From IMG/VR virus record IMGVR_UViG_2541047936_000006, positions 1-15,520 of that record: a DNA stretch of 15,520 nucleotides. One strand, written 5' to 3'. Both the position numbers and the translations under genes were made by a program. This document shows positions 1-15,520 of the stretch, piece by piece (positions within the stretch are counted from its first letter, which is position 1; every line of letters starts with the position of its first letter). Under the pieces are notes generated by a model. The model did no database searches. It saw nothing but the letters and a program-made list of their open reading frames with translations, and had not been told where the DNA came from. Source of the DNA: a virus. Its lineage: Duplodnaviria > Heunggongvirae > Uroviricota > Caudoviricetes.

Positions 1-219
1 TTACATCCACATAATTTGCTGCCCTGACGGCAACGGGTGCGGCCTTACGGCGTGGACTTCTCCCGGCTTCACGATGTATCTCTGTACCGACTCATAAGTG
101 ATGAACGTGGCGCTGCAATTCACGTTCTGGCACTGGTGATAACGCTCTTTTGTCGTGTCAGTGATATAGCGACTTGTACGCGCATGTGCGGCATGCTGGC
201 ATAAAGGACAATGAAACAT
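1..219 (-). CDS. ogr: Ogr-type zinc-finger activator of P2 late genes, 72 aa
   Basis: Translation from the ATG at 219 reads MFHCPLCQHAAHARTSRYITDTTKERYHQCQNVNC..., with the four-Cys spacing C-x2-C-x22-C-x4-C typical of Ogr/Delta. GAGG lies about 10 nt upstream. The track ORF (1..282) extends upstream in frame, but the internal ATG gives the canonical 72-aa length. Stop is at 1-3. Confidence 0.9.
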   Translation of the reverse strand: MFHCPLCQHAAHARTSRYITDTTKERYHQCQNVNCSATFITYESVQRYIVKPGEVHAVRPHPLPSGQQIMWM

Positions 220-300
220 CGCGAGCACCTCTTCCGGTTTTGTTGATGGTGCCATTTTAGTTAATTTACCCTTATAAAACAAACAGATAAAATAAAAATA

Positions 301-603
301 TTACTCATCATCTTCTGTTTCGTACTCCACATCAGAAAGCCTGACCTCAAGCTCTAAGGACGTCGTGAAGCCGCTATTATTCAGAAAATGTGTCACCTTA
401 GTGATTGTCCAGTCCTGCTCGTCTATGACGCGCTTAAAGCCTGATACTTTGGCTAAGGGATGACACAATTTATTCTTTGCCGCTGATGAGGGGAATTTTT
501 TATAGAGCGTGGACAGGCCAATATCAAAAATCAGCGCCACGCGTTGACGTGATTCACCCGCAGCCAGCAATCCCCGGCAGAACGAACGCCGTATCGAGTT
601 CAC
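301..603 (-). pseudogene. Chimeric remnant: Gin/Pin/Hin-type DNA-invertase C-terminal HTH fused in frame to the C-terminal end of a gpD-like tail/baseplate protein
   Basis: Residues RQRVALIFDIGLSTLYKKFPS closely match the C-terminal HTH of serine invertases (Gin ...QVALIYDVALSTLYKKHPA). The C-terminal ...WTITKVTHFLNNSGFTTSLELEVRLSDVEYETEDDE resembles the end of P2 late control protein D and sits directly upstream of ogr as D does in P2. Only a GTG start, no RBS; far shorter than the 387-aa gpD. Confidence 0.5.
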
Positions 604-823
604 CGCCCACGGCCAGAATCAGCACCTGTTCCCCCACGGAAGGTGCCCACCACGTGCGCGAACGTCCGGCACGATGGGTCAGCCACTGAAGCCAGTCGGT
701 GCACATGCCGCCGGTCTGCACACGGCAGCGACCGGCGTTAAGGTCGGTTTCGACGATAATGCCGGTGCGGATCATGTTGCGCAGTGCGCGCGCGAGTTCC
801 TGAATATTTGCGAGTGTGTTCAT
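554..823 (-). pseudogene. N-terminal fragment (about 85 aa) of baseplate spike protein gpV
   Basis: ATG at 823; MNTLANIQELARALRNMIRTGIIVETDLNAGRCRVQTGG... matches the N-terminus of P2 gpV as I recall it. The frame ends after ...VLPGI with AGCG-stop, and the following ORF (301..603) overlaps it in another frame, which fits a deletion junction near 570. Confidence 0.6.
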
Positions 824-889
824 AACGGGAAGGATGCCGCCGGGTCATACCGGCGGCAATGTGACGATGAGGTGTCGGGAATGGCACAA

Positions 890-1318
890 CTAACGGTCGA
901 GGTGAGCCAGGATAATCTCTTCAATCATCTGCACATCCTCACCGGTAAAGCCGAGCAGAGGACGCGCCGGATAATCAATTTTCTTACCGTCTTTCCGGTT
1001 TTCTTCCGACAGACCGAACTGATGCACACTGGCGATTTTCGGCGACTTCCCGCCGTAAAATTCCATTGATGCCTGCTCCGGGCTGGCGCGGATATGCAAA
1101 AAACGACTGGTAATAAGTTTCGCAAACATTTTTCGCTTAACACGACCAGTCTTTTTTCTGGCGCTCTGCTGCTGGCGTGGCGCGTAGGGTGTGCCGTCCG
1201 GGGCTTTCTGAGCCATCACCCGACGCTGCTGACTCTGCCGCAGACGTTTCGCCAGTTCGGCGCTCAGTCGCCGACGCCCTGACGGTGACAGCGATTCAAT
1301 CAGTCCGGTCACCCTCAC
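890..1318 (-). CDS. Phage virion morphogenesis / tail completion protein, gpS family (possibly start-compromised)
   Basis: The C-terminal half carries the family signature ...ASVHQFGL...YPARPLLGFTGEDVQMIEEIILAHL. Only GTG starts (1318 or 1312), no clear SD. It lies 39 nt after, and in frame with, the stop of M, where P2 would have L. Confidence 0.6.
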   Translation of the reverse strand: MRVTGLIESLSPSGRRRLSAELAKRLRQSQQRRVMAQKAPDGTPYAPRQQQSARKKTGRVKRKMFAKLITSRFLHIRASPEQASMEFYGGKSPKIASVHQFGLSEENRKDGKKIDYPARPLLGFTGEDVQMIEEIILAHLDR

Positions 1319-1357
1319 TGACCGGCGTGCCGCCCTGGCGCGGGGCGCATTCGGTTG

Positions 1358-2101
1358 TTAACTGGCTTTCTTTTTCGGGCGTCCACGTTTTGCCGGTGTC
1401 ACGCTCCGGGTCTTACGCGGGGTACGGGTGGCCGCTTTGGGCTGCGGCTCCGGCTTCGGTTTCAGCTCCCGCTCCAGTCGTTCAATCTCTTTTTTGACGC
1501 CTGCCTGACAGTCGAGCTGTGTCGCACGTTGCAGGTGAGCCAGCGCACCGGCGGCATCACCACCATCACGCAGAAACAGACCGGTGATTTTGTGCAGCTT
1601 TGCGCGCACTTCATCAGGCATGTCAGCCGTGGCGGTCAGTTCAAGGGTCTCCGTCAGCAGGCGGGTATCCACAGACTCACCGGCAGCGTGGGCGCGCATG
1701 GCCGCGAGCGCCACCTCCTCGGTGAACATGTACGGCGGGGTGCGGCGGTGTTTACCCGGCATGGTCAGACCGTACTTCAGGGCATAACGGGCAATCTCCA
1801 GCGCACCGGCAATATCGCCGGTATCCAGACGCCACAGCATGACCGTCATCAGAATGTCATCCTGTGCACCTTTGCCCTGCTCCAGCACGCCGTTCACCCA
1901 CGGCAACCAGAACGGCAGCAGTTCGCGTTTTTTCGCGGCCTTCAGCTCTTTTGAATAAATCGCTTTCAGTGTGCGCTGGTCTGCGGCCAGCTTGACCAGC
2001 ATCTGCTCATAGACAGTTGCATGTCGCAGCGGGGCGGCTTCCCGCTGCGCGGTCATCGCTGCCGAGACCCGCATCATGTGGCGCTGTGCGGGACTCGTCA
2101 T
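1358..2101 (-). CDS. M: Terminase small (endonuclease) subunit gpM, 247 aa
   Basis: ATG at 2101, 3 nt after the N stop. Full-length match in size and sequence to P2 gpM (MTSPAQRHMMRVSAAMTAQREAAPLRHATVYEQ...), with the basic Lys/Arg/Pro-rich C-terminal tail. Confidence 0.9.
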   Translation of the reverse strand: MTSPAQRHMMRVSAAMTAQREAAPLRHATVYEQMLVKLAADQRTLKAIYSKELKAAKKRELLPFWLPWVNGVLEQGKGAQDDILMTVMLWRLDTGDIAGALEIARYALKYGLTMPGKHRRTPPYMFTEEVALAAMRAHAAGESVDTRLLTETLELTATADMPDEVRAKLHKITGLFLRDGGDAAGALAHLQRATQLDCQAGVKKEIERLERELKPKPEPQPKAATRTPRKTRSVTPAKRGRPKKKAS

Positions 2102-2104
2102 CGG

Positions 2105-3178
2105 TTACGCTCCCGGCTCTGCGGTCGCTTTAGCCGGTGTGGAGAAATCACCGACCTTAATTTTTTCCACCAGACAACCGGCGGCGTAGTCCTCCACCAC
2201 GTAATCAATGTTCATTGACTCGTAGTTCTCCACGCGGTCGAGTTTCGGGTTTTCCTCAATCACGCGGCGATGGCTGTCATCCATGTAGTAGATGGACAGG
2301 TTTTCCAGCTTCGTGATGAGCATCGCATCCGCCGGGAAGTACGGGACGCGTACCGCTGGCAGGTTGCCGATGCGTTTCTGGCTGATGATGACGTCAGCGG
2401 CCAGCATTTCGCTGTTGTCCTGCTCCTTGTTGACGATGGGAAAATACTTGTCCGCCAGTAGCTGACGTCCCACAATCACCACAAGGTCAGGGTCTTCCTG
2501 ATACCACGGCTCAATCAGGTTGTTGGTCGCATCCATCACCAGTGCATCAAGGCTGGCATAATCACCGCCCTTACCCACGCGGATGACCTCAGAGGTGGTG
2601 TGCCCTTCCTCGTCAGTGACCTTGCTCATCACGCGCGCCGGGGCTTCATTGCGGTATTTCTGCAGCCAGCCGACCGCCACATCCTGCAGCATCGGATTGC
2701 TGCTGCGGTCAGAGGTTTCGGCACGCCTCACGCCGTTAAAACCGGCCATGATTAAATCAAGGGACTGGCGTTTGATAATGGCGTTACGGACACGGAGCTG
2801 GAAATCCTGATAACGCGCCCACAGGTCCAGCGTTTTGTAGCGGATATAAAAATCGAAGTTAATCTGGTCGCATTCGTACTTGTTTGACGCCAGCTTCGAG
2901 AAGTCCTTCGGCTGACGCTCGGTGCCACCGGCGGTGTCGGTGGTGCTGGCGATGGAGCCGGTGACACCAATACCAATTTTTTCCCCTTTCATTTCGCTGA
3001 CCGGCACAATGTTGATGCGGGTCAGAAAGTCAGAGGACTCCTGCATGGTGTTCATCAGGGTCTGGGTGACCGACGGTTCAACGGTGAATTTTTTCGACAC
3101 ATCACCGGCGTCGATGCCGTTCAGTTCGGCAACACGGGACAGGTAGGCATTAAATTTAAAGCGGGTTTCCTGGCGCAT
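2105..3178 (-). CDS. N: Major capsid protein gpN, 357 aa
   Basis: ATG at 3178; MRQETRFKFNAYLSRVAELNG...; the length and sequence correspond to P2 gpN. Follows O and precedes M as in P2. Confidence 0.95.
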   Translation of the reverse strand: MRQETRFKFNAYLSRVAELNGIDAGDVSKKFTVEPSVTQTLMNTMQESSDFLTRINIVPVSEMKGEKIGIGVTGSIASTTDTAGGTERQPKDFSKLASNKYECDQINFDFYIRYKTLDLWARYQDFQLRVRNAIIKRQSLDLIMAGFNGVRRAETSDRSSNPMLQDVAVGWLQKYRNEAPARVMSKVTDEEGHTTSEVIRVGKGGDYASLDALVMDATNNLIEPWYQEDPDLVVIVGRQLLADKYFPIVNKEQDNSEMLAADVIISQKRIGNLPAVRVPYFPADAMLITKLENLSIYYMDDSHRRVIEENPKLDRVENYESMNIDYVVEDYAAGCLVEKIKVGDFSTPAKATAEPGA

Positions 3179-3236
3179 AGTTTTTCCTGAAATTAAGGGT
3201 TAATCGTGAAGGTTTTCCCGGACTGACTGACGCCGG

Positions 3237-4091
3237 TCAGCAGTTCGTCATCAGGGCGTCACCGCCACCGCCGGTGGCTTTGCTGCGGCGCTGCTGGGTC
3301 AGACTTTCGGTGTGGTCGAGACTGTTTTTCAGGCGGGTGAATGCCTGACTGGTTTCATCCGCCCTGTCAGTCACATCCTGCTTAAGTGCCGAAAAGGCGG
3401 TTTCCATCTCAGCAAGGCGCTGCTCAGTGGCGCTCAGTTTTTCCTGCACATGCTCAGCGACAGCGGTCACCGCTTCATGCACGTCATTCAGACGGGCGTC
3501 ATCGCTGGCCTGTTTGCGGCCAAAAATGGATTTCACCTTTTCGGTCAGGGCGGTGAACACGGTTTCAGGCAGGTCTTCAAATTCCAGCTCAACAGGCGTT
3601 GCCACTGAAATCAGGTTTTCAGGGCTTAATTTGAAGCGGTTCAGAGGGTTGTGTTTTGCCGTGCGGCAGAATTCCAGGTATTCCGTGCCGAGGCTTGCCG
3701 GGTCATCGGTGACGGCCAGACCCACCAGATAACATTTGCCTGTATTGGCAAAGTTCGGCTGAATTTCCATTGAGGTATAGACCTTCTGCGCGGCCTTGTT
3801 CATCGCGATAAGGTCATCGGTCGGGGTGATTTTCGCAAACAGCGCCCATTTGCCTTTCAGCGCCGAATCATCGTCAATCTTTTCGGCCTTCAGTTCGGCC
3901 ACATCGCCATAACGTTTAAAAATACCGTCAGGCAGGATGCCGCGCAGATGTTCCAGGTTAATGCGGCAACCATAGACACGCGGGTCAAAGGTTTCGGCCA
4001 TTTCCTGAATATCCTGCGCACTGATGACACGCCCGTCACAGGTGTCACCCTCAACGCCGATACGAAAGAATTTTGAGACTTTTTTTGCCAT
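3237..4091 (-). CDS. O: Capsid scaffolding protein gpO, 284 aa
   Basis: The track ORF starts at 4157, but the internal ATG at 4091 (MAKKVSKFFRIGVEGDTCDGRV...) gives exactly 284 aa, the P2 gpO length. AGGA lies about 12 nt upstream. Confidence 0.85.
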   Translation of the reverse strand: MAKKVSKFFRIGVEGDTCDGRVISAQDIQEMAETFDPRVYGCRINLEHLRGILPDGIFKRYGDVAELKAEKIDDDSALKGKWALFAKITPTDDLIAMNKAAQKVYTSMEIQPNFANTGKCYLVGLAVTDDPASLGTEYLEFCRTAKHNPLNRFKLSPENLISVATPVELEFEDLPETVFTALTEKVKSIFGRKQASDDARLNDVHEAVTAVAEHVQEKLSATEQRLAEMETAFSALKQDVTDRADETSQAFTRLKNSLDHTESLTQQRRSKATGGGGDALMTNC

Positions 4092-4264
4092 TGTCAGGAG
4101 TCCTGAATAGTGATTAGAGGAGTCACATGTCGGCATCAGTTTCCCGACGATGCGCATCCTCCGCCATCAGTCCCGGATGGCTTATCACTGACACAACAGC
4201 ACCTTAGCGAATCGCGGGGCGCGACTCAGTAGCCTTGCCGTGTATTCATCACGGCGAGGTATTC
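4092..4264. promoter_or_regulatory. Divergent late-promoter region between O (leftward) and P (rightward), expected to be Ogr-dependent
   Basis: This is the 173-bp intergenic region between the two divergent head operons, which is where P2 has its P_O and P_P promoters. I could not locate an exact TGT-N12-ACA element by eye, so the call is positional. Confidence 0.45.
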
Positions 4265-6037
4265 ATGACCATCACCACAGACACCACTCTTTTACACGAC
4301 CCGCGTCGTCAGGCGGCGCTGCTGTACTGGCAGGGATTTTCCGTGCCGCAGATTGCCGCCATGTTGCAGATGAAACGCCCGACGGTGCAGAGCTGGAAAC
4401 AGCGCGACGGCTGGGACAGCGTTGCCCCCATCAGCCGTGTCGAAATGAGTCTGGAAGCGCGGCTGACCCAGCTCATCATCAAACCGCAGAAAACCGGCGG
4501 TGACTTCAAGGAAATTGACCTGCTCGGACGCCAGATTGAACGACTGGCGCGGGTCAACCGCTACAGTCAGACCGGCAACGAGGCAGACCTTAATCCGAAC
4601 GTCGCTAACCGCAACAAAGGCGGGCGTCGCAAACCGAAAAAGAATTTTTTCAGTGACGAGGCCATCGAAAAGCTGGAGCAGATTTTCTTTGAGCAGTCTT
4701 TCGAATATCAGTTGCACTGGTATCGCGCCGGACTTGAGCACCGCATCCGCGATATCCTGAAATCCCGCCAGATTGGCGCGACGTTTTATTTTTCCCGCGA
4801 GGCGCTGCTGCGCGCCCTGAAAACCGGCCATAACCAGATTTTTCTGTCGGCCAGTAAAACGCAGGCGTATGTGTTCCGCGAATACATCATTGCCTTTGCC
4901 CGGCTGGTTGACGTTGACCTGACCGGTGACCCGATTGTCCTGGGCAATAACGGTGCAAAACTGATTTTTCTCGGCACCAACTCCAACACCGCACAGAGCC
5001 ATAACGGCGACCTGTACGTCGATGAGATTTTCTGGATCCCGAATTTTCAGGTACTGCGTAAGGTGGCATCAGGTATGGCCTCACAGAGTCACCTGCGCTC
5101 GACCTATTTCTCCACCCCGTCCACGCTGGCGCACGACGCCTACCCGTTCTGGTCCGGTGAACTGTTTAACCGGGGACGCGCCAGCGCCGCTGAACGCGTG
5201 GAAATCGACGTCAATCATAACGCACTTGCCGGAGGTCTTCTCTGTGCGGACGGCCAGTGGCGGCAGATTGTCACCATTGAGGACGCGCTGAAAGGCGGCT
5301 GCACGCTGTTCGACATTGAGCAGCTCAAACGCGAAAACAGCGCCGACGATTTTAAAAACCTGTTCATGTGTGAATTTGTTGACGACAAGGCGTCAGTGTT
5401 CCCGTTCGAGGAGCTGCAACGCTGCATGGTCGACACGCTGGAAGAATGGGAAGACTACACGCCGTTTGCCACCAATCCGTTCGGCTCCCGCCCGGTATGG
5501 ATTGGTTACGACCCGTCACACCGTGGCGACAGCGCCGGATGCGTGGTGCTGGCACCGCCGGTGGTGGCCGGTGGCAAATTCAGAATACTTGAGCGCCATC
5601 AGTGGAAAGGCATGGACTTTGCCACCCAGGCGGAATCCATCCGCAAACTCACCGAAAAATACAACGTCGAATACATCGGTATTGATGCCACCGGCCTCGG
5701 TGTCGGCGTGTTCCAGCTCGTGCGCTCGTTCTATCCCGCCGCGCGCGATATCCGCTACACGCCGGAAATGAAAACCGCAATGGTGCTCAAGGCAAAAGAC
5801 GTTATTCGCCGTGGCTGTCTGGAATATGACGTCAGCGCCACCGACATCACCAGCTCGTTTATGGCTATCCGCAAGACCATGACCAGCAGCGGACGCAGCG
5901 CCACCTATGAGGCCAGCCGCAGCGAGGAAGCCAGCCACGCCGACCTCGCCTGGGCGACCATGCACGCTCTGTTAAATGAGCCACTCACCGCCGGTATCAG
6001 CACCCCGCTGACATCCACCATTCTGGAGTTTTACTGA
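4265..6037 (+). CDS. P: Terminase large (ATPase) subunit gpP, 590 aa
   Basis: ATG at 4265, preceded by GAGG at 4257-4260. MTITTDTTLLHDPRRQAALLYWQGFSVPQIAAMLQ... ends ...TILEFY. The length matches P2 gpP, and the stop TGA overlaps the Q start (TGATG). Confidence 0.9.
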   Translation: MTITTDTTLLHDPRRQAALLYWQGFSVPQIAAMLQMKRPTVQSWKQRDGWDSVAPISRVEMSLEARLTQLIIKPQKTGGDFKEIDLLGRQIERLARVNRYSQTGNEADLNPNVANRNKGGRRKPKKNFFSDEAIEKLEQIFFEQSFEYQLHWYRAGLEHRIRDILKSRQIGATFYFSREALLRALKTGHNQIFLSASKTQAYVFREYIIAFARLVDVDLTGDPIVLGNNGAKLIFLGTNSNTAQSHNGDLYVDEIFWIPNFQVLRKVASGMASQSHLRSTYFSTPSTLAHDAYPFWSGELFNRGRASAAERVEIDVNHNALAGGLLCADGQWRQIVTIEDALKGGCTLFDIEQLKRENSADDFKNLFMCEFVDDKASVFPFEELQRCMVDTLEEWEDYTPFATNPFGSRPVWIGYDPSHRGDSAGCVVLAPPVVAGGKFRILERHQWKGMDFATQAESIRKLTEKYNVEYIGIDATGLGVGVFQLVRSFYPAARDIRYTPEMKTAMVLKAKDVIRRGCLEYDVSATDITSSFMAIRKTMTSSGRSATYEASRSEEASHADLAWATMHALLNEPLTAGISTPLTSTILEFY

Positions 6038-7071
6038 TGAGCAAGAAAAAAGGGAAAACACCGCAACCTGCGGCAAAAACAATGACCGCCAGCGCCCCGA
6101 AAATGGAGGCATTCACCTTTGGTGATCCGGTGCCGGTACTCGACCGCCGTGACATTCTGGATTATGTCGAGTGCATCAGTAACGGCAGATGGTATGAGCC
6201 ACCAGTCAGCTTTACCGGTCTGGCAAAAAGCCTGCGTGCTGCCGTGCATCACAGCTCACCGATTTACGTCAAACGCAATATTCTGGCCTCGACATTTATC
6301 CCGCATCCGTGGCTTTCCCAGCAGGATTTCAGCCGCTTTGTGCTGGATTTTCTGGTGTTCGGTAATGCGTTTCTGGAAAAGCGATACAGCACCACCGGTA
6401 AGGTCATCAGACTGGAAACCTCACCGGCAAAATATACCCGCCGTGGTGTGGAAGAGGATGTTTACTGGTGGGTGCCGTCCTTCAACGAGCCGACAGCCTT
6501 CGCACCCGGCTCCGTGTTTCACCTGCTGGAGCCGGATATTAATCAGGAGCTGTACGGCCTGCCGGAATATCTCAGCGCCCTTAACTCTGCCTGGCTGAAT
6601 GAGTCGGCCACGCTGTTCCGCCGCAAGTATTACGAAAACGGCGCTCATGCCGGATACATCATGTACGTCACCGATGCCGTGCAGGATCGCAACGATATCG
6701 AAATGCTTCGCGAAAACATGGTTAAGTCGAAAGGCCGCAATAACTTTAAAAATCTGTTTCTCTATGCCCCACAGGGGAAAGCCGACGGCATTAAAATTAT
6801 CCCGCTCAGTGAAGTGGCAACGAAGGACGATTTTTTTAATATCAAAAAAGCCAGCGCCGCTGACCTGCTGGACGCGCATCGCATCCCCTTTCAGTTGATG
6901 GGGGGCAAGCCGGAGAACGTCGGGTCGCTGGGTGATATTGAGAAAGTGGCAAAGGTCTTTGTCCGCAATGAGCTTATCCCGTTACAGGACAGGATCCGCG
7001 AGATAAACGGCTGGCTCGGTCAGGAGGTCATCCGATTTAAAAACTACTCACTGGACACTGACAACGGCTGA
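6037..7071 (+). CDS. Q: Portal (capsid vertex) protein gpQ, 344 aa
   Basis: MSKKKGKTPQPAAKTMTAS...; same length as P2 gpQ and translationally coupled to P. Followed by a terminator and cos, as at the left end of the P2 genome. Confidence 0.9.
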   Translation: MSKKKGKTPQPAAKTMTASAPKMEAFTFGDPVPVLDRRDILDYVECISNGRWYEPPVSFTGLAKSLRAAVHHSSPIYVKRNILASTFIPHPWLSQQDFSRFVLDFLVFGNAFLEKRYSTTGKVIRLETSPAKYTRRGVEEDVYWWVPSFNEPTAFAPGSVFHLLEPDINQELYGLPEYLSALNSAWLNESATLFRRKYYENGAHAGYIMYVTDAVQDRNDIEMLRENMVKSKGRNNFKNLFLYAPQGKADGIKIIPLSEVATKDDFFNIKKASAADLLDAHRIPFQLMGGKPENVGSLGDIEKVAKVFVRNELIPLQDRIREINGWLGQEVIRFKNYSLDTDNG

Positions 7072-7076
7072 ACATC

Positions 7077-7098
7077 GCCGCCTGCGGGCGGCTTTTTT
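7077..7098 (+). terminator. Rho-independent terminator of the P-Q operon
   Basis: GCCGCC (7077-7082), loop TGCG, GGCGGC (7087-7092), then TTTTTT (7093-7098), starting 6 nt after the Q stop. Confidence 0.7.
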
Positions 7099-7240
7099 AC
7101 ACCCCGTCATCACCCCCTCACACGCTCACCACCGCACAAAACACCCCGCAGACACACCAACGCCTCAACGGGCAGACTAAGCGCCGTCACGACGCGCTCA
7201 GACGCTGAAAAAATAAAATCCGCACCACCGCCAGCGCGCA

Positions 7241-7259
7241 GTGCTTTCCCCGCCTCGCC
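7241..7259 (-). other. P2/P4/186-type cos cohesive-end sequence (19 nt)
   Basis: The plus strand reads GTGCTTTCCCCGCCTCGCC, the reverse complement of GGCGAGGCGGGGAAAGCAC, which I recall as the P2/P4 cohesive end. It lies about 170 bp beyond the Q stop, matching P2 left-end topology. Confidence 0.75.
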
Positions 7260-7518
7260 CGCCCGCTTCATGGGGAGGTTTTAATGCAAACGCATCAGGA
7301 AGGGCAGACCTAGTCACATGTAGAATACGATAGCAATAAAAAAGTCTAATTAGAATGCAAATTGATGCAACTCTATGCCCTCCAAGAACTCCAAACCTGA
7401 AAGATTTATGTAAAACATAGTGTTCGTTTCACCAAAATACATATAAACTACATTAAAATAGAAATTTGTCTCACCTATAAGCCATTTAGACAACAGATTA
7501 ATGAGGTTTGTATCACAA

Positions 7519-8664
7519 ATGACCACAAACGAGATACTTTCGCAGCTTATCAGTCTTGGACTCAAAGGGGATAAAGTTGCTTTTGTTCGGCAGGCTTCGA
7601 AACTCGCGCGTTCCTATGATTCTATGGGGCTGCCTGAGCTTGCTTCAGCCATTAGAGGTAGTATTCAAGATAAAAACACGTTTAACTTGCAGAAAGTATC
7701 ACGCAGTACATCACCTATTTTTGAACGTCTTGATACATTACCTGTAGATAAAGAAACTAAATTTGATTTAGCAGACGTAACTCAACCGTCTTCTGAAATT
7801 CAACTCCCATTGTTGAAAGATAGCACTCTGAAAAAAATTAAAGAATTTTTGACTTTCACTGAACGAGCTAAAGAATTAAAGGATGCCGGTCTTGGCGTGA
7901 CATCCTCTATGATTTTATATGGGCCACCAGGTTGTGGTAAAACCTTGACATCAAAATATATTGCATCCTGTCTAAATTTACCGCTTCTTACTGCAAGATG
8001 TGACTCCTTAGTCTCATCATATCTGGGGTCTACTTCTAAAAATATCAGGCAGCTATTTGAGTATGCAAGTAAAGCACCATGTGTTTTATTTCTAGATGAA
8101 CTAGATTCTCTAGCAAAGGCTAGAGATGATCAGCATGAGTTAGGTGAACTGAAGAGGGTGGTGGTTTCTTTATTGCAAAATATTGACAATCTACCTGAAG
8201 AAACAATATTGATTGCTGCAAGTAATCATGAAAATCTTCTAGATAGCGCAGTTTGGAGGCGCTTTGAGTATAGAATATCTATTGGATTGCCTGATTTTGA
8301 AGTCAGAAAACAACTATTTGAACAATATTCAAACATAAAAGCTACATATGACGATTTTGTTGATGACCTTGCGGAAATATCATCAGGGCTAAACTGCTCA
8401 TTTATAGAACAATGCTGCTTAAGATCTGAGCGACATGCTCTGGTTTACAATAATAAACAAATCGATACCCGATTTTTAGTCGAGGCTATCTTAGAAGCGA
8501 AGGGAGTTACATTTGATGAAGAAGATAATTTACTTATAAAGATTGTGACCACTCTCAGAGAATACAATCCCAAAAGATTTACAATACGAAAGATAGCAAA
8601 AATACTAGGGCTTTCAAATGCTAAAGTGTCAAGGCTAACTAAGAACTATAGAGAGATATTATGA
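7519..8664 (+). CDS. Classical AAA-family ATPase, 381 aa (candidate IetA-like defence ATPase)
   Basis: Walker A is GPPGCGKT (Lys141, nt 7921-7944) and Walker B is VLFLDELD (nt 8083-8106). The second region of homology, ...AASNHENLLDSAVWRRFEYRISIGLPD, resembles the Vps4/katanin-type RRFE/D motif. Start chosen at the ATG at 7519 (GAGG 12 nt upstream); the track start is 7501. The stop overlaps the next start (ATGA). Confidence 0.85.
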   Translation: MTTNEILSQLISLGLKGDKVAFVRQASKLARSYDSMGLPELASAIRGSIQDKNTFNLQKVSRSTSPIFERLDTLPVDKETKFDLADVTQPSSEIQLPLLKDSTLKKIKEFLTFTERAKELKDAGLGVTSSMILYGPPGCGKTLTSKYIASCLNLPLLTARCDSLVSSYLGSTSKNIRQLFEYASKAPCVLFLDELDSLAKARDDQHELGELKRVVVSLLQNIDNLPEETILIAASNHENLLDSAVWRRFEYRISIGLPDFEVRKQLFEQYSNIKATYDDFVDDLAEISSGLNCSFIEQCCLRSERHALVYNNKQIDTRFLVEAILEAKGVTFDEEDNLLIKIVTTLREYNPKRFTIRKIAKILGLSNAKVSRLTKNYREIL

Positions 8665-10925
8665 GTAACAAAGAAAGACCAATAAAAATAATTGAGGCGA
8701 CACCTCAAGATTTTACTGAAAAAACATATAATTTCGGAAAGAAACAACCTATCCGAACAGTAACAACTAGTCTAAAAAATAGACTCAAACAAGAAGTCGA
8801 TGACGTTAAAAATTTTTTCCAGAGCTCATTTAAAAAATGGCCCAATATACCGGCGGTGGCTAGAGTTACTCTTCATGAAAAAGCTCTTGCTAAGTCACAT
8901 CGCCCATCAAGCCTATTAGGTGATAATACATGTCCCGTAATAGGCAGTGATAATTTTGGAGAATTACTTATAAGTGTTACTGAAAAAGGGTTAGCACAAC
9001 TTCGCAAAAAAATTGAAAATAGCACTAATTCTCATAATGGGACAGTACATATTGCTGTAATTGAAAAGATCGAACCTTTTAGTCTTAACCATGATGTTAT
9101 AGATAAAAATAAATCAGATAGTTTTCTTCTGAAACTCTTTGACCATAAAGATAGAACAACTAACCGCAGTATCGACAAAGAATTAATGGAATTTGCAGAT
9201 GAACTAGGAATACAAAAACCCAAAAAGTATGATATCAGTTCAGATTTGAGTATATATGAAGTAAAAGGGAATGATAACATCGCCCAACTGGCAAGTTTTA
9301 TTGGCATACGAAAATTAGAACCTATGCCAACATTTGGTCTTACTCATACAGTATCGCAATATATTCCTGCTGAAACTCTAGACCTAGATGATTTTCCCTT
9401 ACCTCAAGAGGATAAACATTATCCACTACTCGGAATTATAGATAGCGGAGTCGATCCCAATAACAACATACTTAGGCCATGGATTTGGGATAGTTTAGAT
9501 TTAGTAAAAGGAGAACACGACTATTCTCATGGGAACATGGTTGCAAGTTTAGCAATTAATGGAAGATGGTTGAATAACTATGCTGGTTTTCCTCAATGCC
9601 AAGCTGAAATTGTTGATGTTGCAGCCTTTCCCAAAGATGGTACGCTCAAATTGCCACAATTAATGAAAGCTATCCGAGAGGCTGTGACCACCTATCCAGA
9701 AGTACGTGTATGGAATCTGTCATTAGGTTGTCAATCCCCATGTTCTGAAGACAGCTTCTCTGAATTGGGGCATTTTTTAAATGCACTTCATGATGAGCAT
9801 GATTGTCTTTTCGTCGTAGCATCCGGCAACTACATTTATGATCCTCAACGAACCTGGCCTCCTCAAGAATTAGGTGGGCATGACAGAATATCAGCCCCCG
9901 CAGATTCTGTTCGTTCATTAACTGTTGGCTCAGTTGCCCATTTAGAATCGTCTGACTCTGTGGTCAAAAGATTTGAACCTTCATCTTTTTCTAGAAGAGG
10001 TCCCGGCCCAGCCTTTATACCCAAACCAGAGATAAATCACTTTGGAGGTAATTGTGACAGTAAATTAAACTGTGAACATACCGGAATCATAGCTATTGGC
10101 GAGGACAATGCTCTTTGCGAAAGTATTGGCACAAGTTTATCAGCACCGTTAATCTCAAGTTTAGCGGCATCACTGTGGCATGAACTAGATGTTAATGGTT
10201 CTATTTCACCATCGCCTGAACGTATCAAGGCACTATTAATTCATTCTGCGTTAAAAAACTCACCAGCCAAAACGGAGCATTATGCGTTTAATTATCAAGG
10301 ATTTGGACGCCCAAGCGATCATATAAATGATATTATTGGTTGCAATAAAAATGAGATTACATTTCTATTTGAAATAGATACCCGAGAAGGTATTGAATTC
10401 AGTAGAACGCCATTTGTAATACCACAGTCATTACGTACTGAGGATGGAAAATTCACAGGTGAAATTATTATGACACTCGTTTATTCTCCACCGCTTGATT
10501 ATGACTACCCATCTGAATATTGCCGTTCTAATGTGGATGTGTCATTCGGGACTTACACTTATGATCCAGTTAACGCTAAATGGATACATAGCGGAAAAAT
10601 TCCACAAATAAAAGAAAAGAGTGAATTATTTGAAAAGGTACTGATAGAAAATGGCTTCAAATGGTCTCCAGTCAAAGTTTATAGAAAACAATTTCCGCAA
10701 GGTATAAATGGGGAGCAATGGAGACTTAAACTTGATGTTCAGAGACGAGCAGAGCAAGAGCCTCTATCTTCACCTCAACGTGCTGTATTGGCTATTACGT
10801 TAAGATCTCTTGCCAATTCTACTACAGTCTACAACGAAGCCGAGGTTGAAATAAATAATCTTGGTTGGAAAGAAACTGATATTGTTGTTCGTGAACAACC
10901 AAAAATCAGGATTCGTCAAAAATAA
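8661..10925 (+). CDS. Subtilisin-like serine peptidase (S8 family), 754 aa, with large extra N- and C-terminal regions (candidate IetS-like)
   Basis: The catalytic triad appears in the canonical order D-H-S: Asp261 in GIIDSGVD (nt 9441-9443), His290 in HGNMVAS (9528-9530), Ser492 in GTSLSAP (10134-10136), with an ASGN oxyanion-hole motif. About 250 aa N-terminal and about 220 aa C-terminal have no recognisable motifs. AT-rich codon usage. Confidence 0.9.
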   Translation: MSNKERPIKIIEATPQDFTEKTYNFGKKQPIRTVTTSLKNRLKQEVDDVKNFFQSSFKKWPNIPAVARVTLHEKALAKSHRPSSLLGDNTCPVIGSDNFGELLISVTEKGLAQLRKKIENSTNSHNGTVHIAVIEKIEPFSLNHDVIDKNKSDSFLLKLFDHKDRTTNRSIDKELMEFADELGIQKPKKYDISSDLSIYEVKGNDNIAQLASFIGIRKLEPMPTFGLTHTVSQYIPAETLDLDDFPLPQEDKHYPLLGIIDSGVDPNNNILRPWIWDSLDLVKGEHDYSHGNMVASLAINGRWLNNYAGFPQCQAEIVDVAAFPKDGTLKLPQLMKAIREAVTTYPEVRVWNLSLGCQSPCSEDSFSELGHFLNALHDEHDCLFVVASGNYIYDPQRTWPPQELGGHDRISAPADSVRSLTVGSVAHLESSDSVVKRFEPSSFSRRGPGPAFIPKPEINHFGGNCDSKLNCEHTGIIAIGEDNALCESIGTSLSAPLISSLAASLWHELDVNGSISPSPERIKALLIHSALKNSPAKTEHYAFNYQGFGRPSDHINDIIGCNKNEITFLFEIDTREGIEFSRTPFVIPQSLRTEDGKFTGEIIMTLVYSPPLDYDYPSEYCRSNVDVSFGTYTYDPVNAKWIHSGKIPQIKEKSELFEKVLIENGFKWSPVKVYRKQFPQGINGEQWRLKLDVQRRAEQEPLSSPQRAVLAITLRSLANSTTVYNEAEVEINNLGWKETDIVVREQPKIRIRQK

Positions 10926-10930
10926 GCATT

Positions 10931-10955
10931 ATGGTCACCTTTTATAGGTGACCAT
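10931..10955. terminator. Hairpin between the convergent cargo operons (possible bidirectional terminator)
   Basis: ATGGTCACC (10931-10939), loop TTTTATA, GGTGACCAT (10947-10955); a perfect 9-bp stem between the stop at 10925 and the stop at 10959. There is no strong U-tract on either side. Confidence 0.45.
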
Positions 10956-10958
10956 TTA

Positions 10959-11720
10959 CTACACCTTATTATTTTCAACTATTTTATGAATATCCATATC
11001 AAACCAAGAAACTTGCGAAATTTCTTTTAGTGGAAAGATGATACTAGTATCAGCATCCTCAAGCTCTCTATATTCATTCACCAAGATTACTTTCAATGAA
11101 TCCTTATCTCTATACCCAGAGATAATAGGATAGATTGAAACATACTGGTTAGGTCCTTCTTTCTCGTTAGGCTCACCTAATGCGTTAACAATTCCTACAT
11201 ATGTCTTTTTATTTTGCAACGTAATAAGTATTGAACGTCTATCAACTAACGAATCAAAAAATATTTCATCCATTGGATTATCATTAATAAGCTCTTGCCT
11301 CATCCTTAGCATGACAAGATTCTCATAATCAATATTGGCAGCCTTTACCCCTTGGATATAATTTATAATTTTAGCTCTATATATAACCAAATATCTAGCA
11401 CCGACACTCCATATCCAAGCCAAAAATATCGTTCCACATGAAAGTAAAATCATCCATCCTATGATTCTTTCAGTACCATTGTCACTAAGTTTGAGATCTA
11501 ATTGTTCCCGAACCATCGTGACAGGATGGAAGCTCGGACATATCCATTTTATTAAGTAAGCTATAATCAATGTCCATATAAAACACCACAGACCAAAGGC
11601 GGCTGACTTCATATATAACAACTGCCCATCATAACGGTGTAATCTATAGAAATGATAAGGATGAGTGGTTAATACAATATAACCACTCACAAGTAATGGA
11701 ATAATTAATAAAGCAAACAT
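10959..11720 (-). CDS. Uncharacterised membrane protein, 253 aa: three predicted N-terminal TM helices plus a soluble C-terminal domain of about 145 aa
   Basis: ATG at 11720. Hydrophobic stretches are FALLIIPLLVSGYIVLTT, AAFGLWCFIWTLIIAYLIKWI and IIGWMILLSCGTIFLAWIWSV. Its start lies 2 nt after the stop of the upstream small ORF (TAATAATG). No family recognised. Confidence 0.7.
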   Translation of the reverse strand: MFALLIIPLLVSGYIVLTTHPYHFYRLHRYDGQLLYMKSAAFGLWCFIWTLIIAYLIKWICPSFHPVTMVREQLDLKLSDNGTERIIGWMILLSCGTIFLAWIWSVGARYLVIYRAKIINYIQGVKAANIDYENLVMLRMRQELINDNPMDEIFFDSLVDRRSILITLQNKKTYVGIVNALGEPNEKEGPNQYVSIYPIISGYRDKDSLKVILVNEYRELEDADTSIIFPLKEISQVSWFDMDIHKIVENNKV

Positions 11721-11722
11721 TA

Positions 11723-11959
11723 TTAATTCCCTTTAGCCATTTTTTCTTCTTGCTTTACCTGCTCAGAAACTATTTTTCTTGCTTTAATTTTCATCAATTT
11801 TACTGTATCTGAGCTTGCCAAGTCTTCTTTAGATGTGATAATCGCGCCTCGACCTACCACCTCAACAGTGTTTGTTCCAGATGCTTCAAGCCTCCTCGCC
11901 AGTTCTCTTTCCTTTTCAATAGCAGCTTTACCTATAATACGTTCAAATATATTCATCAT
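11723..11959 (-). CDS. Small charged hypothetical protein, 78 aa, first gene of a two-gene operon
   Basis: ATGATG start at 11959/11956 with a strong SD (GGAGG about 6 nt upstream on the minus strand). The stop is tightly coupled to the membrane-protein start. Sequence MMNIFERIIGKAAIEKERELARRLEASGTNTVEVVGRG...; no family recognised. Confidence 0.6.
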   Translation of the reverse strand: MMNIFERIIGKAAIEKERELARRLEASGTNTVEVVGRGAIITSKEDLASSDTVKLMKIKARKIVSEQVKQEEKMAKGN

Positions 11960-12050
11960 TTAACCTCCACTTGATTGATGCCAAGATAGTAATCACCTCC
12001 TCACAATATCTTACCAACCTAACAATTAACAGAACACTGTGTATAAGTCC

Positions 12051-12078
12051 AGTATAGTTTAATTAATAAATTAGGCAA
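12051..12078 (-). promoter_or_regulatory. Candidate sigma70 promoter for the minus-strand two-gene operon
   Basis: On the minus strand: TTGCCT (-35), a 16-nt spacer, TATACT (-10), about 90 nt upstream of the ATG at 11959 in an AT-rich intergenic region. Found by eye only. Confidence 0.3.
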
Positions 12079-12473
12079 ATCTATCAAAATGGTATTTTGT
12101 TAAAAATTCAGCTAACTCTGAGGTTGGTAAAACAGTCCACCAGATGTATCGCTAAAGCACTTAGAAACCACTATAACCATCCTAAGTGTACCAGTCAGTC
12201 TGTTTGTCTAATCGCATCACTATGCTCGTTATTCTATCCCCCGCCAATCCTGAGCTGGCTGCGTTCTCTATCGTCTGCGTGGTGGCGGTGCAGCGCTGGG
12301 CTGACCGATATAGTTAAGCCATACGTAATTATCCCGGACTATTTCGGCACACCCGACCAGCTCATCGGGCGTCAGATTTTCGTTGACCATAATCTGCTGT
12401 AGACGGTGAACAATGGCCATCAGCTTGATATTTTTAGTTTTATGCTGCGGTATCTCGCCTGGTATTCTGTGCA

Positions 12474-12929
12474 TTATCCAAGCCACCCGTTTTGCTGTGC
12501 ACGCTCCACCTGTTCATCTGAATAGTTCCATATCCCATCCGCACCAACCACTGCCCCGCCAGACATCCCCGTCTCTGGTTCATACACAACAGCAAGGCCG
12601 AGCTGATGCATAATTTCATGATTAATTCTGAATACCAGACCACGCTCACTAAGTTCTTTCCAGTTCACAAACTCATATGCGCCTGTATTAAGCAGCTCAA
12701 TACTTAGCAAGACATAATCTTCCAGCCAGTCTGACAAGTCAGTAACATCTGTTATCCGGGCTTCAACCTTTCGCCCCGTATACACACCCTGCACCCATTC
12801 ATGCAAAATCAACGTGTCCCCGCGCTCATAATTACGGTCATTTTTCCGAAACTCTGCGCGTTTCTTTCCTTCCAGCACAAGGTCAAAATATTTTGCGTGC
12901 AGCTTTACCTCGTGAATTTTTGCCATCAT
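12474..12929 (-). CDS. DUF3850-like (ASCH/PUA-like fold) domain protein, about 151 aa
   Basis: MAKIHEVKLHAKYFDLVLEGKKRAEFRKNDRNYERGDTLILHEW...YTGRKVEARITDV matches the DUF3850 consensus as I recall it. ATG at 12929 with GGAG about 9 nt upstream; it overlaps the stop of the A fragment (ATGATG/TGA). The track ORF starts at a GTG at 12962. Confidence 0.65.
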   Translation of the reverse strand: MMAKIHEVKLHAKYFDLVLEGKKRAEFRKNDRNYERGDTLILHEWVQGVYTGRKVEARITDVTDLSDWLEDYVLLSIELLNTGAYEFVNWKELSERGLVFRINHEIMHQLGLAVVYEPETGMSGGAVVGADGIWNYSDEQVERAQQNGWLG

Positions 12930-14038
12930 TTCCACTCCATTACTGTTGAGAATCCCGGCCACTCATCAGCGACCGGATACGTGAATTTTTTCCCGTCATA
13001 ATTTACGGTCGCGCCACGCGCCAGCGCCTCAAGCTCCCATCGCTGCGGCCTGATACCGTTCTGAGCAAGGTCAACGCGGATACGGGTAATTTGCATTCTT
13101 TCCGACCGGGTCAGTCTGGCCGATGGTGCAATTTCATGTGGTTTTAACGGGCTTCCGTTTCTTTGCTGACGGTTTGGCGTTCTCAGGTCGTGTTTTAATG
13201 CACCCCTGAGCGCCCTCACGACCTCCGGGTCATTCCATTCGATAACACCATCATCAACCAGATTAAGCACTGCTGCGGCGTGTTCAGAAGGCGTGGGAGC
13301 CGGTGACGAAGTATCACCACTGGTGAGCTTTCCACAGTTATTGACAGGACTCCGAGGCGCGGCGATGCCGCTTTTTAAAGTCAAAGGCTCAACGACCGGC
13401 ACTTTCGGAACAATGCGCCAGTCCGTGGTTCTGGTGATATGAATATGACGCGCGCCGAGATGCGGCGCGTAAATGCCGACCACTCTCTCGACTTCTTCCT
13501 CGTACTCGTTAACTTCATCCGACGGACTACGGGCGACCCTGACAGTCTGACAATCGCGCGAGACATTTGCCCCACCCTGCGCGCTGATATACAGCGCAAA
13601 ATCACCACTGTCTGCGGCGGCGCGTGCAGCCTCGACGCGCTCGTCAAACTCATCAGCAATGCTGACGCCGCGAGGCAATTTGCGTAGTTCACGGTAAGCC
13701 CCCATTGTCGGCAGACCAACCGTTTTAAATTGCGGGATGCGCCACGTTGACGCCCATGCGGTAACAGCCGCCGCAGTATCTTTCAGCGGTCTGCCGGTAT
13801 CGTTATCGAGCTGACCATCCAGTGCATAGCCGTCGATATTTTTTGAAATGTATTTCGCGATATATCCCGCAGCACCGCCCCGGTTACCGATGTAAAGAGC
13901 AAAACCTTCTTTCGACAGCAAATCAGATGGGCGCTCTGAAATCTGAATGCTTTTACGTTTGGCTTCATTTTCGAAACTTGCCTCATCGCTAGTTGGACAA
14001 GAAATTTCTACATTTGTCGTCACTTTGCTATCCTCCAT
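12926..14038 (-). CDS. Replication initiation endonuclease gpA family, C-terminal portion only (about 370 aa against 761 aa in P2)
   Basis: Contains the rolling-circle initiator active-site Tyr motif GYIAKYISKNIDG about 60 residues from the start, where P2 gpA has its catalytic Tyr near residue 450. No cox or B gene lies upstream. Possible starts are the ATG at 14038 or the GTG at 14023 (GGAGGA 8 nt upstream). Confidence 0.65.
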   Translation of the reverse strand: MEDSKVTTNVEISCPTSDEASFENEAKRKSIQISERPSDLLSKEGFALYIGNRGGAAGYIAKYISKNIDGYALDGQLDNDTGRPLKDTAAAVTAWASTWRIPQFKTVGLPTMGAYRELRKLPRGVSIADEFDERVEAARAAADSGDFALYISAQGGANVSRDCQTVRVARSPSDEVNEYEEEVERVVGIYAPHLGARHIHITRTTDWRIVPKVPVVEPLTLKSGIAAPRSPVNNCGKLTSGDTSSPAPTPSEHAAAVLNLVDDGVIEWNDPEVVRALRGALKHDLRTPNRQQRNGSPLKPHEIAPSARLTRSERMQITRIRVDLAQNGIRPQRWELEALARGATVNYDGKKFTYPVADEWPGFSTVMEWK

Positions 14039-14060
14039 AAGATTTGCGATTCACCAACTG

Positions 14061-14085
14061 GAGCCATCTAGAGCCTTTTTGAGCG
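14061..14085. promoter_or_regulatory. Three 10-bp-phased direct repeats (GAGCC/GAGCC/GAGCG) in the switch region; candidate C-repressor operator
   Basis: GAGCCatcta GAGCCttttt GAGCGaatca at 14061, 14071 and 14081, between the divergent A fragment and C. P2-family repressors are known to bind direct rather than inverted repeats. A TATAAT hexamer lies at 14109-14114. Confidence 0.4.
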
Positions 14086-14131
14086 AATCACAAATTGCCA
14101 AGTAACAATATAATTGGAGATTAGCAAAATT

Positions 14132-14431
14132 ATGTCAAGTGAACAAAGTGAGAAACTAAAGCTCATCCGTGAATCCGAACGCCTTAAAACTAAGGAACTT
14201 GCTGAATTAATTGGAATTAATTACTACACATATCATGGATATGAATCAGGAAAATCAAAAATGCCTATGGAAGCAGGTATGAAGCTGTTTAAGCATCCAC
14301 GCTTTCGCAAGTATCGTGACTGGTTCATGTTTGATGAAACAGATCCAGCAGCTGGACAAATAGCCCCGGCTCTCGCACACATTGGGCAAGACTCAACAAC
14401 CTTGCACCACTCAGACCAGAAGACTGGCTGA
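14132..14431 (+). CDS. C: Immunity repressor C (P2 C family), 99 aa
   Basis: ATG at 14132 with GGAG 12 nt upstream; the track starts at a TTG at 14114. The C-terminus ...AGQIAPALAHIGQDSTTLHHSDQKTG parallels P2 C (...SGQIAPALAHFGQNETTSPHSGQKTG), with an HTH-like segment near the N-terminus. Confidence 0.8.
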   Translation: MSSEQSEKLKLIRESERLKTKELAELIGINYYTYHGYESGKSKMPMEAGMKLFKHPRFRKYRDWFMFDETDPAAGQIAPALAHIGQDSTTLHHSDQKTG

Positions 14432-14524
14432 CGATTTATTCAGCATATGTGTGTAGTAAATGTACGAAAGAAAATTGCATTAATTTTCAAGTAGTAGAAG
14501 TAAACAGCGTCATCGGAGGGCTTT

Positions 14525-15520
14525 ATGTCTATTAAAAAGCTCGATGATGGTCGTTATGAAGTGGACGTCAGACCGCAGGGTGCAGATGGAAAACGTATCA
14601 GGCGGAAATTTAAAACTAAAGGTGAAGCTCAAGCATTCGAACGTCATGTACTGGTTAACTACCACAACAAAGAGTGGTTGGAGAAACCAGCCGACCGCCG
14701 AACTCTTACAGAGTTGTTAGGCAGATGGTGGATATATCACGGAAAATCACATGAGCGTGGAGATATTGAACGGGGGCGTTTAACGACAATAATCGCCAAA
14801 TTTGCAGAAATGGGAGTGTCCAGAGCTGACCAGCTAACAAAGAAAACGATAACTGATTATCGCGTTGTAATGATGAACGATGGTCTGAAACCAGCCAGCG
14901 TAAATCGACATCTGGCAATAATGAGCGGGATGTTCACCAAGTTAATTGACGCCGGTGAATACCACTCTCACAACCCGTTCCGTGAGATTAAACGGTTACG
15001 TGAAGCTGTTACGGAAATGGCTTTTTTGTCCAGTGAAGAGATTACGCGGCTGTTATCCATGCTTGATGGTGATGAATTAAATGCAACTCTGGTCTGCCTT
15101 TCTACTGGTGGACGCTGGAGTGAAGTATCTAATTTAAAAGCTGAACACATCATTAACCAGATGGTTACGTTTATGAAAACTAAAAACGGAAAACGCAGGA
15201 CAATTCCCGTTTCGCAGGACCTGATTAAACGGATCAAGACCAAAAATTCAGGCAGGCTTTTTAATGCCAGTTACTACAAAGTGCGTAACGCTCTCAGGGA
15301 AGTAAAACCCGATTTACCTGACGGACAAGCAGTACATGTTTTGAGGCATACATTTGCCACACATTTTATAATGAATGGAGGTAACATAATCACATTGCAG
15401 CGCATCCTGGGTCATTCTAACATTCAGCAAACTATGACCTACGCACACTTTGCACCGGATTTCTTACAAGATGCTGTGACTCTTAACCCGGTGTCAGGAA
15501 TGTCCATAATGCGTCCATAA
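14525..15520 (+). CDS. int: Tyrosine integrase (P2 Int family), 331 aa
   Basis: GGAGGG SD precedes the ATG at 14525. The catalytic box HVLRHTFATH and the Tyr in ...QQTMTYAHF (nt 15440-15442) are present. It is downstream of C as in P2, and its stop coincides with the window end. Confidence 0.9.
   Translation: MSIKKLDDGRYEVDVRPQGADGKRIRRKFKTKGEAQAFERHVLVNYHNKEWLEKPADRRTLTELLGRWWIYHGKSHERGDIERGRLTTIIAKFAEMGVSRADQLTKKTITDYRVVMMNDGLKPASVNRHLAIMSGMFTKLIDAGEYHSHNPFREIKRLREAVTEMAFLSSEEITRLLSMLDGDELNATLVCLSTGGRWSEVSNLKAEHIINQMVTFMKTKNGKRRTIPVSQDLIKRIKTKNSGRLFNASYYKVRNALREVKPDLPDGQAVHVLRHTFATHFIMNGGNIITLQRILGHSNIQQTMTYAHFAPDFLQDAVTLNPVSGMSIMRP

What the first reader, a model, noticed from the sequence alone, without database searches (positions are those of the whole stretch)
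1..15520. Defective P2-like prophage retaining head, cos, ogr, C and int but lacking lysis, tail, cox, B and the N-terminal half of A
Gene order matches P2 in reverse (ogr-D'-V'-S-M-N-O | P-Q-cos-cargo-A'-C-int). L, X, lysis genes, R, W through U, cox and B are absent, and A, V and D are fragments. The element cannot make virions or replicate, yet its regulators and the defence cargo look intact, which suggests it is kept as a defence island rather than as a phage.
Basis: partly seen in the sequence, partly recalled or inferred. Interest (0 to 1): 0.55.

Follow-up and report, generated by a model that had tools for sequence, protein, structure and literature searches.

The report
Recently decayed P2-like prophage remnant
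This is an ordinary, recently broken-down P2-type prophage in one E. coli strain: four small-homology deletions removed its tail, lysis and replication genes, and nothing shows that it is being "kept" for the intact anti-phage genes it still carries.

Summary
The window is a P2-like (Peduovirus) prophage between pflB and pflA of E. coli GCA_000461215.1. Compared with an intact relative (E. coli DCE7, about 33.5 kb), it has lost about 18 kb in four deletions. The junctions show only 1-6 bp of microhomology.

- cox is not absent. Its first 51 codons are fused in frame to A residues 442-761.
- S lacks its first 11 codons.
- A 122-bp relic of a Cin/Hin-type invertase gene lies between D' and V'.

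Also retained are the P2 cos site, the ori nick region inside A', the Ogr-binding late promoter and, just outside the window, both att cores.

The cargo is an IetA/IetS system plus an uncharacterised two-gene module (78 aa and 253 aa).

The "kept as a defence island" reading is not supported:
- The head and terminase genes are as intact as the cargo.
- The junctions occur in one strain only (0 of 5,426 complete E. coli genomes).
- Random placement of the deletions spares IetAS 15% of the time.
- The commonest P2 remnant in E. coli (ogr-D') lacks the defence hotspot.
- IetAS has also been described as a toxin-antitoxin system, which could protect it from deletion.

Verdict: ordinary prophage decay, low interest.

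The parts
1..219 (-). ogr, late-gene activator (72 aa, intact)
   Evidence: PF04606 Ogr_Delta, E=1e-21. 72/72 aa identical to P2 Ogr and to L001 OgrK.
253..282 (-). ogr promoter (-10 and -35) carried in the D' 3' end and intergenic region
   Evidence: Mapped from the P2 annotation; the sequence is nearly identical to P2.
301..451 (-). D' fragment: last 50 codons of tail gene D
   Evidence: blastn block 1-451 = L001 6001-6451 = P2 24254-23804.
449..570 (-). 122-bp relic of a Cin/Hin-type DNA invertase gene, flanked by deletion junctions J1 (449-451) and J2 (570-573)
   Evidence: 100% identical to L001 12676-12797, inside a 'recombinase family protein' gene. HTH_7 hit in ORF 301-603. Junction alignments.
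573..823 (-). V' fragment: first 84 codons of baseplate gene V (chimeric ORF 554-823)
   Evidence: PF04717 Phage_base_V; blastn blocks. The exact ORF product is on record only in GCA_000461215.1 and Logan SRR958739.
890..1318 (-). S' : tail-completion gene S lacking its first 11 codons; deletion junction J3 at 1309-1314
   Evidence: PF05069, profile positions 13-147; comparison with P2 S; junction alignment.
1358..2101 (-). M, small terminase subunit (247 aa, intact)
   Evidence: PF05944; 245/247 aa identical to L001 and to P2.
2105..3178 (-). N, major capsid protein (357 aa, intact)
   Evidence: PF05125, E=6e-151; 355/357 aa identical to L001.
3237..4091 (-). O, capsid scaffold/protease (284 aa, intact)
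   Evidence: PF05929; 284/284 aa identical to L001.
4171..4201 (.). Ogr-binding activator site shared by the divergent late promoters pO and pP
   Evidence: 31/31 nt identical to P2 3057-3087.
4265..6037 (+). P, large terminase subunit (590 aa, intact)
   Evidence: Terminase_5, Terminase_6N and Terminase_6C; 588/590 aa identical to L001.
6037..7071 (+). Q, portal protein (344 aa, intact), followed by terminator tQ at 7077-7092
   Evidence: PF04860; 344/344 aa identical to L001; terminator scan and the P2 tQ annotation.
7241..7259 (.). cos: 19-nt cohesive-end sequence
   Evidence: Identical to the P2 cosL/cosR sequence GGCGAGGCGGGGAAAGCAC.
7519..8664 (+). ietA, AAA+ ATPase (381 aa). Walker A is GPPGCGKT at residue 135; Walker B is VLFLDE at residue 189.
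   Evidence: PADLOC IetA, E=9e-132. NCBIfam IteA 387 bits, below its 510-bit cut-off. Motifs.
8661..10925 (+). ietS, S8 subtilase (754 aa). The Asp motif (IIDSG, at residue 261) and the Ser motif (GTSLSAP, at residue 490) are present. It overlaps ietA by 4 bp.
   Evidence: PADLOC IetS, E=1e-273. PF00082. NCBIfam IteS 782 bits, below its 900-bit cut-off. Motifs.
10959..11720 (-). hyp253: membrane protein with three apparent N-terminal hydrophobic (putative transmembrane) segments and a C-terminal Sm/Hfq/WYL-like beta-barrel. Function unknown.
11723..11959 (-). hyp78: small charged protein, partner of hyp253, immediately upstream of it (2-bp gap)
   Evidence: PHROG 37504, 'unknown function'. A homologous small ORF precedes hyp253 homologues in unrelated prophages.
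12268..12474 (-). hyp68: small conserved ORF downstream of the orf91 homologue
   Evidence: PHROG 11386. Present in all related cassettes.
12474..12926 (-). DUF3850/ASCH protein (150 aa), homologue of P2 orf91
   Evidence: PF12961, PF24187 and PF04266; P2 annotation.
12926..14038 (-). cox'::'A in-frame fusion ORF. It joins cox codons 1-51 (window 13884-14038) to A residues 442-761 (window 12926-13886). It keeps the Y450/Y454 'YIAKY' motif but lacks the HWH motif (residues 404-406). Deletion junction J4 lies at 13884-13886.
   Evidence: Pfam Phage_GPA matches only profile positions 302-321. The 365-aa GTG-start version is annotated in GCA_000461215.1.
13333..13373 (.). P2 replication origin (A nick site, about window 13353) inside A'
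   Evidence: 41/41 nt identical to P2 29872-29912 around the annotated nick at 29892.
14087..14138 (.). Candidate face-to-face Pe/Pc promoters of the immunity switch
   Evidence: Consensus scan: minus strand TTGACA-17-AATTAT and plus strand ATCACA-16-TATAAT. Window 13884-14200 is 100% identical to many full-length prophages.
14132..14431 (+). C, immunity repressor (99 aa, intact; only about 50% identical to P2 C, so a different immunity type)
   Evidence: PHROG 147, E=5e-40; 99/99 aa identical to L001 and 50/99 to P2.
14525..15520 (+). int, tyrosine integrase (331 aa, intact) specific for the pflA site
   Evidence: PF24624 and PF00589. The exact protein is present in 13,402 blocks, and pflA follows int at all 10 places shown.

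Best explanation
The window is a young, strain-specific remnant of a P2-like temperate phage integrated into the first codons of pflA in E. coli GCA_000461215.1.

Four illegitimate deletions of about 6.2, 5.5, 3.0 and 3.3 kb, with 1-6 bp of junction microhomology, removed the tail genes, head completion, lysis and replication functions and the 3' part of cox. The element can no longer excise, replicate, lyse the cell or build virions.

What remains is expected to behave as a silent, locked-in prophage (inferred, not shown):
- C, expressed from Pc, represses Pe and so silences the cox'::A' fusion. It should also give immunity to homo-immune P2-like phages.
- Int without Cox cannot excise the element.
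- The Ogr-dependent head and terminase operons stay off unless trans-activated.
- The hotspot cargo next to cos (IetAS, plus the hyp78/hyp253 pair) is expressed independently and can still act against phage.

The survival of the cargo is best explained by chance and by the element's youth. The toxin-antitoxin character of IetAS, and the lethality of losing C while lytic genes were still present, may also have helped. There is no demonstrated domestication.
For: - Collinear blocks and breakpoints are the same against three references.
- Junction microhomologies are 1-6 bp, and the window contains no IS element or long repeat.
- Both chromosomal flanks were verified, and a 13-bp att core lies on each side of the window.
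- The source scaffold and an independent Logan contig are 100% identical to the window over their 10.8-kb overlap.
- All 14 full-length retained genes have no internal stops and are 99-100% identical to those of an intact prophage.
- The junctions are absent from 5,426 complete genomes.
- The junction-specific proteins occur in only 2 blocks, against 13,402 blocks for the intact Int and 902 for hyp253.
- Other, independent defective variants have different deletions or IS insertions: L003, L012, L020, L022, L024 and L002.
- The essentiality of the lost genes is stated in the P2 record.
- IetAS was identified by PADLOC, NCBIfam and Pfam, with its motifs intact.
- The A-Q/cos hotspot is a known defence locus (bioRxiv 10.1101/2021.01.21.427644).
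Against: - Under a uniform random-deletion model, the long uninterrupted block M-N-O-P-Q-cos-cargo is unusual. P is about 0.006 for sparing both the head module and IetAS, and about 0.001 for sparing all retained features. These feature sets were chosen after seeing the data.
- Four separate deletions in an element whose remaining DNA is 96-99.6% identical to functional relatives is a striking amount of decay in a short time.
- No expression or phenotype data exist. The silent-prophage behaviour, C-mediated immunity and IetAS activity are inferred from homology.
Confidence: 0.82

Rival explanations
1. Domesticated defence island. Selection keeps the remnant because IetAS, with or without hyp78/hyp253 and the C repressor, protects the host, while the dangerous phage functions were purged.
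For: - IetA, IetS, hyp253, hyp78 and C are 100% identical to the intact versions.
- The deleted genes are the ones that can kill the host: lysis, A nicking and tail genes.
- Two other independently deleted P2 remnants also keep the same cassette (L020 and L024). These were found by searching for a cargo protein, so the sample is biased.
- The joint sparing of the retained features is improbable under a naive random model.
Against: - The head and terminase genes, useless without tails, are just as intact.
- The element is private to one strain, so there is no record of persistence.
- IetAS alone is spared by chance in 15% of trials.
- All 12 complete genomes with this IetAS allele carry it in a P2-like prophage context. 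About 10 of these show no obvious disruption and 2 are IS-disrupted.
- Genome-wide, the hotspot flanks are not over-represented relative to other core genes. Genomes with at least 80% coverage number 1,533 for Q-cos and 1,407 for the A 3' end, against 1,602 for FI, 1,511 for N and 1,990 for ogr-D'.
Confidence: 0.1
2. Addiction-driven retention. IetAS behaves as a toxin-antitoxin pair (protease toxin, ATPase antitoxin), so deletions that hit it kill the cell. The cassette then survives prophage decay whatever its benefit to the host.
For: - IetAS was first described as a plasmid-stabilising toxin-antitoxin system, and its anti-phage mechanism is unknown (PMC13069673).
- Both genes and their catalytic motifs are intact.
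- The cassette persists in several differently damaged prophages.
Against: - A deletion removing both genes at once need not be lethal unless the toxin outlives the antitoxin. This has not been tested for this allele.
- A single case cannot separate this from chance (P=0.15).
Confidence: 0.15
3. Helper-dependent mobilisable element (a proto-satellite). It keeps attL/attR, int, cos, the ori nick site and a near-complete capsid/terminase module (lacking only the head-completion gene L). A co-infecting P2-like phage could supply tails, L, lysis, Cox, A and B. At about 15.7 kb, a dimer (about 31.5 kb) would fill a P2-size head.
For: - cos, ori and the pO/pP Ogr site are identical to P2.
- An identical 13-bp att core lies on each side of the window.
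- Q, P, O, N, M, Ogr and Int are intact.
Against: - The retained C repressor should block a homo-immune helper, and a hetero-immune helper would carry a different Cox/Int specificity.
- P2 A acts preferentially in cis (established knowledge of P2).
- There is no primase/replicase, helper-sensing gene or capsid-size gene of its own; every ORF is accounted for.
- Other remnants do not converge on this architecture: L020, L024 and L003 lost head genes instead.
- The element is found in one strain only.
Confidence: 0.04
4. Assembly artefact. The strain really carries an intact prophage, and the deletions are mis-joins.
For: The source is a 2013-era draft scaffold, and many E. coli strains carry several P2-like prophages (up to 7 places per genome).
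Against: - All four junctions join non-homologous sequence with at most 6 bp of overlap, which k-mer assemblers do not create.
- The NCBI scaffold and an independent Logan assembly agree base for base over 10.8 kb, a stretch that includes three of the four junctions.
- The product spanning the fourth junction is also carried by a second contig in the collection.
- Both flanks run directly into chromosomal genes.
Confidence: 0.02

Closest known systems
Bacteriophage P2 (NC_001895) and the intact P2-like prophage at pflA in E. coli DCE7 (NZ_CP090611)
   Same: - Identical gene order.
- 96-98% nucleotide identity to P2 in ogr-D', V', S' and M-to-cos (about 96% in the A 3' end), and 99.6% to the DCE7 prophage over 12.6 kb.
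- Identical cos, ori nick region and pO/pP activator site.
   Different: - About 18 kb is missing in four deletions.
- The immunity/integration module (C, cox, int) is only 50-70% similar to P2, and the element targets pflA instead of the P2 attachment site.
- The hotspot carries IetAS plus hyp78/hyp253 instead of old/tin.
- The ancestor had an invertase where P2 has fun(Z).
Cryptic P2 remnants of E. coli (the ogrK-D' type annotated in many genomes, as in K-12)
   Same: These are also immobile P2 leftovers that keep a functional-looking ogr and a 3' fragment of D. The ogr-D' segment is the most widely retained P2 piece, found in 1,990 of 5,426 genomes.
   Different: The K-12-type remnant is far smaller and has lost cos, the head genes, the hotspot, C and int (my own knowledge for K-12). 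The present element is an earlier stage of decay and is private to one strain.
Defence hotspot between gpA and gpQ/cos of P2-like prophages (Rousset et al., bioRxiv 10.1101/2021.01.21.427644)
   Same: The cargo sits exactly in this locus, between the A/orf91 genes and cos-Q. It has low GC (34-42%, against 52-61% in the head-gene region) and includes a recognised defence system.
   Different: That work describes the hotspot mainly in prophages in general. It does not address remnants, and IetAS is not mentioned in the preprint text.
IetAS (AAA+ ATPase plus S8 protease; a toxin-antitoxin and anti-phage system)
   Same: Two overlapping genes in the order ietA-ietS, with strong PADLOC matches and intact Walker A/B motifs and subtilase Asp and Ser motifs.
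   Different: Scores fall below NCBIfam's equivalog cut-offs (387 against 510 bits; 782 against 900 bits). This is therefore a divergent allele whose activity is untested. The mechanism of the family is unknown (PMC13069673).
Phage satellites (P4-like elements; capsid-forming PICIs)
   Same: It carries a helper-compatible cos, an integrase and att sites. Like capsid-forming PICIs, it has its own capsid and terminase genes but no tail genes.
   Different: It has no replication or helper-sensing genes, no excisionase and no size-determination gene. It is derived by recent deletion, is not a conserved lineage, and is found in one strain only.

Membership tests
P2-like phage (Peduovirus) - by descent | P2 gene order Q-P | O-N-M ... 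V ... D-ogr and A ... cox | C-int, with high nucleotide identity | tested here: met
   Five collinear blocks at 96-99.6% identity to L001, L002 and P2.
P2-like phage (Peduovirus) - by descent | P2-family capsid, scaffold, terminase and portal proteins, and an Ogr/Delta zinc-finger activator | tested here: met
   PF05125, PF05929, PF05944, Terminase_5/6N/6C, PF04860 and PF04606.
P2-like phage (Peduovirus) - by descent | P2 19-nt cos and an origin located inside gene A | tested here: met
   19/19 nt and 41/41 nt identical to P2.
Functional (viable) P2-like prophage | Complete tail, head-completion and lysis modules | tested here: not met
   FI, FII, E, T, U, W, J, I, H, G, R, X, L, Y, K and lysABC are absent. 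D, V and S are truncated.
Functional (viable) P2-like prophage | Intact A (HUH-type nickase), B and Cox | tested here: not met
   A lacks residues 1-441, including the HWH motif at 404-406. B is absent. cox is reduced to 51 codons.
IetAS defence/toxin-antitoxin system | Adjacent AAA+ ATPase (IetA) and S8 subtilase (IetS) genes in one operon | tested here: met
   PADLOC IetA 9e-132 and IetS 1e-273; the genes overlap by 4 bp.
IetAS defence/toxin-antitoxin system | Catalytic motifs present (Walker A/B; subtilase Asp/His/Ser) | tested here: met
   GPPGCGKT, VLFLDE, IIDSG and GTSLSAP are present. The His residue is inferred from the full-length Peptidase_S8 match.
IetAS defence/toxin-antitoxin system | Reaches NCBIfam equivalog score | tested here: not met
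   387 bits against a 510-bit cut-off, and 782 against 900. It is a homologue, not an equivalog.
IetAS defence/toxin-antitoxin system | Measured protection against phage, or toxicity of IetS relieved by IetA | not testable with these tools
   Needs plaque assays and toxicity assays.
Domesticated defective prophage / defence island | Orthologous remnant inherited vertically in several lineages | tested here: not met
   0 of 5,426 complete genomes share any junction. The junction-specific ORFs occur in 2 blocks only.
Domesticated defective prophage / defence island | Stronger conservation of the useful cargo than of obsolete phage genes | tested here: not met
   Head and terminase genes have no internal stops and are 99-100% identical to the intact relative, the same as the cargo.
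Phage satellite (P4-like / capsid-forming PICI) | Own replication initiator and helper-responsive regulation | tested here: not met
   Only a truncated A is present. No primase, alpha, epsilon or delta homologues appear among the ORFs.
Phage satellite (P4-like / capsid-forming PICI) | Helper-compatible packaging site | tested here: met
   The cos site is identical to P2.
Phage satellite (P4-like / capsid-forming PICI) | Helper-dependent excision and transfer | not testable with these tools
   Needs infection experiments.

The most novel reading that the evidence does not exclude
The remnant is not dead. It keeps both att cores, int, cos, the ori nick site, Ogr and a near-complete capsid/terminase module (lacking only the head-completion gene L). 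At about 15.7 kb it is half a P2 genome, so a dimer would fill a P2-size head. It could therefore be a nascent tail-stealing hitcher that a suitable P2-like helper mobilises. That would spread IetAS and the uncharacterised hyp78/hyp253 module, and it would be a snapshot of how a satellite can arise from its own helper family by deletion.
Probability: 0.04. Interest if true: 0.6.

Novelty: new member of a known kind. Interest (0 to 1): 0.15.

Why it matters
As it stands, this matters little. Defective P2-like prophages are common in E. coli, and the A-Q/cos hotspot is already known to hold defence systems.

The case is a clean, datable example of early prophage decay: four microhomology deletions and no point decay. 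It also shows how easily intact cargo can be mistaken for evidence of domestication.

Two by-products may be more useful than the remnant itself. The first is the hyp78/hyp253 gene pair, which travels as a moron in unrelated prophages and is a candidate new phage-exclusion module. The second is the integration of this phage family into the first codons of pflA, which gives PflA a phage-encoded N-terminus.

Tried and rejected
- **tRNA scan:** none found, so the integration site is not a tRNA gene.
- **Rfam scan:** no match.
- **Repeat search:** no IS element or long repeat that could have mediated the deletions, so IS-mediated or homologous deletion was rejected.
- **Exact look-up of the 370-aa ATG-start fusion:** nothing on record. 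The 365-aa GTG-start version worked.
- **Int look-up:** did not return the source strain, but it showed that pflA follows int at all 10 places shown.
- **Cargo against 50,697 sequenced phages:** the only hit was a 46-bp match covering 1% of the query, so the cassette is known only from prophages in these collections.
- **Full-text search for the RefSeq accessions of the cargo proteins:** no paper found.
- **The Bobay et al. 2014 paper** is not in the searchable library. It is cited from memory and from the reference list seen.
- **Assembly artefact:** rejected on junction structure and on the agreement of two assemblies.
- **Satellite membership:** rejected because there are no replication or helper-sensing genes.
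- **Mitomycin-C induction as a test:** rejected, because P2-type repressors are not SOS-sensitive (established knowledge of P2).
- **Retention census:** this is crude. It uses megablast detection and genome-level counts, and multi-lysogens mask defective copies. It is indicative only.

Full report
**What is in the window**

A whole-window megablast finds P2-like phages and prophages at 96-99% identity. No sequenced phage, and no complete E. coli genome, matches the window contiguously.

blastn against an intact prophage between pflB and pflA of E. coli DCE7 (L001) resolves the window into five collinear blocks. The breakpoints are the same against a second prophage (L002) and against phage P2.

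| Window | L001 | Content |
|---|---|---|
| 1-451 | 6001-6451 | ogr, plus the last 50 codons of D |
| 449-570 | 12676-12797 | 122 bp from the 3' part of a Cin/Hin-type invertase gene |
| 573-1314 | 18282-19024 | V codons 1-84, and S without its first 11 codons |
| 1309-13886 | 22018-34595 (99.6%) | M, N, O, P, Q, cos, cargo, orf91 homologue, A residues 442-761 |
| 13884-15520 | 37891-39527 | cox codons 1-51, C, int |

Four segments of 6,224, 5,484, 2,993 and 3,295 bp (17,996 bp in all) are missing.
- The first two remove D(N-terminal part)-U-T-E-FII-FI and H-G-I-J-W-V(C-terminal part).
- The third removes R, lysC, lysB, lysA, K, Y, X and L.
- The fourth removes A(N-terminal part), four small ORFs, B, orf78 and the 3' part of cox.

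Pfam confirms every retained gene.
- cox is not absent. Its first 51 codons are fused in frame to A' (ORF 12926-14038, minus strand).
- S is 5'-truncated.
- An invertase relic sits between D' and V'.

**Are the deletions real?**

The four junctions join unrelated sequence with only 1-6 bp of microhomology. The window holds no IS element or long repeat.

The chimeric V' ORF that spans junction 2 is on record in exactly two places: scaffold KE702336.1 of E. coli GCA_000461215.1, and a Logan assembly of SRR958739. Both are 100% identical to window 1-10823.

The cox'::A' fusion, in its 365-aa GTG-start form, is annotated in the same scaffold and carried by a second contig.

The flanks run straight into chromosomal genes: pflB-focA-ycaO on the ogr side, and pflA and other host genes on the int side. 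The missing genes are not nearby, and an assembly artefact is very unlikely.

A 13-bp direct repeat, GTCAGTTATTGGT, lies 113-125 bp left of the window and 91-103 bp right of it. It corresponds to codons 2-5 of native pflA. Both att cores therefore survive, and the prophage supplies a new 5' end to pflA.

**State of what is left**

All 14 full-length genes have no internal stops and are 99-100% identical at the protein level to those of the intact DCE7 prophage. These are ogr, M, N, O, P, Q, ietA, ietS, hyp253, hyp78, hyp68, the DUF3850 gene, C and int.

Several cis-acting sites match P2:
- the 19-nt cos sequence (7241-7259);
- 41 nt around the ori nick (about 13353, inside A');
- the Ogr-binding site between pO and pP (4171-4201);
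- the ogr promoter, which is nearly identical.

Candidate face-to-face Pe/Pc promoters lie between cox' and C. That stretch is 100% identical to many full-length prophages.

The A' part keeps the two catalytic tyrosines (YIAKY, P2 residues 450-454) but has lost the HWH motif at 404-406 and everything upstream. Pfam's Phage_GPA model matches only its last 20 positions.

The P2 record annotates A, B, L, X, Y, K, R, S and the tail genes as essential, and Cox as required for excision. The inference that the element cannot excise, replicate, lyse the cell or build virions is therefore sound. It remains an inference.

**The cargo**

The low-GC stretch 7.5-12.3 kb (34-42% GC, against 52-61% in the head-gene region) lies exactly in the A-to-Q/cos hotspot, which is already known to hold defence systems in P2-like prophages (bioRxiv 10.1101/2021.01.21.427644).

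It encodes IetA and IetS:
- PADLOC gives E=9e-132 for IetA and 1e-273 for IetS.
- The Walker A/B motifs and the subtilase Asp and Ser motifs are present.
- The two genes overlap by 4 bp.

Scores are below NCBIfam's equivalog cut-offs. IetAS was first described as a plasmid-stabilising toxin-antitoxin pair, and its anti-phage mechanism is unknown (PMC13069673). In E. coli it can be prophage-borne (bioRxiv 10.1101/2022.08.21.504612).

Convergent with IetAS is a pair of uncharacterised genes, hyp78 and hyp253. They have no Pfam, PADLOC or NCBIfam family.

**Is it "kept as a defence island"?**

Several tests speak against this part of the interpretation.

1. There is no differential decay. The head and terminase genes are as intact as the cargo.
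2. There is no evidence of persistence.
   - None of 5,426 complete E. coli genomes has any of the junctions.
   - The junction-specific proteins occur in 2 blocks of the large assembly collection, against 13,402 blocks for the same Int and 902 for hyp253.
3. Placing four deletions of the observed sizes at random in a 33.5-kb prophage spares IetAS in 15% of trials. The joint sparing of the head module and IetAS is rarer (about 0.6%), but that feature set was chosen after the fact.
4. A crude census of P2 core segments in complete genomes shows no excess of the hotspot flanks. The over-represented piece is ogr-D', the K-12-type remnant, which lacks the hotspot.

   | Segment | Genomes with at least 80% coverage |
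   |---|---|
   | ogr-D' | 1,990 |
   | FI sheath | 1,602 |
   | Q 3' end-cos | 1,533 |
   | N capsid | 1,511 |
   | A 3' end | 1,407 |

5. This IetAS allele is present in only 12 complete genomes. All 12 carry it in a P2-like prophage context; about 10 show no obvious disruption and 2 are IS-disrupted.
6. Other damaged relatives lost different parts, so there is no convergent architecture:
   - L003 has D'-V' and M'-P' deletions.
   - L012 has lost everything from the A 3' part to H.
   - L020 has a cox'-orf91' fusion and a P'-to-S deletion.
   - L024 has lost P to T.
7. The toxin-antitoxin nature of IetAS offers a selfish explanation for its survival. The same holds for the lethality of losing C while lytic genes were still present.

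**Most likely picture**

This is a young, strain-private, locked-in prophage remnant produced by illegitimate recombination. The following behaviour is inferred from homology:
- C keeps Pe silent, and with it the cox'::A' fusion. It should also confer immunity to homo-immune P2-like phages.
- Int cannot excise without Cox.
- The Ogr-dependent head operons stay silent unless trans-activated.
- IetAS, and possibly hyp78/hyp253, may still protect the cell.

A mobilisable "proto-satellite" reading cannot be excluded, since att, int, cos, ori and the capsid genes are retained and two copies would fill a P2-size head. It is unlikely for four reasons:
- The resident C would block a homo-immune helper.
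- A hetero-immune helper would carry a different Cox.
- P2 A acts in cis (established knowledge of P2).
- The element is seen in one strain only.

**Comparison and novelty**

By descent this is a P2-like (Peduovirus) prophage. It fails every test for a functional one. It resembles the well-known cryptic P2 remnants of E. coli but is at an earlier stage of decay. It is not a satellite, and it does not meet the criteria for a domesticated prophage (vertical persistence, differential conservation).

It is a new instance of a known kind, and its interest is low.

The by-products are listed separately under things noticed in passing:
- the hyp78/hyp253 module;
- integration into the pflA start codon region;
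- the in-frame cox'::A' fusion that keeps the nickase tyrosines and the ori.

Noticed in passing
[not shown]
   Followed up: partly
flanks of the window in L005 and L027: window coordinates -125..-113 and 15611..15623: The att core GTCAGTTATTGGT corresponds to codons 2-5 of pflA. The prophage integrates into the start of pflA and supplies a new 5' end (MSNLTNCNTTENTATAGATK fused to SVIGRIHSFE...). Lysogens therefore make a PflA with a phage-encoded N-terminal extension, presumably driven by phage-derived upstream sequence. The exact Int protein is in 13,402 blocks of the collection, and pflA follows it at all 10 places shown.
   Followed up: partly
window 12926-14038 (minus strand): Deletion 4 created an in-frame fusion of cox codons 1-51 to A residues 442-761, directly downstream of the early promoter. 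The fusion keeps the nickase tyrosines Y450/Y454 (YIAKY) and contains the ori nick site in its own coding sequence. It lacks the HWH metal-binding motif. It is probably inert, but it could bind ori or interfere with the A protein of an incoming P2-like phage.
   Followed up: partly
window 449-570: A 122-bp island of a Cin/Hin-type invertase gene (the HTH_7 part) survives between two deletions. The ancestor therefore carried an invertible tail-fibre segment at the position where P2 has fun(Z), as the DCE7 prophage does. With the D' and V' pieces it forms a chimeric 100-codon ORF (301-603).
   Followed up: yes
L020, L024, L012, L003, L002, L022: Independently damaged P2-like prophages are easy to find.
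- L020: cox'-orf91' fusion plus a P'-to-S deletion.
- L024: P-to-T deletion.
- L012: deletion from the A 3' part to H.
- L003: D'-V' and M'-P' deletions.
- L002: IS21 inserted in A.
- L022: IS30 near B.
Each has different breakpoints, which suggests frequent and unpatterned decay of this phage family.
   Followed up: partly
L027 7003-5994 region (right flank beyond pflA): The source strain and many others carry a three-gene insert between pflA and ycaD: a flavodoxin-like protein, a LysR regulator and an amino-acid permease. It is absent from DCE7 and E302, so this is a variable chromosomal islet next to the phage attachment site.
   Followed up: no

Follow-up and report, generated by a model that had tools for sequence, protein, structure and literature searches.

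What is the block at positions 301–823 of this prophage, how did pieces of three different genes come to be joined there, and does the product of that joining serve any purpose? The window (the whole stretch of DNA analysed here, 15,520 bp) is a prophage of E. coli UMEA 3317-1 that occupies a site between pflB and pflA and extends from ogr to int. The block is filled, on the minus strand, by three dead gene stumps, which derive from the tail-spike gene V, a DNA invertase gene and the tail protein gene D (Table 1). We consider it highly probable (about 0.85) that the block is an inert scar of a decaying P2-like prophage, made by illegitimate joining at 2-bp A/T overlaps.

Table 1. Coordinates of the stumps, reading frames, joints and neighbouring features in the window.
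Feature	Position	Strand	Evidence or remark
ogr (late-gene activator), intact, 72 codons	1–219	-	Pfam Ogr_Delta, E = 2e-21
D' stump, final 49 codons and stop of late gene D	301–450	-	aligns to 21714–21863 of the LWY24 prophage (L003)
100-aa chimeric ORF: 11 aa of out-of-frame V, invertase 154–193, D 339–387	301–603	-	
Joint invertase'/D', 2-bp overlap AA (phage orientation)	449–450		6,227 bp missing
Invertase stump, codons 154–193 of 197	449–570	-	100% DNA identity to the LWY24 and DCE7 recombinase genes
89-aa ORF: V 1–85 and 4 out-of-frame codons	554–823	-	hypothetical protein G964_02979, E. coli UMEA 3317-1
Joint V'/invertase', 2-bp overlap TT	569–570		5,482 bp missing
V' stump, V codons 1–85, OB-fold domain alone	569–823	-	Pfam Phage_base_V, E = 2.7e-20
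S–V intergenic region, retained	824–889	-	within the 569–1314 alignment to S–V of intact prophages
S' (tail completion gene), first ~10 codons missing	890–1314	-	Pfam Phage_tail_S, profile 13–147 of 148
Joint M/S', imperfect 6-bp overlap	1309–1314		2,999 bp missing
IetA (AAA ATPase) / IetS (S8 protease) anti-phage defence pair	7501–10925	+	PADLOC, E = 9e-132 and 1e-273
Cox'-A' in-frame chimeric ORF, 370 aa	12926–14038	-	cox codon ~51 joined to C-terminal A
Joint A'/cox', 3-bp overlap TTA	13884–13886		3,298 bp missing

Two overlapping reading frames cover the block. The 89-aa ORF was 94% identical to residues 1–85 of the intact 211-aa gpV and matched Phage_base_V (PF04717) in Pfam at E = 2.7e-20; its last 4 codons are invertase DNA read in another frame. 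The gpV spike domain (PF18715) was absent from the V' stump, residues 86–211 being deleted. A V C-terminal piece in another P2 remnant does show that domain. The 100-aa ORF has a GTG start codon within out-of-frame V sequence. Its residues 12–51 were 100% identical to residues 154–193 of the intact 197-aa recombinase, and its residues 52–100 were identical to residues 339–387 of the 387-aa gpD. Pfam returned a match to HTH_7 over residues 12–39 of this ORF (E = 1e-6, above the gathering score), no resolvase catalytic domain (PF00239) in it, and no Phage_GPD (PF05954, tail hub) match in the D' stump.

The first-pass annotation had described the block as a mosaic of a gpV N-terminus, an invertase helix-turn-helix (HTH) and a gpD C-terminus, and it was right in every part, with the bounds 301–823 exact. 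The HTH is fused in frame to a gpD-like C-terminus, as had been claimed, the 100-aa ORF running from invertase 154–193 directly into D 339–387. The truncated V does abut the invertase stump, V' ending at 569 and the invertase starting at 570 with an overlap of 2 bp. The similarity check that had been proposed for the two ORFs gave HTH_7 at E = 1e-6, 49 identical residues of gpD and 94% identity to gpV. Judged by alignment, the three-part DNA match of the block is far beyond chance. The in-frame fusion of invertase to D is most likely a coincidence, because 1 in 3 such fusions is expected to be in frame by chance.

The middle stump descends from the serine invertases of the Gin/Hin/Cin/Pin group: it corresponds to nucleotides 460–581 of the 594-nt recombinase gene of the LWY24 prophage and is 100% identical to full-length genes over its 122 nt. 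The full-length 197-aa recombinase matched PDB structure 3uj3, the Gin invertase from Mu, at E = 9e-95, and the gene from which the stump derives has close homologues in Gin (Mu), Hin (Salmonella), Cin (P1) and Pin (e14). Compared with these proteins, the stump represents the C-terminal HTH DNA-binding part and none of the catalytic resolvase domain. Even the DNA-binding domain is incomplete, the HTH_7 match spanning only profile positions 17–44 of 45; the C-terminus of the recombinase aligns with the Hin DNA-binding domain (1hcr) from residue 139, and the stump begins only at 154. The end of helix 1 and the helix-turn-helix itself (helices 2–3) are kept, and the catalytic domain, the minor-groove arm, most of helix 1 and the last 4 codons are gone. 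Such a piece is predicted to be unable to work as a recombinase.

In LWY24 the invertible segment is bounded by 26–27-bp inverted sites, TTCTCGCATACC-TT-GGTTTGGGAGAA and TTCTCCCAAACC-AA-CGTTTATGAAAA, which we take to be crossover sites of the cix/pix type. A search with the crossover-site consensus (≤3 mismatches) found none anywhere in the window. An ancestral DNA invertase, perhaps with an invertible tail-fibre segment, had been proposed from the block alone, and both are found in intact relatives. A full invertase gene is present in the DCE7 prophage, which occupies the same chromosomal site and is 99.6% identical over 1309–15520; an invertible tail-fibre segment adjoins that gene in DCE7 and is flanked by the cix/pix-like inverted sites in LWY24.

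The block was placed in context by comparison with intact prophages. The LWY24 prophage (L003) served as the first intact reference in BLASTN alignments, and DCE7, a closer relative, was compared afterwards. Against LWY24, window positions 1–450 aligned to ogr and the last 150 nt of D (98.4%), 569–1314 to the first 255 nt of V and to S (96.9%; S' itself to L003 9151–9575), and 1309–7294 to M through Q (98.3%). All pieces are collinear with the intact prophages, with three deletions relative to LWY24 and four relative to DCE7. The DCE7 prophage has the same site (pflB, ogr ... int, pflA), the same orientation and the same IetAS cargo as the window. Identity to it was 99.6% over 1309–13886, 99.5% over 13884–15520, 96.2% for V'–S (573–1314), 98.4% for ogr–D' and 100% for the invertase island. 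Judging from these values, DCE7 is not the exact parent of the V'–S segment, and either the remnant or DCE7 is probably mosaic in the S–V region. A 786-nt opposite-strand gene for a 'hypothetical protein' lies between S and V in L016–L018 (e.g., L016 8940–9725); the window, LWY24 and DCE7 lack it.

In DCE7 the late genes S, V, W, J, I and H are followed by a gene for fibre assembly and by a second set of fibre genes in inverted orientation; then come the recombinase gene, FI, FII, E, T, U, D and ogr. Relative to that prophage the window lacks 18,006 of 33,527 bp, in four deletions. The 5,482-bp deletion took the rest of V, W, J, I, H, the invertible segment and invertase codons 1–153, and the 6,227-bp deletion took the end of the invertase gene, FI, FII, E, T, U and most of D; the two flank the 122-bp invertase island. 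The 2,999-bp deletion took L, X, holin, lysozyme, lysA, lysB/C and R, and the 3,298-bp deletion took most of A, small early genes, B and the end of cox. The earlier expectation of two or more deletions was thereby confirmed by the two beside the invertase stump (5,482 and 6,227 bp), with two more elsewhere in the prophage, and the comparison with intact invertase-bearing P2-like prophages placed the three pieces of the block at three separate places.

One of these joints was also found outside the lineage. E. coli IAL7250 (L018, NZ_CM130729.1, ~9607–9650) carries the S/M joint with one SNP inside it, in a prophage of 97.5% identity that lies elsewhere, at yegQ/trhP, keeps V whole and is without the other three joints. 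On this comparison the S/M joint may be either old and moved between loci, or recurrent. Stepwise decay certainly occurs, because IAL7250 has the S/M joint without the other three.

A late region of P2 type, encoded on the minus strand, takes up the left 7.3 kb of the window in the order ogr, the block, S', M, N, O, P and Q. The gene order of P2 (Q P O N M ... S V ... D ogr; int C cox ... A) is kept, the window being collinear with intact P2-like prophages, and Pfam matches were obtained for portal, terminase, GPO, capsid, M, S, V, Ogr and Int. The ogr gene is also called as a 72-aa gene in an identical contig (L004). The late genes L, X, holin, lysozyme, lysA/B/C, R, W, J, I, H and G are absent, as are FI, FII, E, T, U, most of D, B and most of A; with this gene content the remnant would not be expected to produce virions. 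The IetAS pair is intact and sits between the portal gene and the early region, in a layout identical to that of the DCE7 prophage. Two further genes were noted nearby. A 253-aa ORF beside IetS (10959–11720, minus strand) had no Pfam or PADLOC match, and a 162-aa DUF3850/ASCH protein (12474–12962, minus strand) is encoded next to truncated A; both have conserved counterparts in DCE7.

The sequences at the two joints of the block are simple. In phage orientation the V/invertase joint reads ...CTGCCGGGGA-TT-GCTGGCTGCG..., with TT common to both parents, and the invertase/D joint reads ...CCCTTAGCC-AA-AGTATCAGGC..., with AA common to both parents. The most economical reading of both is homology-independent joining at minimal A/T overlaps. 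We infer that the window derives by deletion from an intact ancestor, which would have been a complete ~33.5-kb phage whose tail-fibre genes were switched by a Gin/Pin-type serine invertase sited between the fibre genes and the sheath gene. Homology-independent joining would have taken out V codon 86 through invertase codon 153 (5.5 kb) and invertase codon 194 through D codon 338 (6.2 kb), either as two deletions in succession or as one complex event, and would have left the 122-bp invertase island between the V stump and the D stump. No single-deletion intermediate was found, so that either order, and one event as well as two, would fit. Further deletions would have removed 3.0 kb from L to R (head completion and lysis genes) and 3.3 kb from A to cox (replication genes). 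One observation runs counter to random decay: the D endpoint lies within 1–2 nt of at least 3 independent deletions in other strains, which argues that the choice of endpoint was non-random.

Other routes to the same arrangement were weighed against deletion by illegitimate joining. The phage's own serine invertase, or a host invertase of the Pin/Gin type acting in trans, could have recombined quasi-crossover sites. The first-pass annotation had called the deletions 'possibly recombinase-mediated', and the joint overlaps, each exactly 2 bp, are indeed TT and AA, the central dinucleotides of the phage's real sites; Cin of P1 is reported to use quasi-sites with the central dinucleotide in common. 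Endpoints were scored with a position matrix built from the phage's four real half-sites and applied to every 26-mer of the 22.6-kb reference, on which the real crossover sites reach 22 and 20 of 24. At the V endpoint 12 of 24 half-site positions matched (top 0.5% of all prophage positions), but the two invertase-gene endpoints and the D endpoint scored 6–7 of 24, which is the median. A serine invertase would require two recognisable sites for each deletion, and here each deletion would need two poor quasi-sites as partners. Moreover, each deletion has one endpoint within the invertase gene, and the 5.5-kb deletion destroys the invertase catalytic domain. No crossover-like sites are left in the window, invertases of the Gin/Pin type normally need a Fis-bound enhancer and favour inversion, and joints of 2–3 bp of A/T occur in other P2 remnants far from any invertase gene (judged by position alone). 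The suggestion was not supported: three of the four endpoints are ordinary and unlike the phage's true sites of crossover, and the overlap at the joints is no more than 2 bp. Invertase-mediated deletion was rejected as the main mechanism, only the V endpoint standing out of the four scored, and we regard it as very improbable. A single replication-based event, in which template switching between V, the invertase gene and D made both joints and left the 122-bp island as templated filler, is rather unlikely. It would account for the absence of a single-deletion intermediate from every collection searched and for the same kind of 2-bp A/T overlap at both block joints, and small islands occur elsewhere, as in L006, where P' and D' enclose 321 bp of V, and in P0022, where a 192-bp piece of a tail gene separates cox' from D'. 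The lineage, however, is sampled in only two assemblies, which makes the missing intermediates weak evidence, and the prophage carries at least 4 deletions, one of them common to a strain without the other three.

The remaining explanations concern the status of the block. A domesticated small HTH protein with a regulatory role, kept under selection, could be encoded by the 100-aa ORF, given that the in-frame fusion retains HTH helices 2–3 and that transcription is conceivable with Ogr and the upstream late-promoter region intact. We find this barely plausible. The HTH_7 domain is reduced to positions 17–44 of 45, without the minor-groove arm and most of helix 1; the GTG start lies inside out-of-frame V; the ORF is absent from ~15 billion predicted proteins; the joints are restricted to one strain lineage; and the same D tail carries different random partners in dozens of other remnants. 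That the mosaic is an assembly artefact in a chimeric contig is more improbable still and can be practically dismissed: short-read assemblies can mis-join repeats, but the joints share only 2 bp and offer no such repeat, and the same arrangement recurs in two assemblies built independently, a 4.07-Mb NCBI scaffold and one from Logan, with listings for 2 and 4 samples. Deletion by illegitimate joining, leaving an inert scar, is retained as the preferred reading.

The distribution of the joints was determined with the joint k-mers AAAGCCTGATACTTTGGCTAAGGGATGA and GCAGCCAGCAATCCCCGGCAGAAC and with the ORFs that span them. Neither k-mer was found in 185,579 species-representative genomes or in the JGI metagenomes, and neither joint was spanned in any of 5,426 complete E. 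coli genomes. The V'/invertase joint (89-aa ORF) occurred only in GCA_000461215.1 (UMEA 3317-1) and one Logan assembly, both of which carry both joints. The 100-aa ORF had no gene call in any public assembly or among ~15 billion predicted proteins, and no invertase–D fusion was present among its homologues. Truncated V proteins in the 90% cluster of the 89-aa ORF were considered as other joints and rejected as contig-end partials. The partners fused to the D tail in dozens of remnants include Cox, T, V, O, I, U, holin, sheath, R and lysB/C.

Signals for expression were also sought. Sigma-70 promoter and terminator scans gave nothing above shuffled-sequence expectation, and a terminator-like hairpin in the invertase stump (552–537) was rejected on the same ground. 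In P2 the S–V intergenic region contains the Ogr-dependent late promoter P_V. With ogr and this region intact, V' and the chimeric reading frame may be transcribed; from their content the stumps are nevertheless best read as inert scars without function.

Joints in other remnants were surveyed as well: those of independent P2 remnants (L001, L006–L008, L011–L017 and the window) were mapped on the LWY24 prophage (L003). Expectations were taken from random position pairs in the same sequence, in which TA makes up 3.1% of dinucleotides. Among the 11 tested joints with an exact 2–3-bp overlap, 8 contained TA (1.9% expected; binomial p ~2e-12) and 9 were A/T-only (15% expected; binomial p ~2e-6), counts that are to be read with parents that are proxies at 96–99% identity, a D-side sample seeded by a D-tail search, and site reuse, which leaves fewer independent observations. 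A minority of joints use longer microhomology (TCACCA, AACGG or an imperfect 16-mer). Later TA joints, outside the 11 tested, were TTAC in L016 and TA in L017. The window's own A/cox joint is TTA; its two block joints are TT and AA, not TA.

Endpoints were reused with different partners. The D endpoint at reference 21713–21714 joins the invertase gene in the window, V in L006, lysC in L007 and P in L008. V-10004 has D-21394 as its partner in one strain and D-21543 in a second, D-21393/4 is fused to V-10004 or J-10730, and V-9908 is the left end in one remnant and the right end in another. About 44 of ~50 chimeric X–D proteins break at four D sites (aa 318/319, 326–329, 339 and 341–344), each of which is TA in at least one D allele. 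By eye, the surroundings of the used TA sites showed no extended motif or hairpin in common, and a search of the literature on P2 remnants, eduction and TA-biased deletion joints found nothing usable. Action of the P2 integrase on secondary att sites was considered and rejected, the TA endpoints scoring 6–12 of 27 against the 27-bp att core (background 8.3 ± 2.2), with no enrichment; the left joint of K-12 yegZ is the only one within that core.

It is an unlikely proposition, offered tentatively, that P2-like prophages erode mainly by joining at TA or A/T-only dinucleotides, with 2–3-bp overlap and at a few reused sites. Joints of this kind could come from an undescribed TA-directed nuclease, transposase or recombinase, or from a strong, unrecognised sequence bias in the end-joining of E. 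coli. Slippage during replication could be biased as host end-joining could, or a specific activity could be directed at TA.

Several known systems resemble the window. Barreiro and Haggard-Ljungquist reportedly described, in 1992, the cryptic P2 remnant yegZ-ogrK of E. coli K-12. That remnant likewise has a D C-terminal stump followed by intact ogr, beside the right attachment site, and its D stump starts 63 nt upstream of the one in the window. It consists of only D' and ogr, lies at the yegQ locus and has its left joint inside the att core, whereas the window keeps 15.5 kb (int, C, capsid genes, defence cargo, and the V and invertase stumps) at the pflB/pflA site. The left joint of yegZ (D') in K-12 MG1655 (L009 1470–1500) reads AAAAAAATAAGCCCGTGTA/GCAGAGTTC (also written AAAAAAATAAGCCCGTGTA/GCAGAGTTCTCC) inside the P2 att core. 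Its D side is at L003 21651, where ~19 other chimeric proteins also break. This joint could be integrase-mediated, or another TA joint.

Invertase-bearing P2-like (Peduovirus) relatives, of which GenBank has many, include pro483, S164, 'P2' of O157:H43 T22 and Salmonella MET_P1_103_31. Together with DCE7 and LWY24, these intact prophages and phages share the gene order of the window, with 96–100% DNA identity for each retained piece, and they carry the invertase gene between the fibre-assembly genes and the sheath gene. They are complete, whereas the window is without 18 kb, and with it have gone all tail genes, lysis genes, crossover sites and the invertase's catalytic part. Like the window, defective ('grounded') prophages as a class (e.g., the review PMC6379469) show internal deletions and pseudogene stumps with regulators and cargo kept. 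Nothing essential differs between these and the window, which is a textbook case; the block is a lineage-specific deletion scar of ordinary prophage decay.

For the strain, the comparison implies that the tail fibre of its prophage would once have been switchable; what is left is a non-inducible remnant, which still carries int, the C repressor, ogr, capsid genes and the IetAS defence system. The block itself is of little import and is useful chiefly as a clean reconstruction of stepwise decay, with four joints and an intact counterpart at the same site. The pattern of TA joints is the only lead that might repay a dedicated survey; if true, it would point towards a specific mechanism, and not random slippage, in the dismantling of prophages.

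Follow-up and report, generated by a model that had tools for sequence, protein, structure and literature searches.

IetAS was reportedly described as an anti-phage system by Gao et al. 2020, and prophage exclusion modules of the RexAB type consist of a soluble partner and a multi-pass membrane protein. The founding member of IetAS is a stability and incompatibility system of pTiC58, which is cited in PMC5006074 as a toxin-antitoxin pair with IetS as the toxin and IetA as the antitoxin; according to the same paper a homologue on SGI1 stabilises SGI1. An E. coli IetAS has been cloned and assayed against phages in a study which also remarks that prophages can carry the system (bioRxiv 10.1101/2022.08.21.504612). 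The gpQ/cos-gpA site of P2-like phages is an anti-phage hotspot, for which 1,650 arrangements were found in 18,150 loci (Rousset et al. 2022, Cell Host Microbe, PMC9122126).

The window analysed here is the whole stretch of 15,520 nucleotides of the Caudoviricetes record IMGVR_UViG_2541047936_000006. Its segment 7289-12254 is very probably exchangeable cargo of the P2-family cos-proximal hotspot, which would have been brought in by a recombinational swap and comprises two convergent modules, IetAS and a membrane cassette. The island itself is already known: it is a textbook P2 cos-proximal defence hotspot, and its exact arrangement is found in the published catalogue, where the proteins WP_000210436, WP_000066157, WP_000457800 and WP_021570510 (with WP_000554775 and WP_032144906) form the same six-protein arrangement in Table S5A of Rousset et al. 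(rows NZ_QOWX01000046 and NZ_BGYB01000068). Only the cassette and the way it is linked to IetAS are unexplored. The features are as follows.

7075 to 7092, plus strand: terminator-like hairpin after the portal gene Q in the conserved left flank, GCCGCCTGCGGGCGGC followed by a T run, equivalent of P2 tQ (P2 annotates tQ at the equivalent place)
7241 to 7259, no strand: cos cohesive-end sequence of 19 nt, GTGCTTTCCCCGCCTCGCC (blastn against NC_001895)
7289 to 12254, no strand: variable cargo island of 4,966 bp with 36.5% GC (homology breakpoints and GC changepoints)
7501 to 8664, plus strand: ietA, AAA+ ATPase of 387 aa (PADLOC IetA PDLC02196, E 9e-132, residues 9-382; Pfam AAA, 1e-31)
8661 to 10925, plus strand: ietS, subtilisin-like S8 serine protease of 754 aa (PADLOC IetS PDLC02197, E 1e-273, 1-747 of 749; Pfam Peptidase_S8, 7e-24)
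10931 to 10955, no strand: perfect 10-bp hairpin, ATGGTCACCT-ATAAA-AGGTGACCAT, between the convergent operons (sequence inspection)
10959 to 11720, minus strand: gene for a 253-aa membrane protein, function unassigned (predicted helices and predicted fold)
11723 to 11959, minus strand: gene for a 78-aa basic soluble protein, pI 9.6, phrog_37504 (conserved VVGRG hairpin motif; GGAGG ribosome-binding site)
11960 to 12254, minus strand: AT-rich leader of the cassette (promoter-like sites and an imperfect inverted repeat)
12268 to 12486, minus strand: conserved small ORF of 72 aa (68 aa in RefSeq, 12268-12474), phrog_11386, first gene of the right flank (annotated in L001 and L004-L008)
12474 to 12962, minus strand: orf91-like DUF3850/ASCH gene of the conserved right flank (Pfam DUF3850, 8e-18; ASCH, 7e-11)
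12926 to 13886, minus strand: 3' part of replication gene A, truncated by a deletion with its junction at 13884-13886 (blastn against L001 and S164)

The island belongs to a P2-like genome (Peduoviridae) and is framed by the portal gene Q (6037-7071) and the remnant A' (12926-13886), of which the Pfam Phage_GPA profile is matched at its end only, and the flanks are 96-98% identical to P2. In the blastn comparison with NC_001895, position 7259 of the window aligns to P2 position 1 and position 7241 to P2 position 33593; the island starts 30 nt past cos. The initial annotation had placed it between cos and the replication module. This is correct, apart from two small conserved genes (12268-12486 and 12474-12962) which intervene before gene A. 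The edges were also said to coincide with the old/tin position, and in P2 the slot between cos and the orf91-like/A genes does hold old and tin.

The GC content observed per segment is 56.2% in the left core (1315-7288), 36.5% in the island and 52.3% in the right core (12255-13886), and sliding GC gives 52-63% over 600-7200, 33-43% over 7400-12200 and 51% at 12201-12600. Both parts of the island are AT-rich (37.1% GC in IetAS and 34.9% in the cassette), and GC3 is 0.25-0.30 in its four genes versus 0.61-0.71 in N, O, P and Q. A maximum-likelihood fit of GC with two changepoints puts the shifts at 7310 and 12237, with a log-likelihood gain of 225 versus at most 29 among 100 shuffles of 50-nt blocks. 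The abrupt switch from GC-rich to AT-rich DNA and back, first noticed by eye, is thus borne out by sliding GC, changepoint fit and GC3; a profile with no significant shift, which had been named as speaking against it, was looked for and is not what was found (56% to 36.5% to 52%).

Alignments to P2 and to five P2-like prophages with other cargo also give the boundaries. The match ends at 7288-7298 and restarts at 12254/12255, 13 nt downstream of the stop codon of the small ORF 12268-12486, and the five prophages carry different genes between these common breakpoints. The breakpoints agree with the changepoints, and therefore the edges proposed initially, 7300 and 12230, were right to about 25 nt, the refined segment being 7289-12254. 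Versus P2 alone, homology does not restart before 12706, since the 3' part of orf91 is different in P2 and the 72-aa ORF is missing there. The composition right of the island is not uniformly P2-like, with 47% GC in the ASCH/DUF3850 gene and 42% in the C/int end (13887-15520).

Among 5,426 complete E. coli genomes, 2,144 have the flanks and only 12 have the island. In the P2-like prophage L008 the site is nearly empty, with no more than about 280 bp. That the island is conserved core sequence of P2-like phages was considered and rejected on the genome counts; together with L008, the P2 alignment and the published hotspot, they identify it as accessory cargo, as was first suggested. The old/tin region of P2 has no blastn match in the window, no Old model is among the PADLOC matches, and Tin shows no similarity to the 253-aa protein (best BLASTP E 6.7). 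Homologous recombination within the conserved flanks would be the route by which related phages exchange the island.

Two candidate systems had been expected in the island, and exactly two gene modules are present. In the first, ietA and ietS are adjacent and co-directional, with a 4-nt overlap between the end of the former and the start of the latter; the RefSeq relatives of ietA begin at 7519. The Walker A (GPPGCGKT, 141-148) and Walker B (VLFLDE, 195-200) motifs of IetA are intact and its closest solved structures are of the Cdc48/VCP class. Likewise intact are the catalytic residues D261, H290 and S492 and the oxyanion residue N389 of IetS. RefSeq names the two proteins only "AAA family ATPase" and "S8 family peptidase". 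The NCBIfam models IteA (387 bits, cut-off 510) and IteS (782 bits, cut-off 900) are both matched below their equivalog cut-offs, and therefore the pair is a divergent subfamily. As to the initial proposal that the island delimits the promoters of both systems, the search upstream of ietA gave no consensus-like sigma-70 site, and the 20 promoter-like sites in the region are no excess over the shuffle expectation of 17.9 +/- 3.9. Judged from their sequences, the two genes are a classic-clade member of a recognised anti-phage system, and we infer that the island variant would act in defence of its present host. Upon infection or loss of IetA control, the IetS protease would be released and the infected cell arrested or killed.

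The cargo might instead serve the prophage, with IetAS as an addiction module that prevents loss of the element from the chromosome; the cassette would then be unrelated cargo. We regard this as unlikely but worth serious attention. IetAS was first described as a plasmid-stability toxin-antitoxin, so a role in prophage retention is equally compatible with the data; the stability and incompatibility function on pTiC58 and the stabilising homologue on SGI1 (excerpt of PMC5006074) point in that direction, as does the prophage in the window, which has lost many phage genes and kept the island intact. However, IetAS is part of curated anti-phage libraries (PADLOC; NCBIfam, as "anti-phage") and was assayed against phages, and the slot is enriched for defence systems (PMC9122126). 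Addiction and defence are not mutually exclusive roles.

The second module consists of the genes for the 253-aa and the 78-aa protein, the latter 2 nt upstream of the former. The hairpin that separates it from ietS is, by its sequence, likely a bidirectional terminator. The 253-aa protein has three predicted hydrophobic/TM helices at its N-terminus and a C-terminal domain, predicted to be cytoplasmic, which is modelled as an Sm/Hfq-like beta-barrel with the invariant motifs K172-x-Y-x-G176 and S201-G-Y-R. In the predicted structure an N-terminal helix is followed by a strongly bent five-stranded beta-sheet, as in the Sm/LSm/Hfq fold; the Foldseek support for this predicted structure is marginal (E 3e-3). 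The protein has no match in Pfam, PADLOC, NCBIfam or PDB sequences, nor an Sm/LSm/Hfq sequence-profile match in the Pfam or PDB profiles, and the 78-aa protein has no Pfam or PDB match. The leader contains the candidate promoters TTGCCT-16-TATACT (12078-12051) and CTGACT-17-TATAGT (12198-12170), which are consensus matches only, and the two arms of the imperfect inverted repeat (12011-12034 and 12107-12130). The cassette may represent a second lysogenic-conversion module, which would act by superinfection exclusion or abortive infection at the membrane; a ring-forming Sm-like domain would sense a ligand or nucleic acid and the 78-aa protein would be its regulator or partner.

The cassette corresponds to "system 57" of Rousset et al. 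(Table S5B, 75 occurrences) and is absent from the systems tested in their 2022 Table S2. Its family comprises 241 protein clusters, and a single E. coli homologue occurs in 1,851 collection blocks. In 47 of 56 proteobacterial loci, the large gene is directly preceded by a homologue of the small ORF. Cronobacter phiES15 has a homologous pair between its int and attP, whereas Salmonella SEN5 and Klebsiella phi14.1 have theirs in the P2-like hotspot. Further pairs lie beside int in a common prophage of E. coli and in islands of Klebsiella and Serratia, and another is found in a Pseudoalteromonas island. In Klebsiella phage ST15-OXA48phi14.1 a distant cassette homologue is located directly upstream of a TIR (bSEFIR) gene. 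This distribution supports the view that the cassette would be an autonomous mobile module at accessory loci of phages and prophages. It is common at such loci of temperate phages, yet has no match in four family libraries including PADLOC.

The layout of four genes is kept in all 22 sampled loci in which IetS is at least 58% identical (58-100%), and eight of these loci were found through IetS alone. They lie in the P2-like hotspot, in an int+AlpA island, in an IS-flanked island and in an int+RepB/ParB element, and the block is AT-rich in every host. IetA, IetS and both cassette proteins diverge in parallel across the linked loci. The four genes are probably inherited and passed on as one block in one Enterobacterales clade. 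Such block inheritance could be simple hitch-hiking. A selected functional partnership of the IetAS clade with the cassette, synergistic or mechanistically coupled, is a tentative reading which we hold to be somewhat improbable; if true, the cassette would amount to a new anti-phage or exclusion system that acts at the membrane, with the Sm-like ring as sensor or oligomerisation domain.

In another reading all four genes work as a single system, and the protease would have the Sm-like membrane protein and its small partner for its effector or sensor; IetS could for example cut the 78-aa protein or the linker of the 253-aa protein, upon which a membrane pore would open. The constancy of the convergent layout over at least four mobile-element contexts and the parallel divergence of the proteins speak for it, as does the heavy reshuffling of hotspot cargo otherwise (PMC9122126). 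A very distant second instance of the pairing, L195 (IetS 34% and cassette protein 24% identity), points the same way. But the two pairs are convergent with a terminator-like hairpin between them and so are not one operon, and the 22 linked loci may stem from a single joining event. Furthermore, the nearest IetS outgroups (56% and 51% identity) and about 110 more distant IetAS loci are without the cassette, IetAS is missing from about 50 cassette loci with identities of 49% or less, and in the curation by Rousset et al. each module counts as a system by itself. We consider one system of four genes quite unlikely.

That a transposon, integron cassette or other site-specific element had inserted the AT-rich stretch, with which its abrupt edges and foreign composition would also agree, is very improbable and already largely refuted: 7289-12254 contains no transposase, integrase or recombinase gene (ORF, Pfam, PADLOC and PHROG annotation), no direct or inverted repeats were found to bracket it, its two breakpoints are common to prophages with unrelated cargo, and the four-gene block occurs elsewhere in quite different flanks.

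With its boundaries delimited, 7289-12254 is a clean, ready-to-clone unit that serves two questions, the first concerning infection sensing and protease targets of the IetAS variant, the second the role of the Sm-like membrane cassette. The stable linkage of the four genes over several element types yields the testable hypothesis that two defence modules cooperate.

In comparison with known systems, the cassette has the hotspot and small membrane proteins in common with the 2TM + 1TM + TIR system of the P2-like phage AC1 (Rousset 2022); neither of the two cassette proteins is similar to the 2TM or the 1TM protein of AC1 (at most 5.7 bits). By analogy it also resembles the RexAB type, both being small prophage-borne pairs of a soluble and a polytopic membrane protein at an accessory locus; no relation in sequence or fold was found, and the membrane protein of the cassette has the predicted Sm/Hfq-like cytoplasmic domain. 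Unlike the small beta-barrels of the Sm/LSm/Hfq and WYL kind, this domain is fused to three TM helices, and the K-x-Y-x-G and S-G-Y-R motifs are specific to the family. As in known IetAS, the two genes of the island pair run in the same direction and overlap, their HMM matches cover the full length, and the Walker A/B motifs and the Asp/His/Ser triad are intact; the pair differs in scoring under the NCBIfam equivalog cut-offs. The Enterobacterales clade to which it belongs (IetS at least 58%) is always followed by the convergent cassette, in contrast to other IetAS loci. The cargo as a whole is unrelated to P2 Old/Tin. At 4.97 kb the island exceeds the reported hotspot average of 3.2 kb and otherwise does not differ in kind: the published P2-like hotspot has the same position and conserved flanks, and its loci likewise hold compositionally foreign cargo and more than one system each.

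The window represents a P2-like (Peduoviridae) prophage, which is oriented opposite to the P2 record and whose flanking regions share 96-98% identity with P2 and with many relatives. No matches were obtained when the whole window was scanned for Rfam families and tRNAs. The features relevant here are the following:

2105-3178, minus strand, capsid gene N
3237-4157, minus strand, scaffold gene O
4235-6037, plus strand, terminase gene P
6037-7071, plus strand, portal gene Q
7075-7092, terminator-like hairpin after Q
7241-7259, cohesive end of 19 nt, from the alignment to NC_001895
7501-10925, plus strand, ietA-ietS, full-length PADLOC matches
10931-10955, terminator-like hairpin with a perfect 10-bp stem between the convergent operons
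10959-11959, minus strand, two-gene cassette (78-aa gene, gap of 2 nt, 253-aa gene)
12078-12051 and 12198-12170, minus strand, best candidate cassette promoters (promoter-like match)
12474-12962, minus strand, orf91-like DUF3850/ASCH gene
12926-13886, minus strand, 3' part of replication gene A
14114-14431, plus strand, repressor gene C
14525-15520, plus strand, integrase gene

The initial annotation had proposed an AT-rich, acquired cargo island at 7300-12230 in the P2 old/tin position. The abrupt drop of the GC content and its recovery are real and strong. In windows of 400 nt the GC content is 52-63% from 600 to 7200, 33-43% from 7400 to 12200 and 51% at 12201-12600; the corresponding segment values are 56.2% (1315-7288), 36.5% (7289-12254) and 52.3% (12255-13886). 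Third codon positions follow the same trend, with GC3 values of 0.61-0.71 for N, O, P and Q and 0.25-0.30 for the four island genes. A two-changepoint likelihood fit places the changes at 7310 and 12237, with a log-likelihood gain of 225; in 100 block shuffles the gain never exceeded 29. The match to five E. coli P2-like prophages carrying other cargo ends at 7288-7298 and restarts at 12254/12255, whereas homology to P2 (NC_001895) stops at 7288 and restarts at 12706. Because the breakpoints are common to five prophages with different genes, the variable segment is defined as 7289-12254 (4,966 bp), from which the edges proposed initially deviate by about 25 nt at most.

The position is indeed that of old/tin, as seen from the P2 alignment and from the work of Rousset et al. 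2022, who described a hotspot between gpA and gpQ adjoining cos, with 1,650 arrangements in 18,150 loci, at which P2 carries old/tin (PMC9122126). The distribution supports the accessory nature of the cargo, since the flanks are present in 2,144 of the 5,426 complete E. coli genomes and the island in only 12, both of its halves being found in the identical set of genomes. Neither recombinase or mobility genes inside the island nor direct or inverted repeats bracketing it were identified, and homologous recombination in the conserved flanks would be the simplest route of its replacement. In one of the five P2-like prophages (L008, NZ_AP045833, 1596-1875) only about 280 bp lie between the same two breakpoints; this nearly empty hotspot can be used as an empty-site reference.

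The first module of the island encodes IetA and IetS, both recognized over their full length by PADLOC (E-values of 9e-132 and 1e-273, respectively). The NCBIfam scores of 387 bits for IteA and 782 bits for IteS are below the equivalog cut-offs of 510 and 900, which assigns the proteins to a divergent IetAS subfamily. The Walker A (GPPGCGKT, 141-148) and Walker B (VLFLDE, 195-200) motifs of IetA as well as the subtilase residues D261, H290, S492 and N389 of IetS are intact. The solved structures nearest to IetA are Cdc48/VCP-type unfoldases; none of the solved structures is a deposited IetAS structure, and literature searches for a described IetAS mechanism returned nothing specific.

The cassette encodes a soluble, basic protein of 78 aa (pI 9.6) and a protein of 253 aa with three predicted transmembrane segments and a predicted Sm/Hfq-like domain. 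Neither of them, singly or as family profile, matched significantly to Pfam, PADLOC, NCBIfam or PDB sequences, and in PHROGs both belong to families of unknown function. Invariant residues of the 253-aa family are K172, Y174, G176, P198 and S201-G-Y-R204. A fold search against BFVD retrieved only small Sm-like phage proteins without annotation, and literature searches for a membrane Sm-like defence protein gave nothing specific. The 253-aa protein was also considered as a Tin homologue due to the identical length, but no homology was found. The putative role of the cassette is lysogenic conversion at the membrane, through exclusion or through abortive infection. The predicted Sm-like domain might be the oligomerising or ligand-sensing part of the 253-aa protein, and the small protein might be its partner.

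In every intact locus with a homologue of the 253-aa protein of at least 54% identity the layout is the same, ietA-ietS and the two cassette genes (large, then small) being transcribed towards each other. Divergence runs parallel in all four proteins, as illustrated by the identities of IetS and the cassette protein in Enterobacter and Citrobacter (90%/88%), Pectobacterium (78%/76%), Yersinia (63%/59%) and Rahnella (58%/54%). The linked block resides in P2-like hotspots, in an integrase and AlpA island (Salmonella/Citrobacter), in an IS-flanked island near cpxA (Pectobacterium) and in an integrase and RepB/ParB element (Providencia), and it is AT-rich (34-38% GC) in every host. In the converse test, for which loci were fetched via IetS from metagenomes and viral contigs, the cassette was present in all eight loci with an IetS of at least 58% identity, and in 22 of 22 overall (linked loci L018, L019, L021, L087-L089, L093-L106, L185 and L186).

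Beside IetS proteins of at most 44% identity the cassette is absent from about 110 loci with the exception of one phage contig (L195, IMGVR_UViG_2937525446_000001, 3892-8279). There the genes of IetS (34%) and IetA (38% identical) precede a cassette of 69 aa and 294 aa in convergent orientation, which is very divergent (24% identity) and keeps the KxYxG and SGYR motifs; this pairing represents either a second, independent joining or a retention that is rare. The linkage is a derived trait, confined to a single Enterobacterales clade apart from this distant case. It may be due to selection for a useful pair or to a single joining event which was never broken. That the pairing was selected in any form, which would include a role of the cassette in defence, is possible but rather doubtful, and a true single system of four genes is unlikely: the constant layout and parallel divergence are what such a system would display, but the nearest IetS outgroups (56% and 51% identity) lack the cassette downstream, which weakens the idea of an obligate four-gene unit. 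IetAS is likewise absent beside cassettes of at most 49% identity, and both observations indicate that each module works, or at least persists, alone.

As an autonomous mobile unit, the cassette recurs at accessory positions of other elements. Such homologous pairs are located between int and attP of the Cronobacter phage phiES15, in the same P2-type hotspot of Salmonella SEN5, in islands of Klebsiella and Serratia, in an island of Pseudoalteromonas, and beside the integrase gene of a common E. coli prophage (1,851 collection blocks). A species-wide scan revealed 66 cassette loci, whose hosts include Gamma-, Beta- and Alphaproteobacteria but are not restricted to them. In 47 of the 56 loci that could be analysed, the large gene is preceded by a homologous small ORF, the end of which lies no more than about 50 nt away.

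In four loci of a very common E. coli prophage (L013-L016, 4749-5819) a 47%-identical cassette (82 aa and 272 aa) occupies the interval from the integrase gene to the junction with the chromosome, and neighbours include YfdP- and DUF2303-family genes. We take this prophage to resemble CPS-53/KpLE1, for which K-12 presumably has the O-antigen-modifying gtr genes at that place. Klebsiella phage ST15-OXA48phi14.1 (L011, 2283-4992) carries in the same P2-type hotspot a distant homologue (72 aa and 280 aa) which is immediately followed by a 69-aa ORF and the gene for a TIR/bSEFIR protein, a further case of the cassette beside a recognised defence gene.

The number of promoter-like sites equals the expectation from shuffled sequences, and the promoter scan found none upstream of ietA; the initial proposal that the island also delimits the promoters is therefore only tentative. 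The best promoter-like site of the cassette is flanked by the arms of an imperfect 24-nt inverted repeat (12011-12034 and 12107-12130, 79% complementary), which could be an operator. No terminator-like site was found in the interval separating a conserved 72-aa ORF from the cassette, so that transcripts of the early operon might also extend into the cassette. A 101-aa ORF (12097-12402, plus strand; phrog_33524, E-value of 2e-24) overlaps the 72-aa ORF in antisense; it could represent either a genuine antisense gene or an artefact of annotation handed on among phage records.

Heavy degradation of the prophage is evident from the comparison to S164, an intact P2-like phage. In window order the prophage aligns to S164 positions 21652-21203, 14977-14847, 9690-8945, 5951-1, then the cargo, 28437-26806, 23508-23462 and 23239-21869, a patchwork which implies four internal deletions. 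With them most of the tail and lysis genes were lost, as was the stretch which begins with the 5' half of A and ends within cox. The defence island has been preserved intact, as have cos, P, Q, N, O, C and int. The junctions are located at 449-450, 569-578, 1309-1314 and 13884-13886, and neighbouring aligned blocks share 2-10 nt there. None of the 5,426 complete E. coli genomes contains the A'/cox junction. The structure may be that of a natural cryptic prophage or of a spliced window.

IetA and IetS of pTiC58 are described as antitoxin and toxin, respectively, and the homologue on SGI1 likewise functions as a toxin-antitoxin system (PMC5006074). The cloned IetAS of E. coli ECOR52 was weak alone in phage assays and acted in synergy with Zorya II, and IetAS can be prophage-located (bioRxiv 10.1101/2022.08.21.504612). 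The cassette is unrelated to the validated AC1 2TM+1TM+TIR system, for which a relation had been considered. It corresponds to system 57 in Table S5B of Rousset et al. 2022 (75 occurrences, no Pfam domain, '2 TM in protein 1'), with a homologue as system 43, and Table S5A holds exactly the protein set of the island, namely WP_000210436, WP_000066157, WP_000457800, WP_021570510, WP_000554775 and WP_032144906 (PMC9122126). The island itself is therefore a known kind of feature and this instance is already catalogued, whereas the joint travel of the four genes is a new observation.

What the first reader, a model, noticed from the sequence alone, without database searches (positions are those of the whole stretch)
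7519..10925. AAA ATPase + S8 subtilase operon in the P2 old/tin hotspot (IetAS-like candidate anti-phage system)
Two translationally coupled genes (ATGA overlap at 8661-8664) encode a classical AAA ATPase with intact Walker A and B motifs and a 754-aa S8 peptidase with an intact Asp261/His290/Ser492 triad. They sit between cos and the replication gene, where P2 carries old and tin, in markedly AT-rich DNA. I recall a two-gene ATPase plus S8 peptidase defence system named ietAS from a 2020 systematic screen, but cannot verify homology here. As far as I know its trigger, substrate and mechanism are not established, so a protease-based defence effector remains mechanistically interesting.
Basis: partly seen in the sequence, partly recalled or inferred. 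Interest (0 to 1): 0.85.

Follow-up and report, generated by a model that had tools for sequence, protein, structure and literature searches.

The report
IetAS defence operon in P2 hotspot
Two overlapping genes beside the cos site of a decayed P2-like prophage of E. coli encode a clear member of the already described IetAS ATPase-plus-protease anti-phage (toxin-antitoxin) family. The finding is real and correctly read, but it is ordinary. One point may be new: in this branch of the family the pair always travels with a two-gene membrane-protein module.

Summary
ietA (7519-8664, 381 aa) and ietS (8661-10925, 754 aa) overlap by ATGA. They lie 260 bp from an exact P2 cos 19-mer, inside a 36.5% GC cassette (7300-12255) flanked by 53% GC phage DNA.

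Both proteins match the PADLOC IetA and IetS models over their full length (E 9e-132 and 1e-273). Walker A/B, sensor-1 and the Arg fingers are invariant in IetA homologues. D261, H290, N352 and S492 are invariant in IetS homologues.

The exact proteins are already listed in the published census of the P2 hotspot (Rousset 2022, Table S5). IetAS is a known defence and toxin-antitoxin system whose substrates are still unknown.

Caveats: the pair scores below NCBI's strict IteA/IteS equivalog cut-offs and is only 34-36% identical to an NCBI-named E. coli IteAS. No tested homologue could be shown to be this variant.

New here:
- IetS is predicted to be a cytoplasmic pro-subtilase-like enzyme with a family-specific N-terminal domain.
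- In every locus with IetS at 60% identity or more, a convergent 78-aa gene and a 253-aa gene follow ietS. The 253-aa protein has 3 TM helices and an Sm/WYL-like barrel.
- The host prophage is heavily deleted.

The parts
7241..7259 (-). P2-type cos cohesive-end 19-mer. It marks the left edge of the old/tin hotspot.
   Evidence: Exact match to GGCGAGGCGGGGAAAGCAC; 0 matches in 200 shuffles. The cos sequence itself comes from my own knowledge of P2/186.
7300..12255 (.). Variable, AT-rich cargo cassette of the hotspot. It holds four genes.
   Evidence: 36.5% GC against 53.1% elsewhere. P2-like phage genomes match only 6800-7300 and 12255-13100 of the window.
7300..7518 (+). Upstream region of ietA. 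It presumably holds the promoter and operator, but this was not demonstrated.
   Evidence: The consensus scan found no sigma-70-like site on the + strand here. An imperfect inverted repeat, 7441-7456 / 7498-7513, brackets the region just 5' of the start codon. A GAGG sequence lies at 7503-7506.
7519..8664 (+). ietA: a classical-clade AAA+ ATPase of 381 aa, the presumed antitoxin/regulator. Walker A is at 7921-7944 (K141 at 7939-7941) and Walker B D193/E194 at 8095-8100. An HTH-like C-terminus is encoded at about 8551-8661.
   Evidence: PADLOC IetA 9e-132. NCBIfam IteA 387 bits, full length. Pfam AAA 1e-31. The best PDB sequence matches are VAT/p97/Cdc48 D2 domains. Invariant residues in 39 homologues are G135, P137, G138, G140, K141, D193, E194, N236, R247 and R248; T142 is conserved in 90% or more. 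HTH hits on the C-terminus are weak.
8661..10925 (+). ietS: a cytoplasmic S8 subtilase of 754 aa, the presumed toxin/effector. D261 is at 9441-9443, H290 at 9528-9530, N352 at 9714-9716 and S492 at 10134-10136. An invariant N-terminal motif, ALAKSHRP, is encoded within 8877-8906.
   Evidence: PADLOC IetS 1e-273. NCBIfam IteS 782 bits, full length. Pfam Peptidase_S8 6.7e-24. The triad and N352 are invariant in 46 homologues. The AF2 model has pLDDT 89. The fold is closest to ProN-Tk-SP and to unprocessed pro-subtilisin. The N-terminal 245 aa are found only at the N-terminus of IetS-like proteins.
10931..10955 (.). Hairpin between the convergent genes ietS and the 253-aa gene. It is probably a bidirectional terminator.
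   Evidence: 10-bp stem, ATGGTCACCT...AGGTGACCAT.
10959..11720 (-). 253-aa membrane protein with 3 N-terminal TM helices and a C-terminal Sm/Hfq/WYL-like beta-barrel. It is linked to IetAS in this clade.
11723..11959 (-). 78-aa soluble protein, the first gene of the two-gene module.
   Evidence: PHROG 37504, function unknown. Conserved together with the 253-aa gene.

Best explanation
The pair is a genuine member of the IetAS family, carried as cargo in the cos-proximal (old/tin) hotspot of a P2-like prophage.

Shown here: family membership, an intact ATPase machinery, an intact protease machinery, strong purifying selection, and the hotspot location.

Inferred from work on homologues: IetS is a cytoplasmic, pro-subtilase-like serine protease that is toxic when free. 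IetA is a classical-clade AAA+ ATPase with a probable C-terminal HTH. It is translationally coupled to IetS, holds IetS in check in an ATP-dependent way, and probably autoregulates the operon.

During infection, a phage protein, or the loss of IetA activity or supply, frees IetS. IetS then cleaves essential host or phage proteins, and the infected cell stops producing phage (abortive infection).

My confidence is about 0.95 that this is an IetAS family member and about 0.6 that it works through this abortive-infection route.
For: - Profile matches: full-length PADLOC IetA and IetS, full-length NCBIfam IteA and IteS alignments, and PHROG 3757/3964.
- Catalytic residues: D261, H290, N352 and S492 are invariant in 46 IetS homologues. 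K141, D193, E194, N236, R247 and R248 are invariant in 39 IetA homologues.
- Selection: dN/dS is 0.04-0.07 against the Citrobacter copy.
- Gene pairing: IetA and IetS homologues are adjacent in every locus read, from Gammaproteobacteria to an Ri plasmid.
- IetA resembles threading unfoldases (p97/VAT/PAN/FtsH).
- IetS has no Pfam domain beyond S8. Its predicted fold is closest to pro-forms of subtilases that keep an inhibitory prodomain.
- Literature: protease toxin and ATPase antitoxin; an ietA mutant cannot be cloned; protease activity is needed for defence. Loss of the Mycoplasma antitoxin alone is lethal. The B. cereus IetAS becomes toxic with SPbeta YosG, and cultures collapse at high MOI.
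- Hotspot: this locus is listed in the P2-hotspot census.
Against: - Both proteins fall below NCBI's equivalog cut-offs (387 against 510 bits; 782 against 900 bits).
- They are only 34-36% identical to an NCBI-named E. coli IteAS and 22% (IetS) / 37% (IetA) identical to an Ri-plasmid pair.
- No experimentally tested homologue could be shown to be this variant. The ECOR52 cloning primers do not match the window. The Gao 2020 paper could not be read.
- The ECOR52 IetAS gave limited protection on its own.
- No promoter-like site was found upstream of ietA.
- The host prophage is defective, so expression is not assured.
[quoted passage not shown] The abortive-infection and antitoxin steps are therefore extrapolated from homologues.
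Confidence: 0.8

Rival explanations
1. The functional unit is the whole four-gene cassette: ietA, ietS, and the convergent 78-aa and 253-aa genes. In this reading the membrane protein with its cytoplasmic Sm/WYL-like barrel is a sensor, a substrate or effector of IetS, or a synergistic second layer. IetAS alone would then be incomplete or weaker in this clade.
For: All 17 loci with IetS at 60% identity or more carry both extra genes in the same convergent position, 26-48 bp from the ietS stop. Their flanks differ completely: P2 hotspot, Rac-like prophage, RepB/ParB islands, AlpA-integrase islands, and a HicAB/IS region. Divergence is congruent across the four genes, and dS is equal for ietA, ietS and the 253-aa gene (1.1-1.3; the 78-aa gene was not measured). 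A shared hairpin lies between the two operons. WYL/Sm-like domains act as ligand sensors in other defence systems, as the BrxR, CapW and DriD hits show.
Against: Both halves also exist alone. IetAS at 51% identity or less lacks the module (L006-8, L018, L020). The module occurs without IetAS in Arsenophonus (59%), and at lambdoid prophage ends in E. coli (48%) and Klebsiella (36%). The genes are transcribed convergently, not as one operon. Two-gene IetAS systems are sufficient for defence or toxin-antitoxin behaviour in other clades.
Confidence: 0.25
2. The main role of the pair is addiction, that is, post-segregational stabilisation of the mobile element that carries it. Phage defence would be secondary or absent.
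For: IetAS was discovered as the stability and incompatibility determinant of pTiC58. Homologues lie on conjugative plasmids and on RepB/ParB-carrying islands. Here the pair stays intact with 99.8-100% identity in 12 genomes, while the surrounding prophage has lost its replication, excision, lysis and tail genes.
Against: An integrated prophage that cannot excise needs no addiction module. The hotspot it occupies is enriched in anti-phage cargo. Homologues protect against phage and respond to a phage protein. The two roles are not mutually exclusive.
Confidence: 0.15
3. The pair is a housekeeping protein-quality-control system or an inactive relic.
For: The ATPase resembles proteasomal and FtsH-type ATPases. 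The host prophage is decaying.
Against: It is present in only 12 of 5426 complete E. coli genomes and always on mobile DNA. Its GC content is foreign to the host. All catalytic residues are intact, and dN/dS is 0.04-0.07. The best family matches are defence models, not quality-control families.
Confidence: 0.03

Closest known systems
IetAS (also written IteAS; 'Gao_Iet'): a two-gene anti-phage system of an AAA ATPase plus an S8 peptidase (Gao et al. 2020; PADLOC models PDLC02196 and PDLC02197; NCBIfam NF042959 and NF042956)
   Same: The gene order, the overlap, and the protein sizes (381 and 754 aa against roughly 370-390 and 750-765 aa) are the same. Alignments are collinear over the full length. 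All catalytic motifs are present, and the family-specific N-terminal and C-terminal domains of IetS are present.
   Different: The pair is below NCBI's equivalog cut-offs and is 34-36% identical to the NCBI-named E. coli CT282 pair. It is untested experimentally as far as I could find. In this clade it is always accompanied by two extra convergent genes.
The IetAS toxin-antitoxin module of Agrobacterium pTiC58 (Yamamoto et al. 2009), represented here by the related pair on Rhizobium rhizogenes pRi1724
   Same: An ATPase gene (374 aa) lies directly upstream of an S8 gene (752 aa). The best PADLOC models are the same. The alignment with the window's IetS is collinear over residues 32-734.
   Different: IetS is only 22% identical and IetA 37% identical over the aligned 321 aa. 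The context is plasmid maintenance rather than a prophage hotspot. I did not confirm that the pRi1724 pair is the orthologue of the pTiC58 genes.
Mycoplasma mycoides TA132/133, an AAA-ATPase antitoxin with a subtilisin-like protease toxin
   Same: The two-gene architecture and the sizes (353 and 757 aa) are the same. The toxin and antitoxin roles were shown experimentally.
   Different: It is chromosomal, in a wall-less Mollicute. No phage-defence role has been tested. I did not measure its sequence relationship to the window pair.
ietHAS and the E. coli E24377A-type locus (SNF2 helicase + AAA + S8)
   Same: The core ATPase-plus-S8 pair is recognised as ietAS by PADLOC.
   Different: These loci carry an essential SNF2 helicase upstream, have a shorter ATPase (326 aa) and a longer protease (795 aa), and co-localise with a type III RM system. 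The window has no helicase. Its companions are a 78-aa protein and a membrane Sm-like protein.
P2 old and tin, the classical cargo of the same hotspot
   Same: The position between cos/Q and A is the same. ietAS lies in the orientation of old, and the convergent pair lies in the position and orientation of tin.
   Different: There is no sequence or domain relationship. Old is an ATPase-TOPRIM nuclease, not a protease system.

Membership tests
IetAS | An AAA ATPase gene lies immediately upstream of, and is co-oriented with, an S8 peptidase gene | tested here: met
   7519-8664 and 8661-10925, with a 4-bp ATGA overlap. The same pairing is seen in all homologous loci read.
IetAS | IetA matches the curated defence-system profile over its whole length | tested here: met
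   PADLOC PDLC02196: 9.1e-132, 438 bits, residues 9-382 on profile positions 3-370 of 374.
IetAS | IetS matches the curated defence-system profile over its whole length | tested here: met
   PADLOC PDLC02197: 1.1e-273, 908 bits, residues 1-747 on 1-747 of 749. The NCBI-named CT282 IteS scores 973 bits on the same model.
IetAS (NCBIfam equivalogs IteA NF042959 and IteS NF042956) | The score reaches NCBI's curated equivalog cut-off | tested here: not met
   387.3 bits against a cut-off of 510, and 782.4 bits against 900. Both alignments are full length. This is why RefSeq names the proteins only 'AAA family ATPase' and 'S8 family peptidase'. The result lowers the claim that this is the same equivalog, not the claim of family membership.
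IetAS | A catalytically competent ATPase (Walker A Lys, Walker B Asp-Glu, sensor-1 Asn, Arg fingers) | tested here: met
   K141, D193/E194, N236 and R247/R248 are present and invariant in 39 homologues.
IetAS | A catalytically competent subtilase (Asp/His/Ser triad plus oxyanion Asn) | tested here: met
   D261, H290, S492 and N352 are present and invariant in 46 homologues.
IetAS | The IetS-specific N-terminal region (about 245 aa) and C-terminal beta-sandwich flank the S8 domain | tested here: met
IetAS | Confers protease-dependent protection against phage | not testable with these tools
   This needs plaque assays. It is reported for homologues only.
IetAS as a toxin-antitoxin pair | IetS is toxic alone and is neutralised by IetA | not testable with these tools
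   Shown for the pTiC58 and Mycoplasma homologues. Not tested for this variant.
Cargo of the P2 old/tin hotspot | Lies between cos/gene Q and gene A of a P2-like prophage, in DNA not shared with other P2-like phages | tested here: met
   cos at 7241-7259. Q at 6037-7071 and A sequence from 12926. Phage genomes match only the flanks. The same accessions are in Rousset 2022 Table S5A.
Classical-clade AAA+ (p97/Cdc48, PAN, FtsH type) | Best sequence similarity is to classical-clade AAA domains, including the second region of homology with its Arg fingers | tested here: met
   VAT, p97 and Cdc48 D2 domains match at E 1e-44 to 1e-50. PAN, FtsH and CdvC are the next-best NCBIfam models. The pore-loop position reads S-S-Y-L-G, but the Tyr is not invariant, so a threading mechanism is inferred, not shown.

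The most novel reading that the evidence does not exclude
In this enterobacterial branch, IetAS may have become a four-gene system. On this reading the convergent 78-aa protein and the 3-TM protein with a cytoplasmic Sm/WYL-like barrel work together with the protease. Possible roles are a nucleic-acid or ligand sensor, a membrane effector that IetS activates by cleavage, or an obligatory synergistic partner. This would give the first handle on what IetS acts on. My evidence shows strict co-inheritance across at least 9 unrelated genomic contexts and equal synonymous divergence. It also shows that each half can exist alone in more distant relatives.
Probability: 0.25. Interest if true: 0.6.

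Novelty: already known. Interest (0 to 1): 0.3.

Why it matters
IetAS is common. PADLOC calls it in about 2000 E. coli genomes in one survey table and in 35 porcine ETEC strains. Yet recent papers still state that its mechanism is unknown.

This locus adds no new kind of system. It is, however, a native E. coli version in a natural prophage context. It has a high-confidence structural model that predicts a zymogen-like protease. It also has a conserved companion module that could point to the protease's partner or target.

The case also illustrates that defence cargo can outlive the phage that brought it. The prophage has lost its replication, excision, lysis and tail genes, while the cassette remains under strong purifying selection.

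Tried and rejected
1. Solved structures: no IetS or IetA structure is in the PDB by sequence. Only generic subtilases (E about 5e-4) and p97-type ATPases were found.
2. Primary papers: Gao 2020 and Yamamoto 2009 are not held. Their content is cited only through other papers.
3. Literature searches for 'IetS/IetA', 'IteAS' and 'Gao_Iet' returned unrelated acronyms and no mechanism paper.
4. Link to a tested E. coli system: the ECOR52 cloning primers match neither the window nor any fetched locus. The E24377A 'ietAS' is a different, SNF2-associated subtype.
5. Pfam on the isolated IetS N-terminal (1-250) and C-terminal (551-754) parts found no family. The IetA C-terminus gave only sub-threshold HTH hits.
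6. Promoter scan: nothing convincing upstream of ietA, and the total number of sites is no higher than in shuffled sequence.
7. The scan of GTDB representative genomes with the 253-aa protein returned only 2 loci, because single-protein patterns find close relatives only. Contexts were therefore gathered through exact-protein look-ups instead.
8. The idea that the 78-aa and 253-aa genes are an obligate part of IetAS was rejected as a general rule. Both modules occur alone.
9. A search for IetAS remnants near the Arsenophonus module, even at E up to 10, found none.
10. No complete E. coli genome reproduces the window's deletion pattern.
Full report
**Observation.** The window carries two long ORFs on the + strand, 7501/7519-8664 and 8661-10925. 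The 7519 start gives a 381-aa product. RefSeq uses this start, a 100%-identical protein seen on 690 contigs has it, and the aligned N-termini of homologues agree with it. The stop of the first gene and the start of the second overlap as ATGA at 8661-8664. Pfam gives AAA (1e-31) and Peptidase_S8 (6.7e-24). The DNA from 7300 to 12255 is 36.5% GC against 53.1% for the rest of the window. ORFs of 381 and 754 codons in DNA this AT-rich are not chance events.

**Genomic setting.** The window is a P2-like prophage of E. coli. Terminase P and portal Q run up to 7071. The exact 19-nt P2 cohesive-end sequence lies at 7241-7259 (the cos sequence is from my own knowledge). Gene A sequence begins at 12926. 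The pair therefore sits in the cos-proximal hotspot where P2 itself has old and tin, as described by Rousset et al. 2022 and in a 2024 preprint. Sequenced P2-like phages match only the flanks of this region, 6800-7300 and 12255-13100. The cargo cassette is thus about 4.95 kb. Identical or near-identical copies (99.8-100%) occur in 12 of 5426 complete E. coli genomes, always chromosomal.

**What it is.** Against PADLOC, the first protein matches IetA at 9.1e-132 and the second matches IetS at 1.1e-273. Both alignments are essentially end to end. NCBIfam's 'anti-phage ATPase IteA' and 'S8 family anti-phage peptidase IteS' are also the best models, again over the full length. The scores (387 and 782 bits) are below the strict equivalog cut-offs (510 and 900), which explains the generic RefSeq names.

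A pair that NCBI does name iteA/iteS, in E. coli CT282, is 36% and 34% identical and collinear. A pair on the Ri plasmid pRi1724 is of the kind in which IetAS was first found on Agrobacterium plasmids. Its IetS is 22% identical over residues 32-734 and its IetA 37% identical over 321 aa, and it has the same best PADLOC models.

IetS homologues of constant length (about 740-765 aa) are found in many phyla. D261, H290, N352 and S492 are invariant in a 46-sequence alignment. In 39 IetA homologues, G135, P137, G138, G140, K141, D193, E194, N236 (sensor 1) and R247/R248 (Arg fingers) are invariant, and T142 is conserved in 90% or more. Against the Citrobacter youngae copy, dN/dS is 0.07 for ietA and 0.04 for ietS. 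This is a functional member of the IetAS family, in a sub-branch distinct from NCBI's exemplar.

**Already catalogued.** Table S5A of Rousset et al. 2022, the census of the P2 hotspot, lists this very locus by accession: WP_000210436 (AAA/HTH_50) and WP_000066157 (Peptidase_S8), with WP_000457800, WP_021570510, WP_000554775 and WP_032144906. AAA + Peptidase_S8 cassettes recur in that table and also in the P4 hotspot table. PADLOC-based surveys routinely report ietAS in E. coli, including porcine ETEC. Two of the 12 carriers found here are porcine ETEC strains.

**How it most likely works.** The shown and inferred steps are kept apart.

*Shown here:*
- IetA is a classical-clade AAA+ ATPase. Its best sequence matches in the PDB are the D2 domains of VAT, p97 and Cdc48, and the next-best NCBIfam models are PAN, FtsH and CdvC.
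- IetA's last 40 or so residues give only sub-threshold HTH hits. Rousset's HHpred label for the protein was AAA/HTH_50.
- The AlphaFold model of IetS is confident (pLDDT 89, pTM 0.91).

From these matches and the secondary structure I read IetS as four parts: an N-terminal alpha/beta region (about 1-150), a propeptide-like alpha/beta unit (about 150-240), the S8 domain (255-550), and a C-terminal beta-sandwich (about 560-745). The N-terminus is hydrophilic, so I read the protein as cytoplasmic; no signal-peptide predictor was run. The first 245 residues occur only at the N-terminus of IetS-like proteins among 1.84 billion representatives. They contain an invariant motif, A75-x-A77-K78-(S79-H80)-R81-P82.

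*Inferred from homologues:*
- The protease is the toxin and the ATPase the antitoxin. An ietA mutant could not be cloned, and protease activity is required for defence.
- In Mycoplasma, deleting the ATPase alone is lethal, and the protease is toxic in E. coli.
- A B. cereus IetAS becomes toxic when SPbeta YosG is expressed. Cultures collapse at high MOI, which indicates abortive infection.

My model is therefore as follows. IetA restrains a zymogen-like IetS using ATP. Infection relieves the restraint, and IetS proteolysis stops the cell. The substrates, the way IetA restrains IetS, and the trigger for this variant are all unknown. Papers from 2024-2026 still call the mechanism unknown.

Directly downstream of ietS, and convergent with it across a 10-bp-stem hairpin (10931-10955), lie a 253-aa gene (10959-11720) and a 78-aa gene (11723-11959). 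Neither has a Pfam, PADLOC or NCBIfam family. They fall in PHROGs 3630 and 37504, both of unknown function.

In every locus I read with IetS at 60% identity or more, both genes are present in the same position, although the flanks are unrelated. These loci are:
- the E. coli P2 hotspot;
- Citrobacter youngae;
- Pectobacterium, next to HicAB and an IS element;
- Enterobacter cloacae;
- an E. coli Rac-like lambdoid prophage;
- Providencia and metagenomic RepB/ParB islands;
- Salmonella/Citrobacter AlpA-integrase islands.

Identities fall in step across the four proteins, from about 85-91% through 65-78% to 54-60%. Synonymous divergence to the Citrobacter copy is the same for ietA, ietS and the 253-aa gene (1.14, 1.32 and 1.25).

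Against an obligatory link, both halves also occur alone. IetAS at 51% identity or less lacks the module (L006-8, L018, L020). The module stands alone in an Arsenophonus endosymbiont (59%). It also stands alone beside the integrase at the ends of lambdoid prophages in E. coli (48% identity; listed in 1851 index blocks) and Klebsiella (36%).

My reading is that two autonomous modules have been locked together in this lineage. I put about 25% on a real functional coupling.

**Other variants.** The 'ietAS' that PADLOC calls in E. coli E24377A is a different subtype. It has an upstream SNF2 helicase, a 326-aa ATPase and a 795-aa protease, and it is fused to a type III RM locus. This corresponds to the ietHAS type, in which the helicase is essential. 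The ECOR52 system tested by Wu et al. is not this variant either, because its cloning primers do not match. I could not establish which homologue Gao et al. tested.

**State of the prophage.** Relative to the intact prophage in strain DCE7 (L001), the window lacks three blocks:
- L001 4790-10270, the tail fibre and baseplate genes;
- L001 11014-14009, the tail-completion gene, the lysis genes, tail protein X and the head-completion gene;
- L001 26588-29882, covering the 5' part of gene A, the small early genes, gene B and most of cox.

The last deletion fuses Cox residues 1-51 in frame to A residues 443-761, giving the ORF at 12926-14038. No complete E. coli genome in the collection shows the same pattern. 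The element cannot replicate, excise, lyse or build tails, yet the cargo cassette is intact.

**Verdict.** The system is a member of a known family in a known hotspot, and this exact locus is already in a published table, so I rate it 'already known' with modest interest (0.3). The residual value lies in three things: the unresolved mechanism of IetAS, the zymogen-like architecture predicted here, and the conserved companion module, which gives a concrete and cheap experiment.

Noticed in passing
window 10959-11959 (- strand): A two-gene module: a 78-aa protein and a 253-aa protein with 3 TM helices and a C-terminal Sm/Hfq/WYL-like barrel. It has no Pfam, PADLOC or NCBIfam family. It sits in the 'tin' position of the hotspot. 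It also occurs alone next to integrases at lambdoid prophage ends in E. coli and Klebsiella, so it is a candidate exclusion or abortive-infection module in its own right.
   Followed up: yes
window 12926-14038 (- strand): A 3.3-kb deletion relative to the intact prophage (L001 26588-29882) fuses Cox residues 1-51 in frame to A residues 443-761. Gene B, the small early genes, and most of cox and A are gone. The junction shows 2-3 nt of microhomology.
   Followed up: yes
window 1-1311: The left end is a patchwork of prophage fragments. Window 449-570 matches part of the DNA invertase gene, and 569-1311 matches parts of baseplate V and virion-morphogenesis genes. The tail fibre, baseplate, lysis and head-completion genes are deleted. 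No complete E. coli genome shows the same deletion pattern.
   Followed up: partly
window 8877-8906 (IetS residues 73-82): The motif ALAKSHRP is invariant or nearly invariant across 46 IetS homologues, inside an otherwise variable, family-specific N-terminal region. It could be an autoprocessing site, an autoinhibitory segment or an IetA-recognition segment.
   Followed up: no
window 8551-8661 (IetA residues 345-381): The C-terminal segment RFTIRKIAKILGLSNAKVSRLTKNY gives a dozen sub-threshold HTH hits, and Rousset's HHpred label was HTH_50. This suggests the ATPase also binds DNA, as autoregulating antitoxins do.
   Followed up: partly
window 7441-7456 / 7498-7513: An imperfect inverted repeat (16 nt, 81% complementary, 41 nt between the arms) lies just upstream of, and overlaps, the alternative ATG at 7501. 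It is a possible operator. No sigma-70-like promoter was found on the + strand between cos and ietA.
   Followed up: no
window 12268-12926 (- strand): This is the conserved right flank of the hotspot: a 68-aa protein (PHROG 11386) and a DUF3850/ASCH + DUF7415 protein (150 aa). Both are shared with other P2-like phages, so they are not part of the cargo.
   Followed up: partly
L028 (E. coli E24377A, NC_009801.1 3330029-3340792): The locus that PADLOC labels 'ietAS' here is SNF2 helicase + 326-aa AAA + 795-aa S8, directly followed by a type III RM methyltransferase and helicase. 'ietAS' counts in E. coli surveys therefore mix at least two architectures.
   Followed up: partly
L019 (E. coli NRZ103545, Rac-like prophage): The same four-gene cassette, in the variant whose IetS is about 60% identical, sits between the replication genes (ydaU/ydaV) and a hok/gef gene of a lambdoid prophage. 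The cassette therefore moves between unrelated phage families.
   Followed up: partly

What the first reader, a model, noticed from the sequence alone, without database searches (positions are those of the whole stretch)
7519..8664. The partner ATPase is a Vps4/katanin-like classical AAA protein, not an OLD/ABC or STAND ATPase
The second region of homology with an RRFE motif and the GPPGCGKT P-loop place it among classical AAA unfoldase-type proteins. This suggests the pair may act as a two-component unfoldase-protease assembly, analogous in logic to FtsH or ClpXP but encoded on mobile DNA. The roughly 130-aa N-terminal domain is uncharacterised.
Basis: partly seen in the sequence, partly recalled or inferred. 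Interest (0 to 1): 0.5.

Follow-up and report, generated by a model that had tools for sequence, protein, structure and literature searches.

The report
Known IetA ATPase of IetAS defence
The gene is the AAA ATPase half (IetA) of the already described IetAS ATPase–protease toxin–antitoxin and anti-phage system, carried as cargo in the known defence hotspot of a P2-like E. coli prophage, so the finding is correct in outline but ordinary.

Summary
The ORF at 7519-8664 is real and intact, and it matches the RefSeq CDS WP_000210436.1. It is a classical-clade AAA ATPase. It has the GPPGCGKT Walker A, a Walker B DE, a YLG pore loop, a sensor-1 Asn and WRRFE in the second region of homology. It overlaps by ATGA a 754-aa S8 peptidase gene with an invariant catalytic triad.

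Both proteins match the PADLOC IetA and IetS models over their full length (E 9e-132 and 1e-273). The pair is therefore the known IetAS system. It sits between cos and the gpA side of a P2-like prophage, which is the published P2 defence hotspot.

The ClpXP/FtsH-like reading conflicts with published genetics. There the protease is toxic on its own and the ATPase neutralises it. I favour an ATP-driven restraining antitoxin that a phage cue releases. The real mechanism is unpublished. Novelty: already known. Interest: low.

The parts
7519..8664 (+). ietA, a 381-aa classical-clade AAA ATPase (the antitoxin/regulator half of IetAS)
   Evidence: PADLOC IetA PDLC02196 E 9.1e-132, profile positions 3-370 of 374. 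Pfam AAA PF00004 110 bits. NCBIfam IteA_antiphage is the top hit at 387 bits, below its 510 cut-off. The RefSeq CDS has the same coordinates.
7525..7668 (+). IetA N-terminal three-helix bundle (residues 3-50), followed by a low-confidence linker (residues 53-70, nt 7675-7728)
   Evidence: AlphaFold2 model: helices H3-16, H19-35 and H39-50; pLDDT below 50 for residues 53-66 and 68-70. No Pfam family was detected.
7738..7776 (+). Conserved linker motif LPVDKETKFDLAD (residues 74-86)
   Evidence: D86 is invariant, and P75, D77 and L84 are conserved in at least 90% of 58 homologues. Function unknown.
7921..7944 (+). Walker A / P-loop GPPGCGKT (residues 135-142)
   Evidence: G135, P136, P137, G138, G140 and K141 are invariant.
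8014..8028 (+). Pore loop 1, SSYLG (residues 166-170), preceded by the clade-specific short helix 161-164
   Evidence: S166, S167, L169 and G170 are invariant; residue 168 is Y/F, with L in some homologues. DSSP on the model gives E156-160, H161-164, H169-183.
8083..8163 (+). Walker B VLFLDE (D193, E194) and the unusually conserved pore-loop-2 stretch KARDDQHELGELKRVV (residues 200-215)
   Evidence: D193, E194, K200, R202, D203, D204, E207, G209, E210, L211, K212, R213, V214 and V215 are invariant. pLDDT is about 59 for residues 201-210.
8224..8268 (+). Sensor-1 N236 and the second region of homology LLDSAVWRRFE (R247 and R248 are candidate arginine fingers), which lacks the Pro-Gly dipeptide
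   Evidence: N236, H237, W246, R247, R248 and F249 are invariant. In the alignment with CDC48, FtsH, PAN and CdvC, the two-residue gap is shared with CdvC (also visible in the PDB alignments).
8521..8658 (+). IetA C-terminal three-helix tail (residues 335-380), helix-turn-helix-like
   Evidence: Model helices H335-349, H356-363 and H367-380. S366 is invariant and F354 is conserved in at least 90% of homologues. Only sub-threshold Pfam HTH hits were found: HTH_28 19.8 bits vs cut-off 25, plus HTH_23, HTH_24, MarR and others.
8661..10925 (+). ietS, a 754-aa cytoplasmic S8 (subtilisin-like) peptidase and the toxin/effector half. Catalytic residues: D261 (nt 9441-9443), H290 (9528-9530), N390 (9828-9830), S492 (10134-10136)
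7241..7259 (-). A 19-nt sequence identical to the P2 cohesive-end (cos) sequence. It marks the gpQ-side boundary of the hotspot
   Evidence: Exact match, with 0 expected by chance. That this 19-mer is the P2 cos sequence is from my own memory. The hotspot position next to cos, between gpQ and gpA, is from PMC9122126.
10931..10955 (.). Perfect 10-bp hairpin between the convergent ietS gene and the 253-aa ORF. It is the likely end of the ietAS transcript
   Evidence: Terminator-like scan. It is not followed by a clear T-run on the + strand, so its function is inferred.

Best explanation
The ORF is ietA, the AAA ATPase of the two-gene IetAS system. IetAS was first described as a plasmid toxin-antitoxin pair and later as an abortive-infection anti-phage system. 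Here it is cargo in the cos-proximal gpQ-gpA hotspot of a P2-like prophage of E. coli.

Shown here:
- IetA belongs to the classical AAA clade and forms its own family within it.
- It keeps every residue needed for ATP hydrolysis, plus an aromatic pore loop 1 and an invariant pore loop 2. It therefore looks like a hexameric, substrate-threading remodeller.
- It is translationally coupled to an S8 peptidase with an intact triad.
- The gene pair is conserved across phyla.

Taken from the literature: the protease is the toxin, the ATPase neutralises it, protease activity is needed for defence, and at least one homologous system is switched on by a single phage protein and acts by abortive infection.

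Inferred mechanism, which is my commitment:
1. In uninfected cells, IetA spends ATP to hold or remodel IetS into an inactive state. It acts as an energy-dependent antitoxin working on the protein.
2. A phage cue blocks or diverts IetA. This may occur through its N-terminal three-helix domain, by competition for the pore, or by a fall in ATP.
3. IetS is then released and cleaves essential cell or phage proteins, stopping growth before phage progeny are made.

The C-terminal HTH-like tail may additionally autoregulate the operon.

My confidence that this is IetA of IetAS is about 0.95. My confidence in the restraining-remodeller mechanism is about 0.45.
For: Identity:
- PADLOC IetA E 9e-132 and IetS E 1e-273, both full-length.
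- NCBIfam IteA and IteS are the top hits.
- The identical island is present in 12 of 5426 complete E. coli genomes, annotated as "AAA family ATPase" plus "S8 family peptidase".
- The flanks are P2-like: terminase, portal, capsid, gpA, integrase.
- The gpA-gpQ locus is the published P2 defence hotspot (PMC9122126; PMC13586616).

AAA clade:
- PF00004 110 bits.
- The short helix 161-164 before the pore loop is present.
- The IetA family is monophyletic at 99.5% bootstrap.

Threading competence: Walker A/B, SSYLG, N236 and R247/R248 are invariant, and pore loop 2 is invariant.

Pairing: 20 of 24 IetA-like loci have an IetS homologue directly downstream, against 0 of 53 generic AAA loci. The genes overlap by ATGA.

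Antitoxin role:
- In Mycoplasma, deleting the ATPase alone is lethal, whereas deleting the protease or both is viable. Neutralisation works in E. coli with the two genes under separate promoters (PMC8562856; PMC6755753).

Abortive infection triggered by one phage protein: bioRxiv 10.1101/2022.08.27.505566.
Against: - No structure, interaction or biochemical data exist for any IetAS. [quoted passage not shown]
- Nothing computed here shows that IetA touches IetS. No multimer prediction was possible, and no natural fusion was found; the apparent one in L017 has two stop codons.
- The window proteins fall below NCBIfam's equivalog cut-offs (387 vs 510 and 782 vs 900). They are a diverged subtype, and no experiment was done on this exact pair.
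- The literature's TA evidence comes from Agrobacterium, Mycoplasma and an ietHAS variant, not from this subtype.
- An intact threading pore fits substrate delivery or protease activation equally well.
Confidence: 0.6

Rival explanations
1. IetA and IetS form a two-component unfoldase-protease machine like ClpXP, FtsH or the proteasome. IetA recognises and unfolds substrates and hands them to IetS for degradation.
For: The pore loops and ATPase motifs of a threading AAA unfoldase are intact and conserved. The closest structural neighbours include the protease-coupled FtsH, YME1 and PAN. The genes are translationally coupled and co-conserved. Protease activity is needed for defence.
Against: - The protease is toxic by itself and the ATPase counteracts it. 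IetS therefore does not need IetA to cut proteins in vivo.
- IetS is a subtilisin-fold endopeptidase whose closest structures are monomeric or pro-form subtilases (Tk-SP, KP-43, CspB), not a self-compartmentalised chamber.
- It is modelled as one compact chain (pTM 0.91).
- The IetA C-terminus is not conserved, so there is no HbYX-like docking tail.
Confidence: 0.15
2. IetA is a conditional activator (maturase). IetS is made as a latent zymogen, held shut by its own N-terminal region of about 250 residues. On sensing phage, IetA pulls this region out or unfolds it, switching the protease on.
For: - IetS has about 250 residues before the catalytic domain, with two beta-alpha-beta-beta-alpha-beta-like units (DSSP).
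- The most conserved N-terminal stretch of IetS (residues 60-105, including the ALAKSHRP motif in which A75, A77, K78, R81 and P82 are invariant) has lower model confidence, as an exposed handle would.
Against: Loss of the ATPase is lethal when the protease is present, so the protease becomes active without IetA. No Pfam Inhibitor_I9 or any other family is detectable in the IetS N-terminal region. The KSHRP motif is confined to the closer subfamily.
Confidence: 0.15
3. IetA neutralises IetS mainly as a classical type II antitoxin-repressor. Its C-terminal helix-turn-helix binds the ietAS promoter and keeps protease expression low, and the AAA domain plays a sensing or oligomerisation role only.
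For: There is a conserved C-terminal three-helix tail with many weak hits, almost all to HTH families. One homologue is named "DNA-binding protein" by its source (P0077).
Against: - All HTH hits are below Pfam cut-offs.
- No convincing operator-like repeat lies upstream of ietA.
- Neutralisation was seen in E. coli with toxin and antitoxin on separately inducible promoters.
- Some IetA homologues with an IetS partner lack the tail (L017, 324 aa).
Confidence: 0.05

Closest known systems
IetAS (ietA/ietS of Agrobacterium pTiC58; anti-phage ietAS of Gao et al. 2020; PADLOC IetA/IetS and NCBIfam IteA/IteS models)
   Same: The two-gene order is the same: AAA ATPase, then S8 peptidase. Both proteins match the profiles over their full length. 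Catalytic residues are intact. The pair is carried on a mobile element.
   Different: This is a diverged subtype. Scores are below the NCBIfam equivalog cut-offs, and RefSeq therefore names the proteins only "AAA family ATPase" and "S8 family peptidase". This exact pair has not been tested experimentally, as far as the held literature shows.
Mycoplasma mycoides TA132/133 (AAA-ATPase / subtilisin-like protease toxin-antitoxin pair)
   Same: The architecture and sizes are the same (353 aa ATPase upstream of a 757 aa S8 protease). The ATPase is essential only when the protease is present.
   Different: It is chromosomal in a minimal genome, and no phage-defence role has been shown. I did not measure its sequence relationship to the window proteins.
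ietHAS (Liu-DS4): IetAS plus an SNF2 helicase
   Same: It shares the IetA and IetS modules. The protease is required for defence, and ietA mutants could not be cloned.
   Different: The window has no helicase gene next to ietAS. The neighbouring genes are a TM protein and a 78-aa protein on the opposite strand.
Vps4 / CdvC, katanin, spastin (the 'meiotic' group of classical AAA proteins)
   Same: It is a single AAA domain with an SRH lacking the Pro-Gly dipeptide (WR--RF vs LR--RF). The overall layout is similar: a small N-terminal helical bundle, a flexible linker, then the AAA domain.
FtsH, PAN/proteasome and ClpXP (AAA+ unfoldase coupled to a protease)
   Different: The partner is a subtilisin-fold serine endopeptidase, not a chambered protease. 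The genetics indicates antagonism, not cooperation.
Trip13/Pch2-HORMA module of CBASS (Cap6/Cap7)
   Different: The partner is different (HORMA and a cyclase rather than a protease). IetA is no closer to Trip13 than to other classical AAA proteins. The analogy is in logic only.

Membership tests
IetAS system (IetA component) | Full-length match to an IetA profile | tested here: met
   PADLOC PDLC02196 E 9.1e-132, residues 9-382 of the 387-aa translation against profile positions 3-370 of 374. Three further IetA models also match.
IetAS system (IetA component) | Score above the NCBIfam IteA_antiphage equivalog cut-off (a threshold of one curated model, not a biological criterion) | tested here: not met
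   387.3 bits vs cut-off 510. It is still the top hit by more than 280 bits over the next family. I read this as a diverged subtype.
IetAS system | An S8 peptidase (IetS) gene immediately downstream on the same strand | tested here: met
   The gene at 8661-10925 overlaps ietA by ATGA. PADLOC IetS PDLC02197 E 1.1e-273. The same arrangement is found in 20 of 24 IetA-like loci.
IetAS system | Catalytically intact ATPase and protease | tested here: met
   In IetA, K141, D193/E194, N236 and R247/R248 are invariant. In IetS, D261, H290, N390 and S492 are invariant.
IetAS system | Toxin-antitoxin behaviour and phage protection | not testable with these tools
   Known only from the literature on homologues.
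Classical AAA clade | Pfam AAA (PF00004) above the gathering score | tested here: met
   110.4 bits vs 21.2, residues 137-262 of the 387-aa translation.
Classical AAA clade | A short helix inserted between strand beta2 and helix alpha2, just before pore loop 1 | tested here: met
   The model has E156-160, H161-164, the loop SSYLG at 166-170, then H169-183. This is a predicted structure, not an experimental one.
Classical AAA clade | A second region of homology with arginine fingers, and a lid without a sensor-2 arginine | tested here: met
   R247 and R248 are invariant. The lid aligns with the classical GxSGAD segment, with no Arg at the sensor-2 position.
Classical AAA clade | The nearest structures are classical-clade proteins | tested here: met
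Vps4/katanin/spastin ('meiotic') subfamily | Groups with Vps4/CdvC in a phylogeny of AAA domains | tested here: not met
   NJ tree of 37 domains over 226 columns with 200 bootstraps. The IetA family has 99.5% support and CdvC 99.5%, but the IetA+CdvC split has 3.5%. No eukaryotic katanin or spastin sequences were available, so only archaeal Vps4 (CdvC) was tested.
Vps4/katanin/spastin ('meiotic') subfamily | Best profile or structure match is to Vps4-type proteins | tested here: not met
Vps4/katanin/spastin ('meiotic') subfamily | SRH with adjacent arginines (no Pro-Gly between them) | tested here: met
   IetA has WR--RF and CdvC has LR--RF, against RPGRF in CDC48, FtsH and PAN. The gap is also seen in other unlabelled AAA proteins (L041, L042, L055), so it is not exclusive.
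Vps4/katanin/spastin ('meiotic') subfamily | N-terminal MIT domain and a Vps4_C-type C-terminal element | tested here: inconclusive
   There were no Pfam MIT or Vps4_C hits at E <= 0.01. A three-helix N-terminal bundle is predicted, but its fold could not be searched on its own.
ClpXP / FtsH / proteasome-type AAA-protease machines | The partner is a self-compartmentalising protease, and the ATPase is required for proteolysis | tested here: not met
   The partner is a subtilisin-fold enzyme most like monomeric or pro-form subtilases. The literature shows the protease is toxic without the ATPase. The oligomeric state itself could not be tested.
OLD/ABC-type or STAND ATPases | Pfam AAA_15/AAA_21 or NACHT/NB-ARC domains | tested here: not met
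   None was listed. Only P-loop-length, sub-threshold matches appeared: AAA_16 at 23.1 vs 32.6 and NPHP3_N at 17.5 vs 24.8.

The most novel reading that the evidence does not exclude
IetA could be an energy-consuming antitoxin of a kind not yet described mechanistically. In this reading, a dedicated AAA threading motor continuously engages the N-terminal region of its own partner, a zymogen-like cytoplasmic subtilase, to keep it off. The motor's invariant pore-2 loop is the best-conserved part of the family. Anything that stalls the motor, such as a phage protein bound to the three-helix N-domain or ATP depletion, would then fire the protease. That would define an ATP-gated protease switch in immunity, distinct both from ClpXP-type degradation and from stoichiometric type II antitoxins.
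Probability: 0.3. Interest if true: 0.6.

Novelty: already known. Interest (0 to 1): 0.15.

Why it matters
As a discovery it adds little. Standard defence-system annotators would already call this pair IetAS, and its location is the published P2 hotspot.

The remaining value is in the mechanism. IetAS is widespread in plasmids, prophages and even minimal mycoplasma genomes, yet how an AAA motor and a subtilase make a toxin-antitoxin and abortive-infection switch is still unknown. Three results from this work give concrete mutagenesis and trapping targets for anyone working on that question:
- a residue-level map of IetA (intact threading pore, invariant pore loop 2, conserved LPVD...LAD linker motif, HTH-like tail);
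- a three-part IetS (N-terminal region, S8 catalytic domain, beta-domain);
- the demonstration that IetA is its own classical-AAA family rather than a Vps4 relative.

Tried and rejected
1. **Apparent IetA-IetS fusion in Halomonas (L017).** My ORF script reported a 1126-aa ORF. I rejected it as fusion evidence.

4. **Pfam and PDB profile search of the IetA C-terminal tail.** Only sub-threshold HTH hits were found.

5. **Search for operator-like repeats or a strong promoter upstream of ietA.** There was one weak 16-nt inverted repeat, and promoter-like sites were no more frequent than in shuffled sequence.

6. **KSHRP motif of IetS as a universal handle.** It is present only in the closer subfamily.

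7. **Primary papers.** Yamamoto 2009 and Gao 2020 are not held, so their content is cited only through papers that describe them.

8. **Mechanistic IetAS paper.** None was found in two literature searches.

9. **Not done.** I did not run the exhaustive protein-representative search or a metagenome scan, because the family assignment was already unambiguous.

Full report
**Observation**

The window holds an uninterrupted + strand ORF at 7501-8664. Its translation contains LYGPPGCGKT and LDSAVWRRFEYRISIGLPD.

- It is the RefSeq start of the identical protein WP_000210436.1, "AAA family ATPase", in E. coli DCE7.
- It is where 58 homologues begin.
- It is preceded by GAGG.

Pfam AAA (PF00004) matches at 110 bits, E 1e-31. 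The stop codon overlaps (ATGA) the start of a 754-aa ORF at 8661-10925 that carries Peptidase_S8.

**What it is**

Both proteins hit the PADLOC models of the IetAS defence system over their whole length. IetA matches PDLC02196 at E 9e-132, and IetS matches PDLC02197 at E 1e-273. NCBIfam's "anti-phage ATPase IteA" and "S8 family anti-phage peptidase IteS" are the top hits. Both fall below their equivalog cut-offs (387 vs 510 and 782 vs 900 bits), which explains the generic RefSeq names.

The surrounding genes are those of a P2-like phage:
- small terminase, 1358-2101
- capsid, 2105-3178
- scaffold, 3237-4157
- large terminase, 4235-6037
- portal, 6037-7071
- DUF3850/Orf91-type gene, then gpA, the C repressor and the integrase

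ietAS lies in a low-GC island (0.34-0.40 against about 0.55). The island begins just after an exact copy of a 19-nt sequence at 7241-7259 that I recall as the P2 cos sequence (the identity is from memory).

The locus between gpQ and gpA next to cos is the published P2 hotspot of anti-phage systems (PMC9122126; PMC13586616). The same island occurs in 12 of 5426 complete E. coli genomes at 99% identity or more. Its flanks match Peduovirus phages. IetA homologues also occur in other temperate phages.

**Anatomy of IetA**

An alignment of 58 homologues (40-89% identity) and an AlphaFold2 model (pLDDT 83.6) give the following layout:
- a three-helix bundle, residues 3-50
- a low-confidence linker, residues 53-70
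- a conserved LPVDxExxxxLAD motif, residues 74-86
- the AAA module from residue 101
- a three-helix tail, residues 335-380

The following residues are invariant:
- Walker A: G135-K141
- pore loop 1: S166-S167-(Y/F; L in some)-L169-G170
- Walker B: D193/E194
- sensor 1: N236
- SRH: W246-R247-R248-F249
- an unusually conserved stretch in pore loop 2: R202, D203, D204, E207, G209, E210, L211, K212, R213, V214, V215

The tail gives only sub-threshold hits, almost all to helix-turn-helix families.

The "about 130-aa uncharacterised N-terminal domain" is therefore about 100 residues with recognisable parts. No family could be assigned to it.

**AAA clade**

The classical clade is supported by four lines:
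- PF00004.
- The short helix 161-164 before pore loop 1.
- An SRH with arginines, and a classical lid without a sensor-2 arginine.

OLD/ABC or STAND membership is excluded at the Pfam level.

The narrower "Vps4/katanin-like" label was tested in four ways:
1. NCBIfam scores are flat: PAN 103, FtsH 97, CdvC (archaeal Vps4) 94, CDC48 92 bits.
2. I took reference proteins from fetched loci, labelled them with NCBIfam, and added E. coli FtsH. Against the window's AAA domain, per-domain phmmer scores are 73-93 bits for every labelled reference group and 100 for one FtsH-like protein. Labelled CdvC proteins score lowest of the references on the IteA model.
3. In a neighbour-joining tree (37 domains, 226 columns, 200 bootstraps), the IetA family is monophyletic (99.5%) and so is CdvC (99.5%). 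A joint IetA+CdvC split has 3.5% support.
4. IetA (WR--RF) and CdvC (LR--RF) lack the Pro-Gly dipeptide found in CDC48, FtsH and PAN (RPGRF). Several unlabelled AAA proteins share the gap too.

IetA is therefore its own family inside the classical clade, not a Vps4 relative.

**The partner and the pairing**

IetS has an invariant triad D261/H290/S492 and the oxyanion N390. It is modelled confidently as a single compact chain (pLDDT 89.4, pTM 0.91). It has three parts:
- an N-terminal region of about 250 residues
- the S8 domain
- a C-terminal beta domain

I examined 24 IetA-like loci from one-genome-per-species contigs. They came from Planctomycetota, Pseudomonas, Roseburia, Acidobacteriota, Bacteroides, Neobacillus, Collinsella, Halomonas and others. 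Of these, 20 have an IetS homologue starting within about 170 nt downstream on the same strand. None of 53 generic AAA loci has one. A seeming fusion in Halomonas was an artefact of my script.

**What the literature says**

[quoted passage not shown] - In Mycoplasma, deleting the ATPase alone is lethal, while deleting the protease or both is tolerated. The ATPase neutralises the protease in E. coli when each is on its own promoter (PMC8562856 and PMC6755753).
- A Bacillus cereus ietAS acts by abortive infection and is triggered by expression of one SPbeta gene (bioRxiv 10.1101/2022.08.27.505566).
- An E. coli (ECOR52) ietAS gives limited protection alone and synergises with Zorya II (bioRxiv 10.1101/2022.08.21.504612).
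- No structural or biochemical study was found. The two primary papers are not held.

**Mechanism**

Shown:
- a hydrolysis-competent, pore-loop-bearing classical AAA protein
- translational coupling to an active-looking cytoplasmic subtilase
- strong co-conservation of the pair

From the literature: antagonism (the ATPase protects the cell from the protease) and triggered abortive infection.

Inferred, and my preferred model at about 0.45: IetA is an ATP-driven restraining remodeller of IetS, and a phage cue that stalls or diverts it frees the protease. The invariance of pore loop 2 suggests one dedicated client in the pore.

Rivals:
It conflicts with the protease being toxic alone and with the subtilisin fold.
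- A maturase that strips a propeptide-like N-terminal region (about 0.15). It fits the IetS architecture but conflicts with the same genetics.
- Pure transcriptional repression through the HTH-like tail (about 0.05). It conflicts with neutralisation from separate promoters and with tail-less homologues.

**Verdict**

The broad classification is correct, the Vps4 label is not specifically supported, and the unfoldase-protease analogy is unlikely as stated. The object is a member of an already named and catalogued system in an already described hotspot. Novelty: already known. Interest: low (0.15). The open mechanism of IetAS is the only part with real upside.

Noticed in passing
window 10959-11720 (-) and 11723-11959 (-): This looks like a second cargo module in the same low-GC island, convergent with ietS. 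It comprises a 253-aa protein with three apparent N-terminal transmembrane helices and a soluble C-domain (phrog_3630), plus an upstream 78-aa protein (phrog_37504). Neither has Pfam, PADLOC or NCBIfam matches. Homologues of the 253-aa protein lie at the genome ends of other temperate phages (Cronobacter phiES15, Pseudomonas vB_Pae_U5) without IetAS. It may be an independent superinfection-exclusion or defence gene pair.
   Followed up: partly
window 12926-14038 (-), compared with L001 13827-18237: The 370-aa ORF is a fusion. Its first ~55 residues resemble a Cox-type regulator (phrog_1831), and the rest matches the C-terminal part of the replication endonuclease gpA (phrog_91 positions 456-752). 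Relative to the complete E. coli genomes that carry the same island and cover this end of the window, about 3.3 kb is missing (the rest of cox, gene B, small early genes and the N-terminal half of gpA). None of those genomes shows this deletion. The prophage in this window is therefore probably replication-defective, while its defence cargo is intact.
   Followed up: partly
window 7241-7259 (-): An exact copy of GGCGAGGCGGGGAAAGCAC, which I recall as the P2 cohesive-end sequence. It sits in the GC-rich spacer between the portal gene and the low-GC island. It places ietAS directly next to cos, as in the published hotspot.
   Followed up: partly
window 7100-12500: There is a sharp composition break. 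GC is 0.34-0.40 in the ietAS island against 0.52-0.60 in the P2 structural genes. This is consistent with recent acquisition of the cargo from a low-GC donor.
   Followed up: no
window 8883-8906 (IetS residues 75-82, within the conserved stretch 60-105): The most conserved part of the IetS N-terminal region is the motif ALAKSHRP. A75, A77, K78, R81 and P82 are invariant, and S79 and H80 are conserved in at least 90% of 51 homologues. Model confidence is locally lower (about 74), as for an exposed loop. Among more distant IetS homologues, only 3 of those checked keep KSHRP. It is a candidate processing or interaction site.
   Followed up: partly
window 10931-10955: A perfect 10-bp hairpin (ATGGTCACCT ATAAA AGGTGACCAT) lies in the 33-nt gap between the convergent ietS gene and the 253-aa ORF. 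It is probably a bidirectional terminator.
   Followed up: no
L022-L025 and L028 (genome-contig loci): A more distant IetA-like branch (327-373 aa, SRH 'WR/FR--RFDD') is followed by longer S8 proteins (867-946 aa, or 517 aa in L028). These match IetS mainly in the catalytic domain. This may be an unnamed IetAS subtype with a different protease N-terminal region.
   Followed up: partly

Follow-up and report, generated by a model that had tools for sequence, protein, structure and literature searches.

A conserved gene pair for a small basic protein and a membrane protein with a predicted Sm-like domain diverges together with an IetAS clade on enterobacterial mobile elements

Introduction

What does a tightly coupled pair of genes of no recognised family do in the defence hotspot of a P2-like prophage, and does it work with the ATPase-protease operon that it faces? 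The question is raised by a stretch of 15,520 nucleotides (the window, by which we mean the whole stretch analysed), for which a sequence-only reading had described a minus-strand operon of two genes encoding a 78-aa protein and a three-helix membrane protein. The two ORFs are where that reading had placed them. Gene A (11723-11959, minus strand) encodes 78 aa according to the ORF reading of the window, and gene B (10959-11720, minus strand) encodes a predicted inner-membrane protein of 253 aa. The function guessed at the time, namely abortive infection, superinfection exclusion or a toxin-antitoxin role, is plausible.

The two proteins, WP_000457800 and WP_021570510, are listed as 'hypothetical' at P2 hotspot loci in Table S5 of an earlier survey, where the neighbours of both are AAA/HTH_50 and Peptidase_S8 proteins, and Peptidase_S8 is absent from the table of tested systems in the same work (Rousset 2022, PMC9122126). 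A full-text literature search with both protein accessions returned no mention apart from this Table S5 entry, and the pair is thus catalogued yet uncharacterised. The text of a 2026 NAR paper on P2/P4 hotspots does not mention IetAS, and no earlier report of the IetAS linkage or of an Sm-like fold assignment for the pair was found in the literature searched. New here are the family-wide pairing of A with B, the combination of transmembrane (TM) helices with an Sm-like domain, and a cassette in which the pair co-diverges with IetAS. We propose that A and B form a two-gene membrane-acting conflict module which, in the lineage of the window, acts as an accessory to a divergent IetAS anti-phage system; we hold this reading tentatively, at a probability of roughly 0.45.

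Results and discussion

The operon lies in the AT-rich cargo block of a P2-like prophage

The window represents a P2-like E. coli prophage, 98.9% identical over 12.6 kb to the prophage of strain ABWA45. Its capsid, terminase and portal genes extend to position 7071 and are followed by an AT-rich block (7100-12400) of 33-42% GC, as compared to ~53-60% in the structural genes. On the 3' side of this block lie a DUF3850/ASCH gene, a truncated gpA and an integrase. The hotspot is of the P2 tin/old type, running from the portal gene to gpA, and the site of the block is the P2 defence hotspot described between these two genes (Rousset 2022, PMC9122126). Genes A, B, ietA and ietS have a GC content of 33-38% versus 53% for the portal gene and therefore share one AT-rich cargo block, as had been claimed for the pair and the ATPase-protease operon.

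Between the A-B pair and gpA, a protein with DUF3850/ASCH and DUF7415 is encoded at 12474-12962. Many loci of the P2 hotspot have DUF3850/ASCH at their margin (Rousset 2022 Table S5, PMC9122126), and for this reason it is probably a hotspot-flanking phage gene and not cargo. A 72-aa ORF at 12268-12486 is the counterpart of a 68-aa ABWA45 protein annotated as hypothetical. As compared to ABWA45, the window is devoid of an early region of ~4.5 kb, such that 13886-14192 stands for 14987-19822 of the ABWA45 locus (L001); the loss comprises replication gene A over its N-terminal two-thirds as well as DUF5405, TraR, DUF2732, cox and a copy of IS30. Since the 370-aa ORF at 12926-14038 retains only the C-terminal part of gpA, the prophage is probably replication-defective.

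A and B are real, translationally coupled genes

The junction between A and B reads TAA-TA-ATG (TAATAATG), and a Shine-Dalgarno sequence, GGAGG (11964-11968, minus strand), precedes the ATG of A by 4 nt; the tight coupling and the strong ribosome-binding site noticed earlier were thereby both confirmed from the letters. A consensus scan gave a candidate sigma-70-like promoter for the operon at 12051-12078 on the minus strand (TTGCCT, 16 nt, TATACT), ~90 nt upstream of the ATG of A, which is a pattern match only, with 9 of 12 consensus positions. The 33-nt spacer between the stop codons of ietS and B harbours a 10-bp GC-containing hairpin (10931-10955, no strand assigned), which is probably a shared bidirectional terminator. 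A hairpin lies between the convergent stops in 7 of 8 other loci examined that carry the same four genes, with unrelated sequences, the exception (L088) having only a weak fold of -8.4 kcal/mol in this position. No RNA element was found in or near the operon by an Rfam scan of the window.

Comparison with the Enterobacter copy (dS ~1.4) gave dN/dS values of 0.044 for A and 0.048 for B. Both genes are therefore under strong purifying selection (dN/dS ~0.05), and this low ratio, along with 241 homologues of B found in one search and 353 of A, shows that they are real genes and not chance ORFs.

The impression that the pair matches no recognised family was borne out by the profile searches. When A and B were searched singly, Pfam and NCBIfam gave no match, and nothing consistent emerged across the family alignments; an NCBIfam STM3941 match is noise (16 bits against a cut-off of 40). 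No PADLOC defence protein matched A or B at E <= 1. The only matches of the pair were to two PHROG families of unknown function, phrog_3630 (E = 3e-86) and phrog_37504 (E = 3e-53).

Gene A encodes a small basic cytoplasmic protein

The product of gene A is a small, soluble, basic (pI 9.6) cytoplasmic protein. In its structural model (pLDDT 74.6), an initial helix leads into a beta-hairpin with an invariant VVGRG turn, after which come two more helices, the first short and the second long. Among 55 diverse members compared, residues V34, G36, R37, G38 and A60 do not vary. A profile search placed the family in 353 clusters, every one of which is labelled hypothetical. An 82-aa E. coli homologue of A (L002, 7749-7997) is named 'TfoX/Sxy family transcriptional regulator of competence genes' in one public source; as no Pfam TfoX match backs the label, it appears to be a mis-annotation. 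We also looked for the known DNA-binding folds of antitoxins (RHH, AbrB/MazE, HTH, Phd/YefM) in A and found none of them; an AbrB/MazE-like fold was tried as a candidate and was unsupported.

Gene B encodes a three-TM protein with a predicted Sm-like cytoplasmic domain

B has three hydrophobic segments (1-21, 39-64 and 85-108). By the positive-inside rule it is oriented N-out/C-in, with the C-terminal half in the cytoplasm, and the same orientation was obtained for B of the window and, on average, for 32 members of the family, whose mean net charge is +2.0 in loop 1, -0.7 in loop 2 and +2.6 after TM3. The cytoplasmic part of B is acidic (pI 4.9). An AlphaFold2 model built with 44 homologues as input (mean pLDDT 80.8) showed three TM helices and two short helices, followed by a helix and six strands (149-239). 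The C-terminal cytoplasmic domain (~149-248) is predicted to be an Sm/Hfq/WYL-like barrel, and the model has the hallmarks of the Sm fold, an N-terminal helix followed by a strongly bent five-stranded antiparallel sheet. Sequence profiles of Sm, LSM, Hfq and WYL did not match B, and the assignment is therefore a predicted, fold-level one. Pfam gave no match for B of the window or for 44 family members even at E <= 10. A PDB profile search with the B family returned only coiled-coil and noise matches, and Foldseek against viral structures (BFVD) returned only weak, unnamed Sm-like matches with E > 1e-3. Thus, B is a three-TM protein with a large C-terminal cytoplasmic domain for which structure modelling predicts an Sm-like barrel.

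Conservation of B, scored across alpha-, beta- and gamma-proteobacteria and a spirochaete, is concentrated in cytoplasmic loop 1, with the invariant motif LHRY[DE]GQxLY and in addition G43, and in the barrel, with KxYVG, EPxE, the invariant P-[IM]-SGYRDKD, Y217 and F240. The family is large. When 1.84 billion representatives were searched with a profile of the B family, 2,620 clusters (counted at 50% identity) passed a threshold of E <= 1e-3, and 1,297 passed one of E <= 1e-10. Most of the 150 best clusters are proteins of 240-340 aa matched over their full length, and about one-fifth are shorter and apparently partial.

A and B are paired across Proteobacteria

We took a census of 59 loci from collections with one genome per species, 47 of which have an intact B. 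An A-family ORF was found directly upstream of B on the same strand in 45 of these 47, often with overlapping stop and start codons; one of the two unpaired loci is at a contig end and the other is in a distant metagenome-assembled genome. The pair ranges over alpha-, beta- and gamma-proteobacteria and a spirochaete. The fixed order, the tight coupling and the opposite charges argue that the A and B proteins act together, as far as this can be read from sequence.

A small upstream gene coupled to a larger downstream one, as seen at TAATAATG, is also the layout of type II toxin-antitoxin systems. The pair may be an addiction module in which B is a membrane toxin and A its labile antitoxin, the main role being to stabilise the mobile element that carries it and any effect on phages being secondary. 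Near-universal pairing is consistent with this, and so is carriage on prophages, islands and IncC plasmids. In Arsenophonus endosymbionts, which have the pair without IetAS, B is broken and an A-family ORF is still detected upstream. IetAS, the partner system, likewise entered the literature as a toxin-antitoxin system that stabilises plasmids (PMC13069673). However, A has no recognisable antitoxin DNA-binding fold, and in several species-level Pseudomonas genomes the pair has stayed at a single syntenic locus. We therefore regard an addiction module as an unlikely main role of the pair.

In one clade the pair forms a four-gene cassette with IetAS

The operon facing the pair, noted earlier as an ATPase-protease operon convergent with it, was identified with PADLOC as ietA/ietS. 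ietA (7501-8664, plus strand) encodes a AAA ATPase (IetA, E = 9e-132) and ietS (8661-10925, plus strand), which converges on B, an S8 protease (IetS, E = 1e-273), both matched over their full length; the window thus has the adjacent AAA ATPase and S8 protease that characterise IetAS. In NCBIfam the matches are again full-length, and the scores (387 bits against a cut-off of 510 for IteA, 782 against 900 for IteS) are below the equivalog cut-offs. The two genes therefore belong to a divergent IetAS clade, and for the same reason their PGAP names are no more specific than 'AAA family ATPase' and 'S8 family peptidase'.

Every intact B with at least 54% identity to B of the window is in a cassette in which A-B is convergent with IetS-IetA, with a gap of 25-50 nt between the stops (33 nt in the window). 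This identical convergent layout was found at 22 loci of 8 lineages on at least 5 mobile-element backbones: P2-like prophages (E. coli, Yersinia, Rahnella), a Rac-like lambdoid prophage, P4-type islands of Salmonella/Citrobacter and of Providencia, a resolvase/ParB element and, in Pectobacterium, an IS-flanked islet adjoining cpxAR. The four proteins have identity tiers in common (100%, ~84-91%, ~61-78% and ~52-63%). Across the 8 lineages, the pairwise-identity matrices correlate with r = 0.98 for B-IetS, 0.94 for IetA-IetS, 0.93 for A-B and 0.92 for A-IetS. The association of A and B with IetAS is thus consistent and their phylogeny common, within this clade only, and in the clade of the window A and B move and diverge together with IetA and IetS. 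The pair had been taken for a mere neighbour of the ATPase-protease operon; the adjacency holds, whereas the free-standing status does not in this lineage, where the four genes form a co-diverging cassette.

Outside this clade the two parts were found separately. Neither A nor B was seen near canonical IteAS (E. coli CT282; a Dongshaea plasmid with an IetS 44% identical) or near metagenomic IetS homologues of 28-42% identity. Two metagenomic IetS copies at 90% identity do have A-B nearby. IetAS was never seen beside the more distant A-B pairs (<= 48% identity). As most copies stand alone without IetAS, the pair is an autonomous and ancient two-gene module, and one A-B lineage appears to have been captured by a divergent IetAS clade and to have evolved with it as a unit since.

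The linkage can also be read as hitch-hiking. The pair would then be an autonomous two-gene phage-exclusion system whose proteins do not work together with those of IetAS, the two units being kept side by side by transfer as a small defence islet or by additive or synergistic action. Most family members have no IetAS, which indicates that the pair has a function of its own and that the linkage could be co-transfer only, and IetS homologues of 28-44% identity occur without the pair. In addition, A-B and ietAS are separate convergent transcription units with their own predicted promoter and terminator signals, and canonical IetAS works as two genes, both of which count against an accessory role of A-B in IetAS. 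Defence systems are known to co-localise and to act synergistically without physical coupling (bioRxiv 10.1101/2022.08.21.504612), which we counted in favour of hitch-hiking. On the other hand, B follows IetS as tightly as IetA does (r = 0.98 versus 0.94), and no partner was swapped across 8 lineages and at least 5 backbones, down to ~55% identity. Neighbours that merely hitch-hike in hotspots are normally shuffled. The lack of any swap therefore suggests, at the level of sequence comparison, that A-B and IetAS are functionally coupled and not merely co-transferred, and we consider hitch-hiking a somewhat doubtful account of the cassette, though one to be taken seriously.

The wider family is found both on mobile elements and at chromosomal sites

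In Enterobacterales, every A-B copy examined is accessory cargo of a mobile element. The version of the window is rare, being present in 12 of 5,426 complete E. coli genomes. The sequence-only reading had proposed to survey whether the pair co-occurs in other P2/P4 hotspots, and versions of it were indeed found in other P2 hotspots, P4-type integrase islands, prophage ends and IncC plasmids. P2 hotspot copies are present in E. coli, Yersinia and Rahnella. The same P2 hotspot carries a distant pair (72 + 280 aa) in Klebsiella phage ST15-OXA48phi14.1 (L075, 4783-7492), where it adjoins a SEFIR-domain protein, and a very distant pair (58 + 281 aa) in Salmonella phage SEN5 (L101, 1923-2944). There may thus be a wider superfamily of small and membrane protein pairs populating P2 hotspots. 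Cronobacter phage phiES15 has the pair between int and attP, and copies at prophage ends were found in E. coli (a 48%-identical relative, on 841 contigs) and Klebsiella. Salmonella IncC plasmids carry a 33%-identical A-B pair (L076, 3872-5515).

Some of these copies have neighbours worth recording. In some Klebsiella pneumoniae (L078, L081, 1-5228), an integrase island lies directly beside the prophage-end pair and contains SMC/AAA_23, MComp1 and CTD1 proteins, a predicted conflict system. The gene just upstream of the IncC pair encodes a AAA family ATPase of 547 aa, and a mer operon and a DNA methyltransferase gene are nearby.

A different picture was obtained in Pseudomonas (L082-L085, L033-L057), where many species have inherited the pair vertically at a chromosomal site with conserved synteny. 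In the P. oryzihabitans group, 11 genomes, each from a different species, have the same flanks, of which 60-98% can be aligned, and in the P. luteola group the pair is at one site, between GGDEF and MFS genes. No mobile-element genes were seen within 6 kb of the syntenic Pseudomonas pair. Such vertical inheritance is unusual for a presumed defence module. Among 22 diverse loci outside Enterobacterales, the 129 neighbouring ORFs are mostly housekeeping genes; those related to defence or mobility are two CBASS cyclases, NucC, AbiEi, DndH, two methyltransferases and two integrases. With this handful among 129 neighbours, a general enrichment in defence islands outside Enterobacterales is weak. 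The A-B family is thus not purely defence-island or mobile-element cargo, and the claim that the pair is defence-hotspot cargo holds for Enterobacterales but does not extend to the syntenic Pseudomonas site or to the mostly housekeeping neighbourhoods elsewhere.

The Pseudomonas copies and the housekeeping neighbours count against a conflict module. The syntenic chromosomal copies would fit a physiological membrane function of the family that has nothing to do with phages or mobile elements, such as a regulated channel or a role in the envelope or in stress, with the genes picked up later by enterobacterial mobile elements. Against this, the enterobacterial copies examined without exception occupy accessory cargo slots, including the P2 defence hotspot, so few complete E. 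coli genomes have the pair of the window, and in one clade the linkage to a known defence system is strict. A physiological function of this kind is, in our view, improbable.

Proposed mode of action

Returning to the conflict module with IetAS as its partner in the clade of the window, we counted in its favour the near-universal pairing, the topology of B, the clade-specific cassette, the mobile-element cargo positions in Enterobacterales and the charge complementarity between A (pI 9.6) and the cytoplasmic part of B (pI 4.9). Proteins with the Sm-like fold typically form hexameric or heptameric rings. We envisage that B would oligomerise through its Sm-like domain and that the TM helices of the oligomer would make up or control an inner-membrane pore. 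A, in fixed ratio to B, would dock on the acidic cytoplasmic domain of B through its VVGRG hairpin and would either keep B inactive or couple it to the trigger. Phage infection would release the A-B complex, whereupon the membrane would be depolarised or entry blocked, and the phage would be stopped. In the IetAS-linked clade the likely upstream switch would be the cytoplasmic IetS protease with the IetA ATPase, for example by cleaving or unfolding A, whereas free-standing A-B pairs would themselves have to sense the trigger.

A bolder form of this proposal is that A-B represents a new class of Sm-domain-gated membrane effectors, in which IetS (with IetA) removes or remodels A and thereby releases the B pore. 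We rate this as a long shot. If true, a cytoplasmic protease/ATPase toxin-antitoxin pair would become a four-component system in the IetAS-linked clade, and bacteria would have a protease-triggered membrane-execution pathway with a logic like that of protease-activated gasdermins, built from unrelated parts.

The pair is of interest irrespective of these details. It represents a large and phylogenetically broad family without an entry in Pfam, NCBIfam or PADLOC, and many proteobacterial genes would gain an annotation from its characterisation, which could also reveal how a fold known chiefly for binding RNA and small ligands is put to use at the membrane. For IetAS, whose mechanism is not yet established (PMC13069673), a clade that invariably carries a membrane module offers a testable candidate for the downstream effector or regulator.

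Comparison with known systems

The proposal of a new system presupposed that the pair is neither a housekeeping transporter nor a holin/lysis module, and profile searches as well as the position of the pair agree with this. Profile and fold comparisons of B gave no match to a transporter or channel, MscS included. No holin profile matched, and the pair is located outside the lysis cassette; in the ABWA45 prophage the holin, endolysin and LysB/C genes are ~10 kb from it.

Lambda RexAB is expressed from the prophage and combines a soluble upstream partner with a multi-pass inner-membrane partner thought to depolarise the cell. A-B resembles it in two-gene layout and logic, on paper only. RexA has ~280 aa, and RexB has 4 TM helices and is without an Sm-like domain. 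No homology of A or B to RexA or RexB was found in Pfam, among annotated PHROGs or in PADLOC, and membership of A-B in RexAB, having neither sequence nor profile similarity behind it, is unsupported.

With the Sm/LSm/Hfq/WYL families B shares the predicted fold, but its conserved motifs (EPxE, SGYRDKD) are not Sm1/Sm2. To our knowledge, these families have not been described in fusion with a three-TM anchor, and we know of no earlier description of a three-TM anchor with an Sm-like barrel and an obligatory small partner. MscS-type channels have three TM helices in N-out/C-in orientation, followed by a cytoplasmic Sm-like beta domain, and form an oligomeric ring; the three TM helices, the orientation and the cytoplasmic Sm-like domain are all predicted for B. 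In Hailong, the HalA channel has a cytoplasmic ligand-binding crown and is held shut by HalB until phage infection (PMC13434031). The likeness of A-B to Hailong is in concept only, a two-gene membrane channel with its partner, the proteins not being homologous.

The closest comparison is with IetAS itself, of which ietA and ietS of the window are full-length homologues. A and B are outside any published IetAS definition, they are convergent with ietAS and not part of its operon, and the pair is far more widespread without IetAS than with it. IetAS is, however, known to gain extra modules that become essential, as with the ietH helicase in ietHAS (PMC13069673), and A-B is likewise fixed to one IetAS clade. 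The linkage of A-B would thus be the second case, ietHAS being the first, in which IetAS has taken on additional parts.
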